Part shown: piece after piece, positions 1 through 64,000 of the stretch
How the letters are laid out: each line of letters begins with the position of its first letter
How positions within the stretch are numbered: the stretch's first letter is position 1
Assembly: GCA_963575745.1 (NCBI GenBank)
Contig: CAUYUJ010000081.1
Span: forward strand, 124,001 to 188,000
DNA: 64,000 bases
DNA from: Prorocentrum cordatum
Lineage: Eukaryota
Direction of reading: 5' to 3'
Program-made: the position numbers and the translations under genes
The notes under the pieces: generated by a model
What the model saw: the letters and a program-made list of their open reading frames with translations, nothing else
Databases searched by the model: none
Told to the model about the DNA's origin: nothing

Positions 1-1008
1 TGTATACCCAGGCAAGTCCCACAAAACCACTGATCCAGGGTCGCGGTAGGAAGCCGTCCAGCAATGGGAGTCCAGAGGGCACCGATCCATGGAGCCTGAA
101 GGGTACCACAGGCTGACTGGGAACAAGGACCAACGGAACAAAAACTGACGGCGAGCCAGTCGCAACGCAAGAAGCGCATCCAGGGTGTGGAGTATGAAGA
201 CAAGACAGAACATCCACAACTGAGATGCGACAGCCCAGATCCGACGAGTGGAAGGGCGTAGAAGAGCACGATGCACGGCAGACCCCGAGGATTATGCACA
301 TCTAAGGTGGCCCAGCGATGCCCAACCGAGTCGTCTAGCACAGAGGGGCGAGGACGCCTTGTACCCGAGACGTGTCCCTCAGAGCCAATGGATCCAGGGT
401 GGCGGCGGAAGGCCGTGCTTCTTGTTTGAAAGGTCCAGGGTGACGGCGGAAGGCCGATCGTTCGGTTAGAAAGTCCAGGGGGAAGCCAGTGGTCAGGCGA
501 GCCGTGGCCCACTGACAGGCCAGGAAGGCCTGGCGGTGAGACAACTACAGCAGGGCCTGAGGCCGCGAGTCCACTGCGGAGAGGCGGTGGACGGTATTGC
601 CGAAACGCGCACCTGGATCCAAAGGCAGGAGGTGCGCGCGCCGGGTGGAGGGCGGCAGATCGCCGCGATTAGGGGCCCGCGGCGCGGCCTGGGCAGCGCC
701 CGCTGGGACTCAGGAAGTGAAACAAGGCGGGGGGAGAGGAGCCGAGTGACAAGAGGGCGTCGGCCACCGGTGGAGAAAGGCAGTGATGCCAGTGGCAAGT
801 GGTCTGCAGGATGCGTGGTGTCACGCGCGGAGCAGACGGCATTACCGAACGGCGCCCCAAGGCCAAGGGTGAGAGAGGGTGCCGCTCAGGGGAGGGGAGG
901 CAGAGCTGCCCCAGGTTGAGGGAAAGGGCGGCAGAGGGCCGCGGTGGCGTGTTGTGAAGCGCAGGTGGTGGGGCGGGCACTGAGGGGCGGTGAGGGCAGA
1001 GAGGGAGT

Positions 1009-4000
1009 TCAGTCTCTCCAGCGGAGTCTCTTTTCCTCTCGATCATCCCGATCATCAGGGTAGCCTCCGCCGCGCTTGCCACCCGCCTGCCAGTGATCCT
1101 CACGCCATCCGTCGCGCCACTCGCCCTGCCAACTGCTCCAGGTGTCCCAGGAACTTGTCGCGCGGTCGCGCCAGCCCGTGTTGCGATAGCCGCCTTTGCT
1201 CCAGTCGTCTGTCTGGGAGTGACGCAGGTAGTTGGCTCGTATCTTGTTCCAGTCGATATCATAGCCCAGCCTCCTGTTCATCTCGCAGGCGTCGTACCCG
1301 CAATCCTTCCAGGCCTCTAGGAAGTTGATGATATCCGAGGGCATGTGTAGTTTCGGGTCCAACTTGGGCGCCCTCCATCCAGGGAGCAGGGTACGCTGCG
1401 TGTTCGCTGTCCACAGTGCGCAAAAGACTGCTCCCAGCTGCGACTGAAGCCTGGGCATGCGACTGGCTGGTGTCTCGTCGGGACGTTCGAGTTCGACGGT
1501 GCCCAGCCTGACTTTGTACATTGGGCCGCCTCCATCAGGGCAGGACAGCATGTTGAGTGCGTCCTGCTCCGAAGAGCCAGTATGGCGAGAGTAATGGGGC
1601 CTCCGCTCAGGGGGCGTCGGGGTGGGCGCGGGAAAGCGCTCGTGCCGCGAGCCGCCACCGTCGCTGGTCCTCTCGTGCCTCGCGGGGTCTCGAGCTGGAG
1701 CCCTCCTGTGATCGGCGTAGGGCGTGTCTTCTGCGACTGAAATCGCGGTATCCTCGCGGCTGGTGTCAGAGCTGCCCGCCGACGGGCTACGCTGTGGGGC
1801 ATCGCCGCCTGAGCGATTATCATCACCCTCCTGGGCCGACTCGGAAGGCGTGGGAGGACGGGCGGGTCCATCCTCTTCGTAGTCGGGCTCCATCTTGTGA
1901 AGGGGGAGCCCGTCTTCCGCGCCTTCACCGCTGTCGTCGTCGGGCGGGTCATGGTGGCCCATGCGTGAGTCGTCTGCTGAGACCTGAGACCTGTCTGTGT
2001 CGGCCGCCACCGGAGTATCTGGCCTGTCGTCGCCACCAGAACACGCGCCAGATGGCGGGGACCCTGCCGGGAAGGTGATCTCTGGCGCCGCGCCAGAGCT
2101 GCCTGTGGGGCTGGGTCCAGGGGGATTGCTTGCTCCGACCTTGGTGAATTGGTCCTGGGCCTTGGCGTCCTCGCCAAGCCACGGGAGGGAATCCACGATG
2201 TCCACAAGTGCCTCGAACCCAATCTGGCTGCTGAGCGGGGGAAGGGCCGGAGGTTCATCTGGATACAGCGGCCTGAAGTCGCGATCCAGAATGTGGTCCA
2301 GGGTGGCCGGGCCAATGTTCCAAATCGGGACCAGACAGCGCCGGCAGCACCAAGTAGCGTTCCATTGGCGCCCCCACCAGGCCAGGGCACGCTTATCGAT
2401 GGGGGGCAGCCCATGTTGCTCGGGAGCTCCTATGTCTTCAGCCGGCTTCCATATGAAGCACCCCGGCGGCGGAGAGCCGGGGTCCCAGACCAGGAGCGGG
2501 GCCCCCTGGGGGCAGGTGTCGCACCGCGCGGAGTAGGTCCGCGTTTGAGCGGCTTTGATACCGAAGCGGTCGTCCCCGATGCGGAGGACCGGAATGGTCG
2601 TATTGGCACACTCGGGGATCTTCATGCCCGTCGGTTCCATGAGGAGGTCATCTAACTGCCTCGTGTCCGCCAGGGGGCTGCAGCCGTAGCCAAGCGGAAG
2701 GAGTCCCAGGGAAGGGAGGGGACTCCCTCTGTCGTTGCCGGTCCCCGATATCTGCTGCTCATGTTCCTTGATTCTGTCGGTGAGCTTCGTTCCGGCAGGC
2801 GTAGGGAAGCCATTGTCCTCGAGGTTCCGTATCCAGCAGCCAGCGCAGTACCAGCCCATGTTGGCGCCGTTGATGTACGCCTGAAGTCTATTCTGAGCGA
2901 CCATCTGGCGCGTGCTGTCGGAGATCCAGGTACCTTCAGCGGCAGTCAGGTGGTCCTTCCCGCAACTGTCGCACGTGTATATGTTGTTCTTCTTTTCAAG
3001 CGCGAGCCTTTCGTCTGGGATGAACGGAGGGTCCAGTCTGGTGCCCAGTGCCGGTGCCGGTGGTGGAGGGGCATTGAGGTCGGTCTGGGACAAGGCAAGT
3101 CCGCCGCCGACGTAGGAAAGGCCCCCAACCCTGTCGTCGGCACCGAGGGAGGCGTCGGAACCAGCCAGTGCGACGTGCAGTACACACACTGAGCAGTCGC
3201 CCGTGTCCAGGCAGCTGGGAGTTGCTGCCGGGACGATCCGTTCGAGAACGATCATCGGCGCTTGCAGCTGGAAGTCCTGTCTGCCCATCTCGCTCCAGGT
3301 CTGCGGGCAGCCGGCTTCCTGCGCAGCCGGGTGGTGATGGGCCAAAGCCACGAGCTTGGAGATGTGTGGTAGCACTGCCTCGATGCGACTGTGCAGGTCG
3401 GCCAAGTCTTCCAGGGTGAGGCTCCAGGTGCTGGCGAACCGGCTTCGGAAGACCTGGTGGACCTCTTGCCAGGGTACGCAGAACCCCAGAATGGCTTCGA
3501 TGACGTCCCCGGCCTGCTCTGCGTGAGAGGAAGGCCATAGAAACACTCGCGGCTCCAGGAACATCAGCGTCATGACCACCAGAAGCGAGCGGGCCTTGCA
3601 GGAATCCATGGGCTGGCCGTCGGTGTCTAAGAGTCCCTGACGGAAATCTTCCATCGAGGAGCCGCACCCCCGGATGATGTCTCCCAGCCCGGTCATTCCA
3701 GGGTGCTTCCGGTGTCTGCTGGGGACCTGACGGAAGAGTCCTTTGGGAGTACACTGGCGGCGCTTCCACAGCGTTGCACGCCTGCCGCTGGCGTGAGGCA
3801 ACGGGGGAAGGGAGTCGTCGGGAATGGCGTAGCTCGCATCCCTCCAGGGGGTGCCTAGGCCGAGCGACCAGACCATTGCTGCCCACAGCGTGCTGTAGAC
3901 TAGATTGGTCGCGTCGAGCCCGAGAGACATGTCGAACAAGAACCCCAGGTGCGACCAAGCCTTGCGGTCGAGCATGCCCGGCTGCCGCGGTGTGTTGGCC

Positions 4001-4400
4001 AACGTGAACTCGTGGGGATGCAGCCCGGACATAAGGTAGATGAGCACGTGGAAGGCCGGCGTCGAGAGGATATCGTGGAGCCCTCCCGAGATTAGCTTGC
4101 CCAGGGCGTCCCAGTCGAAGCTCTCTTCCAGGGGTGCATTGAACCGCTCGGCGAAGCAGGTGGCCTGGGCATCGCGCGCTTTCTTCTTGGCGACGTCCAG
4201 CTCGTTCTGTCCGTTCTCCCCCTTTGCGACACTGCCCCAGGCAGGGGGCGAGGGAATCCACGCGGCAAGGTCCTGGAGTGGGTCGAAGCTGTCGTCAATG
4301 TCCAGGGGGGGCCTGCGGCCCACGGGGGTGCTGCCACGAAACTGGACCCAGAGGCGAAACAGTCCCCCGTACTCTGAGAGCACGCGAAGCTGCGACCATG
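1009..4400 (-). CDS. C-terminal part of element polyprotein: unknown domain, two CxxC...CxxC putative Zn modules, acidic and RG/W-rich low-complexity tail
   Basis: ORF 1009..5007, same frame as the helicase C-terminal motifs. CDSC...CAGC (~2836-2973) and CDTC...CRRC (~2335-2523). Stop at 1009. Confidence 0.6.
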
Positions 4401-4409
4401 TGGCGTTGG

Positions 4410-6230
4410 CGAACATGCGACCGTCTCCCAAGATCCGGATGTTCCGCTTGGCCCTGGTGATTGCCACGTTCAGGCGCTTGGCGTCGTCGACGAAACCCCA
4501 GTTGTAGCTGCCGTTGCTCCGGGTAGTTAACACTATTACGATGTTCGCCTCGCCTCCCTGGCTGGAGTCGATTGTCGTGAGTTTGAGAGCCCCAGTGCCC
4601 ATGTGCTCGCCCGCCACCTGTCGTAGTCCAGGGAAGGTAGAGCTGATGGCAGTGTTAGCATTGTCGTCTTCCCAGAACACCTGTTGCCAGCGGTGAGTGC
4701 CCACCCTGCGGCCTTGGGGGGGTTGTCCAGGGCCAGGAATATCCTGACCACCGCGTCCAGGACCGTCTTTCCCCTTGCCGGGCTGCCCTTTGGCGCCGCC
4801 TCTGGTGCTACGCAGAACGCCGGTGAGGTGACGAGGACCCTGCGGCCATCCGTCCATGAGAATGGCCGTCTGGAGCTGGTAGCCGACCACGATTCTGACA
4901 GCGGTGCCCTTGTGGAGCTCCGGTAGCAGGGCGCGCGCAATATCCACGGCTTGGGCCGCTTCCGGAAGATCGGTGAAGCCTGGTTGTAGCTCGGAGGTGA
5001 CCTCCAAGGAGGGTGTAGGAAACGGTGCTTGTCTGGGCCCAGCGGCGGGTCCAGGGGCTCAAGGGTGGCGCGGAGGTCACTTTCGTCGGAATCGGTGAGT
5101 GTAGCCAGCTTTGCCACTCGTCCAGGTCCCCACGCACGAATGTCTCTCCAGGGGGTGCCCTCAACTATTGGCCGCTCTCTGACCGGATCCAGGATGCCAG
5201 ACTTCATGCCTTTCCCGTAGTAGGCTGCGTTCGGGAAAGCGAGTAGCTGAGGATGCATCCGATAGCAGATTGAAAGGTGAACTACTGAAGACTCCTGGCC
5301 GCGGAGTGCGTGGGACATCCTGTCGAAGATGCTGACGCAGAGCCCTAGTTCGTTCGCCAGTTTGGAGAGCACTGTGGGGGGCAGCTGGTTGGGGTCTCCG
5401 ACGAGGACCACGGTCCCTTCGCTGTTAATCAGATTTACCATGGACATGAGCGCGTGGAGCTCAGTGGCTTGTCCGGCCTCGTCGATGACTGGGAGGAAGA
5501 TTTGGGGGCTGTCCTTTTGACCAAGTGCCTCTGGCGCCTCGTGCGTGGACATGATTATCCTGGCCTGACGTAGTAAGCTCGCCTTGTAGGGCTTGAAGCC
5601 CTGGTTCTTGTCCCCGTCCTGGAAGGGGAACTCGCCGTGGGCGTTTCTGTAGTGACCTTCGGGAGTAAGGTCAACAAGTGCCTCGTTGACCCGGCCCTTC
5701 CTTGCCAGGCGCACGAACTTGTCGGGGAAGCCCGTGTCTTGGTCGAGGCGCCGCTGACGTTGTGCCTCGATCATTGCCAGAGCTAGTTGGTCGACCGCCG
5801 CGGTGGACCCTGCTGCCAAAGCGACAGCGTGTCCAGGGCGTAGGCAGGAACCCCGCATGTCCAGGCAGGCAACTGAGAAGGTGGTCTTGCCAGTTCCGGG
5901 GGGTCCGTGCACTAGAACAGCATGGTGGTTCAGGGTGGCGCGCAGGGCACAGGTCGCATCGCCGTTCGGCCTGTGCTTGTCGATAATCCTGTGGAGCGTG
6001 TCCACGCTGGGAGTAGGACGCACTCTCTGAAAGACGGAGCCTGTCGCATCTGAGATTTCATCGTCAGAGAACGTCTTTAAGCCTTGGGGGAGAGGCGGTG
6101 CCTGCAGCAGCGTGCCGTCTTCGACTGCTTGCAAGTGGTCGGCGTCTGGGACGTTCCGCTCAAGGGTGGCCTCCGCCCTGGCTTTAAGGCTCAGCCCCAG
6201 GGAACGCATGTGTCCCAAGTCGTTGGCCAA
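4410..6230 (-). pseudogene. Upf1/DNA2/NAM7-like superfamily 1 helicase (AAA_11 + AAA_12 type), frameshifted
   Basis: ORF 4536..6230 has VHGPPGTGKTT (Walker A ~5884-5907), IDEAGQATE, VLVGDPNQLPPTV, SIFDRM and YRMHPQLLAFPNAAYY. ORF 1009..5007 continues with TIDSSQGGE, GFVDDAKRLNVAITRAK and ILGD. Confidence 0.92.
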
Positions 6231-7861
6231 GGTTCGATCCGACCGAGGGGCGTGAACAAAGGCAAGAAGGTACGTCAGAGGTGAAAGCTGGTGGCCGAGC
6301 AGATCCGCTGGGTTTTGGCGCAGGTAGTAGATCTGGTCCAGTGCCGAGCATTGCCGCCCAAACTGGATGTCAGAAGGGGCTTCATCTACACGATATCAGG
6401 GGAGATCGTCGCTAGGGGGGCGTCTCGCCTTGGTTTCGTCTTCGTGAAACTGTCCGCTCTTCCCATGGTTGTAGACGACGATGCAACAGTTTGAGGGGTA
6501 CCTGTCGGAAGGGCTGAGACCTAGCGCTTGAGCATCCCTGGGATGGATGTGACCGCCCAGGGCGGGAGGCCACCAGACTGAGACGTCAGCGATTTTGTCT
6601 ACCGTCGGGCCCGTGACTGAAATGTAAAGCCACCTGCTCTCTTTGTCACGTTCCAGGGGTCTGGTCGCGACCTTGCACATTGAGGGCCACTCCAACAACA
6701 TAAATTCCTTACCGATGGGTAGGCGCATGGCGTTCCGCAGCCGAAAGGTGTCCAGGTCCTCCAAGCGCGCATTGGCATCGATCCTGGTGACGCGAACTCC
6801 GAGGGCACAGTTACCCCGTCTGGCTAAATCCTCTCGCGTGGAGCCTCTGCCGTCGTCTACCGTCTCGACCGAGGCTTGGCTTTCGACCCAGGCGATCCCC
6901 CTTAACGTTTGCCCTCGGTCCTGGAGGGAGTAGGGCCATTGTGAGGGGAGTCGGACGGCATTGATTAGTTCCCCGAGCGCTGCCTTGGGGTGGACTCTAG
7001 AGCGCGGGGAGTCCACCGGAACCGAGTACAGGTTGGCGACGTCTGAGGCTGCCTGCGTGGCCAGTGAATCTCCCAGGGCAGCTGGACTTGTCGGAGAGAG
7101 AGCCTCAATCTCCGTCTCACTGCCCTCGGCCAGCTGGACTGTTCGCTGCCGGCAGGGTGGGCTCCAGGCAGGAGGGGGGTGAGACGGCGGGGGCGGAGGG
7201 GGAGGTGTCCCAGAGGAGCCTGCGGCCTGTCCAGGTGAAGGGGGTAGCCAGATGGACGATGTCGCCCGCATCCTGTTCCCGTCGCCGTCCTCGGGCTGTC
7301 TGAGGCCCTCCCTTGCGGCGCCCAGCCTGTCCATCATGTGCGAACGAACCTTCTCCGGCTCCACCCTGGTGCCTCCTGGGCAGTTGTATGGCGACGGATC
7401 GTCCCAGAGGGGGTAGGTAATGGGCACGTGCAGCGCGTCCTCGAGGATTGCGATGCCAGGTAGCGAGCGCACCCCGTCGCGGGTAACCAACGGCTGGACT
7501 GGCAGCCGCGCCAGGCTAACCGCGTGACAGACACCTGGTGGGTAGCGTCGTAGGGGGTCCCTCCGCACACGCACCAAAGATTTCCAGGAGTGGTGAAAGT
7601 GTTCGGGTCTGGCCACCCGTCCTGGTACCGTGCCACCGACATGTCGCAGTGCTTCGCGCTTAGGATGTGTTCAGTGTCGTCGACGGGCTCCTGGCAGATC
7701 TCGCACCAGTGTCGCCAACCGCCGTGGAAGTAGACCCAACGCATCCAGGGACAGAAGCGGGCCAGGAAGACGCGCGTGCCCGCGCGCATTGGCGGCCCTT
7801 CGTCACTGCACGGTAGGCAGGAGGGCCAACGGCGGAGGGGGCCCTGGTTGTTTTTGGGCAT
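6231..7861 (-). pseudogene. Linker segment with a C2H2 (U1/matrin-like) zinc finger and Pro-rich region
   Basis: WCEICQEPVDDTEHILSAKH at ~7645-7710 in ORF 7334..7861. Coding continues in ORF 6396..7616. Confidence 0.5.
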
Positions 7862-8149
7862 TGTCCAGGGTGGGAACCTGTCCAGGATGGCAGCGGAAGG
7901 CTGCGCTTCTTGTGATGGCAGTGACGCTGCGACCCGTCAGGACCTTAGTGTGTCGCGGCGGGGGGGCGATCAGAGAGGGAGGAGGGGGGGGGGATTTTCG
8001 AGGGCATCAACGAACAGCGCAACTTGGTCCAAGTCACAGAGGTCGATGTCCGCGGCAGGAAACAGGGGGGGGGGGGCAGCTGGGAGCCCTCCCAGAAGAC
8101 CCAGGAAGTGACGGCTAGATCGCCGGCGCGACGAAGGGCATCGGCCCAG

Positions 8150-8565
8150 AAGACACCTAGTGTGGCAAGACGGTCAGCTGCTTTGTTGAGGCGACGACGC
8201 ACGGCCTGCCATGTAAGTGTCCATCCGGCTTCGCTGGCTTGCCGAAGGGCGAAGTCCATCTGCTGTGCCAGGTGGAGCCGGCGATAGCGGCCCGTGCCGG
8301 CTCCGTACCGGATGGCGGCAAGATTGTCGCCGACCACCCGGGCACCTCGGAGGGTGGTGTCAAGGTGGGGGAGCAGGGCGAGTCCCGCTCTGCACCCAGA
8401 TGCCTCCGCCGTCTGTGCATTGTCGCAGCCCGGGAGGGCAACAACGGTAACCGCGACGCGCGTAGCCGCGGTGCGGGTCGTGTTTCCAGAGGACAGCTGC
8501 CGCCCCGGAGACCTTGTCGTCTCCCCCAATTCGGCGAGCCCCCCCGTCGAAGGTGAGCTCAAAGG
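8150..8565 (-). pseudogene. Ribonuclease H domain (archaeal/plant-L1-like subtype), one frameshift near 8460
   Basis: ELTFDGGAR...GAAAVL in ORF 8360..12565, then NAQTAEASG, VVGDNLAAI and WQAVRRRLNKAADRLA in ORF 7945..9105. All four acidic catalytic positions (D, E, D, D) are recognisable. Confidence 0.9.
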
Positions 8566-8604
8566 GCCATTGGGCCGCATCGGCAGCGGGGAGCGGGGAG
8601 TCTC

Positions 8605-8850
8605 TGACGGTGATCTCCTCGCCAGCTTCCATGTCCCTGCTGGCTCTGAGCACCAGGGTATGCAGGTCGCAGAGTCGGCAGTAGCTCTTGGTCCAGAGGG
8701 CACTGGGGGACCTGTCTGTCCTGGGGCAGGGGAACCAGCCCAACCCAGGCGGCATCCAACTCGCTCTGGTGTCGCCCGTTTGGAGAACGGCGAGCCGATC
8801 CCCACTCCGCACGATCCTGGTCGTGACAGGGAGGCGCCGGATTTCCCCTC
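8605..8850 (-). CDS. Degenerate SET-like domain
   Basis: LPVTTRIVRSGDRL resembles SET N-terminal xFATRDIxxGE. LVLRASRDMEAGEEITV resembles SET C-terminal ALRDIxxGEEITxDY. The NHS motif is not intact. Confidence 0.5.
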
Positions 8851-9253
8851 CAGCGCGTGGAGCTTGTCTGCCGAGATGCGGACCAGCGGCCCCCTGAATG
8901 CGCAGCAGGTGCGGGCCTTGGGGATTGCGAAGTTGACAGGGGAGCAGCATGGGGGCCCAGACTGCAGTTTCGTCCGCCGGTGCAGCAGGGGCCTGCCCTT
9001 CTTGTATGTCTTTTTCCTCCTCATTGTCTTCCTGGAGGTCGGTGTCTGGTACGGAGATCCCCTGGACAATGATTCTGGCGGCTTCGACAGCTCCGATGGG
9101 GGCACAGTCCAGGTTCACACAGTATCTAAAGGAGATCTGGTGTAGAAGGCGGCAGACCAGTCTCTGGTGCTGCCCCCTGGAGCATATCGCGGTGGGAAGG
9201 TCTCTGGGGTGGTCAGGGCCTTTGGTCTTTTCCCAGGCGAGGGCGGCGGCGGG

Positions 9254-9307
9254 GCACCAGCCCCACACGTGCTCAGTAGTGGCTTCTCCCAGGCCGCAGA
9301 GAGGGCA
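9254..9307 (-). CDS. CCHC zinc finger of LINE ORF2 (zf-RVT-like)
   Basis: CPLCGLGEATTEHVWGWC, followed by AAALAW. Confidence 0.85.
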
Positions 9308-10299
9308 GGCTCCGTAGAGTCCTTGCCGTATGGGAACGGTGATGTGCCCGAGTTGCCCTCTTCTCTCCGTAGCAAGTGGACGCAAGTCCTCGGGCAAAGC
9401 GTCGTCGCCAAGGAGGGGCCAGAGGGAGGCCTCTCCGGTCCAGGGCCCGAGGCACGAGTCGCACCAGGCCTGACCGCGATCCCGTTGTCCAGCGGTGAGC
9501 CAGACTCTATTGGCCATCCTGCCGCAGCCGCACTGGTGGGGGATCCTGTCAGCGACGCTTCGTCTACGCGCGGATCCGGGTAGTCCGTTGGCCAGAACGC
9601 GGAGGACGTGGCGCGCCTCGGTGAAGGAGGCGCAGTGCCCGAGAAGGGACCATTTCGCACCGTCTGTTTGAGCCCACCTACGCTCGTGGCTGGTTGTGGA
9701 GAACCAGGAGCTCACCACGTGCCCGTGGAGCTGCGTCCAGGCCGCAACGTAAACTACGCGCCCGAAGTAGCGGGCCCGGCGCCTAGGGGGCTCTCTCAAG
9801 GCGCGATTGAAGAGGTCAGCGGCCCTGGCGTCGGTCAGCACTTTGGAGCCGGGCCTGCGTGGCTCATCCCGAGGGGCGAAGTCCCGCGCCCATTTCACGA
9901 GTTTGTTCCACCTTCTCCCCGCCTTATGTCTCGCCTGTAGGGCCCCCCACAGGTCGTCAAGGGCGTGCGCCCTGGCCGCGATCGCACGCGAGGTAGCAAC
10001 CGGGCATTTGGGGCAGCCAGGGACTTGGAAGCGGATGCCCAGACCAGTGAGGATGTTGTCTGGGATCCAGGAGGCAGAGGCAAGACCAAGGGCTACCCGC
10101 AGGTGTGCTCTGAGTGCCCTTTCTTGCACGGTGTCAGGGAGGGAGTAGTGGGATGGGTACGGGATGAGCGCGATGAGGCAGGTGTTCCAGGCGAGGGCGG
10201 TTTTAGTGGGAGACATGCTTGAAAGGTGGAGGGCCATGGCCCGGCCCCGTAGCTTGGGGAGGGGTTTGCCCCAGGTGCCGGCGACGAGAGCGTCGAGTT

Positions 10300-11560
10300 G
10301 TCCCTTTGTCATTCTCCCCCTGGGCGGTTGATTTTCCCTTTCGGCAGCCCTAGATACGAAGGCGCCGAGATAGGGCCACTGGGGACGGACGGCGGATGAG
10401 CCGAAAGGGGTGAAGCCCGTGGTGCGTCTCCACCAATCGTGGTTGCTGGCGGGGACCAGGGCCGTTTTAAACTTGCACATGCATGGGCTGGTCCAGGGGG
10501 AACACTGAGCCGCAATACTGGAGCCAGCAGCGCGACTGATCATTTCCAGGAGGAGCCCGGCAGGCAGACCCGTAACAGTTGTGGTGGTGCCATCATCGCT
10601 GAAGTCCACCGGGGCGTTGTCCAGGTACTGCCTGATGTTGATACCGGATGGGGCTGCAATGCCCCTGCACTGGTGGGCTTCGACGAGGAGCCCCGCCGCT
10701 CTTGCGAGCCAGGGCAAGGCGATGCCGGCACGCAGTGATTGGGCGGTGGCGCCCAGCAAGGCAGCGAGGTCGTCCACGTAAGTCGGATCGTCCGCCCCGG
10801 TGATGTCGGCCAGGGCGCTGATGAGAGGGTCGTATCCTAGGCACCAGAGGAGCGGGGAGGCGGTGCCTCCCATTCCGATAGACTGTAAGAGCGTCCTTAT
10901 TCTGCTTTTGCACCTACCTTTGCAGGTGCGTACGCTCCTGTTACCGACGAGGCAGTCCACGGAGTGCAGGAGCCAGGTCGAGAGCTGCCAACGCCTCGCC
11001 AGCTGCCCCATCCACTGCAGGGATATGCGCTCGAAAGCTTCGTTTTGATCGCAGAAGAGAACAGCCGTGCTCGGGGCAGGGTCTAGTTGCCGAGCGGCGT
11101 CCAGTATATAGCGGTCAACAGCTTCTTGGTGTGCGCCAAGCAGGGCGGTCCAGGAGGGCCCGGGTTCGGTGTCGGGGACGGGATCCAGGGCAAGATGGTT
11201 GGTGGCAGCGGCAATGTTGGGGCCGCATTGTCCCCCGCGCTTGGCAGCTTGATTGGGGCTAAGCCTGGGTTCAATCACAGGGCCAAGGCAATCGGCAATG
11301 GTCGCCCCATGCAGTCTCCGTCGGCAAGTGGGGAGCTGCAAAGGACGCATGTCGTTAGGACGCTCTGCGGCCGGTTTCTTGCCGATCCAGACCAGAAGGT
11401 CGACGGAGGGGCCAAGGACCAGGTCCAGGAGCCCTGGGTTCAGTGCCGCGGCGTACCAGGCTTGGGCGAGGAGTCCAGCAACAAAGCGCGCACCGGGATG
11501 ATACAGCTCGCACGGCTCACCGTCAAAACCGGGGGCGCTGCCGCTAGGCCCCAGCACGAG
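10300..11560 (-). CDS. Non-LTR reverse transcriptase domain
   Basis: Within the 1401-aa ORF 8360..12565: SAPGFDG, MRPLQL, LSPNQAA, FCDQNEAFERI, SIGMGGTASPLLW, YVDD (10769-10780) and WPYLG. Confidence 0.95.
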
Positions 11561-12429
11561 GGAGGCAATCCTGCCCCACTGTGGGCTGGGAGAGTGTGGG
11601 GAGTGCCCCGTGTCCTTTTGTCTGAAGTACTCGTTAAGGACGCCGTCCGCTGTAGGGGGGAGGGGGCGGGCGGTTTGCCAGATCGGACTCCGGCTCCGCC
11701 AAAGGACGTCGTCAACTTCCTTGGTGCGCTCCTTCCAGCTTCCATCTTCGTCGCGTACTCCAAGGATGGCATGCGTCCTGACGAAGATTTCTCGCCCCGT
11801 CCGGTAGTGAGAGGCAAGCGCGGGGCGCTCCTCTCCGGGGCCCCTTTGCGCGGGAGCGAGGCAGGTGGCGCGTCTCTGCGCAGCGTCATGGTCCCACCTT
11901 CGCAGCCAGAGGGCAGCCTGCTGAGGTGTTAAGTCGTTGCCGTCCCACTCGTATTCCGCGAGCCAGGCAGCAAGTGCTCCCACCGGGCGCGTAGTGGAAT
12001 CCGATCTTACCGCGGCCGCAAGCAGGGCCCCTGGCGAGCGGTTGGTTTTGCTTCTGCGCCACTTCCTCCACCAGTCCTGTATTGCGGCTGACAGGGCGTG
12101 TCGACCAAGCGTGAGGAGTGCGGGCAGAAGCGGGACGGTGTGGTCATCACCCAGATTAGGGGCCGGGGGAGGAGTGGAGGGTTCCTGCTCTCTTTCCCCT
12201 TCGCCGTCGTCGTTGTCGCAGTGACTGGCTGGGAATTGACCAGGGGTGGCTGGGCGGACCCAGTCGGCGGGTTGAAGGAGGCCGGTCAGGTCGATGTCCG
12301 GCAACTCGAAGGTGCGCTCAAGAAAGGAGTACAGAGTCCTGAATTCAGCGTGCGCCTCGCATGGGAGTAGGCGGAGGTCGCCCGCACGAATGGCGTTGCC
12401 CCGGCGAGTTCTGGGGGCGCCCTGCGGCT

Positions 12430-13110
12430 CCATGTAAAGGATTGCGTGGTCGGAGACTGAGGGTTTCCAGGCCTTTCTGACCCCGTAAGCACCAAGCTGA
12501 CGAAAAGGGGCAGGCAACGATGTCGATCTGTGATTCATTGTCCGCGTCCACTCTTGTGGGGCCATCGCAGTGGCAGACGCTTGAACCAGTCAGTGAGAGC
12601 AGGTCAGCCAGGGCCGCTGCCTCATCTGTTTCACCATCCCTGGGATTGTCCAACTGGATGTTGACGTCCCCTCCCCAGTATGTAGGGGTGTCGTCCCACC
12701 TTTCGGTGGCTTGCCTGATGGCATCAATGGTTTCGGCTTTCCTGGAGGGAGGGAGATAAACCGAGACCCGGCGGTAGGTGCTGTCACCTCGGCTCATGGT
12801 GGCTGCAACGGCACATCCGGGGACGAGGTCTTCCGCCCGGAGGAATGTGGTGCCGTGAGGAATGATGATCGCCACTCCGCCGGCGCAACCCCCGGCTGGT
12901 CCAATGTAGGCTGGAGAGGCGACAAGTGTGCGTGCGTGAAACATGGTGGACCAGACGGCCGCCTCGTGTTCTGTCCAGTGGGTCTCCTGAATGAGTCCGA
13001 TCCTACCGTTGGTGGTCATCTGCGCCAAGAAGGCACGCTGAATCATGTTATTGTGAGCAGTCGTGCTTTTGAGGTACCTAACGTTCCAACAGCCCACCTT
13101 GAGTGAACCG
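12430..13110 (-). pseudogene. Apurinic-like (APE/EEP) endonuclease of the LINE, frameshift near 12500
   Basis: VGCWNVRYL, LIQETH, GGVAI, SVYLPP, WGGDVN, GPT and SQIDIV in ORF 12345..13553. SDHAIL follows in the next frame. Confidence 0.93.
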
Positions 13111-13589
13111 GCTTGCGCGGCGTTGGAGATGGCACCGATAAGTGAACGAAGGGAAAGGGCCCCGCACAGGTCCGCCCAGGTGGGGTTGCTCCAGGGGGTC
13201 GTGTGTAAGAAAGCCCATTGGGCTCGCGGTCGCCGGACGGTGCGGTTACTGCGCAGGGCGAGGGCGCGGCTCAGGGAGCAGGCTAGTTGCCAAGCTCTGG
13301 CTCTCGCCCCCGGAACGAGAGTTGCGAGCGGGGGAGACCCAAGGGCGAGATGAAGCGCCCCTGGGTCTTCAGGCGAGTCTAGGGGAACGGCAACCCTTGA
13401 TCTAGGAGCTGTTGCTGCAGCCTGGCTCGGACTATGTCGTCTGGGCAGGGGTTCCCGGCGAGCGGCGCCCAAGAGCAGTTCCTGTCGGCAAAGCTGCGCG
13501 CCTGTCTCCATGCGGCCCAGATCTGGCCCTCTGTCGGAACTTCGTGCTGGCACCCGGAGATGTTCTCGCTCCTACTCCAATCCAGTATG

Positions 13590-13802
13590 GCGGTCGCAAG
13601 TCTGCGCTGCAGGCATCTCGGGTCCGGGTGGGCCCCCACGGCGTCGTAGAGTTTCTTTCCACTGACGTCCAGGGACCGATAGTAAGAGCCCAGTCCCACT
13701 GCTCGGGCCCGCTCCTCCGGAGATGGGATCCTGAGTCCATGTTCTCTGCCGTGGGCCAGGAGCCATCCCGCCCAGGCCCTCGCTTTTCCTTCGCTGGCGA
13801 GG

Positions 13803-13851
<49 letters not shown>

Positions 13852-14730
13852 GTGGCAGACGAGCGTCAGTCCTTCCGCGCAGCCCAGGAAGTTGCGCTCG
13901 GCTCCGGTCTCTTGAAGAATGTTTATGATGCAATTCCTGGTGTCGACGAGGGTGCGGAGGAGCCATCTGTGGCTGCTGTCCCCATTGCATAGCAAGCAGA
14001 GGGGATGTGTCTGGTAACTGCAAGGGACTATTGCCTCCAGGGAGTTGGCAGGAGCCTTGGACTGGGCCCAGCGAGGGATGTGCCCGTCAGGTCTGTAAGT
14101 CCATTGCCTTTCCCAGGGACTGGGGGGCCGAGGGCGCGTAACTAGGTCCTCCGCGGGAGGGCACTTACTGACCCACAATCGGTCCCTCGGGCTGGCGACT
14201 GTGGCCGCAGAAACACCCCCAGTGCAGTGCACATTGCCTGCTTGTGTGCCTGTAGGATGGTGGCTGGACATTCGCAGCATATTATGACGTGGACGTCCGG
14301 GCGGAGTCTGCGGGCGGCGTTCCACAGGAGAGGCACGGCGAAGAACTGCGCTGTCTGGGAACCCGCGAGTCCATCTAGCCCTCCGTACTGGCTGGCTGCA
14401 GAAAGGCTGGCACCTGGGAGCCCCGCTGTGATGACGAGTAAGCTTCCAGGGTCCAGGGTTCTGAGGCGGTCGGCCCAGGGACTCCGACCGTCGTCCTCCC
14501 TCAGGAGGTCCCACACATTAGCTCCCAACCTGATGTGCGGGGGTCCTCCATCAAAGCGCGCGGCAGCGTCCCGGTCCCAACGCCTCTCCACCCGAGCAGC
14601 AGTTTCGTCGCTGAACTCGACGAACGCGGAAGATCTGAACCGAGAAGTCGCGGCGACTTTGGCTAGGAGGTCGCCTACCGCAAGTCTCGCCAGGCCCCAT
14701 TCATCGAAGAGTGATACAAGATGAAGACTA
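13590..14730 (-). pseudogene. C5 cytosine DNA methyltransferase domain (DNMT3/DNA_methylase-like), frameshifted and degenerate
   Basis: Ordered motifs: I LVSLFDEWG, II AFVE, IV LVITAGLPGASLS, GLAGSQTAQFF, VI IICCEC, VIII SPRDRLWVS (next frame), IX RIPSPEERARAVGL (~13695-13732) and X LYDAVGAHPDP. Confidence 0.8.
13808..13848. repeat. (CT)n microsatellite inside the DNMT domain
   Basis: Direct reading. Confidence 0.95.
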
Positions 14731-17716
14731 GCTCCCACAGTGGCACTCGGGCCAGGTCGGGGGTTGACTATGCGCGCCCTCGTCTGCTGGGTGAAGTCAT
14801 ACGTCCAGTCCTCCCCATGTCTGGGATCGCTGATGGGGTGGGGCCTGAGGTGCCCCGCGATGTCCCACGTGCCGTCGGGGGAAACGCTGGAAACGAGGCC
14901 ATCCTGCTGGAGGTTCCTTAGTGTGTTGACGATCTGCGCATTGTCCAGGCCCGCGGCCTGGTACGCGGCAAGCGTCGTGTCAGCAGGTGTGAATGGGGAG
15001 AGGCAAGTTCGCCCGTCCCTATGCCGCCCCCAAACCTGCTGAAGCATGTCGGCAGGCTGGGGGGCGGCCGTGGGCTCTTCTGGTAGGAAGACAGTGGGTC
15101 GGGGCCGCGGCCTGCGGATCCGTGCGCCCTCCGCACTCGCCGGCCTGGACGCCCGCCTTGTGGCACCTCTTCCTGCGACCCCGGTGGGAGGGCCCCCCCC
15201 TGGGCGGGAGCGTTCCCAAAGGTCGACCAGAGTTCTTGGGTGGGGAGATCTGCTGTCTGGTCGGGTGGGCCTTTCCCTGTCTGTGTTGCCCGCAGCCCTG
15301 CGTCGCATCACACCGCGTAGTGCGGTCCTGCGCGTGCCGTCATTTCTGCCTCTGGGTGGCCGGTGGGTCGGACTCCCACGGGCCCTGTCAGCGGTGGTAG
15401 TCTGGGGCTGGGTGCTGGGCGCTACCGGTCGCAGTCCGGTCGATGGATGACGGGCACGTCTGAATTGCCCGCCGTCGGCTGCGCTCACTGCAGCGCTGGC
15501 CGGGGCACGTGCAAGTCTGGGAGTGCCGGCGCGCCGGGCGGTGCTACCGTTACTGCGTAGGTTCCTTGGAGAGGCCTCCACCGTCTCGCTCAGGACCTGG
15601 CCCCTATCATCCGAGAAAGGGGGGCCCGCGCCCGCGCGCAGGATGGTGCGGAGCATGGCTGGCGTCAGGCTCTGAAAGGGGGCGTCTGGTGTCGACACAC
15701 TGTCCGAGCGTGAGGCCGGACCGCCTGCGAGTTGCCTCACTGAGCGCAGGCCGCGTCTGCAGTCAGAGCTGCTTGGCGTGGGTTTATCCTCCTGCCGGCG
15801 GGGTTGCGCGTACCCGGAGGTGGGTGGGTAGTCCAGTAAGCGCCGAAGGCGTCTGGGATTCGCGTGGCGAGTCCAAGCTCTTGGTGAAGGTCTCTGACGG
15901 TTTTGTCCAGCTGGGGTATCGCTGCAGCCCGTGCGATCACACTGAGCACTTGGTTCCATTCGGCTTCGGAGGGGGGGGGGGGCCTGTGCCGTCTGAGGCA
16001 TGTATCTGCGCCAGTCTGAGCGCACGCGCCATGACTTCACATTCCCGTCTCCAGTCCGCGTCCATGCATGGGGGGAGCTCAGGCCCAGCTCGCGGTGTGT
16101 CTCCTCGCCCCAGGGGGTCGTTGCAAGTGCTAGGCGCCGTGCCCGGCGGCGGTCTCCTGCTGTCGCCGGATCCGTGGGGACCCGTGGAGGTGCGTCCTCG
16201 TTGCGCGCCGCGCCCCCCGCGTCTGTGGTGCTGGCAGCCGGGGCCGCACCCCGAGCCTCCTCTGTGCTGTCGAGAGTCGCGGCTCCACACCCTCCGGTCG
16301 ATCGCAGCTCAGCGTTGGTGTTTGTTTCGTCCTGAGAGATCCGTGGGCTCCCAGGGGTGTTCACGCCGATGTGTCTCTCGGGAGGTTCCGCGGGGTCAGG
16401 ACTATCTCGTCTCACAGCTTCAGCACCGCTGCAGGCTGTGGAGGGGACTTCGCCTGCGCCCGGGCTCGGCGTGGCGGCGCAGACCGGGGCGTGTGAACGT
16501 GCTGGTCCCTCTCTGGGTGTCGCGGGGATCGCAGAGGTCGTCCGGGGTGGGAGTTGGACGGTGCTACCAGCCCGGGTAGCGGCCTCGTCCGATACTCCTT
16601 CGCCGACCGTCCTGGCCACGGAGGGTGGTGCCGTACTTTGCTCTTGTGGTGCCGTCTGCCGTCGAGGTTGCGCTCCCAGTGCGGTGAGTGTCGGGTTGTC
16701 GTTGGCCTCTCCGCCGGGGTTTGCGCAAGTCTGTGGTGTCACCGACGTGGGGAGCCCGGGGCTTGCAGGTGCGGCTGGCGGTCTAGGGCCTGCCGCAGTA
16801 GGTGGTCTGGCGTCACTTGCTTGCATACCTGCCACGTCCGCCTCATTGTTCGCCCGACTGCGGCTTCTGCGCTGGCTCGTACCTGGGTTGTCCGTGGGTC
16901 TGTCCCCCGCTCCGGCGGTTCTGGGGGTCTGTGAGGTGCCTCTCCTTCCCCGGGTGACTCTCCCGGGGTCATGGCGCTGTCGCTCCTCCCAGTGTAGGTT
17001 GGACAGCCTGTTGATCAGGGCGTCCAGGGCATTCGAGACACCTTCCGGGACTGGGAGCGCCGTGATGGCGTCTACGTCTGCACCTCTGGATCCAGGGACC
17101 TCGAGCCAGGGCTGGCGGGCTGAGTAGGTGCCGTCAGGCTCAGGCGAGAGCCATTGGGTGAAAGGGAGCTGTCTCGTGACTTCTTATCCCGAACTCTCGT
17201 ATGAGTTGCCAAACGTGGTCTCGGTCCAGGCTCCCCGGGTTTGCTAGTTGCAGGATCCAGATGGCGGCGAACATGTCCCAGTTGTACCTCTGCGTGGGCC
17301 GGCCCTCGACTTGTCTGCGGATTTCGAGGGCAATCCGGCGTTGGACGCCGCGCGCCATGTCGTGCGCTGCTTGCTCCGGGACCACGGCAGCGTATCAACC
17401 CAGCATCCCCCGCGCGATGCGGACCGCATCTTCATCGGCTCTTACCAGTTCGGCTGGGGGCGGCCTGCACGCACGCACTAGTACCTCGGCGAGCTCCGGA
17501 AAGTGAGTGGGTCTGGCGGGCCCAGGGAGTGGGTTGAGCGAAGCCGAGGCACGTCTAGGAAGTGGCTGCTGGGAGGGAGCGTGGACCCTCAGCCCCACTG
17601 AAGCGGGAGTTGGTGTGGCTGCGGGAGCAAAGTCCAGGCGTGCAACGTGGATGGGGCCCGCGGCAAGCTGAAGTTTGAGTCTCGCTTGTGGTCTGTCAGC
17701 GCCCCTCGTGGCAGCC

Positions 17717-20700
17717 CTAATGTCCGCGTCCGCAGGGCTCGAGCACTGTCACCCAGGTGGGGACCGAAGTGAAAAGGAAACCTGCCTCATCGCTGGTGGT
17801 GACCTCAACGGCCCCGCCAGCCGCTATTGCGGCGAGTAAGTATTCTCCGGGCTGTAGGACGGTTTCGTAGTCCCGTAGGCCACTTCCCTGCGACATGCTA
17901 GGTACCGTATTGGGTGCGCCCCTGCTCATCGCCTTGGCGTTATCTCGGAGCCAGTCCCCCGTAATGATAGGTGGGGCAGCTCTGGTGTTGGCTGGGTGTG
18001 AGGTACCGTCCAGGCCCTCTGGGAGTGGCCAGAGTCGAGTTAGTAGCTGGGCGTCCGCTGAGCCGACCGATGCAGAGAAGAGCCGTAGCGTACTGTGTCC
18101 AGGGAGCCAAGCGTCAGGGCGCATGCTGCGTGGGCGAGTTCCTCCCAGCTGCGTCCCGTGCCTGTCGAGAGTGGTGATCTCGAGGACTTGGGGCTGAATG
18201 GCGCGTCTGGGGGCCTGTCGTACAGAGATGCTGGCCAGCGCGTCCACATGCTCTTGCAGTTCCCTGGATGTCGCAGCCGCTCTGTGCATGGGGTCCCTGC
18301 TAAGTGTGGCGGTGAAGATCCTGGCCGTCTGGGTTCCGATCACAATACAACTGGTGCCCACGAAGGCTGCTGCCATGGCGTCGGCCGCAGCTAAGCGTAT
18401 GCGAACTTGCGTCATGTATCTGTAGTCAGAGACGTCTGGGGACCAGGCGTACACGGTGGAAACCTGTTCGACTGTGCCAGGACCAGTCGTGGCCTCTACG
18501 GCTTGCAGGACGTCCTCGGGCCGTGTTTGTCCCATGTCAGCGAGATTCCATCTTAGGTGGAGGCCGTCCTCGGGGTCAGAGAGGCGCACAAATGAGGGTC
18601 CTCCATCCCACGGTCCTTCCAGGAGGATGCGGCGCGGTCTTAGTGCCATGGAGGAGGAGGCGCCCCCAAAGACCCGCGGAAGCTCGTCTCGGAGGTGCCT
18701 CAAGACGGGGGCGGCAATCCGTTCTGGAGTGGAGATCAGGAGAAGCCCCGTCCCGCAAATTCCGACTCTGTGTCCCATAGCTCCAGCTGATGTGGAGGCT
18801 ACAGAGTGGGCTATGCAGATCGCTCTGGGGGGAACTGGGACGTGTACACAGTCACTTGTCTCGTGTGTTCTCCAGACGCATGCCGTCTGGTAGGCCAGCA
18901 TGGTGGTTTGAGCTGCCGCCTGCAGATTATCCAGGGGGGCACGTATGCCGTCCGCACAGCTCGTGGGTCTCGATGCTCTGCAGCGGAGGACGTGGTGGAA
19001 GAGCATCTCGAGTCCCTGGCACCTCAGGAGCTCGTCCCGGGGGAGCTGCACTCTCGTGGTGACCCAGTTGGCTGCGATCATCCCGTTGTGGGATCGCCAT
19101 AGTTCATCCCTCCACCTCATGATCTGCGCAACGACGCCGTCATTGCCGCTCTCAGGGGTTAGGATGTGTAGCGCATCAGAGGTGTCTGCTGCATTGGTGG
19201 GCTGGGCTTGCCTGTTCGGTAGGGGTGTCCAATCGGCACGAGATGGGTAATCTTGCTGGCGGCTCGGTATCCCCGCTGCGCGTTTGCCAGGGCTGCGAGC
19301 TCGACCGGATCCGGTCCTCCAGGTGACGGCACTCCCTCGGTGGCCAGGGCGACGAGACAGCATGGGCTGCCCGCGGCGGTAGCTGCCGTCAGGGCGGCAT
19401 CCATGTGTTGAGCTAGGGCATCTACCACGAGGATTGTTGGGGCGGCGCCCCCCTGAGGCTGGTTCCTGCGCTTCGAGACTACTGCTTTGATCTGCTCCCA
19501 GGCGTCTGGGCCTGCGAGGGCAAAGGTGACTCCAGTCTCGTCCGCTACACGTTCGCCGAGGTAGGTGCTTCTGGAGATCACCAGATCGGCTGCAATGTCT
19601 CGGACGGCCGCTGTGAGCAGCCCTACCGGGAACCGCCCAGGTCCCCATCCTCATGGGTTCATCCTCTGGGGGGTTCCGTCCCAGTAGCAGTGCCCATCTT
19701 CCGACAGTGATTCGCGGGGCTTGCCGTATCCTATCTGTCCTGTTGGTGGGACCAGGGGGTCGCTGCGGAGACGGGGTCCCAGGTTCCTGCGCGCTGTTGT
19801 GGGTGTCGTCGGAGTCCATGCCGCTTCCACCGTTCCCGCCGTCAGGTGGGGTCCCATCCACTTCCATCGGGGCATGACGTGCCTCCTGCGCGGTTCTCCT
19901 CTCCGTAACGTGCGCGTGGATTCTGCGCATGTCGGAAAGTGTGACGCATGTGTGGGGACGTCGGATGGAGAGTGTTTGTGCTCTGAGGCAGTCCAGATCT
20001 GGGGCCAGGTGCCTGAAGGCATCGGCTAACTCTTGCAGGCTCAGGAAGGGCTGCAGTGGGAGAAGGGTCCCGTCGCGGAGCTGTAGGAGGTCTGGTGGTA
20101 CCGCAATGTCCGCGGCGTCGGCATCTCGCGTTCGGCCTGGAATCCTTACGGAGACGCTACCCCTATCGACAGAGCGGCAAATGGGACAGTTCACTGGGGA
20201 ACATCTTCCGTGGGACAGGGCCTGCGCTGGCTGGCTAATCCTCCACTGTCTCAAGCATTCGGCGTGATACAGGTGGCCGCATGGTACCAGGGCTTCCGCG
20301 AAACCTAGGATGTCCTCGCTGCAGATCATGCATCGAGGGGTTCCTACCTCCCGGTCCCAGGGAGGAACTTCCACGGCGCCCATGCTTTCCGGAGGGAGCC
20401 TGACACTGTCCCCAGGAGGGTGGCTGAGTTGGGATAAGCCATCCCCCAGGCTCTCGATGAGGGCTCTGGCGGACATGCTGGCGTCGAGGTGTGTCAGACT
20501 GGCTCCTTCACTGAGGTGGGATATGAGGGCCTGGATTTGTGAGTTGCTGAGGTCGGAGTATGGAGCTAGATCGGCATCCGGGAAACCCCTCCGAAGGCAG
20601 GCCACGAGGTCTTGCGGCGTGTGCATCTCATTCCTGGTCATCCAGCGGTAAAGAACGTCGTAGGGTCGGGAGTCCAGGGCCCGCGCAGTCAGCACTGGCT

Positions 20701-21568
20701 TGAGGAGGGGGAAGTAGTGTGGGGCCAGGCAGAGCCACAGGGCGCTAGAGATCCAGGGACCCGGTTGTCGATCTACCCTGTGTTCCAGGAGCGTGCTTTG
20801 TGCGAGGCACTGTGCCTGGCCCCCATTGACGGAGGTCCTTTCTCCGGGGGCTGGCATGGTACCTCTGCCTGCCTCCTCTTCATCCCGCTGCCTGGCGTCG
20901 AGAGTGCGCATGAGTCTGTCCAGGAGCCCTTCTCTGGCACTGCCAGCCGGCAACCTGCCCTGGGGAGTAGCGAAGCTTGCCCGGTTGAGCATCTGTCTTA
21001 TATCCGCGTGCCATGGCGTGGTTGTGCTTGCGGCTTCCACAGTTTCGGTTTCTACTTCAGGGGGTGGTCTGCCTTCGCTCGCGGGCCCGCTGTTTTTTGG
21101 GTTTGACCTCGGTCCGGTACTGGCCATTTGCGCCCGAGCCCTCGCTCCAGCCTCCACCGCCTGCCGATCTCCAGACAGGATGGCAGTCTGAAGGGAGCCG
21201 CTTGCATCCAGGTGCAGCATCATTCGCTCCTGGAGCTGGGGTGCGATGTAGCCGCCTACCTCGGGGGCCTCGAGCGAGGCACCAGCTGCCCTGGACGCCA
21301 TATCTGCTTCGGATGCGAGCGCTAACTGAGCATCCCTGTAGGAGCTGACGCCTCGTGTTCTCCACCAGGCTGCTGCATGTTCGATAATAGCGGTGCTGAG
21401 GTTGCTGCTCCTGAAGGCTAGTTCGAGGACATTTCGACCTCTGTTGGTGGCTGTGCCCCATATAAAGGGGACCAGGATACTGCTCCAACGCATGCCAGGG
21501 GTGACGGAGTTGCTTGCGACCCTCGCCCTGATTCTCCTCACCTCCTCGATGAATGCGTCTCGCTGCAA
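17717..21568 (-). CDS. Upstream (ORF1-like) region of element with RING-H2 finger at 20174-20332
   Basis: 1283-aa ORF containing CMIC...VPCGHLYHAECLRQW...CPICR (C3H2C3 pattern). A local frameshift is likely, because ORF 19159..19581 reads more protein-like. Confidence 0.75.
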   Translation of the reverse strand: MQRDAFIEEVRRIRARVASNSVTPGMRWSSILVPFIWGTATNRGRNVLELAFRSSNLSTAIIEHAAAWWRTRGVSSYRDAQLALASEADMASRAAGASLEAPEVGGYIAPQLQERMMLHLDASGSLQTAILSGDRQAVEAGARARAQMASTGPRSNPKNSGPASEGRPPPEVETETVEAASTTTPWHADIRQMLNRASFATPQGRLPAGSAREGLLDRLMRTLDARQRDEEEAGRGTMPAPGERTSVNGGQAQCLAQSTLLEHRVDRQPGPWISSALWLCLAPHYFPLLKPVLTARALDSRPYDVLYRWMTRNEMHTPQDLVACLRRGFPDADLAPYSDLSNSQIQALISHLSEGASLTHLDASMSARALIESLGDGLSQLSHPPGDSVRLPPESMGAVEVPPWDREVGTPRCMICSEDILGFAEALVPCGHLYHAECLRQWRISQPAQALSHGRCSPVNCPICRSVDRGSVSVRIPGRTRDADAADIAVPPDLLQLRDGTLLPLQPFLSLQELADAFRHLAPDLDCLRAQTLSIRRPHTCVTLSDMRRIHAHVTERRTAQEARHAPMEVDGTPPDGGNGGSGMDSDDTHNSAQEPGTPSPQRPPGPTNRTDRIRQAPRITVGRWALLLGRNPPEDEPMRMGTWAVPGRAAHSGRPRHCSRSGDLQKHLPRRTCSGRDWSHLCPRRPRRLGADQSSSLEAQEPASGGRRPNNPRGRCPSSTHGCRPDGSYRRGQPMLSRRPGHRGSAVTWRTGSGRARSPGKRAAGIPSRQQDYPSRADWTPLPNRQAQPTNAADTSDALHILTPESGNDGVVAQIMRWRDELWRSHNGMIAANWVTTRVQLPRDELLRCQGLEMLFHHVLRCRASRPTSCADGIRAPLDNLQAAAQTTMLAYQTACVWRTHETSDCVHVPVPPRAICIAHSVASTSAGAMGHRVGICGTGLLLISTPERIAAPVLRHLRDELPRVFGGASSSMALRPRRILLEGPWDGGPSFVRLSDPEDGLHLRWNLADMGQTRPEDVLQAVEATTGPGTVEQVSTVYAWSPDVSDYRYMTQVRIRLAAADAMAAAFVGTSCIVIGTQTARIFTATLSRDPMHRAAATSRELQEHVDALASISVRQAPRRAIQPQVLEITTLDRHGTQLGGTRPRSMRPDAWLPGHSTLRLFSASVGSADAQLLTRLWPLPEGLDGTSHPANTRAAPPIITGDWLRDNAKAMSRGAPNTVPSMSQGSGLRDYETVLQPGEYLLAAIAAGGAVEVTTSDEAGFLFTSVPTWVTVLEPCGRGH

Positions 21569-23716
21569 CCGCTCCGCCTGAGAAAGCCCCTCCTCCAGGA
21601 CTGGGGGGGAGGTCTTTGGGGAGGCCTGGCAACTACCCCTTCTAAGCCCGCGTGGCTGTCCCTGCCGCTGCGGGGGTTGTCCACGTCCATGGGGGCGTGC
21701 ACTTCGCTAGGAAGCCCAGAACGCTCTTGGTCCTGCCCCCTGCTGCCTGCCTCCAGTCGTCTGGTGACGGCGTCCGTGACGAGGTTTCCCAGGAGGGTAC
21801 CCTGCCCAATTTGGGGATGTATTGGGCGCCAGTCAGTGCGTGCGGCTGCTCGCAGCGCCCTTCTCATTGCTTCAGCTGTTTCAGAGTAGGGGCTGTCTCT
21901 ATTGTGCCACCAACGTCTGCTGAGATCGGTGTGATCACGTGCGTCGCTTATAGCGCGGTCAAGGTGGTCCCCGCCGATGGTGTATCTTAGCCAGCAGAGG
22001 TCGTCCAGGTGCACCCGGGTGTTCGGTCCAATGGGAACGGATGTAGCTGTTCTGCTGGGTAGTGGGGGCCTCCGGTATGTTTGTGGGTGAGTGTCTGTGC
22101 CGCCGTAACCACCCATCGAGCCGACCATGGGGGTGGGACCTGATGATGTGCCGAATTTCCTGGCAGGCGTTTAAAGCCCAGGAGCCTGGCGCTGAGCAAA
22201 GTAAAGCCAGCGAGATCGACGCTGTGCGGAGTTGCCCATCGCTCCCGACCTCTTCGAGGCCTCCTGAGTCTTCGTATGACCAGATTTCAGGTAGGCCTGC
22301 AGCGTGGGCCACCATATGCCTCCAGGCTCCCAGGAGTTCACCCACAAGCCACGTCGGGGTGAAGTCGGAGGGGCCAGGCGGCGTGGGGGAGTACAGGTGC
22401 TCGGCGATTGGGGCGTATCGCATGCCCGCTCTGACGAGCTGAATCAACAGAGTCCCGCCCAGGAGGTCGGGGGCGTGCCTGTTGGGTGGCTGGCCAAGGT
22501 CTGCTCCTGGGTGACTCTGAGGTGAGGCGTCTGCTCGCGGCTCCTCTGGGTTGTAGCTCCAGGGGATGGCCAGGTCTGTGGCAAGTGATGCAGGTTTGTC
22601 CTGTGGGATCTCGGAGCATCCAGGTGCCACAGAAATTACATCTCTCCTGGGCAGAAAAAGTCCCGCAGCCGTAGTCTGTGAGCTGTGGTGGACCATGGCC
22701 AAGCGTCGTCGCTACTGTCGCTTCCTTGGATGAGGACTCCAGGGATGCCCGCGGAGCTGGCGGGTATCCCCGACAGGGCGGCTCTACCCATGGGACTGGG
22801 CCTCTACCTGCTTGTCGTCTCGAGTGCACGTCACTTCCCATGCGCTCGAGGTTCCCTCTCGTGATGGCCCACTGCCTGACGTCCCCGTGGTCTGGAAAGT
22901 GGACTATGTTTTGCCTGCGCTCGTGAATCAGGACTCGATGGGCGTAACCCATGACCTCGTCATCCATGGAGTCCTGCGTCCCGTCTGCTCGGTTGGGGCC
23001 ACCGATGTGCAGAGGGGCAGAGTCCTCAGGGGCTCTGGTGGGCATGAGCATCCTATCTGTGTCATATCCGCTCGGGAGCTCCATTCCTATGTCGCAGTAG
23101 TGTGCAGCTGCGGCCATGGCAACGTACTCGAGCCGTGCTAGTTGCCTCTCAGCCACTGAGGGGTTGGCTGCGTCCGCTCTTTCACTCCTTATACTGGGAT
23201 CATGAGTAATGCTCGCAAAGCGGAATGCGAGGACCTGGACTGGGTCCGGTTGAACGCCTCCCAGACGCCCTTCATAGTCTCCTCCAGCGATGGACCATGC
23301 CAGCCAGGTGTGGTCCAGAATAGCGAGAATTGGGCCTGAAGTGGCGACCTCGGAGTAACGTCCAGGGAGGGCTGGTTCAACGGGAGCCGTGCGCATGGGG
23401 CTGTCAGCTCGTATGCCTGGGTGGCCTGGGCGGTGCCTCCTCCACGCGTGGTGTATGAGGAGCTCCAGGTTGCTGGTCTCCCGAGATGTTCTCGGCGCTC
23501 CGCGGTTGGGGACCTCGCGCCATGGCCCCTCAGTGTGCACAAGGTGCCGGCGTAGGGCCCTCATGGTGCCCCCCCTGCCAGAGATCCTGGCGTCTGCAAC
23601 GCGCGGTCCACAAATGGGTCCGTCCGCCTCCCGGCTGGCCGCCCAGTCAGCATTCGTGTGCCCAGTGGCGTCCAGCCACCGTGCGTGGAGGTCCGCAGCG
23701 CTTTGCCCCCTGCTCC

Positions 23717-26675
23717 TCAGCGCTTGGCTGTGGTCGTCAAGGTCTGAGGGGGTGGGCGGGTTCTCCATCCGCAGATCATCTTCCAGGGCGAGATCTGGAG
23801 ATGGGTAGGAGGGGGGGTCCGTGAGGGCGGGGCCCCTGCGCGCCGTGTGGCTGACCTCGAGGGGCGCGCCGCTGTTCGTCCAAAGGAGGGGCCCCCGCAC
23901 TCTGCCCTGTGACGAGTAGTCAGGTCCACGACGGCATTCACCGAGCGCAGCGTTAAGAAACTCGAGCCCAGGGGGCAGGTCGGGAGGGGAGAAGTCGGGG
24001 GAAGAGCTGGTGGACGAGGGGGGAAAGGCACGAGGAGATCCATCCGCCGGGATCGGAGACCTTGCTCGATCGATCGGGGATCGATCGGGTCGACATGAGG
24101 AGCGGCCCCGACCGCGGGATCGAAAGCAAACCTGGGGGTGCTGGGCGAACGAGGAGGCCCGTCAGGCCCTCCAACGGCCAACCCCATGGCAAGACAAAGG
24201 CGGTCGATCATCCCTGTGGAGGAGGGCGCCTCCCTGCGATCACTGGAGCCGGGGGCCCCCGACTCTCGCACCCCTCCCTCAGGCGCGAGGCAAGGCCCGT
24301 GGCCTGCTCCTGGGAGGCACCCGGAGGCCGCGGTATCAGCGCGTATACTGAAGACGCTGTCCCGTCCCGCCTCTGTGGGGGCAGGGTCACAGGTCATGTC
24401 TTCCCTCTGCCAACGATCCCTGGGTTGGACGCCGTGCGCCTCTCTCTGCGTGCCGTCGCCCGGTCCAGGGTAGCGACGGAAGGTCGCACGTTCTGTGTGT
24501 ATCGCGGGGGGGGGGCTCATCCCCTCCTTGAGTGTGGTGCCTAGCGCTCTCGTCTCCAGTGGGTCGACTGGAGGCGGCAGCGCTGGGGTGCACATGTCCA
24601 CCGTGCCCCCGTCCAACCCCCGTGGGGTAGGGTCCCTGTTCCTAGCCCCCCCGTCCGTCTGTTCCCTGGGTCGCAAGCCTTGGGCGTCATCCAGCCTTCC
24701 GCCATCCGCTCCAGGGTAGCGACGGAAGGTCGCACTGTTTGGGTGTATATCAGGGATGTCTGCATCCCCCCCTTCTCCAGCATTATGCCTGCCGCTCTCG
24801 GGCGCACGGGGGCGGTCAACTGCTGCGTCGGTGGCGGGGTGCCCTTCGCGGGTGGAAGGAGGGGCTCCACCGCTTAGCTCGCCAGCGGGGACGGCCTCAC
24901 CCAGCGCGGGCGCGCCCGGGGGGGGGGGGGGAGGTCGGCGGTGGGTTGGCGTGAGCCTTGACGGGGAGCGCAGGGGCTGCAGGCAGCGGCTTGCCCGCAC
25001 CTGTTGCCTGCGCCCTCGTGAGCGTCCCCTGAGGATATCAGCCCCCTGTGCACGACGTCCGAGTCAACCTGTCCCCTGGGAGGACCGCGGCGGATGTTCG
25101 TCTGTTCCTCGTCGGTTGTCCTAAGCGCGACAGGATCCGCGGGGGAGTTTTGTGCCGAAGCGGGGCCCTCTCCCCCCGTAGCCCTGGTGCCGCCTGGGGT
25201 CGTTTCACTCTGCCCGACAGCGCCTGGAGCGAGGGAAGTTGGACGTCCTGCAGCGGGCATGGGCGCGGCGGAGGTGAGAGAGGCGGTCGGGCTAGACAGG
25301 AAGGCTTCGTGCCCAAGGTCATCGAGTCCAGGGGGGCGGCGGAAGGTCGCAGCGTCGGGTTGTCCTCTGCCAACGTTGCCACGATCATCCTCCACGGGGT
25401 CAGCTCCCTGGTGCATTCTACCCCTACACACCGTTCCCTGGGCTGAACATCGCGGGCGTTCCTCTGCCCGTCGCGGTCCGCTCCAGGGTAGCGACGGAAG
25501 GTCGCACGTTCTGTGTGAATTGTGGGGATAGCCGCACTACCCCCTCCTTCAAGGCCACGCCTGCCGCTGTCAGGCTCCTGAAGGCGGCCTGGAGTGGTGT
25601 CAGAGTCGAGGTGCGCGCCGCAACCTGAGGACCTGTCTCCCATGCTCGAACCGTTGTGGGGAGCAGCCTCACTCGGGGCGGCCGCCTCCAGATAGGGGGG
25701 CACGGCGGAGTGAGGGCAAGAGCCCCTAGGATGCGTGACGGGGCCGAGGCGACGTGACTGCCCGTCTCCCCCCACTTCGCCTTCAGGGGCGCTTGCTGGG
25801 GGTGTCGGGTCCATACAGCCCCCATCCACGCCATCGAGGTCTCTGCGTCGGGAGCCGAGGGCAACTCCCTGCTCGTCGCGAGACTGTCCGAGAGGAGGGG
25901 GGTTCGCGGGAGAATAAACTGCTTCAGGAGTGGGCCCGTCGGCCCCCGTGAGCCTAGCATCGCCATGGGCGGTCCCGCTGTGCCCAGCGCTGCCTGGAGA
26001 AAAAGAGATTGGGCGTCCAGCCGTGGGCAAAGGAATAGTGGGGGCAAGGGGAGGGTAGCTGGGCGGGAGGGCCTCATGTCTGACAATACCTCCAGGATGG
26101 CGACGGAAGGTCGCGCTTTCAGTATGAAACGGAGGGCTGAACGTATCAACCCCGTCTACCGCAACGCATCCGTCGACCTCAAGTCCAGGGTAGCGACGGA
26201 AGGTCGCACGTTCGGTGCGTATCACAGTGCTGCGGGGATCAGCCCCTCCCTCCGATTGGCTGGGGATCATTTGTCCTCGCGTGCCCGAAGCATCGGCCGA
26301 AGCGCTCCCATTCCAGGGAACAGAGAGCGACGGTTGCCCCGGCGGGATGGTGTCCTGAGATCCAGGGCGAATCTGTCCAAAGTCATTCGGCCCAGTGGTC
26401 CCGAGGCCGACATCGGATGATGCGGCTCTTTCCCCCGCAGGGATGACAGGATTGTCGCCGATCGATCGCAAGCTATCAGGCCGACCATCCATGAGGCAGC
26501 GGTCCTGATCCGATCTGAGCCTCGGGCCGCTGAGCCCGTCTGCGCGGCGGGCAGGCGTTCGCGATGGCTGGCGCGCCCGGTGCCGGAGGGGGTCCAGGGC
26601 CGTGGGCCCCCGGCGCAGCGTCTGGGCGCCCCCTTGAGCGGCGGGAGACTGCCCCGGAGAGGGCAGGCCCACCAA
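23717..26675 (-). repeat. Internally duplicated low-complexity 5' region of element with six copies of the xTExATFRR(Y/H)PG motif
   Basis: Motif copies start at 24464, 24710, 25327, 25482, 26091 and 26184. Longer diverged duplicates also occur (about 25130-25345 vs 25900-26115). Confidence 0.8.
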
Positions 26676-26679
26676 ACGG

Positions 26680-26698
26680 CTTGAGCCAAAGGCTACGG
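26680..26698 (-). other. Relict dinoflagellate spliced leader (DinoSL)
   Basis: Minus strand CCGTAGCCTTTGGCTCAAG equals DinoSL DCCGTAGCCATTTTGGCTCAAG lacking AT. It is followed by CCGTTTGG, a possible partial second relic. Confidence 0.85.
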
Positions 26699-26825
26699 GC
26701 TGGTGGGGATACGCGAAGTGTCTAGAATTGCCAGACGCTTGCGCAAGCTAATGCGCTCTAAAGAAGGACTAGCGAGGACACGTGACGCTCCCATGATTTG
26801 CTACAGTTATCACGTATAATGAGGA

Positions 26826-27033
26826 TGCGATACACGGATGCAAAGGCCTGGAAGGGCCATGCCGGCACTTTGCGAATGGGGCGCGGCCAGCGAAAGCGGA
26901 GAAGGCGGGGCCGAAGGGGAAGGATGCAAGGGGTAACCTTGGAGAGTTGCTCCTCCTTGCCATGCGGGTTGACTGTATACCGACACTCCCCCCCCCCCCT
27001 TGGGCTTGCCGTTGCCGCTGGCACCGTCGTCGT

Positions 27034-27068
<35 letters not shown>

Positions 27069-27430
27069 TCGTCGTCGGCGTCGGCGTTGTCGTCGTCTCG
27101 TCGGCGTCGTCGGCGTTGTCGTCGTCGTCGTCGTCGTCGTTGTCGCCGTCGTTGTTGTTGTCGTTGTTGTTGTCGTCGTTTTCGGCGTTGTTGTCGTCGT
27201 CGTCGTCGTCGTCGTCGGCGTTGTCGTCGTCGTCGTCGTCGTCGCCGCCGCCGACTTGCCGTAGGTCGGGCATGTCCTCCTACAAGCGGATCTTGTACGA
27301 AAAATAGGAAATAGCACCACAAAATGCACGAGCAGGATCAAAAATAGTAAACAACAATCGTCCCCTGACACTACTATTGATTTGACTGCCTTCGACTATT
27401 CCTCCTGTCGAGGCGCAGGCCCTACTTGAA
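26826..27430 (-). repeat. Interspersed repeat copy A, interrupted by a (GTC/GTT)n microsatellite at ~27024-27251
   Basis: Collinear similarity to 31353-31672, e.g. GCCGAAGGGG(A/C)AAGGATGCAAG, GGTTGACTGTA, AGGTCGGGCATGT and CCTCCTGT. Confidence 0.8.
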
Positions 27431-27487
27431 GACTCGCCCCACTTGAGCAGGGACCGATCGTCCCGGCATTCCTATAGTCCTACCACA

Positions 27488-27955
27488 AAATGTTCTTAGA
27501 ACACATAAAATGTGCTAAGAACAAACCATATTCTCAGAGCATAAACCCGATGTGACAAAACAAGACAGACTCCGCCAGAAATGTTCTAAGAACATTTCGT
27601 GGAAACCACAAAAGGTTCTTAGAACATTCAGGCCTCGGAAAAAATAGCGAACACTCATGCCACATTCATCTGTGAACTCCTCCCCATCCCCCCAGTGTTC
27701 AAAGTCGGCGATGGGTCCGATGAGCTGCACCCCGACCGCAGTCTCCCCCGCGCGTGCCAACTCTGAACTTGGGGGGCAAGGGGGGTGTTCGCTTCTTGTT
27801 TCCCTCTACCGTTGTTTGGTATAGTCCTGCCACGAGATGTTCTTAGAACCCAACCATGTTCTAAGAACAAAAAACAACGTTCTTAGAAGATAAATCCGAT
27901 GTGATAAAAAACCAGACAGACTCCGCCAGAAATGTCCTGAGAACATTTCGTGGAT
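27488..27955. repeat. Two ~120-bp direct repeats rich in the palindrome GTTCT(A/T)AGAAC
   Basis: About 27488-27605 and 27837-27955 share GACAGACTCCGCCAGAAATG...AGAACATTTCGTGGA. Confidence 0.85.
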
Positions 27956-27983
27956 GCCAGAAAAGGCTCTTTCGGCAGTGGGC

Positions 27984-28141
27984 AAACCTCCCTTTAGTGA
28001 ACCTTTCCTTAGTGAAAACGGCCTGGGGCCGAAACCGACGGACCTGGACCCACAAAAATGACGGCCGCGACGCCCTCTCGCGAACCGAAAACGGCCAATT
28101 CACTCATCGACGTGTCAAGGTAGGAGGTCTATCCACCTCCG
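27984..28141 (+). repeat. Copy of the left flank/arm of the foldback element at 42111-42270
   Basis: Shared ACCGACGGACCTGGACCC, TCTCGCGAACCGAAAACGGCCAAT and TCATCGACGTGTCA. Confidence 0.9.
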
Positions 28142-28388
28142 GTTCTCAGAACACTGTTTGGCAGGGCTACAGGCGAGCCAGGACGCTTCGCCACTGCTTG
28201 AGGCCAACGGCGCCGCGACGTCGGAGGTCTGGGCTCCGCCGCCCAGGCGGCGCGCCTCGAAGGGCGCGCTCGGCGCCGCGGAGGGGCGGCGGGGCTCTCC
28301 TGCCCACGCCGAGCGCCTCCGCGGGGGGGGGCGGAGGACCGGAGACGGGAGGCGTGTTTTTTGTTTGTTTGTTTGTTGGTGCTGCTTG

Positions 28389-28580
28389 TCCTCCTCGCTC
28401 CTCCTCCTCCTCGCTCCTCCTCCTCGCCTCTCCTCCTCCTCGCTCCTCCTCCTCCTCCTCGCTCCTCCTCCTCGCTCCTCCTCCTCCTCCTCCTCGCTCT
28501 TTCTCCTCGCTCCTCTTCCTCCTCGCTCCTCCTCCTCGCTCCTCCTCCTCGCTCCTCCTCCTCCTCCTCCTTCTCCTCCT
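28389..28580. repeat. (CCT)n/CTCG compound microsatellite
   Basis: Direct reading. Confidence 0.9.
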
Positions 28581-31352
28581 GTGATACTGTGATCCTCTGG
28601 CGTAGCGGTCCAGCTCCCGAAGGCCGCGCTACCCGCTGTTCACCTCCTCCTCCTCCTCCTCGCTCCTCCTCCGTTGTTGTCTTGACTGTCTTCTTGATGG
28701 GGGGAGGGGAGGACCTGCCCAGATCCGCACGTGGGTGCGGGCATATACCTGCAGGAGTGGCCGGGCAGGAGCAGACCAGCAGGTGGGGGAGAGCAGGACG
28801 AGGCGTCGGAGGGTGGAGGCTCTTGCACACTGGGCGCTGCTTCGGCGTCCTCCTCCTCCTCCTCCGTTGATGTTTAGGCGTCGGAGGGTGGAGGCCCTTG
28901 CGCACTGAGCGCTGCTTTTTCGGAGAGGCGTGCACCTTCCTTCGCCCCGCTGTGGGGCCCCAGACGGGGGCCCTTTCGGGCCCTTTTTGTCGGGCATCAA
29001 CACGGTGCACCCTTCTTCGCCCCGCTCCCCCCCCCCCCCATTGATCGCCCCCCCCCCCCCCCACCTACGCAACGCCCGAGGTTCCACTCGCTGTTCAAAC
29101 CTGGCCGCGGGGGCGGACAAATTATGCGTTGCCTGCACCCGTTTTGTTCACACACCGCGCTCCCTGGCCCGCTGGCCGAACCGAGCAGAAGACGGGGCCC
29201 TCAACGCCAAAAATAGAAGCACAAGCTCTGGCAGATCCGAGCGCACTTCTTGGATCGGCGCTCGACCCCTCTGGCGGCGCCTCCCGACTCTTAGCGCCGC
29301 ACTTGGCGCGCCTTGGACGCCAAGGAGTGGCGGCACAACGCCAAACATTCATGTGCTTTTAGCTTGTTCTTTTTCGGCTGACGGAAACGACGCACGAAGG
29401 TCACGGGTCCTGGATCATAGGGCTTCAAAGACATGGCCTTTTGCACAAAAAATACACTTCAGGAGACCTCGTACGGAAAATTCTGGGTGCTACAAGTTGC
29501 GCACGCGTGTCGCGCCTGATTCGCCTTCTCGGTGCCATAGATTGTGCCCAGCTGCGCCTGATGCCCCAGGGACTCATGGGCGCCATAGGCTGCGCCATTC
29601 GGTGATTGGCATGGGTTATCGGAACATCGCTTCCACTAATCGGCGGCGAGCGAGGGTGGGAAATGAGAAGGAGAAGACCTTCTCAGAAGGTCTGGAAATA
29701 CCGAAATCTTCCAAGCCTTCGCCGAAGAGGGAACAAAAGCTACTCCGGAGGCAGAAGGCGCGAGGGCTTCCGAGAAGTCCCGCCGCCCTCTGAGCAGGCC
29801 TCCTCCGTCTCCCTTCCCCCTCTCTCGCTCGCCCCCGAACTCAGGAATTCTCCCTTTGCGCCTGGTTCCCGCCCGTGGGCGCCACGCGGACGCCCCGTGC
29901 GATGGCCGGCCCTTCTGGGTGCTCGCCCAATCTCCGCCCGAGGCAAGCTCGCGGCCGCCCCGTGCGTTGACTGCCAGCTGCGGTTGTTCGCCCAGTGCCC
30001 ACCCGCGGCTGCACGCATGGCTTGCACCACATACACGGCACCACAAACGCATGAACTCCACATGCTGCAAAACATAGGTTGCACTACATACGTTGCAACA
30101 CCTGCATCGCACCACCGAGCTTGCACCGCACAGATTGCACCAACTGACGTGCATCGTGCTGATTGCCTTCCAGAGTTTGCGCCACAGACGTTGCACCATG
30201 TAGCTTGTGCCGGTCATCTTGCACCATGCAGCTTGCATCACATCAGGTGCATCCCATACAGTGCACTACACTGTTTGAACACCTTGGCTTGCGCCACATA
30301 AACCTTTCACGTATATAGTATTCGATCGGTAGCACCGCGTATGTTGCACCCCACACCGCACACCACACAACTTGCATCACATAGCTTGCACAGCAAATGC
30401 GTATTGCATCTCATTGAGTGCACAATTGAATAAGGTGCAGACCGAGAATGCAAGAACCAACTGCTTAGATTACACGCTAACAATGATGCTCTCTGCTTGC
30501 TGTTACTCTGCATTGCGTTGCTTTCCGCTGAGTTGTACTGTAGTGTGTCGCGTTGCTATCATTCGATTCAATGTTCATCGCGTTCCACTGCTTTGAACAG
30601 CTTTGCATTGCACCACAAACATTGGACTAATTCATCGTTTGAGATCGACGCTGAAATCATGTAACGCGCAACTAACATTTCCCAGCTACCGACTAAGAGA
30701 CATGAAGTGACAGCTCCCCAGCAAGAGCGGTGAGACACAAACGATAGCGAACAAAGGGCCGCGGATACAGAGATCTGCAGCCGTCACTCTGACGGAAGAG
30801 TACTGATGCGAGGTTGATGCTACGCGGCAGCGCCGAGCAGTTCTCACAGGTCCACGCGCGACTGTCCACACGAGGTGCGGCAGCCTGCCAGCGCATGGAT
30901 GAATGGTATAAATGCAGGGCCCCCTCGCAACCCGCTGGCACACTTTCAAGACCGAAACCTCCTGACCCCAACACCGCGTGAACCATTCGGTGGTTCACCG
31001 CCTCTGCTCTCGGAGCCCTCGGACGCTGCCCATGCCATCTTCTGGGTGGAGTCCGCGTCGTGGCTTTGTCTCCTCTGGGAGGCAGGCCCGCTGGAGGGTG
31101 CACAGCTTCGAGCGCCCGCGCCGGCGTCGCCGCCGCGCCGATGTGGCGCGAACCTGCCGTAGAGCAAAACGAGGCGACACGCACGCCCACGACGCTGGCC
31201 CGGGATGGGGCGCTGCTGCAAGCAGCGTGCGCACTGCGACTTGGGGCCGACAACTGAGTTTGGTGTGCGTAGACGGCCGAGCTTGGCAAGACGTGGCAAG
31301 CTGGAACTGCTGTACACCGCACTCCCCACACACAGTCAACCAGGATACTAGG

Positions 31353-31672
31353 GATGCGCGGTAAGAATGCAAGGGCCTTGGAACGCCAGGCAGGGATGCG
31401 CCGAAGGGGCAAGGATGCAAGTGTACCCTGGCCAAGTTGCCCCATCCTTACTATCATGGTTGACTGTAGCAAACCAACTGTCGGCCAACTGTAAAGGCGG
31501 CCTAGCCTCAGGTCGGGCATGTGCTCCTACAGGCGGATTTTAGACGAACAAATAAAAAATAGCCCCAAAGCATGCGCAATCGTAATCAAAAGCAGGCGAA
31601 AAACCGTCTCCAGACTATTTGTTGACTGTCTTCGAATGCTCCTCCTGTAGAGGGGCAGGCCCGACTTGAGCC
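31353..31672 (-). repeat. Interspersed repeat copy B, beginning with GGCTCAAG on the minus strand
   Basis: Collinear with 26826-27430. Confidence 0.8.
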
Positions 31673-33225
31673 TAGCCGCAGACCTGGGAGGCCGGAGCCC
31701 CTGTACAGCGCGACGGGATCACAAAGACGCGCGGTGGGGGTGCAGGGGCCTTGTACGCCCAAGCTGAAGCCGTTTGAGAGAATGGCCAGTCGGGAGCTGG
31801 GCGAGGGCTGGCAAATCCGTGGCTGCTAAAACGGGTTTCCCAGAAGGAAAAACCAATCCCAAGAAGAAAACTCATCGCACTAAATAGTAAACGGGCTGCT
31901 TCCCGGAAGAAAAAAACAATCTCCCTGAGCTCCGTTTCAGCAGCCACGGGTTTGCCAGTCTTCGCCTGGCTTCTGAGCCAAGGGATGGTGGGCCGACGAT
32001 GCAAAGATCAACAGGGTGCCCTTGGAGAGCTACTCACATTTCTGTTCGGGGGAAGGAAGGACGGCATAAAGATAATGTGTCGAAGTCCGCGCAGCTGTCC
32101 TGGGCCGTCGATAGACCCCCCCTCCCCAGGCGCGCGGAGCGTGCTGCCAGGGGCGGCGCGGGAGGCACCACCGGGGGGATCCAGCGCCGATCCACGAAAT
32201 CCACGCAGGCACCCCAAGGTCTCGGCTATTGATGCCGCGTTTCCCATGCGGACGATCCTGGCCTGACCCGCAGGAGAGCCAAGAATCGAGTCATCGAGTC
32301 GACAAGTCGAATCGGCGATCGAAATCCATCGGATCTGCGGAAGCCGACAGCCAAGTCGGGAGGCGTCGACTCGGCGGACATCGGCAGAGCAGTAAGGCCT
32401 CACTGAGAAGTCGGAATCCCCATCGGAATCCGAAGCCGCATCGAACCAGAATCGGAATCCATCGAAATCGAATCGAATCGAATCGGGGGAGTCGAAATGA
32501 TTCGCGGCGCGCAGAGGAGGGTATACGGGGAGGGGGGACGGCTTCCAGAAGGCGCCGGCCTCACATGCATGGAGAAGGCCCGCGACTCCTGGGAAGCAGG
32601 GGCGCTTCCAGGAAGCCTTCCCCCTCCCCCTGCCCCCCCTCGGAGGGGGGGCAGGGGGCTCTGCACGTGCAGAGGGCTCTGCACGTGCAGAGGGCTCCGC
32701 ACGTGGCCGACGCGGGAGTGAGCCCCCGAAACCCGCGCGCCAGACTCGTTGGGTCGACCTCCCGGCGCGGAGCGCGCGGCGAGCGCCCCGTGGACTCGCC
32801 CCGCGGCCGCGCGCGCGGAGGGCGGGGCGGGGCACGGCGGCCGGGCCTGGTACACGCGCTCGGGCTGCTCGTCCCGAGGCCTCCCCGTCGCCCCCCGCTC
32901 GGCGGGGGCAGGGCTAGGAGGCCGGCGAGCCTGGAGTCGGATCGGCAGGTCGGAGCGGCGATCGACGCGAGTCGGACCGGCGGGCATCGGCAGCCGAGGT
33001 CGGGAGAAGTCGGATCGGCGGAGATGGGCAAGCTGGTGGGCCTCCACTGAGAACTCGGCATCCACGGCGGAAGCCGAAGGCGAAGCACATCGGGATCGGA
33101 AGCCATCGGAGTCGAAGGCGAACCGAATCGGGGGAATCGAAACAAGCCCCGACGAGGGGGGGGGAGCGTAGGAGAGGGAGGGGGAAATTGGCGAACTACC
33201 TTCGGGCGGGTGGTAGTGGGAGGTG

Positions 33226-33595
33226 AACCCAATGGGGGGGTGAAGAAAATGGCCTCCAGGGGGCCTTCAGGGCCCCTTTTGGGCACCAACTGGCTCCAAA
33301 AGGGGCCCTAAAGGGCCCCTTTAGGGCCCTTCCAGACGTGGCGGCGTGCAGCTCGCAACTCTTGCGCGCAGGGTGCAGTGTGAGTCAATATTTCTTTCTG
33401 TCTGTATTCTACTGCCGACGCACCTCTGAAGTGCATGGCGCGCTCTCTCTCTCTCTCTCTCTCTCTCTTCACGCCCCAGTTGGGTCACCCCCCATTCAGC
33501 ACCCCGTCAGGGCCCCGTCTGGGCACCAGCTGGCTCCAAAAGGGGCCCTAAAAAGGGCCCCTTTGGGGCCCTCTCTTCACCCCCCCCGTTGGGTC
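33226..33595. mobile_element. MITE-like element with imperfect ~55-bp terminal inverted repeats and an internal (CT)n
   Basis: ACCCAATGGGGGGGTGAAGA...AGGGCCCCTTTT versus AAAAGGGGCCCT...TCTTCACCCCCCCCGTTGGGT. Confidence 0.55.
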
Positions 33596-34857
33596 AGACC
33601 CCAGTCAGCACCCGCCCGACGCTTCACGTAGCTGCCCTCCTCGGCGCCCCTGAGGGCACCCGAGGCGGCCGTGCGGATCGAGGAGAGGCCACGGCGGCGG
33701 CGAGGAGACTGGCTGCACGCACCAGACTTCGCAGCCCTGCCCCCCCCCCCCTTCCCCAGACGAGCACGTTCCACTACTCGCATAGTGACTGCTCGCAAAT
33801 GGCCTGGATCCCCCGCAGGGGGATCTACTATACTTTGCATCGAAGCAGACATGTGTTTTTCGGACGTTTGCGAGTAGGCACTTTGCGAGGAAGGGAACGC
33901 GCTCGGTGATTCCCGGCATCCCTTCGCACACCCTTTCTCGCGCGACCCTCTCTCGGAAGGGGGGGGCTTCCAGGCAGGCCCCGAGCTGCCGGCACGCAGC
34001 TCGACCTGCAGGGGCGGAGGCCCGCGGACGCCCTGCCGGAGGCCGCGCGGTCGTCTGGGACGGCCCCAGGGGGAGGGCGTTTCTCCACGGGTGCGGAGAC
34101 CAATGGATACCATGATATCCCCCCTCCCTCCTAGTCATCACCCCCCTCTTTGCCGCCCCCGAACAACACATGCTGCCCAACAAAAACCGCCGCTGTGGGC
34201 ACCGACAGCGAGTCCTGTTCAGCGAGGGCAGGAGCTGCTGCTGGTCTCCGTCCCCACTCTTTCCGTACCCATTTCGGCCGTTCCGAAGAGACAAGGCTTC
34301 CTGGACGCTGCCGGGGTCCTCTGGGAGGCTCTGGCAGGCAGGCTGGAGAGCCCAGAATCGAATCGATGAGCCGCCTCGGCGATCGAGATGCATCGGATCG
34401 GCGGAGATCGGCAGGCTGGCAAGGCCTCCACTGAGACACCGGAGCCCAGCTCGGAACCCTGCACCGAGTCCAGTCAGAATCGTATTCGATCGAGCTCGAA
34501 CCGAGGCGCGCCGAAGGGAGCCGTCGAGGGAGGCCCCGAGCAGGAGAGCCGACTGGGGACAGGCGCGAGGGAGGCCCGAGCAGGAGAACCCGCACTGCTC
34601 TCGCCGTGAGGGAGGCCCCGAGCAGGAGAACCCACGAGGGGGGAGCCGTCGAGGGAGGCCCCGAGCAGGAGAGAAGCCCGCACCGCTCCCGCAGGGCGGG
34701 CGCCGGGCACGCCCCCCTCTCGCGCCCTCCACGCGCGGCGCGCTCGCGCGCCCGCCCTGCGCGCTCCTCGCGCGCCCGCCTCCCGCGGGCCCCGGGCCCG
34801 CGGTGGGGCACGGACCGCGCGGTGGCCTCGAGATCGCAAGGGTAAAGGGGCCCCAGG

Positions 34858-34950
34858 ACACAGACACACAGACACACAGACACACACACACATAAATACA
34901 CACACATAAATACACACACATAAATACACACACATAAATACACACAAATA
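34858..34950. repeat. (CA)n / CACACACATAAATA minisatellite
   Basis: Direct reading. Confidence 0.9.
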
Positions 34951-35719
34951 AAACTACTCCCCATCTGATCCTATATCTTCTAGGCTTTTGTCTCCCCCCG
35001 CACTTCCCAGATCTTCCCATATTTTCTGGGGAATCGACGGTGAATTGTGTCTGCGTGTTTTCGTTCCCTCCTGAGAGAGAGAGCCTCTACCGCGAGGTCC
35101 GCCACCGCACGCGCTGGGGCCCTGGAGGCCCCGGCCGCCCGAGACGTCCTCGGAGACGGGCCCGAGCCCCAAGCACCGTGCGGTGGCCCCGAATCCCCGC
35201 GGACTCACCACGCCGTGCGGTCCTCGGACCCCCCGGGGGCCCCCGGACCTCTCCGAAGAAGAACGCCTCCCCGGACACCCGCCGCGAAGCAACAGCACAC
35301 GAGCTATCGCCGCGCCGCCGCGGACCCCTGCCTTGGTCACCTGAGTTCGCGCCCCTTGATGCGCGGCGCGCGGATATCCTGGAGCTCTCACGCGGCGCCC
35401 CCATGGAGAAGGGCAACTTTCTCTGACCCAGGCCGCGACGCGCGAAGCGCGGTTCATTTGCGCCCCTGCAGGTGACCTAGAATCCGCCGGCCCTGTCGGC
35501 GGGTGTGAGGGGCTTGTCTGTTCGAGTCGTCGTCTCCGTCAGTCGTCGTCTCCGTCGTCCCCTTTCCCTGCACCCTCTTCCTCAAGCCTGTCAAGCGAGA
35601 GAACAATCTAGCAATGTCGCAATCGAGTCGAACGGAAGCCCCTTCCCTTTGATCCTTCCCTCGTCGGGTGGGGAAGTCAGATACGCATCTGAGCACCGGG
35701 GTCTCAGACAGTACCAAGA

Positions 35720-36300
35720 CATGTCCCAAGAGGCTCCCGAGGCGGCCCAAGAGGGCCCCCAATCGCCAAACGATCGGTCCAATTGCCTTCACGCCCTCCA
35801 GGCTGCCCAGGGGGCCTCCAAGAAGCCTCCAAAAGCACTCCCGAGAGGGCCCCCAGAGGCAAAATTCATTGATTGCCCGTTATTTCTTGTTAAAGATTTG
35901 GGTGTTTTCTTCCCTTTTCCGCTTCCCGCCGCTCCAAGACGGCCCAGGGCCACCAAGATCGCCCTAACACGGCGCAGGAGGCCTCCAAGAGGGCCCCAAA
36001 ACAGCCCAAGAGGACCCAAAGACATCTAAGAACGCCTCAAAGACGGCCCAAGAGGCCCCAAGACGGCTCCAAGAGCATGCCCAAACGGGGACCCGAACGG
36101 ACATTTCTAGCCCTCGGCCCCGAGAGGCTCCCAGGAGGCCCGAAGAGGTTCCGAAGAGGCTTTAAAAGGCCCACAAGAGGTCCCCAGGAAGCCTGAAGAG
36201 GCGACCAAGAGGCTCCCAAGAGACACCCAAGAGGCTCCAAAGAGACCACACAATGCCTCCCCAGAAACCCCCGAGAGCCTTCCGAAGAAGCATCCTAAGG
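35720..36300 (+). repeat. GGCCCCAAGA-type degenerate satellite-like repeat
   Basis: Many CCAAGA units. The same family occurs at 39110-39640, 49270-49880 and 63915-64000. Confidence 0.85.
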
Positions 36301-36543
36301 ACTCTGGCCCACGTCAGCGTCTTCGTCGCCGCCGCCGTCGTCGTCTTCGTCGTCCCACTTCAGGGTCGGCGGCACCGGCCGTAAAGCCTTCGCAATACGA
36401 CAAAACGCTTGTGACCAAACTGAAGAAAGGAGCGCGCGAATGGAACCCCCACACGAACAAACGGGCCAGCGCCGAACACGAACAGAGCACGTGCCCACCG
36501 CGGAGTTCCCGGTCAGCGCAATTTGGGGAGGGGGAGAAAGGGA

Positions 36544-36697
36544 TAGGGGGCCACATGCGAACCCTACCCCTGCCCCCCACGATTTCTGAGGGGGAGGGCG
36601 GGGTTCACTTCGCTCGGGAGCTCCCGAGCGAAGTGAACCCCACCCTCCCCCTCCGAAATCGTGGGGGGCAGGGGTAGGGTTCGCCTGTGGCCCCCTA
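36544..36697. repeat. 154-bp spacerless palindrome bounded by TA
   Basis: 77-bp arms centred on GGGAG|CTCCC at 36620/36621, with 3 mismatches counted by eye. Confidence 0.92.
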
Positions 36698-36903
36698 AGG
36701 GAGGTGCAAGGAGCAAGCGAGCCCCCCCATTCCTGCAGAGGCCGGCTGCCGAGCGCACGCGACCTCCCCAGACAAGAACAGGGGCTCGGGCAGCGAGGGA
36801 GGTGCACGGGTCACGGCATCTGTGCAGGAATGACACCACGAGGAGGATGAGGGAGGAGGAAAGGAGAAACAGCAAGAGAAGCATGAGGACGCCAACTACA
36901 TCT

Positions 36904-36929
36904 ATATATATATATATATATATATATAT
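36904..36929. repeat. (TA)n microsatellite
   Basis: Direct reading. Confidence 0.95.
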
Positions 36930-37789
36930 GTAATTATAAAAGCTGGGGCCGCGAGGTCGTAACCTAAACGGTCTCAACTGAGGGTCCTGGCATCGCGGGC
37001 ACAGCCTGCCATCCGCTGCAACGGCGCTGCACGAACCATCCTGCCATAAGCTAGCATGTGCCACGATCTGACCACTGCGCACCGTGCACGCGCAAGTAAC
37101 AGCACGGTTCGCCTGCCGTGAGTGACCTCGAACGGAGCTGTGCATGACATGATGGAAGTCTGCAAACTGCTGAAGAGGCATCGTAGCTGAATCGGAGCGG
37201 CAATCCCCAGTGCCACGACATCGCACACAACGACGGCAACGAGACACGCCACCAAGCGGGGAAGCGGGGGAGGGGAGGAGGGGAAGGAAGAGACCTGATG
37301 CTGAACACATCAGTCCGTCAGAGGCCTGGAGCCCACTCCTCGTGCCCGAGGCCCCGAAGCCAGGGGCGGGACTCCCCCCCCGACCTGAGGTACACCATGT
37401 CCACCGGCCGGGACACGATCGAGCTCGTGCCCAGCCTCTTGCTCGGCAGGGGGCGCGCGCGCCGGGGGAGAGCGCCGCGGGGAGGCGGGGGGGGGGGAAG
37501 GGGAAGTCCTCAGAGGGGGATCTCAGCGTTTCCCGGGGGGGGGGGGAGTCCAGGGGTGTTCTGCGGTTCAGAGGGGCGACGAGAAAGGACAGGGGGGGGG
37601 GCTGAGCGGGGAGGGGGCGAAGGAGGAGGAGGAGGAGGAGGAGGAGGAGGAGGAGGAGGAGGAGGGTGGAATCTTGGCTGCGCGACCCCCATGCGCCAGC
37701 CAGGGACGTCGAGATAGTCTGCAGCATAAAATTAGCCTGGCGAAGGACCCAACCATATGCAGTTGTGAGCACCGTCGTTGTATGCACCG

Positions 37790-38302
37790 CATTCGGAGGA
37801 GCTCCCTATAGGGCCACGAAGATGTGAGGGGTGTGCCAAAAATTGCAAATTGCCCAGTGGGCGTATGTGAAAGCAGCCACTGGGGCCGTCGGAAGAATTT
37901 CCTATGGGACCACGCAGCGCGTGAGAGGTGTGCCGAAATAGGTGCGGTGGGCGCATGCGAACGCAGCCATTGGGGCCGTCGGTGGAGCTCCCAATGGTGC
38001 CGCGAAACGTGTGATGGGTGTGCCGAAATAGGTGCGGTAGGCGCATGAGAAAGCAGCCACTAGCGCCTTCGGTGGAGCTTCCTATGGTGCCGCGAAACGT
38101 GTGAGGGGTGTGCCGTAATGGGCGTGGGTGACGCATGCGGGCGGTGGCATTGGGGCCTTCGGTGGAGCTCCCTGTGGGGCCACGAAACGTGTGAGGGGTG
38201 TGCCGAAATGGGTGTGCATGACGCATGCGGGCGGTGGCACTGGAGCCGTCGGTGGAGCTCCCTGTGGGGCCACGAAACGTGTGAGAGGTGTGCCGAAACG
38301 GG
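37790..38302 (+). repeat. 90-bp tandem minisatellite, about 5.5 copies
   Basis: GGTGGAGCT recurs at 37981, 38071, 38161 and 38251 (90-bp period), with more degenerate upstream units. Confidence 0.92.
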
Positions 38303-38478
<176 letters not shown>

Positions 38479-39109
38479 GAGGGGGCAGCGGGGGGAGGAG
38501 GAGAGGAGTGACGCGGGGCGCTGTCTCTTCAAAACGAGGACCCGACACCACAGGACGGGTGGGAGGAGCACAGCGAGGGCCGGAGATCCGGGCGGGCCGA
38601 GCCCCGCCTTCGACCGAAGTGGCGCTCGGGGGGAGGACTGGAGGGGCGGACGACGAGGGAGACGGACAGGAGGCAGAGCGTGCGAGGGCAGGGGCACGTC
38701 TGGCCCGACCACGCCGCGAAGGAGGGGAGGAAGAGGCGAGATCGGGGCGTGCCCGATCGAGGGCCGAGGCTCCCGTGTGCGCTCCTGCCCGGCCTCCTTT
38801 ATGGCATCCCGGGGGCCTCGGCGGGGCCCCCCGGGGAGCCTCTGGGCGAACTGGCGTGGGCAGGGGCGCAAAGCAGCCGCGCAACCCTAAATGAAGGGGG
38901 CCCAAGGACACGCAAGTAAATACACACAAATTCGCTGGCCCAACGGGCCAGAGGCGTGCTAAGATCTCCGGTAACTGCTAAATAATACTTCTACTTCGCG
39001 CGCGCGGGGCGGCCCCTGGGGGTCCCCGGACGAAAAGTACCCCGGGCGATCCCCGGCAGACTCGGGTCAGAGATGGTTTTCCTCCTGGGCGCCGCCCCCG
39101 TGGCCCTCC

Positions 39110-39640
39110 AGAGAGCCCCAAGATGGGCCACGAGGCCGCCAAGAGCCCTCCAATATGGTTCAAGAGTGCTCCGAGATGCCACACGATCGTTCCAAGACGC
39201 CCAAGATGGCCCCCAGACGCCCCAAGAGGCCTCCAAGAGCACTCCCCAGAGGGCCCCAAGAGGCAAAATTCATTACTTTTCCTTAGGTTTTGGGCAGATT
39301 TTGGCGTGTCCATCTTTTCGGCTTCCCGACGCCCCAAGACGGCCCAAGAGGCCCCCAAGATCGCCCCAAGAGGGCCCAAGAAGCTCCCAAGAAGGCCCCA
39401 AGATGGCCCAAGAGGGCTCCAAGACGGCCCCAGAGGCATCCAAGACGGCCCAAGAGGGGCCCAAGAGGGCCCCAAGCGATGCCCCAAAGGGGGAACACAA
39501 AACAAAACTTCGAGCCCTCGGCCTTAAGAAGCCCCCAGGAGGCCTCAAGAGGCTCCTGAGAGGCTCCAAAAGCCTCCAAGAGGCCCTCAGGAGGCCCCCA
39601 AGCGACGCTGAAGAGGCCCCCCAGCGGCCCCAAGAGGCTC
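39110..39640 (+). repeat. GGCCCCAAGA-type repeat
   Basis: Tandem degenerate CCAAGA units. Confidence 0.85.
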
Positions 39641-40525
39641 AGTCATGCGAAATGGGCCGGCGGAATGAGCGAAGCGATTCAATATTATCCCGGCAAAGCA
39701 ACCTAACATCGATATGTAGAAGCATAGCTGGAGGCATGCAGCAGCAGTAACAGTCACAGTAGTAGTAGCAATAAGAGTAGGAGAGATGAAACAGTGGTAA
39801 CAGTGAAGTAGTAGTTGTAGTTGGCGGGAGTGGACGAGTGAACTGTATCAGAATGTGGCCCGGGAATGGAGTTCTGGGAGGTCGAAGAGCACGAAGTGTG
39901 TGACTGTTTGCGAAAAACGAGGTTCCGCGGATCCCCCCGGAAATCCCCAACGGCTCCCCAACGGCTGCCCAGACCCCCCTGTGGAGTAATGTGCTGCTCT
40001 CTTTTTAGCCCATTAGAAACCTATCAGTCTTCGATGTTAGGTAAAAATGGTTCCCCATATTTTCTCGTATTTTCTGGGGTTTTGTCTTCCCGCCCAGTTC
40101 CCATATTTTCCCATGTTTTCTTGGGGATCGACGATTACTTGTGTCTGTGTGTCTTTTTCCCCTCCGGAAATTTCTGTTGGCGGTCCGCGCGGACTTCTTG
40201 GATCTGCGCTGGGGCCCCTCGCCGGCGCGGGGGGCACGCCAGGGGCGGTGCCCGAGGCGCCGCCAGGGCGCTCCAGCGCAGGCCCCAGAAGTCCGCGCGG
40301 AGCGCCAAACAGTTCTGCTCATGCCGCTTCTCCTTCTTCGAGTCGAGGGAAGAAGAAGCGTTCGGGGCGCGCACAAGCGGGGGCGAGGGTGGGGGGTGCG
40401 AAAGAGAGAGGAAGGAGTGAGGGGGGCGGAGGAGAGAACGGCTCGGGGTCTGGCGCGCGTCGGCCCCCCCCTGGTTCGAACCTCCCCCCTCTGCAACTCG
40501 GGAGGGGGCGGGAGGGCCCTGTGCG

Positions 40526-40556
<31 letters not shown>

Positions 40557-42202
40557 CCTCCCTCCCCCCTCCCCCCGGGGACCCCCCCCTCAGGGTGGGC
40601 TCGGGGGCCCCGGCCCCCCGAGCTCGAGCCCCCCCTCTGCCCAGCGTCCACAGAGCGCGCTCTCCCAGATCCCCAGGCACCCCCACCGACCGCACGCTGC
40701 GCCGCCGCGGAGGCCTCGGGGCCCTGGGAGCCCGAGGTGGCCACGGGCCGTCCTCGGAGAACGGCCCCGGGCTCTGAGACTGTGCGGACAGCCCCGAGCG
40801 CCCGCCGACGCATCCGAGGGGTGCGGTCGGCGCACTGGCCTGGGGCGTCCGCCGGGGGGTCCGCCCGTGCCGTCGCCAACACGCCCGCCGGATGCCCCTC
40901 TCGAAGTCCTGAGCTGAGCGCGCCCCAGGACAGGCCATGCAGGGGGGCGGGGGCTTGACTGAAGCCTCTTGCGTTAGAGCTTGTGGGAACTTTCTTGGGG
41001 GCCTGCTGGCGGTCTCGTTGGCCATCTTGGGGGCTGAGGCATCAAAATGTCGACTCGCGTTTCCCCTCTGGGGCCTCTCTTGGGCCACCCTCGGGGCCCT
41101 ATTGATCCGCCTTGGGGGCCCGTCGGTCGGAAGAAGTGGGCAGAAGTATGAAGTGGGAAGGCATTGGAAGCAGTGGACTCCCGCCCGCCCCCTGAAGAGG
41201 AGGGAAGAGGGGAGACCACTCGATCATTGAAGTAGGGAGGCGCCTAAAGCAGAGTGGGATCTGGGCGTCCCAAAACACCTACTTCCAACGACCGACGGGT
41301 AACCAAAGGTGGGGTAGGGGCCGAGGTGGGGTTGGAAGGAAAATCGCCCCGAAAGGATCGTGCAAGAAGGAAATGTGGGCTTCCAGCTGGGTTCGTTCCC
41401 TAACCCTGGTTTGGGACAACATCCCCCTTCTACGAACCCTCTAAGGCCAAGGGGCAAGATCAACCAGCATCGAGTGGGAGCCTCTAATTGAACGGGGAGA
41501 TGGCGAGCAACTCTTGGAGAGCCCATATGGTACAATGTCGAGAGACGTTCGTCAGCCGCGGCCGCATCGGCTCTGAATCGGGATCGGACATGATCGGCCG
41601 CGCCAGGATACACAGTGACGCCGAGTAAGCGTCGGGCCGCATCAGATCGCACAACCATCGAGATCGGATCTGATCGAGCTGGGCGAAATAGGATACCGAA
41701 TCGGACCGGCCCAACCAGTGGGCCCCGAAAGCAGACAGACCTCACAGGGGGGAAGGAAGAAGGGGATAAAAATGCAAATCTACAAAGCACGCACCAACTT
41801 TGGAGGGCCTGCGCGGATTTCTTGGATCAGTGCTGGACCCCTCCGCCTGGCATGCGGAGCGCGCCAGGGACGGCAGCAGAGGCGCCGCCAGGTGGTCACG
41901 GCGCCTTCCCGAGAGATCCGGGCGGACCTCCGAACGTCTATATGCTTGTGCAGATCTGCCTTACTCGAGGGCACGGGGAGGGACTTGGCGGCGCGCGGGA
42001 AAGGGTGGCGCGAAGAGGCTGACCCTCTCAGAAGGCAGGGTGCTCCTCAGAAGGCGGGGGCCCTCGCGGAACGGCCCGAAGGCTTCCGAATGATGAGAAT
42101 CGCGGTGGACAAACCTCCCTTCTGTAAACCTCCCCTTAGTGAAAGCGGCCTGGGACCGAGACCGACGGACCTGGACCCGCAAAAATGACTGCCGCGACGC
42201 CT

Positions 42203-42612
42203 TCTCGCGAACCGAAAACGGCCAATCCCTTCATCGACGTGTCAGGGTAGGAGGTCTGTCCACCTCCGAGGGAAGCCTCCTCCGACCCCCCCCCAGGCTT
42301 CTGAAAATGGGGGAACGAAAAGTGGCACAAACATAAAAACTCGGAGGTCCGCGCTGATTTCTCGGATCGGCGCTGGACCCCCCTCCCTGGCGCGCGGAGC
42401 GCGCCAGGGGCGGCGCCGGAGGCGCCGCCGGGGGGCCCCAGCGCCGATCCGAGAAAGCCGCGCGGACCTCAGAGTTTTTATGTTAGTGCCACTTTTCGTC
42501 CCCCTATCTTCAGAAGCCTGGGGGGGGGGTCTGAGGAGGCTTCTCTCGGAGGTGGGCAGACCTCCTACCCCGACACGTCGATGAAGGGATCGGCCGTTTT
42601 CGGTTCGCGAGA
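42203..42612. mobile_element. Foldback/MITE-like element: ~175-bp inverted arms enclosing two GGA-loop hairpins
   Basis: Arms run TCTCGCGAACCGAAAACGGCC...GGATCGGCGCTGG and CCAGCGCCGATCC...GGCCGTTTTCGGTTCGCGAGA. Inner hairpins lie at 42385-42409 and 42410-42428. Confidence 0.85.
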
Positions 42613-44277
42613 GCTTTCATGTTTATGTCATATGTGGCTTCTCGTTCCCCTGCGAAGAGGCCGGGCCCTCCGCGCCCTCCCCCTCCGCGGGCCGGCAAAG
42701 AGAAGTGAGGGAGGGAGAGGGCGCCGGGGGGAGAGAGGAGCGGGGCGCGGAGCGAGGAGAGGGCGGGGGGAGAGGCCCGGGGGGGGTGCTCGCGCGGGGC
42801 AGAGGTGGGCGGGGGGAGGCGGAGGGCGGGAGCGGGCGGGAGGGGCACAAGGTTTGGTGTCCGTTCCATGTGGGAGCCTGCGTGGCCCCCAGCACTGCCC
42901 GATTCGGGCCTGATTTGGCCCGGATTTGGAACAAGTTTGGACAAGATTTTGGACCAGACCTGGGCTGGATTCGTGGGGGCTGCGCAAGAGAACGAGGAGG
43001 GGAAGGGGAACAGGAGGGGAGAGGAGCAGGAGGATGGGCCAAATGCGGTCCCCATGCTGTCCACATGCACGAAAAAACTGATTTCAAGGTCGCCGCCCAA
43101 GGCTCCCGTGAACAGTCATCGAAGCAAGGGCCTGATGGAGGAGAGCCAGAGATGCGGGGAGGGACGGGACGAGGGCGGCACGGTAAGGCCTCGAGTGCGT
43201 CTGGGCGGAGAAGAGGTTGTCGGTGCCGTAGGCTTTGTTGAGCTCCTGAGGCCAGAGCTCCAGGCGGCGAGCGGCAGCCGGGGCCGGGGATGGGGACAGA
43301 GGGACGGAGCAGATCTGGAGCTGGACAGTGTCCTCCGTATTCGTGCGGCTCTCGCCTTCCCTCGTTCAGGGCTCCTTTCGCGCCTGCGGGAACTGGGAGC
43401 CCAAGCGGAGACGGCCTGCGAAGTGACCAGGACACGGCTTGGCTCGCGCCCAGGGACGGGACGGGCGGCGCGTGCGGGGCACCTGGCGCGCTAACATCTC
43501 GGGGTTGGCGCGCCGACGCCGGCGCTTCCGTCGCTCAAGCGCAGTCCCATCGTCCCCTCGGGGGCGTTCAGCAGGGGGCGTCAAAGAGGGGGGGTCGTAA
43601 AGTACAGTCAGGCTCTTTTTGTTGGAGAGGACGCGCGAGAGGACACAAGACCCTTTCGAGGGATACATTGCCGTAAGAATGTGCCAGACACGTTGTGTAG
43701 TGGCGGGGGGTCAGATCTATAGAACCACCCAAAACAGACACCGATCCCCAACGCAACTCCCCAACGCAACTCCACAACGCAACTCGCCAGCGCTACTCAT
43801 GCGAATCATACTGATTTCTTATGTTCCAGATTTTATTATACATATGGTAGAATCTTTGGTGTTTCAATACATAGATTTGGGATTACACATGTCAGGTCAT
43901 GACTTGCACCCTGGACAAATGCACACACATCCTTTTGAGGCGAGGTCTGATACGTTGACGCATCATGTTGAATGCTGTTGCAAACGGTTTTCAACCTGAT
44001 TCGTATACATGTCATGTTGGACGCATGTGAGGCGAATGGGTAAGTCTGGCCATCTGTGATCCGACTTAAGTCGGCCTTGAGCGGTCGGACGCCTGCCTCT
44101 TCTGTTCGCACCCTCGCCCTATCCCGCTACAGCTACACAGTATGAATACCAATGTGGAGACGCGCAGCGACTGGAAATGCGAGGATCACAAATGAGTACT
44201 TCGCCGAATGGTCTCATCAACCCACTCGGCGCGAGTGGCTTAGTTCGCCCAGTGTTCTCTTCCAGCCCCTCTGCGAA

Positions 44278-44520
44278 GGAGTAGCTCTTCCAAAACCCCC
44301 GTCTCGGCGCGACACGGCAATTCCCCTAACCCCCCTCTTATCGAGTAGTTCGCCCAAGACGTCTTAGTGCGTATATCTTGCGTGTTTTGAACGCTAACAC
44401 TCTTCCAACCCCTCCCTTACCTAGTAGCTCTTCCAAAACCCCTCCTTTACCGAGTAGCTCTTCCAACCCCTCCTTTACCTAGTAGCTCTTCCAAAAGCCC
44501 ATGGGTACCTCTTCCAAGCT
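44278..44520 (+). repeat. ~28-30-bp minisatellite TAGCTCTTCCAA(AA)CCCCTCCTTTACC
   Basis: Units near 44281, 44424, 44454 and 44482. Confidence 0.8.
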
Positions 44521-47500
44521 GCAACTCCTAGTTTCCTAGAGTGTAGGAGGACGTAGCATAGCATGTCACATGTCTCCCCGCTCCGAGCCACAGCTCCAGC
44601 TCAGGTTCGAGAAGTCTGCTTCTAGGGCGTTGTCTTGCCGCGGCGGGGGCGCTTGAGGCCCTTGGGCCGCCCCGCGCCCGCGGCGTCATCTGGCCTGGCC
44701 GCCGCGCTCGCCGCCTGGCCCTCCGCCTCGGCTGGCTGCGCATTCGCGGGCTCTGCCTTCGCAGAGCTCGCGCAGACCGCCTTCGCGGCCTCCACGCTCT
44801 CCGCTGCCGCTGAACTGGCGTGATCGGCGATGTTCTGAAACTCAGCCCAGAACGAGGCTGGCAGGGCAGGGGCTGCAGCTTTGTGCTTGGCCAGGAAATC
44901 TGCTGCCCTCGCGCGGCCGTCCCTGCTCGTGCGGAGCACCGACATCTCCGCCACGCCAGCGATGAAAATCGAAGCAACGTTCGCCTTCTGCATCGTGGTG
45001 AGCGCCACCGCGACAGCATTCTTAGTGATATCATTCTCCTTGAGCTTCGGATTGACCTTGAGAAACACGGCTGCCTGGTTCATGGCGCTCACCGTCCATT
45101 GGACATCGTTGTGGCTAGCGATCACCTTATTCAGTTTGTTGTTGGTCTCCTGTTTGGCGACGGCATCCATGAACGCGCCATTCTCGTCGAAGGCGGCCTC
45201 CCAATCTGGAATCGACTTCGTGCAGGTCTCGATGTCCGCGCGAAGCACCCTGCAATACGCCTCCAGGATGGCGTTCGTGACCCGACCGCTGAAGAGGGCC
45301 ATGAGGTTGCGCCACTGCCGAATCTCAGAGAGCGGCGTACTCATCACGACCCCCAGCGTCTCCACCTCATGGGCCTCCTCGCCAACGACGACGGCCTCGA
45401 GCGACACCAGCTCGGCGTAGAGGCGGCCAAGGAGGAGTGTCAGGCGCTCGAACAGCATGTTCCTGGAGATGCACATTCCCTGGGCGTGGGGCTCGACGAG
45501 GTCACGATGCAAGTAGCATGCCACGCATGCGATGTCTTTCGTAGAGCAGATCGCCGACAAGACAGCGAAGACCACGTCGGTGCGCAACGTGCATTTAGAA
45601 CCGTCCTGGAGGCTGAACGCGGAAACCTCGATCTGCTCAACCTCAGCTTTGCTGCAGAATTTGCGGAGCATCCGCATGGCAGCGTTATGAGTGACAGAGC
45701 GGAAAGCTTTGGAACCCGTATCGTCGCCAACGAGCTCGAAACACGAACGGTTGCACACCGTGTCCACGGAAGGATGGGTCAACAATCGCGGCAAGACCGA
45801 AGCGAGGTCTAGTCCCAGCAACGTGGTCTCCGCAACAGCTGCTAGCTTCATGTCTGACACGATGACTTCACCAAGCCAATGCTGGATGGTCGTCTGCACG
45901 TGGCTCTCATACACAGATTCGCCCAGAGAGCGAACAAAGCCACCGAATGCGTCCAACAATGATTGCACGATATCTCCCATCGAGTCGACCATATCTTCAC
46001 CAAGAACGCGCATGCTAAACCTGGAGGCGATGTCTTGATCATTCGCATGTCTGACGTGCACCTTTGCAAACGAGACCAAACCCATCAGACCCGCCGCCGT
46101 GCCACCTGGCACGTTGAGGCGTGAAGGACTGCCACGTACTGGGCACGGGTAAGGCCCTGACCTGCTTTCCCTACACGGGTCTCTTGAGGAGGGGTAAGGC
46201 TCGGCAGACGGGTCTCGGCCCGTTTGAGAGCCTTCCTCCCGAAGATCGACAATGTCGTCGGAGACGTCCCCGCAACGATCACACGCTAGGGGGCCGTATC
46301 CTCAGATGCATCATGCTAAAGTTGCGCGTTGCGCCTGATACATCCTCGGGCAACGGTGACGTTGAAATCGAGGACCCAACTCTAACCCTCGAAACTTTAA
46401 AAGGCGCAGTTTCGCATGAGACATCCTCGAAACGTGGGACGTGTAAAGGGATGCGTCTAGGACCTAGGACGCCGTTCAAAGCGCCATCTGATGACATCAA
46501 ACGCGGCAGAACATTACAACATGCTTCAAATTTCAAATACCATTTGAGTTGGTTCCATCAGTTTTGTTTGCAACGGAGCGGCTCGCTCGAGACACCCCCT
46601 CAAACTTGCATCGGGGTCTTCGGGACGTGAAGACGGAAGGTGCCGCATGCCGCATGTGCCGCATGTGCTTTTTTTTTTTTCTCCCCAGTTTCCCCTCCCC
46701 CCCCTACCCCTCATCACCAACGCCGTCTTCGTCCGCCCCGAAACGGCCGAGATGTCACGCAAGACGGTTTCGGGACCGATGTCGAGCGAGGCCATCGCCA
46801 ACATCATCTTTGATGGCTTCGTCCGCTCAGAAACGGCAGACGGGCCGCGCGCGACGCTTCCGAGAAGTGAAGACGGAACGTGTCACATGCGACGGGTCTC
46901 ATATTACTCTTTCTCATCATCATCGCCGTCTCCGTTCTCCCGTAACGGCCGAGGCGTCACGCATGACAGTTTCGGCGCTTGCCCCGCTGGGGATCACCAC
47001 CATACCGTAGCATCATCATTACCGTCACGGACCGCCATCGTTTGTTTAATGATCACCGCAATCATCCTTACCGTCTTCGTCGCATGTGACACTCCTGCCA
47101 TCGTCATCATGATGATGATGATGATCATCATCATCATCACCACCATCATCATTGCATCATCATCATTATCATCATCATCATCATCGTCATCTTCAGCATC
47201 ACCGCCACCACCATCATTACCGCCACCATCAAGTTTGGAGACGCAATGCGTCTCAAGTTGGAACACTGGCAGCGGACACCAGTGCTTCCTCGCGCAGGCA
47301 GCTGGACAGGCACGGTGGCGGGGCTTGCCGCAGGCAATGGATACTTGCTATCGGGCGTCAGCTGCTCGAACCTGGCTGAAGGGGACATGCAGTCGCTCTC
47401 GCAGACCTGCGCCCAGGCGATGAGGTAGCTTGCCATATCAAGGAGAACCTTGATGTTCTGCTGCAGCTGCGCCGACGCCTCGCGCGGCAATGGCACTGAG

Positions 47501-49269
47501 AAGGATTGCAGCTCAGCCGTGATGATATCCTCGCCAATCTTCTTGATCAGCACTTCGATCCACTTCTGAACGCAATCAACGACTACCATCGCCGCGGTCC
47601 CGAACTCGCCCACTCTTTCCGACAACGTCTTGATGTCGGCAAGCGCCACGGCAGGCAAGTGGCGGGCGACAGGAGCTCCAGACACGACTGGTACGTTGCC
47701 CTCCTCGACGGGCTCTCCCTTCACAATGACGTCGCCGCCTCCAGACTCCTCGGCAGTGGCCTGCTTGCCCTCGGAACTCGGCTCATTGGCATCTGTGATC
47801 GACCTCAGCTTGTCGACCAGAACGTCGCGAGCATCGGCCACCATGACGAAGTTGGCCCAGCACGACACTCGAAGAGAATTCTCGCAACCGTCCATCATAT
47901 CTTGGAGGTGCTCCCGCAACGCACCAGACGACCACCTCGTCGAGCAATCCAAGAGGTCAGATACGTACGACTGCACGTGCGCAGTCGTCCTTCGCATGGT
48001 AGTCATGTCCACGCGTCTGCCTTCGATGCCATTCATCAGCCAAGCCGCACCATCCTCGATAGCGGGGCCCATGCACTTGATGAAGTACTCCTCCGACGCG
48101 CTGAACTTCTGCTCCACGATCTCATCCTCGATGCCCGCCTGCGCTAGCTCTTTAGCGCAGCCCATCGCCAACCTCGTCACCTCGTACCCTGTCTCGGGAA
48201 GGCCCGCCATGGCCCTGGCGAAGTCCGACAACGGAGGAGCGTCCGAGCGCGCCGCCGCGATGATGTCTCGGCGCGCCAGCCGAACTTTTGCCACCTCTGG
48301 CTTCTTCCTATCATCGTGGGAGGCGCTCTGCCAAATCACCGAACAACTGTGAAGCATGTTGGAGAAAGTCTGGGCGCCGGTCTGCCCGCACATCACGTCG
48401 CCCCATTTGGCGCTCACAGCCGCGATCTCCTTGATTAACACATCCACAGACTTCGCATCCTTCATCGCCTCGCAAGGGCAAGGGAGAACATATTGTCGGG
48501 GACTGACCTCGGCCTGAAGCCAATGACCCAAGATCAGTTCAGACAAATCAGACGCGTCAACTACCAGGTCAGACACCATTGGACGACCCTGAAGCAATGT
48601 TCAAACCAGAACCCAAAGCCAGACAACATCGCCCATGACCCACGAGTAGACAGAATCCGACGGGCCTGAAGCCCATGAGCCACCAGCCCCTGGACCTCCT
48701 GATCCGAACGCGTCAGCCAGCGCCCGACGCTCGATGAGGGACAGACCCTCATGAGGCCCACGTTCGCATTTTTACCAGGGGTGCTTAGACTGGCGACTTC
48801 TCCTAAGCATATCGTTAAACTCCCTGTGCCCGACTTGGGTCTACTCCCTCCTCCACCTCCACCTGCGTCGTCTCCTGCCTGCGCCCCCCCCTATTGGGCC
48901 CCTCGGGAGGCCCCCGCCCCACGCGCGAGCCGAGAGAACACAGCCCGACGAGGCCACCCCGACCCAGACGCAAACAGTTGGCCCAGCAATCGCCTTCGCG
49001 GGGATCCTGTAGAAGACCTGCTTGAAGCATTCGGACAAGGTCTTGAATACGTGGACGGGCGGCGGCTTGAGCAGCTCGGGAAACATCCGCCACCGTGCCT
49101 CGAGGCATGGAGTGGGCGTGTCCCCAAGTACTTTGCCCCATCCCTTGAGCCTCAGTCCCCAGCCCCAAGGGGGCCTGGGCCAGAGCCCAAATTGCAGCAT
49201 CTCTCGGGGCTCACCGCGTGCTGGCGTGCCCCCCCTAGGGCTTGGCGCAGCTTCTCGCGCGACTTGTTC

Positions 49270-50300
49270 CGACCCAAGAGGGCCCCGAGATTGGCCAAGA
49301 GGGCCCCGAGAGGTTTCCGAGGATTGTCCAAGACGCCCCCGAGTCGCCGACATATCGCCCCAAGACGCCCAACATGGCCCCACGACTGCCGAAGAGGCCT
49401 CCAAGACCCAAGATGCCGCCCACGAGGGCCCAACAGGCACCAGTCGTTGATGTTCATTGGTTTCTTCTATGTTGGTTCCCTCATCGCCGTTTCGGCTTTC
49501 CGACGCTCCAAGGCGGCCCAAGAGCCCCCCAAGATCGTTACACGGCGGCCCACGATGCCCCCAAGGCGTCCCCACGACGGCCCCAAAGGGCACCAAGGAC
49601 CAAGACGGTCCAAGAGCCGCCCAGGACGACCCAAGGGGCCCCCAAGACAGGCGGAATGAGGGTCTCGGAGTGTGACCAGCAACTGGAAACCTTAGCTTTC
49701 CGCCCCAAGACGCCTTCCAGGAGGCCCCAAGGGGCCCCAAGGAGGCCCCAGGAGGCTTCCGAACGGCCTTGGGGACGCCCCAAGCAAGAGGCCTAACAGA
49801 TGTCCCAAGACGCTCCAACATGACCCCCAAGAGGCCCCACACTTGCCTACCAGAGGCCCCCCGAGAGGCCAGCCACGAGATCCCAACTACCGTCCATGCG
49901 GTCTCTGGCCCTCCCCCAGGCACACGTACCACATGAGGCATACAACGGACATGTGACATGCTTCAAGTGGTACCGAAACAGCATACCGCCGCCATGCTTC
50001 AATTGGAATTTGTTGGGTACCATTTGAGGCATACCGACGGCATGCCTGGTACGTGAGTGGTACCGCTTGGCGCATACAACGGGCATGCCTCAAGTGGTAC
50101 GCGTTCGGTGCCGCTTCATGCATACTGCCGACATGCCTCAAGTGGTATCTGCTTGGTACCATTTGAGGCATGCGCCCGACAGGCCTCACGTGCATGCACA
50201 CAGCGGGCATGCGGCATGCCTCAAGTGAGATTTGTTCGATACCATTTGAGGCGTACCCCCGACATGCCTCGAGTGGTACTTGTTCGGCACCCCTTGGGCA
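49270..50300 (+). repeat. CCAAGA-type repeat followed by a GCATGCCTCAAGTGGTAC-type minisatellite
   Basis: CCAAGA units at 49270-49880. CATGCCTCAAGTGGTAC and CCATTTGAGGCAT units at 49925-50300. Confidence 0.8.
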
Positions 50301-51699
50301 TACAGACGGCATCGGCCCCAGACCGACCACCCAAGCACGGTGGCGGGATGTGCCGAAGGCCAGTCAGATATCGAACATGACGTGAGCCCCCTGCTTCTGT
50401 GACGCCTTCTTCGCCGTCGCCTTCCTCCGTTTCCTCCTCTTCGTACCTGTGTCGTCGCCGTCGTCTGAGCTGCGCTGTTCGTCCTTTGCGTTGGCACCTT
50501 TCTCATCATCGTCGGCACTCGCAAGTGTCTTCCAGTACTCCTGGATCTTCCCGTGGGAGATCGCGAGATCCTTGGCGTCCAACGTCGCAAGTGCAGCAAC
50601 AATGCTATTGCCATCGATGAAGGTCTGGACAAAGACAGCGTGGGCGTGCACGGCGGACAGGTCGGGGGCCAGGTCCCGATCTATAGCCTTGAGGAACGCC
50701 CTGATGACGTTGAATGGCTTCAGGGTGGCAACTAACTCGGACGACTTGCGGGTATCGAGGTAAGCTTTCAGGCCCTTATGCAACAGAATGAGTGCGGCGG
50801 CGCGACTGGCGAGCTGCTTGTAGGCAATCTCAAACTCGAGGTCGACCCCGCCGACGCAGTCGCCCTCGTAGTCCGTGAGGCGGCGCATGAGAGATTGCAT
50901 GGTGCTTGGGATGTAGGCGTCGAACCACTCCATCGTGGCCAGTCGAACGCAATGGACGTCATTGAGCGTGCCCCGTATCCGACTCAAACCACCACACACG
51001 ACGCCGCTCGGCAACTTCGCATCGATGGACCACCTGTGAATTGTCGAGCCATCATCATCGACACCGCCGAGGGCCTGCTCCCGCTGGATCACGCTGTCGT
51101 CGGTGTCCCGCGGGCGTGCGATCGAGATGCCTGACTCCAACGCCTCCTGGAGGTCGATTGCAGCTTTCCTGCTGAGCCGTCCTTGCCGCTGGGGCTGCAC
51201 CGCGTCCGCTACGGCGCATGCGTCACCCCTCGAAGAAGCAGACGGCGACTGCCTCTTCTCGGCCTTCGGGCGCTTGCAAGCGCTGGGAGGCGGGGACGCC
51301 GCGGGCGTCCTGGGTGGAATCACATCCGACAGATGCACGGCTGACTTGCAAGGCATCGGCGTGGGCGGCTCACTCTTCATCTCAACCTGCTCTGCCACCG
51401 AGGAACCAGCATCGGCCTCATTCAACCATAATGCATCCTCCACGCCGAAACCGCCAATCGCTGACTGGCTCTCCGTTTTGTCATCGCACATGCCGAGCAG
51501 AACTACAATTGGCGGACAACGCCCGGTCAAGCGTCACTATGCAAGAACTTCTCGAGCCTCGATTGCATCAGTTGGACTTCCATCAACGCTGAGAACGTCG
51601 GCTCTCGCTCTTGGACCCCCAGCTATTACATACTCATTCGACTCTCATCGCCATTGCCATCCGACTCATCATCATTAGCCCCAAGCTTTAGCGACGTCA

Positions 51700-51860
51700 A
51701 CCCAAACATATGCAGCTTGGACCCCAACCAGTAGCATCATGGACCCCCAAACAAATATAGCGTGGACCCCAAACAGTAGCAACATAGACCATCGACCCCA
51801 AACAGTAGCGCATGGACCCCACACAGTACAGCACAATCCAATACAGCGCGACCCAGGCAA
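51700..51860 (+). repeat. GACCCCAAACAGTAGC minisatellite (second array at ~54790-55110)
   Basis: Repeated GACCCCAAAC units at both loci. Confidence 0.75.
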
Positions 51861-52499
51861 ACTCCGGTTTAAGTGCAGTGATGGCGTGCATTGTGTTATG
51901 GCGTTGGTAATGCGCATGATTATGGCACTGGTGACGGTGATGGTGATAGACCCGAAGAGGGAGCCTTCGCCACCAACACGGTCACGCTTGAACTTGCCAT
52001 TCTGGCTCAAACATGTGACTGTGTGGCTAAGATCACCTGCATCCTGCTCAGGCATCCGTGGGGCGGGTTCTCTCCTCCTCGGGAGGGAGGCACCTTTAGG
52101 CCATCTTCGAAAGAGCCCTTAGTGAGCTCCGAGGGAAAACCAAGCAGGCGTCAAGCTGGCCCGAACAAGGCACCCAGAGGGTTAACAACAACCGCGCCGA
52201 GTTGCGGCGACCTATTAGCAACAACACGTGCTGTGCCAGGCTCGCCCCCGCCGCGGGGGCGCCCACCGTCGCCGCCGCGCGAAGATGATGAGAGCGAGCT
52301 TGGCACGGCACGTTTCGTTGCTAATAGGCGGCCGCTCAGGGCGACGGCATATTGGCAAAGACCTTTGAGAATGATATGAATAACATCCGCCACCGTGCCT
52401 CGCACGTTGGGGCGTGTTAGAAGTTAGACTGTTTTCTGTTTCCTTCTGTGATGGCTTTTACATATTTTCTAGGCCCCCCCCGCCCCCCACCGCGCGCGC

Positions 52500-53207
52500 C
52501 GTGGGGTGTCGGTTTGGCTGATCTTTGGGGGGGTGCTTGTGGTGGCGGATCTTCGGGTGTGTTTGTTTTGGCTGATCGTTGGGGGTGTTCGTTACGCGGC
52601 GGATGGCGGATCCTTGGGGGTGATCGGTTTGGCAGGGCTTTGGGAGTGTTCGTGTTGGGTGATCGTTGGGGGTGCTCGTGTTGGCGGATCTTTGGGGGTG
52701 CTTGGCTTGGCAGATCGTTGGAGGTGCTCGTTCCGCGGCGGATGTCTGATCCTTGAGAGTGCTCGTTTTAGCTGATACGTGGGGGTGCTCGTTTTGGCGG
52801 GTCCCTGGGGGTGCTCGTTTTGGCGGGTCGATGGGGGTGTTTGTTTTGGCTGATCTTTGAGGTCCTCGTTCCGTGGCGGATGGCTGATATTTGGGAGGTG
52901 CTCGGTTTGGAGGATGTGTGGTGGTGCTCGTTGTGGTTGGCCGTTGATGGTGTTTGTAGTGGCGGGTCGTTGAGGGTGCTCTTTCCGTGGGGGGTGGCGG
53001 ACCCTTGGGGGTGCTCGTTTTGGCGGGTCGTTGGGGGTGCTCTTGATGGTGGATGGTTGGGGGTGCGCGTTCGGTAGCGCGCTCGGTTTGGCTGATATGG
53101 TTGGGGTGCTCGTGTTGGGATCTTTGGGGGTGTTTGTTTTCGTGGATCTCTGGGGGTGCTCGTTCCGCGGCGGGTGGCGGATCCGTGTGGGGGGGGGGAG
53201 GGGGGGT

Positions 53208-53239
<32 letters not shown>

Positions 53240-53349
53240 GGGAGGGGGGAGGGGGGGGGGGGAGGTTGGGGGGGGGGGGGGGGGGGGTGGGGGGGGGGTG
53301 GGTGGGGGGGGGGGGGTTGGGGGTGGGTGGGGGGGTGGGGGGGGGGGAT

Positions 53350-53384
<35 letters not shown>

Positions 53385-53460
53385 CGCTCGGTGTGGCGGG
53401 TTTTTGGAGGCGCTCGTTTGGTTGATCTTTGGGGGTGTTCGTTCTGCGGCGGATCACAGG
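52500..53460 (+). repeat. GGGGGTGCTCGTTTTGGCGGATC-type minisatellite with an embedded ~200-bp poly-G tract (about 53187-53384)
   Basis: Direct reading. Confidence 0.85.
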
Positions 53461-55617
53461 CAGGTAGGAGGAGGAGGAGGAGGAGGAGGAGGAGGACAAT
53501 CACGTGCTCAACCGAGCCTGCGCTGAACGCTGAACGATCCCCAAACAGCCCACCCAATCTAATTGGCCGCAAACGACTGCTGTGCCAGCAGCGGCAATGG
53601 CGAGAAGCTCGGAACTGGAACGTGAGCACGCGTCCTGCCCTCGTCCCACCCCTGACCCTAATCGTTAAATGCTATATACGACGATCGTGCTCGCGATGCT
53701 CATCGTCCGCCGCCTTCCCACCTCCCCATGCCGCAGAAAAAAAAGCAGGCGACGCTGGTACCCAGCATGCAGCTGAGTTGCTAACTAAACTCCGCGAGCA
53801 GAGACGCCGCGCCCCTTAGCTGATGGCCGACCATTCTGAAGGGGCATTCGGAAGACTCTTGCTGCTGATTCGCCTCGGGTGCATTCCCGAGCAATGTCCA
53901 GCGGCGCTTCTTAGGCAAAGGCAAAGGCGACGGGCTCTTCGGATCGCACGGCAGATCGCCACCGTCCGCAAACCGAGCCAAAATCATGTCGCTGCACCCT
54001 TCCTTCGACGGGGCCGCGCCTGAGCTCGAAAACTTGATCGGTGTCTCAAGCCGTTCAGCCGAACACGAAGGAGGAATTGTGAGGAATCTGAAGCCTTCAC
54101 GCGTCTCCTTGACAGGGCTGTCCTCTACCTGCACGACATCGTCACCAGGTTCTGACAGGGCCGCTGCGGCGAATCAGATCGTTCGCTATCAGTCTTAGCA
54201 CACTCCTCATGCAGCCGCTGGGCAGGCTCGGGACGATACTCAGGCTCCTTCGCAACGGGACGAGAAAAACACAGATTCGCATCGAATCGCAACGGTCCTA
54301 CTTGAGGAAGGGTCGGGACGTCAGGCCCAGCAGGGTCAAGGCGGCCTGCAGTCACGAGTTCCGAATACCTCGAACTGCTCTCGACGCTGTTGTCGACTCT
54401 CCCAGTCCAGCCCGATTCCACGATTGCAGAGGGCACTTCCATAGGAACGTGTTCTGGCTCATCAACCTTTCCTCCGACAAGCAATAGCGTTGCTGGAATC
54501 TCGATGTCGATGCGCTTCTCGAATCCAACGGGCTGGTCTGGAAGAGTGGCCACGAGCTGAAGGCTCCCAACAAGCTCAAAGCCCATCGAAGAAGATGCCA
54601 TGCGCGAGTTTAGGCAAGCTAGATGGACAATGCAATGCCGAATAACTGACACAACACGCCCACATCTAAGCCGTAAACATGGGCTACGAGTTGGGAGATC
54701 AGTTGCGAAACCATTAGGGTACCAGGTACTTCGTTGCCAGGCCACCCTGCACATCATTAAACCTAGTTCGGTTTGGTCGCACGGGCCCTAAACAGACCCC
54801 AGACATTGCCAGCATTGAACCCAACCAGTACCAGCGGCGACCCCAAACAGTATTAGCGTGAACGCCACATTGGAGAAGCAATGGCCCCAAACAGTATGAG
54901 TATCAAATGCAAGAGTGGACCCCAAACAGTAGCAGCGTGACCTTAAGCAGTAACGGCGCGAACACCGTGCTGGAACAGCATTGACCCCAAACGCTATGAG
55001 TATAAAGTGCCAGTGACAACCCCAAACACTAGCAGCGTGGACCACCAAGTAAGAGCAGCGACGAAACCGTTCGGACCACCAAGTAAGAGCGGCGCCGAAA
55101 CAATTCACCCGAAACGATTGACCTCAAATATTGCGAACCCCAGACAGTGGGCATCACACAATGCACATCAACTCTGGGCGGCGGACGGCAGCTAGCAAAA
55201 CAGAACCCATCTCCTCAATACTCCTCGCTCCTCGGCCTCTCCTCGCCCCCTCGCTCCCACGCCCTCCTAGGCTCACACAGCGAAAGAACATTCTCGCTCG
55301 GGCTTCATCAAACACTTAAACAGCTCGTCTGAGCTCAAACCGATGCCTCCTGTGAAGCTGCCAGGTGGCTGGGCGGCGCTGCAACGAGCCTGGAGCGGAT
55401 GCCGTCAGCATTATGCGAGGCACTTCGCATGAGGAGCAAGGCGGAGCAGATAGAACGACGTGACACGATTGAGAAACATGAACATGACATGCTATGGTAG
55501 CATGCTTTAGTTGAGGAGGCGCCGAGGAGGACACGACTGAAGATGATTGGGGAAGGCTGAACCGCATCCGCGAGCCAACAGCTCGACAAAACATTGCCAC
55601 CGCCTACACCATCCAGC

Positions 55618-56424
55618 TCACTCGCTCTCTGAAGACGAGGTCTCCTCATCTGGATCTGCGGCGCCCTGCGCCACCTCCGCGTCGGGCTGCTCACATGAAA
55701 TCGTGCTGATATCCTGGTGCGCAATCGCCTTGACGCGCAAGTGGGCGCTCTTGCTTGGGATCGTGCACTCCCTGCCGCGGATCTGGGATGCCGTTGCTAT
55801 CAGCTATCACGCGACCTCCTCCCCCTCCTCCTCTTCTTCCTCCACATCCTCCTTATCCTCCTTCTCCTCCTCATCATCATCATCATCATCATCCGCGCCT
55901 CACCCTCCTCCTCGCCCAGAAACTTTAAACGTGCGATCCTTCACCGTTTTCTGCGGCGAAGAGAGCACGTGCTTCGCCCTGAGCTTCACGATCCCAGGGA
56001 TGATGATCCCACCGCGGGTGGTGATCTCCCTGATGGTCACCACCCGAAGCGCCGACATGACGCGCGCCACGTCTTCAGCAGTCACATGGTGGAGACAGAA
56101 GGTGGAAAACAACAAACAGGGGACCTGCCAGTCGTATCACCATACTTCGAGCTGAAGTTCGAAGTGTGATGATGCGGCTGGCAGGCAATACCTACAGCAG
56201 CAGCTGCAACTAGGCGTGGGGCGTGGGCACTGTTGCACTCCCTCTGGCACCTTGGCCATGCGCTCGCCAGGTGCTGCCCAAACGGTAGCAGTCTCCTCGC
56301 TGATCGCCGACGTCAGCTGGTGGCGAGGCATCACCCACCGATGCATAGGAAGTGGCCTCGCTGGCGCCGCTGCTGCTGGAGCTGGCGCCGCGTCCGCCGC
56401 AGCCGCTGCAGCTGGCGCCGCCAT
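55618..56424 (-). CDS. Dinoflagellate histone-like protein (bacterial HU-derived, HCc/HLP family); 3 exons: 56424-56284, 56085-55939, 55782-55618; 150 aa
   Basis: Spliced product reads ...MPRHQLTSAISEETAT|VTAEDVARVMSALRVVTIREITTRGGIIIPGIVKLRAKHVLSSPQKTVK|IRGRECTIPSKSAHLRVKAIAHQDI..., matching the HU/HCc pattern. Exons are 141, 147 and 165 nt, all phase 0, ending in TGA. Confidence 0.8.
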
Positions 56425-56750
56425 CGTGGAGCGTAAAACGTGGTGAAGCGTGAAGCAGTCAACCGAAGCTCCCTGGAGCACCTGCGAAAGGAAAGCTCGA
56501 GCCTGGGAGCTCTGGCAGGCCAGGACCACCTTGTCATAAGTCATAAGTATCCTCTTTTCGAGTTCTCACTCCTTCACCCCTCCATCCCTCCCCCCTTTCC
56601 CTCACGGGCCCAACATCAAGACTGTGCACTGCACGCGGCATTACAACATGACAAACGCATGCGACCATGACATGGCATGCACACGACCATGACATGCACA
56701 GGGTACCGCACATGACATGCCATGCACAGACAGACCAATACAGTAACACA

Positions 56751-56771
56751 TTACTACTACTACGACCATCG

Positions 56772-56818
<47 letters not shown>

Positions 56819-56865
56819 GTTGTTTCTTCTACTACTGTTATTTCTACTATACTGTTACTACTATA
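56751..56865. repeat. (CTA)n microsatellite
   Basis: Direct reading. Confidence 0.9.
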
Positions 56866-57699
56866 CCAAACATACGACAGTAAAGCCTAATTAATCGCAC
56901 GGTGAAGCCAACATGGGGACAACTACCATGGGGAAGCATGCGGGAACGAATAAACATAATGCGAGTAATAAGGGTATCTTGGGAACCATAGCAGACCGCA
57001 GGGGGGGGCGGCAATGGGACTTCACGGGGAGCAACGGGCGGCTACGAGGAATCGTCACGGAAACGCAGAAAACTCTGAGACGATATGGTAAGAGGCCCGA
57101 CCCCGCGCAAGAAGGGACGACTCGATTAGTCTGGGACACTAAGACACCAATGCGATATCGACATACAGTAAACGCACACCACTGCCCTGGTAAAGATGAT
57201 GGTGCCGACGCGCCGACCAACGCTCCGGGACGGTGGATGATGATGATGATTGACGATGCTTCGGTACGTGGCTATATTGCTGGGGAGAACGGAACACAGT
57301 TTTGAAAAACAACTCGCTCGATGCGGTAAAACGTTACGGACCCCGTGCGAAATGGCAGACGGCGGGGACAACGGCGGCGGGGGGCGACGGTAAATTGCTA
57401 CGCGTGCGACGTTACCAACGAAGGCCGATCGCGTAGTTTTGGGCCGCCCGCACAGGCGAACTCTCGTTTCCAAACAATGGCGAGGGAGGCGGGGGAGGGA
57501 GCGGCGGGGGAGCTTGCGCATATGAACAAAAAAATGCCTGGGCCCTGAGGTGCTTCGCATAATACTTACGACATATGATCGTTTCGCGCGCGCAGCGCGC
57601 GAAACGGTTTGCAATATTTACTATTCACGGTCGTTTAAGACAGAGGGGGAGGGCGCGCGTGCGTTTGTGGTGGTGGTGGTGGTGGTGGTGGGTGGGTGG

Positions 57700-58340
57700 G
57701 GGGTACTTTGCAATATTTTTGATGGCAGAAAAAAACCTTGAGTTACTTTGCAAAGTTTCGGATGGCACGGCGCGCGCAGGCGGTAAAGCTGCCTGGCAGG
57801 GGCGGAGAGAGAGGGAAAACAAGGGTGGGGTTACGGCGGGGGGGGGGGGGCAAACAATGGGGGGGATAAGGGTTTTTTTTTTTTTGGATGGCATGGGGTG
57901 GGGGGTGGGGGGGATGGGCAAGGGTTGGATTACGGCACCGAGACGGCAGCTGGCCTCGAGCGCTCACCAAAGAGGGTGGTGGAAATGGGAGGAGGCGAGC
58001 GGCACGGCCAGGGGAGACTTACAAGTAATACTAAATAGCAATTTGAGTGGGCCCTGAGGGGCACTTTCCGCGCATTACGTTTTTTACGGTTGTTTTTTTT
58101 TCTCGAACCGTGTCAGCGCGCACAGATAATAGCGCTGCGAAACTCGCTTTTGAATAAATTGCGATTTTTTTTGTTTTTTGCGATTCAACGGCCGTTTGCG
58201 GAAGAGGGGGAGGCAGCGCGTGCGCGCGCGGGGGAGGGCGTGGATACTTTGCAATGTTTACGATGGCGGAATCGGCCCTGTGTAATTTGCAAAAATTCGG
58301 ATGGCACGGCACGCAGGCGGCAACGCTGCCTTGCAGGAGT
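57700..58340 (+). repeat. Two diverged ~95-bp direct repeats (about 57704-57800 and 58245-58338)
   Basis: Both read TACTTTGCAAT...GATGGC...TTTGCAAA...TTCGGATGGCACGGC...GCAGGCGG. Confidence 0.8.
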
Positions 58341-58604
58341 GGGGGAGGGGAGGGGAGGGGAGGGGGAGGGGTAAAGTGTGGGGAAGCGGAAAATCGGATG
58401 CGCACCGCGACGACAAGCTGCCTCATGGGTACCTCAGAGGGTTGCGGAGGGGAGGAGGGCGGTGAGAGGGGGTGCTCAAGGGCGCCTCAGGAATTGGGGG
58501 AGGTGGATGGAGGGGGGAGAGGGGGGGGCGCGGCCGCGGAGCGAGGGCGGGGGCCACCTCAGAGGGGGCGAAGTGAAGGAGCCATTTCGCTCGGCAGCGC
58601 CAGA

Positions 58605-59360
58605 CCGAAGTTGCGTTCGCGAGTTGGTCCGCAAAGTTGCGTTGGTGAGTTGCGTTGGCGAGTTGCGTTGGCGAGTTGAGTTGGGCGGAGTTATTTGCGT
58701 TTTTTTGGCACGAGTTTTGCGATTTGGCGTGTTTGCGTTGGCGGCGAGTTTGCGTTTCTTGCGTTGGGGAGTTGTTTGCGTTGGTTTGGGGAGTTTGCCG
58801 TTGGCGAAGGTTTTCGTGTTGGTGTTGGCCGAGTTGCCGGTGGCGGGTTGTTTTGAGTTGGCGAGGGGCGTGTTGAGTTGGCGTGTTGAGTTTGGGCGAG
58901 TAGGTGTTGAGTTTAGTTTCGAGTTGTACTTTGGAGTAGGCGTGTTGCGTTGGTTTGGCGAGTTGTGTTGGCGTGTTTGTTTGCGTATGGAGTGTTGAGT
59001 GGTGAGTCTTTTGGTGTTGGCGTGTGTTGGTTTGGCGAGTTGAGTTGGCGAGTTGCGTTGGCGAGTTGGGTTGGCGAATTGCGTTGACGAGTTGAGTTGT
59101 GGCCTGGATGGCCTTCCCAATAGAAATCCTTTGGTGCACCCGCGCGAGTTGCGTTGGCGAGTTGCGTTGGCGAGTTGAGTTGGCGAGTTGCGTTGGCGAG
59201 TTGAGTTGGCGAGTTGCGTTGGCGAGTTGAGTTGGCGAGTTGAGTTGGTGAGTTGCGTTGGTGAGTTGAGTTGGTGAGTTGCGTTGCTGAGTTGAGTTGG
59301 TGAGTTGCGTTGACGAGTTGAGTTGGCGAGTTGCGTTCGCGCGAAGTTGCGTTGGCGCTG
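58605..59360 (+). repeat. 13-bp GAGTTG(C/A)GTTGGC satellite (short reverse-orientation copy at ~43748-43790)
   Basis: Direct reading. Confidence 0.9.
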
Positions 59361-60232
59361 CCGCTTCGCTCCACCATCCAACTTCGGGCTTCAGACTTCG
59401 CTCCGCCGTTTCGCTCGCCCCCGCCAACTTCGCTCCCTCCTCCACTTTCTACTCGCAACTTCGCTCCCCCATCCAAACTGCCGGGCGCCCAGGCGAGCGG
59501 CGAACCGACTTCGCCCCCGCCGACGCGCGTGCCCACCTTCGCTCCGCAGCCAGGCCCCTCTCACCTCGCGCCACCCCTCCGCCCCCCTCCCCCCCCTCCA
59601 CCTTCCCCGCACCCCTACGCCCCCCCCTTCACCACCCCCCGCCCCTTCCCGCCTCGCCCCACCCCCACCCCGCCCACCCAGCCACCCCTTTCCCCCCTCC
59701 CTCCCACCCGCACATCACCCCACCACAGCCCAACCCCACGGCGCGCCGCCCCCTCACCCTACCCCCCTCTCCACTCACCCACCCACCCACCCACCCACTC
59801 TTCACCCCTCCACCACCGCCACCCGCTCCATCCCGCCCTCGCGTATGTCCCAGATGACCGCGCGACGAATTACCCTGCCAAATCGACACGAACAGTCAGT
59901 CTGCATGCAACGTAAACCGTCTACCAACGTTTCGTCTCGGCGCCAAGTGGTTCTGATTCTCCAGGCCGAACGCGATCGCCAACAGGGGCTTCGCGTCGCG
60001 CCACCGATACAGAGTCCCAAACTCAGCGAGCAAGTGTGCCACGGACTACGAGCGCATCTGCAAGCCCGTTGCGCCTCGGGCAGCGCCAAGCTGGGCGGCG
60101 AGAGAGGCCACGTCGCTCGGCGGCGCGTGCTTGCGGTCTCCGAACTTTTGCGAGACGCCCCCATAGGTGAGAGCATAAACGTGATCTGCTTTTGTAGGGG
60201 GCGCGGGTCTGCCTGATTCATGATACTTTAGC

Positions 60233-60610
60233 GCCTCCTCCCTTCCTCCCCTCCTTCCTCCTCCTCCTCACCTCTCCTCCCTCCTCACTCCCTCCTCCTA
60301 CTGCACTCCTCCTCCTCCTCCTTCCTACTCCTCCTCCTCTTCCTCTGCTTCTCATTCTTTCCTCTCCTCCTCCTCCTCCTCCCCCCCCCATCATCCTCCC
60401 TTGCTTCCTCATCCCCTTCAGCCCTCTCCTCCATCCTTCCGCCTCCTCTACTCCTCACTCCTCATCCTTATCCTCCTCCTACCTCACCTCCTCATCCTCC
60501 TCCCTACACCTCCTCCTCATCCCTTTTAGTTCTCACCCTCCTAGTCATCCTCCCTTCTCCTCCTAATTCTCTCTTTTCCCTTTTCGTTCCCCCACCCCCC
60601 CCCCCTCCCG
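60233..60610. repeat. Polypyrimidine (CCT-rich) tract
   Basis: Direct reading. Confidence 0.85.
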
Positions 60611-62099
60611 CAGCGCTGGCTCGCGCTGGCAGCGAATCCCGAGAACGCACGAAACGCGAACGTACACACAGAACCAGACAATGCGCCCTCCCCCATCACC
60701 GACCTGCCCCTACCCCCCTGACCGCCGACCAATCGGCCGCGCGCCGTCGATGGCCGCCTCTGCAGCGTTGCTGCCGCCGCTGCCACAACTGCCGCCGTTG
60801 CGGGCGCGGGCGCCGCGGCCGCGGCCGCGGTTTCTGCTGCCGCCGCGGCCGCGAACGCGGTTCCCACGGACGCTGCCGCGTCTGCCGCGGCCACGGCGGG
60901 CCCAGCGCCGCCGCTGCGGTTGCCGCGCCTGCGGCAGCCTCAAAGGGCCGCCTGCGCGGATGCGTCCGCCGCTTGGTGCGCGTTCTTGCTGCCAGCGAGT
61001 CCTGCTTCCAGGATTGCGAATCTCTGGGCGTCGCCCTCGGGCCACGCCAACTCGCTCTTCGCGGCGCCGAATGGGACCCCCTCGTCGATGGGGCAGCGAG
61101 CGCGCGTTGCTGCGTCGACGGCGGCGCAGAAGGACTTGGGGCCCTCGCGGGCGCCGCCCTGCGCGAATCCGCGCGCGCTGGCTGCGCGGCGCAGCTTGCC
61201 GCCGCGACGACGGGCGCGCTCGCCCCGGGGGCGCCCCGTTCGCCCAACGCACTTCTGGGGCGGAGCCACTCGGGCCAATTGGGCAGCGTTCGTGGGGCCG
61301 CGTGCTCGAACTCGTCGCCGCGGCGCTGCGCCAGCCGAACGCGCGCGTCGCACCGCGGAAAGAAACTCGACAACGCCTCAATTGGGGCCGCCGCACCGCG
61401 GCAATGCGCCCCGAGCTCCGACGTGGCAGCTGGCCCGCAGAAGTGCAGCCAGGCCGAAACCTCAACCGAAGTCGATGAGGGTCACCTGGCCGCCGCGGGG
61501 GTCCAGCAGGAGGTCCATGGACCCTGCCCGCAGAGTGCCACCTCTGATGGCAGGGCTGGCCGCACTGGTCAAACGAATTGGTGCGTGTCAGTGCGCGAAT
61601 TGGTGGTGGCGTGTGTTGTTGTTCTGGTTTCGGTGGTGGCGACGGTCATGATGGTGGCGATGGTGGTGGTGCGCGTTGCGGCTGTGGCGTCGGCGGCGGT
61701 GGCGTTGGGTTGCTGGTCGTTTGCTCCAACGCGCCCGCCCAACATAGAACACCCTGATGACATCGAGGGACCATCGTCGGAATGGGTTGCAAGCAATGTG
61801 CGGGGAAGACGTCGGCAGCGCACGTTGGCCGCCGCCATAAAAAACGTCGCTGCGCAAGCGCTGCGCAGAGGCGACGGTGTCGAGCCTCCATCCCATCTCG
61901 CAGCGCGAAACTGCAGGTGACAAGGCCGTGGGGCGTCGAGCCTCGGCCCAACATCGCGACGCCGAACCTCGGCCCATCTCGTGGGGCCTCTGCTATTGCC
62001 TCGGCACCTTTCTCGCGAGGCCACATGAGGCGCGCGCGCGCGCGCCCTCGTGGCGCGCGCGCGCCAGAGAACGTCGACAGGTGAAACGAGGGCTGCAAA

Positions 62100-63240
62100 G
62101 GGGTGGGGGGGGGGGACGGGGGGGGGTGGGAACGAACGGCGGGTGCGAGAAATGAGGAGGGGGGAAGCGAGGGGAGGAGGGGGGAATGAGGAGGGAGGAG
62201 TAATGAGTGAGAAGGATGGAAAACGAGGGAGCATGGGAAAGCGGCGGAAATGGTGGAGGAGGAGGAGGAGGAGGAGAACGAGGAATGCGGAATACGAGGG
62301 GGGCACAACACAGGAGCAGGATAAGGAAGACGAACAAGAAGAATAAGAAGAAGAAACGGGGGACAAGGAGGGACAGGAACAGAAAGGACGAAGGAAGGAC
62401 GCGGGGGGAGGGAACAGCGAGGAGAAAGAAGGAATGAGGAAGGAAGATGAAGGAATGGGATGAGGGGGGAACGCCCAGGGATGATAATAGAGAAAAAAGG
62501 GCGGAGGGAGGAGGGAGCAGGGAGGGCGAAGGGGGAAGGATGGTGGATGTAGGCTGAGGGAGGGGGGAAGAAGTGGAGAAAGACGAAGGGGGAGGGGGGG
62601 GATAGGGAGAACGAGGGGAAAAGAAGGAGGGGGAGGAGCAGGAGGAGGAGGAGGAAGACACAGAGGAAAAGTGATGAGGAACAGGCACGACACGGTCATC
62701 AGGGACACGGGGAACAACAAGGAGGAAGGATGGAGGAGGAGGAACAGGAGGAGAAAGGAGGAAGGTTGGGGGAACGATCAGGGAGAATTGAGGAGGGGGG
62801 AGGGGTGAGGGAGGAAGGAGGATGGAGGGAGGAGAGGTGAGGACGGAAAAGGCAGGGGGGGGGTGAGGGAGGAGGAGGATGAGGATGAGGAGGAAGAGGG
62901 AGAGGAGGGGGGATGATGGGGAGGAGGAGGAGGAGGAGGAGGAGGAACTGGAGAAGGAGGGGGGGGAGGAGCAGGAGGAAAAGGAGGATTGCATCCAGAA
63001 GGCTTTACCCTGCTGTGCGCGGTCGTTGTGCCGACGGCGTGTCGGCGCCAACGCGGGACACGCGATCGGACGACGACGGGCGACAACGACGACGGACGAC
63101 GACGATTGACGAAGACGATCGACGACGACATGCGACGACCGACGGGCGACGAATGACCGACGGACGACGCTGAACGACGCATGACCGACGAACGAACGAC
63201 GAACGAACGAGCACGCGGGACGACGGACGAGTGGCGACAA
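62100..63240. repeat. Polypurine (GGA-rich) tract followed by a (GAC/GAAC)n repeat
   Basis: Direct reading. Confidence 0.85.
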
Positions 63241-64000
63241 AAGGTTGCGGGAGCGGATGGGCGGGTGGGCAGGGGCAGGTGGGTAACGAAATTGATGTTT
63301 TTAGAGTGGGCGCATTGGGGGTACTAAGGTAACACGACGGTCGGATCTAAACAGATACATGAAACTTGTTACCACAGGCTACACTATAGATACATACCGA
63401 CACCTACGGATAATGATATACATACAGGTGCTAAATACAACAACCATCTGTTTGCTACACATACTTGGGTACAACGGTGCAAACCGAAACATAACATGAC
63501 AGTTACGAGTGGACGCATACGATCATATAGAGACACCACCACTGACACATAACATTGTTACACATGACACGTACACACATAGACACACAACCCTCCAAAC
63601 ATTACATAGTTCCTTGTGTGAGGTTATTGGATTTTGTTTTAGGGCATGCGGCAGAACCCACTTCCCCCTCCCCTCCCTCCCCACGCGCGCGCCTCGAGAA
63701 CCGCGGAGGTCACTCTTTTTGGCACCCCCCGCGGGGGCCGTGGCTGAGGGGGGGGGATCCAGGGGATTATCACTGTCTACACCCCTCGCGAGGATCGTGG
63801 CCTCAGCCGTGCTGCGCCATTTCCCCCATGAGTTTGGGGAGATCTATGGTTCGACGCACCTCGCGAAGATCTTAGCCTCCGAGTGGGGAGCCGCAATCGC
63901 CCACCCCCCTCTCCCGCCCCAAGATACCACCAAATGCCCTCCAAGAGGCCCCGAGGACCGCCAAGGAGCCCCAAGATGCCCCAAAGAGGCGCCCGCGAGA

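Follow-up and report, generated by a model that had tools for sequence, protein, structure and literature searches.

A repeated motif and its dispersed core word CCTGGA as a possible sense-strand signal of a long LINE-like retroelement in Prorocentrum cordatum

The stretch of DNA analysed here (the window) comprises 64,000 nt of Prorocentrum cordatum, contig CAUYUJ010000081.1, positions 124,001-188,000 of the forward strand. It contains a high-copy retroelement of about 27 kb, the 3' end of which is truncated by the start of the window at base 1 (Table 1). In the sense direction the element consists of a 5' leader, a tandem-repeat region, a RING ORF, unknown ORFs, an APE-RT-RNase H (pol) ORF that starts at about 13415, a spacer, a zinc-finger/SF1 helicase ORF and a 3' region. 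Matches to Exo_endo_phos (E 1.6e-4), RVT_1 (1.4e-4) and RVT_3/RNase H-like (2.4e-3) were found in this order on the minus strand, each below the Pfam curated cut-off. The order of the domains, with an APE-type endonuclease, RT and RNase H in one ORF, fits a non-LTR (LINE-like) retrotransposon. Eight relatives of pol (37-61% identity) mapped to 13391-8059; PF00078 was present in relatives P0002-P0005 and P0007 and PF03372 in P0006, and the nearest Atlas clusters were RVT_1 (score 0.95). The helicase has a downstream ORF to itself, of about 2,280 codons, with its own spacer (83 nt) and ATG. Pfam further matched a RING, the helicase and, weakly, a zinc finger, and an RNA-binding domain was not found in the element by Pfam. 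An Rfam search of 1-28500 on both strands (E up to 1) returned mir-598 (E 0.96), located outside the element, as its sole match.

The element belongs to a family with many dispersed copies, as 5919, 1119, 244 and 569 contigs aligned over 7001-27000 in four runs. In each of these, loose ends whose flanks agreed poorly occurred at the 5' boundary at 26729, and the family depth spanned the whole stretch compared, from 7001 to about 26729. Many dispersed copies, a defined end and variable flanks are features of a LINE-like element.

Table 1. Coordinates of the element, its ORF landmarks and the motif copies, in window numbering, from the 5' to the 3' end of the element.
Feature	Position	Strand	Basis or remark
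LINE-like retroelement	1..26729	-	Pfam matches, pol relatives, loose ends, family depth, CCTGGA density
Dispersed CCTGGA: 87 sense sites, 47 of them CCCTGGA, 78 outside the nine strong copies	1..26729	-	
Near-copy of dinoflagellate spliced leader, CCGTAGCC-TTTGGCTCAAG	26680..26698	-	pattern match; two bases shorter than DinoSL
First ATG of element, opening a 484-codon frame	26490..26492	-	copies 26184, 26091 and 25482 read (A)TFRR(Y/H)PG in it
Strong copy, 'a' type, sense CGACCTTCCGTCGCTACCCTGGA	26184..26206	-	pattern and profile
Tandem unit A: motif b, ~600-nt spacer, motif a	25482..26183	-	alignment
Strong copy, 'b' type	26091..26113	-	pattern and profile
Strong copy, 'a' type	25482..25504	-	pattern and profile
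Tandem unit B, homologous to unit A	24710..25481	-	alignment
Strong copy, 'b' type, out of frame with neighbours; stem A.C mismatch in sense (G.T on plus strand)	25327..25349	-	
Strong copy, 'a' type	24710..24732	-	pattern match
Decayed 'b' copy	24555..24577	-	placed by position in tandem unit; -0.6 bits
Strong copy, 'a' type	24464..24486	-	pattern match
Decayed copy	24308..24330	-	1.9 bits
Stop codon, APE-RT-RNase H ORF	7945..7947	-	8/8 relatives end there to within a few tens of residues
Strong copy in 83-nt pol/helicase spacer	7881..7903	-	stem GCAGC/GCTGC, two compensated pairs
First ATG after pol stop	7859..7861	-	start of zinc-finger-like N-terminus leading into helicase
Stop codon, helicase ORF	1009..1011	-	
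Strong copy, 3' region, 553 nt past helicase stop	434..456	-	pattern match
Strong copy, 3' region, 41 nt from copy 434; shortened third unit ends at 474	393..415	-	

All nine plus-strand copies of the motif named in the original prediction were recovered, with 0-2 mismatches to the pattern given there. By chance a mean of 0.01 would be expected, and 0 of 100 shuffles reached nine. The remaining 37 kb of the window contained 0 further strong copies, and a looser pattern returned the same nine and no others. A profile built from the nine copies gave a bimodal distribution, with nine matches at 28-46 bits and the next best at 5.7 bits. On the sense strand the conserved stretch reaches about 35-40 nt. 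The variation had been described as almost all C/T; eight of 23 columns vary, all but one by transitions, but C/T accounts for only five of them (the others being two A/G and one A/C). Similarly, the proposed translation (A/T)FRR(Y/H)PG applies to seven copies, whereas copy 7881 reads FRCHPG and copy 25327 FRRPPG. The decayed copy announced near 24308 is present only as a positional homologue, with a profile score of 1.9 bits. As the module copies at 24308 and 24555 are both decayed, not every copy is maintained.

Three of the strong copies (7881, 434 and 393) are situated outside the long ORFs. The first lies between the pol stop codon and the next ATG, which follows the motif by 19 nt; a second CCCTGGA occurs at 7864-7870, two bases ahead of this helicase-ORF ATG. 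Copies 393 and 434 are located beyond the helicase stop, as had been claimed, and the distance of 41 nt between them places them in different frames.

The last six bases of the motif on the sense strand, CCTGGA, were counted in this one copy of one family and in the rest of the same 64-kb window. The element contains 87 sense against 18 antisense occurrences, the other 37 kb 11 against 20. For CCCTGGA the element gave 47 sense against 4 antisense occurrences, and third-order Markov simulations a mean of 18.4 and a maximum of 29 (n=200). Seven ORFs that have no strong copies contain 67 CCTGGA, against 24.8±4.3 in synonymous-codon shuffles (maximum 35, n=300) and 15.8±3.6 in codon-order shuffles, and in these ORFs the reverse complement was not enriched (13 versus 10.7). 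CCTGGA was the top outlier among the hexamers counted (z 9.5 and 12.4) and the next three overlap it, while its one-letter neighbours occur just 3-36 times each. All codon phases were enriched (14 observed versus 3.2 expected, 19 versus 10.1 and 34 versus 11.3). Codon choice in the element is bent toward making CCTGGA, and the excess over the null models is strand-specific and frame-independent, as in a polar over-represented word. Its density was 2.1-5.0 per kb in every part of 1-26729 and at background (0-3 per 2 kb) past 26729. The raised density and the family depth bear out the original prediction that the motif ties both ends and the helicase cassette to one element. The sites show no regular spacing (Poisson-like, CV 1.07) and the dispersed hexamers are not more unpaired than composition-matched hexamers (0.363 versus 0.383, p 0.28).

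In the 5' region, the homologous tandem units A and B agree at 43/46 positions within the motif, and outside it their identity is 55% (358/653). The four 'a' copies of this region are identical over 24 nt, eight third codon positions included. For the three 'a' copies with compared flanks, third positions differed at 0/24 in the motif versus 62/126 (49%) in the flanks (Fisher p 1.2e-6), and all positions taken together at 0/72 versus 150/378 (40%). Such a lack of third-position variation argues against the first alternative to be considered, which is that the motif encodes (I/F)xTER-ATFRR(Y/H)PG as a peptide repeat in a module of about 45 residues of the first ORF, the copies 7881, 434 and 393 being dead relics or derived from ORFs that are broken here. 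As this alternative would have it, no stop interrupts the FRRYPG frame within 45 nt on either side of any of the nine copies (the other two frames are open in 4/9 and 2/9), but at 28-37 bits the three copies outside ORFs are preserved no less well than the coding ones, and copy 7881 retains its stem at the cost of an Arg-to-Cys change. Substitutions by codon position, in the FRRYPG frame, were highest at the third position both between units A and B (86/219, 91/217 and 118/217) and in the flanks (40/126, 48/126 and 62/126), and synonymous variation among the copies affects the Thr and Arg codons immediately upstream of the 23-mer (ACA/ACC/ACT; CGT/CGA). Together with the frame opened by the first ATG, the third-position excess indicates that the 5' copies probably overlap a real or former ORF, which would argue against a purely non-coding reading of them.

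The frames of the copies differ, however, both here and in other family members. In this element copy the six 5' copies are spread over three frames. An extra G behind 24623, which is found in 42.5 of a depth of 61.9 in X1, at all depth in X3 and in most other family copies, puts copy 24464 in another frame than copy 24710. Of the six motif instances in the database fragments P0010-P0014, five read in the FRRYPG frame, and short database ORFs retain ATF(R/C/S)R(Y/F)PG, but in fragment P0012 one module reads VRPSVATLE and the next ATFRRYPG; for the shift among family members one frameshifted copy was read base by base. The only homologues of the 5' ORF were fragments of 63-123 aa, with none among proteins of 312-996 aa or 997-2845 aa, and the GC content of this ORF by codon position is flat (0.69/0.64/0.66) compared with pol (0.66/0.56/0.71). 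A peptide would also leave the frame-independent hexamer unexplained. A peptide repeat in a single ORF was rejected on the three frames of the 5' copies, the three copies outside long ORFs and the third positions; for the 5' copies only, a peptide repeat (TFRRYPG) is possible, and as an account of the motif as a whole we consider it unlikely. Invariant third positions, copies outside ORFs, mixed frames and the core hexamer in all codon phases place the constraint at the level of the nucleotides and not of the peptide alone, in agreement with the original prediction.

The position of copy 7881 in the 83-nt spacer, with an AG 1 nt and the helicase ATG 19 nt downstream, raises the second alternative, in which composite sites drive RNA processing or translation of downstream ORFs as a spliced-leader trans-splice acceptor or by ribosome retention and re-initiation. 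The motif is pyrimidine-rich and an AG follows within 1-20 nt of all nine copies, but the distances to an ATG after the other copies are irregular and no strong copy precedes the pol ORF. The element also bears a spliced-leader-like sequence, the pattern of which was matched in 0 of 100 shuffles. The dinoflagellate spliced leader (DinoSL) is 22 nt long, DCCGTAGCCATTTTGGCTCAAG (PMC12014239), and an ungapped match to it within 3 mismatches was not found. As the element carries this sequence, located about 31 nt inside the 5' boundary of the family and not at the boundary, its RNA has probably met the trans-splicing machinery. Nevertheless, six copies of the motif lie inside the first ORF and two far beyond the last stop, with no ORF there that could be expressed, and the roughly 80 dispersed hexamers are not accounted for. 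An expression signal seems about as improbable as the peptide repeat.

A hairpin with a 4-5 bp stem and the loop CUUCC is predicted in the motif. In the stem 92% of the cells are paired and two pairs are changed on both sides, in copies outside ORFs; 19 of 500 shuffles did as well, and slid controls were 20-62% paired. The hairpin was present in six of nine minimum-energy folds, and a stability of the folds above that of shuffled sequence was not seen (z -0.94 to +0.56). The compensated pairs hint weakly that the hairpin may be retained. In the plus-strand form, TCCAGG...GCGAC-GGAAG-GTCGC, all nine stems pair, copy 25327 by a G.T that is A.C on the sense strand. This would suit a third alternative, in which the plus-strand form acts in first-strand cDNA or duplex DNA, where it would allow a template switch or re-priming, prime the second strand as a hairpin, or reshuffle modules as a hot spot of recombination. 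A stem of 4-5 bp is marginal for a DNA hairpin. In favour of this alternative, the 5' region is built as a tandem array, and two X1 joints (24800 to 26184 and 26082 to 24709) break at most 10 nt from the sense 3' end of motif copies; the joints imply that family members with other module arrangements exist. These joints, each from one contig at a depth of 5-8, may merely mark the end of inter-module similarity, and two X2 joints (24935 to 7983 and 7975) lie in poly-C runs. Among the contigs compared, none joined 7881 to a 5' copy in the way that template switching would predict. We regard a DNA or cDNA signal as slightly less probable again.

We consider it very improbable that the motif has no function. 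In that case gene conversion or a recent duplication would account for the identity among copies, and a mutational or codon-context quirk of the genome for the excess of the hexamer. Although the evidence comes from a single copy of a single family in which two module copies have decayed, the identity is limited to about 24-35 nt with sharp edges inside the diverged units, unlike a conversion tract, the excess is restricted to one word on one strand with the other 37 kb of the window at background, and CCCAGA, the CpG-decay partner word, occurs 27 times against 87 for CCTGGA, so that strand-symmetric deamination of CCCGGA is no explanation.

We favour, with a probability of about 0.45, the explanation that the retroelement carries the motif as a two-tier, cis-acting nucleic-acid signal on its sense strand. 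The analysis shows that the copies are real, that nucleotides are under constraint, and that the signal is strand-specific, specific within the window to the element, and independent of the reading frame. The cis-acting RNA or DNA signal put forward in the original prediction is upheld to this extent, and the particular functions named for it (RNP assembly, template switching or processing) are candidates. We infer that RNA rather than DNA is read, most likely the sense strand in the RNA of the element, and that a protein binds it with some effect. The first tier would be the nine composite sites of about 35 nt, each composed of an A/C-rich lead, the hairpin and YAYCCUGGA, with six in the tandemly amplified 5' region, one in the spacer before the helicase ORF and two in the 3' region. 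The second would be the bare CCUGGA cores, about one per 300 nt across every ORF and codon phase. A protein might bind the core word and use the composite sites as high-affinity entry points; the first-ORF product, the zinc-finger/SF1 helicase or a host factor would be candidate readers. Such binding might label the 27-kb RNA as 'self' when RNPs assemble and reverse transcription takes place, and RNP assembly or self-recognition is probably the function of the signal. A bolder form, which we consider doubtful, is that the element writes CCUGGA as a polar 'self' word on which its own machinery (the zinc-finger/SF1 helicase or the first-ORF protein being candidates) would load, coating or tracking along the RNA or first-strand cDNA, as a retrotransposon counterpart of Chi and KOPS or of dispersed viral packaging signals.

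How the protein of a LINE chooses its own RNA ('cis preference') is a long-standing question, to which a single 3' hairpin and co-translational proximity are the known answers. The present element, unusually long and with multiple ORFs, seems to be identified by one short word that is spread many times over its coding sequence, at the expense of codon choice, and by a few strong sites. If confirmed in other copies, this would provide a testable recognition code of one hexamer and a small set of candidate proteins, as well as a sequence signature for finding family members in poorly annotated genomes of the dinoflagellate type.

Several known systems share part of these features. The tandem 5' monomers of mouse L1 are non-coding promoters. 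The 5' region described here likewise consists of diverged tandem units (A and B, about 700-770 nt), each with conserved short sites, but the site is found again elsewhere in the element, at two places. An L1-like non-coding monomer array was rejected, as the units lie downstream of the first ATG, in its open frame and with an excess of third-position substitutions, and unlike L1 monomers may be coding. The transcription-regulating sequences of nidoviruses share a conserved core that occurs in the 5' region and again before a downstream ORF, a layout in which template switching yields subgenomic copies. The motif resembles them by its presence in the 5' region and again just upstream of the helicase ORF, and differs in having several copies within the first ORF as well as copies in the 3' region. 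The contigs compared contained no 7881-to-5' joint. A nidovirus-like regulating sequence was rejected, since near the pol start no match exceeded 6 bits.

Chi and KOPS are polar over-represented words of bacterial chromosomes, and single-stranded RNA viruses have dispersed packaging signals. In common with these, a short word is strongly over-represented on one strand, independently of frame and over the whole replicon; stronger composite sites accompany it in small number, and an SF1 helicase is encoded by the element. In contrast to them, the hexamers are neither preferentially in predicted loops nor regularly spaced, and the reader proteins are candidates only. As far as the literature was searched, no such dispersed word has been described for a retrotransposon.

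In stringent-type LINEs (eel UnaL2 and zebrafish LINEs), the 3'-tail stem-loops are recognised by the element's own ORF2 protein, according to two accounts (PMC1636434, PMC4176376). As in these tails, where it is thought to mark the identity of the RNA for the RT, a short conserved sequence with a small hairpin occurs in the 3' untranslated region, in copies 393 and 434; the true 3' end lies outside the window. The present motif differs from what these accounts describe in that nine copies exist, mostly 5' and one of them between ORFs, that the stem is so short, and that the bare core word runs through the ORFs; a partner SINE of the stringent-type kind was not seen here. Insect TRAS/Jockey LINEs carry SF1 helicase domains, as stated in PMC6338049, and like them the present element is a non-LTR element with an accessory SF1 helicase. 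In contrast to the domain fused into a polyprotein that is described there, its helicase is a separate ORF in an element about 27 kb long, which shows that a retroelement can combine a spliced-leader-like sequence with an SF1 helicase encoded on its own.

The motif, a conserved block of 23 nt, was found nine times in the window, in every case on the plus strand (starts 393, 434, 7881, 24464, 24710, 25327, 25482, 26091 and 26184), which are exactly the copies and starts listed in the original prediction. They showed 0–2 mismatches to its pattern, where 0.01 matches are expected by chance and shuffled sequences stayed far below. The set remained identical when the pattern was relaxed. When the nine extended copies were made into a profile, they scored 28–46 bits and everything else at most 5.7 bits. 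This gap implies that copies of the motif are either well kept or almost gone. The decayed copy that had been predicted near 24308 does occupy a homologous position in a repeat unit, but its profile score does not exceed 5.7 bits. In the other 37 kb of the window no motif copy was detected by pattern scan or self-comparison, and the latter revealed no second copy within the window of the element, the LINE-like retroelement that occupies the minus strand up to ~26729. The exact pattern gave 0 matches in genome contigs and 0 in viral contigs. In metagenome contigs it matched 17 loci once each, in unrelated, mostly bacterial-looking sequence; their stem positions were mostly non-complementary and a second core copy was present in 0/17. 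They were rejected as family members and regarded as chance matches, being single, mostly unpaired in the stem and in unrelated context. The motif is not a common sequence, and the metagenome matches are uninformative about the family of the element and about the motif beyond it.

On the sense strand (the minus strand) the conserved block extends over ~35–40 nt and consists of an A/C-rich lead (e.g. ACACAGAACGT), GCGAC-CTTCC-GTCGC and TACCCTGGA. Its middle could form a 5-bp hairpin with the loop CUUCC. The folding and covariation analysis that had been recommended for the motif was only partly in favour of this structure: 92% of cells were paired and two pairs were altered on both sides, but 19/500 shuffles did equally well, and the hairpin appeared in 6/9 minimum-energy folds with fold energies no better than those of shuffled sequence. 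The hairpin is therefore weakly supported. A covariance-model search of Rfam gave no match to the element. The six 5' copies are parts of a tandem array, of which units A and B are 55% identical overall (358/653) and identical at 43/46 positions across their two motif copies. The copies of the 'a' type (26184, 25482, 24710 and 24464) are identical over 24 nt.

Coordinates of features of the element, in window positions
Feature	Position	Strand	Remark
Element's first ATG	26492	-	opens 484-codon frame reading FRRYPG
Tandem unit A	26183-25482	-	aligns full length with unit B
Tandem unit B	25481-24710	-	aligns full length with unit A
Decayed motif copy	~24555-24577	-	placed solely by repeat-unit position
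Decayed motif copy	24308-24330	-	placed solely by repeat-unit position; decayed copy of the original prediction
Pol stop codon	7945-7947	-	end point matched by eight relatives
First ATG after pol stop	7861	-	opens zinc-finger-like N-terminus leading into helicase
Helicase stop codon	1009-1011	-	

The 5' motif copies probably overlap a real or former ORF. This is suggested by the FRRYPG frame, which is open around 9/9 copies (the other two frames around 4/9 and 2/9) and runs for 484 codons from the first ATG of the element, by the excess of substitutions between repeat units at its third codon positions (86/219, 91/217 and 118/217 at positions 1, 2 and 3; 40/126, 48/126 and 62/126 in a second comparison, the third again being highest) and by the retention of ATF(R/C/S)R(Y/F)PG in short database ORFs. 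These observations also favour the explanation that the motif itself is a peptide repeat. Nevertheless, this is unlikely, because third-position differences between identical copies numbered 0/24, compared with 62/126 in the flanks (p 1.2e-6). The copies at 7881, 434 and 393 lie outside long ORFs, yet are as well kept as the others, and the one at 7881 maintains its stem by two compensated pairs at the cost of an Arg-to-Cys change. Furthermore, the six 5' copies of the window element are spread over three frames, an extra G behind 24623 in most other family copies causes a frameshift between 24710 and 24464, and in P0012, a short database protein fragment, two successive modules are read as VRPSVATLE and ATFRRYPG, respectively. 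The case opposed to the original prediction, all copies in one frame with free synonymous variation, disagrees with both the three frames and the unchanged third positions. A protein database search retrieved no homologue of the 5' ORF of at least 312 aa (312–996 and 997–2845 aa), which is weak evidence since low-complexity words crowd the candidate lists; GC by codon position is flat in this ORF, unlike in pol and helicase.

At its sense 3' end the motif carries the core word CCTGGA. In the element this hexamer occurred 87 times on the sense and 18 times on the antisense strand (11 and 20 outside it), and the 7-mer form CCCTGGA 47 and 4 times (3 and 4 in the rest of the window). The 47 sites, distributed as 12, 17 and 18 over the codon phases of local ORFs, compare with a mean of 18.4 and a maximum of 29 in 200 third-order Markov simulations. 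Shuffle tests were carried out on seven long ORFs holding none of the nine strong copies. These contain 67 CCTGGA versus 24.8±4.3 when synonymous codons were shuffled within each ORF (maximum 35 of 300) and 15.8±3.6 under codon-order shuffling, with no enrichment of the reverse complement (13 versus 10.7 and 9.7). The hexamer was enriched in every codon phase (14 versus 3.2, 19 versus 10.1 and 34 versus 11.3) and was the top outlier among the hexamers counted (z 9.5 and 12.4), followed by three words that overlap it; no unrelated word exceeded 4.9. Bases around (C)CCTGGA(C) contribute little further. Its density is 2.1–5.0 per kb in all parts of the element, the helicase ORF and 3' region included, and drops to background beyond 26729. 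The spacing is Poisson-like without a regular interval, and in predicted folds the sites showed no loop preference and were not preferentially unpaired. A mutational origin is unlikely, as the one-letter neighbours occur 3–36 times each and the partner that CpG decay should leave occurs 27 times versus 87 for CCTGGA; CpG decay was rejected as a source. A host-wide codon-context habit may lie behind the hexamer excess. PW dipeptide counts in the database relatives of pol match expectation, so these proteins are uninformative on whether the relatives share CCTGGA, and DNA of the relatives was found neither in viral contigs with a pol query nor in genome contigs with an 8-sequence pol alignment. 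At 14451–14464 (minus strand), within an ORF of unassigned function, the core word stands twice in tandem with an overlap, ACCCTGGACCCTGGAAGC.

Pfam domains occur in the sense order RING finger, endonuclease, reverse transcriptase, RNase H-like domain and SF1 helicase (AAA_11/AAA_12). Eight database proteins matched the pol ORF at 37–61% identity, mapping to 13391–8059, and all eight terminate shortly past RNase H. This indicates that the pol stop is the natural end of the ORF. The N-terminus of the helicase ORF contains a CxxC...H...H zinc-finger-like stretch (~7645–7710, minus strand; weak zf-DBF match, E 0.27), a candidate nucleic-acid-binding part. A (GA)n microsatellite is located on the sense strand at 13803–13850, in the interval from the stop of the preceding ORF (~14142) to the beginning of pol (~13415). 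The base-by-base reading concerns one degenerate family copy, which is a pseudogene: its pol is spread across three frames by two frameshifts (~8457 and ~12503–12517), its helicase ORF is interrupted by an in-frame stop and by a frameshift (6396–6398, 4536–5058), and one-base indels at 12503, 17738, 19647, 22573 and 24623 distinguish it from most other family copies.

Family contigs covered 7001 to ~26729 in full in the four public sequencing runs searched (5919, 1119, 244 and 569 contigs). Together with the hexamer density this supports the earlier assignment of both ends and the helicase cassette to a single element. Loose contig ends with unlike flanks were observed at 26729 in 4/4 runs, and this position was therefore taken as the 5' boundary of the family. 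About 31 nt inside it, the sense strand at 26698–26680 reads CCGTAGCC-TTTGGCTCAAG, which equals the dinoflagellate spliced leader as printed (PMC12014239) minus two bases. This near-copy makes a dinoflagellate, or a relative of one, the probable host. It also suggests either past trans-splicing of the element RNA before it was copied back or some other use of the leader by the element. Contig depth was very high in the bin 26344–27000 (2024 and 1249 in the runs X1 and X2, respectively), and at the loose ends at 26695/26697 the continuation agrees among contigs (0.7–0.87). The element seems to have the 33 nt 26697–26729 in common with another abundant repeat family, which then diverges (region 26697–26977). 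Joints from 24935 to 7983 and 7975 and a depth spike at 24343–25009, both in X2, lie on poly-C runs and were set aside as low-complexity matches. Immediately upstream of the element are a long imperfect (GTC/GAC)n microsatellite adjoining a G run (26994–27290) and short repeats around the palindrome-like GTTCTTAGAAC (27470–27975), a family of six 33-nt and two 64-nt copies that are 89% alike. In 28000–64000, 0/18 stop-to-stop frames of 277–562 codons, a subset of the 48 frames of at least 220 codons, had a Pfam match, and no recognisable gene was found among them.

That the signal is strand-specific, independent of frame and costly in codon choice argues for recognition of one strand by a protein, which would most simply read the element RNA. 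The nine copies would then be strong, composite sites of a signal that recurs ~80 further times along the sense strand as the bare core. We tentatively propose, with a probability of roughly 0.45, that motif and core word serve self-recognition and RNP assembly, the composite sites being entry points. Of the cis-acting signal originally predicted, the constraint at the nucleotide level is upheld by the unchanged third positions and the frame independence, whereas the RNP role remains a proposal. A signal for expression of the downstream ORFs or for processing would suit the copy at 7881, between the pol stop and the helicase-ORF ATG; however, the other copies are unfavourably placed and the distance from strong copies to the following ATG is irregular. 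This explanation is as improbable as the peptide repeat. A role of the DNA or cDNA in template switching or recombination is slightly less probable still, and that the motif has no function is very unlikely.

In literature on dinoflagellates, helicase-bearing retrotransposons and 5-hydroxymethyluracil no published description of the motif or of CCTGGA was found; in the dinoflagellate papers the hexamer appeared in primer lists only. The layout of the element is similar to that of L1 5' monomers, and the hexamer is similar to the polar words Chi and KOPS and to dispersed viral packaging signals. The layout also resembles the 3' hairpins of stringent LINEs as described in PMC1636434 and PMC4176376; the 3' terminus of the element itself is beyond the window. 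For none of the stringent-LINE hairpin, the L1 monomer, Chi/KOPS and a packaging signal does the element show all defining features. SF1 helicases have a precedent in insect LINEs, where, according to PMC6338049, the helicase is a fused domain, unlike that of the element.
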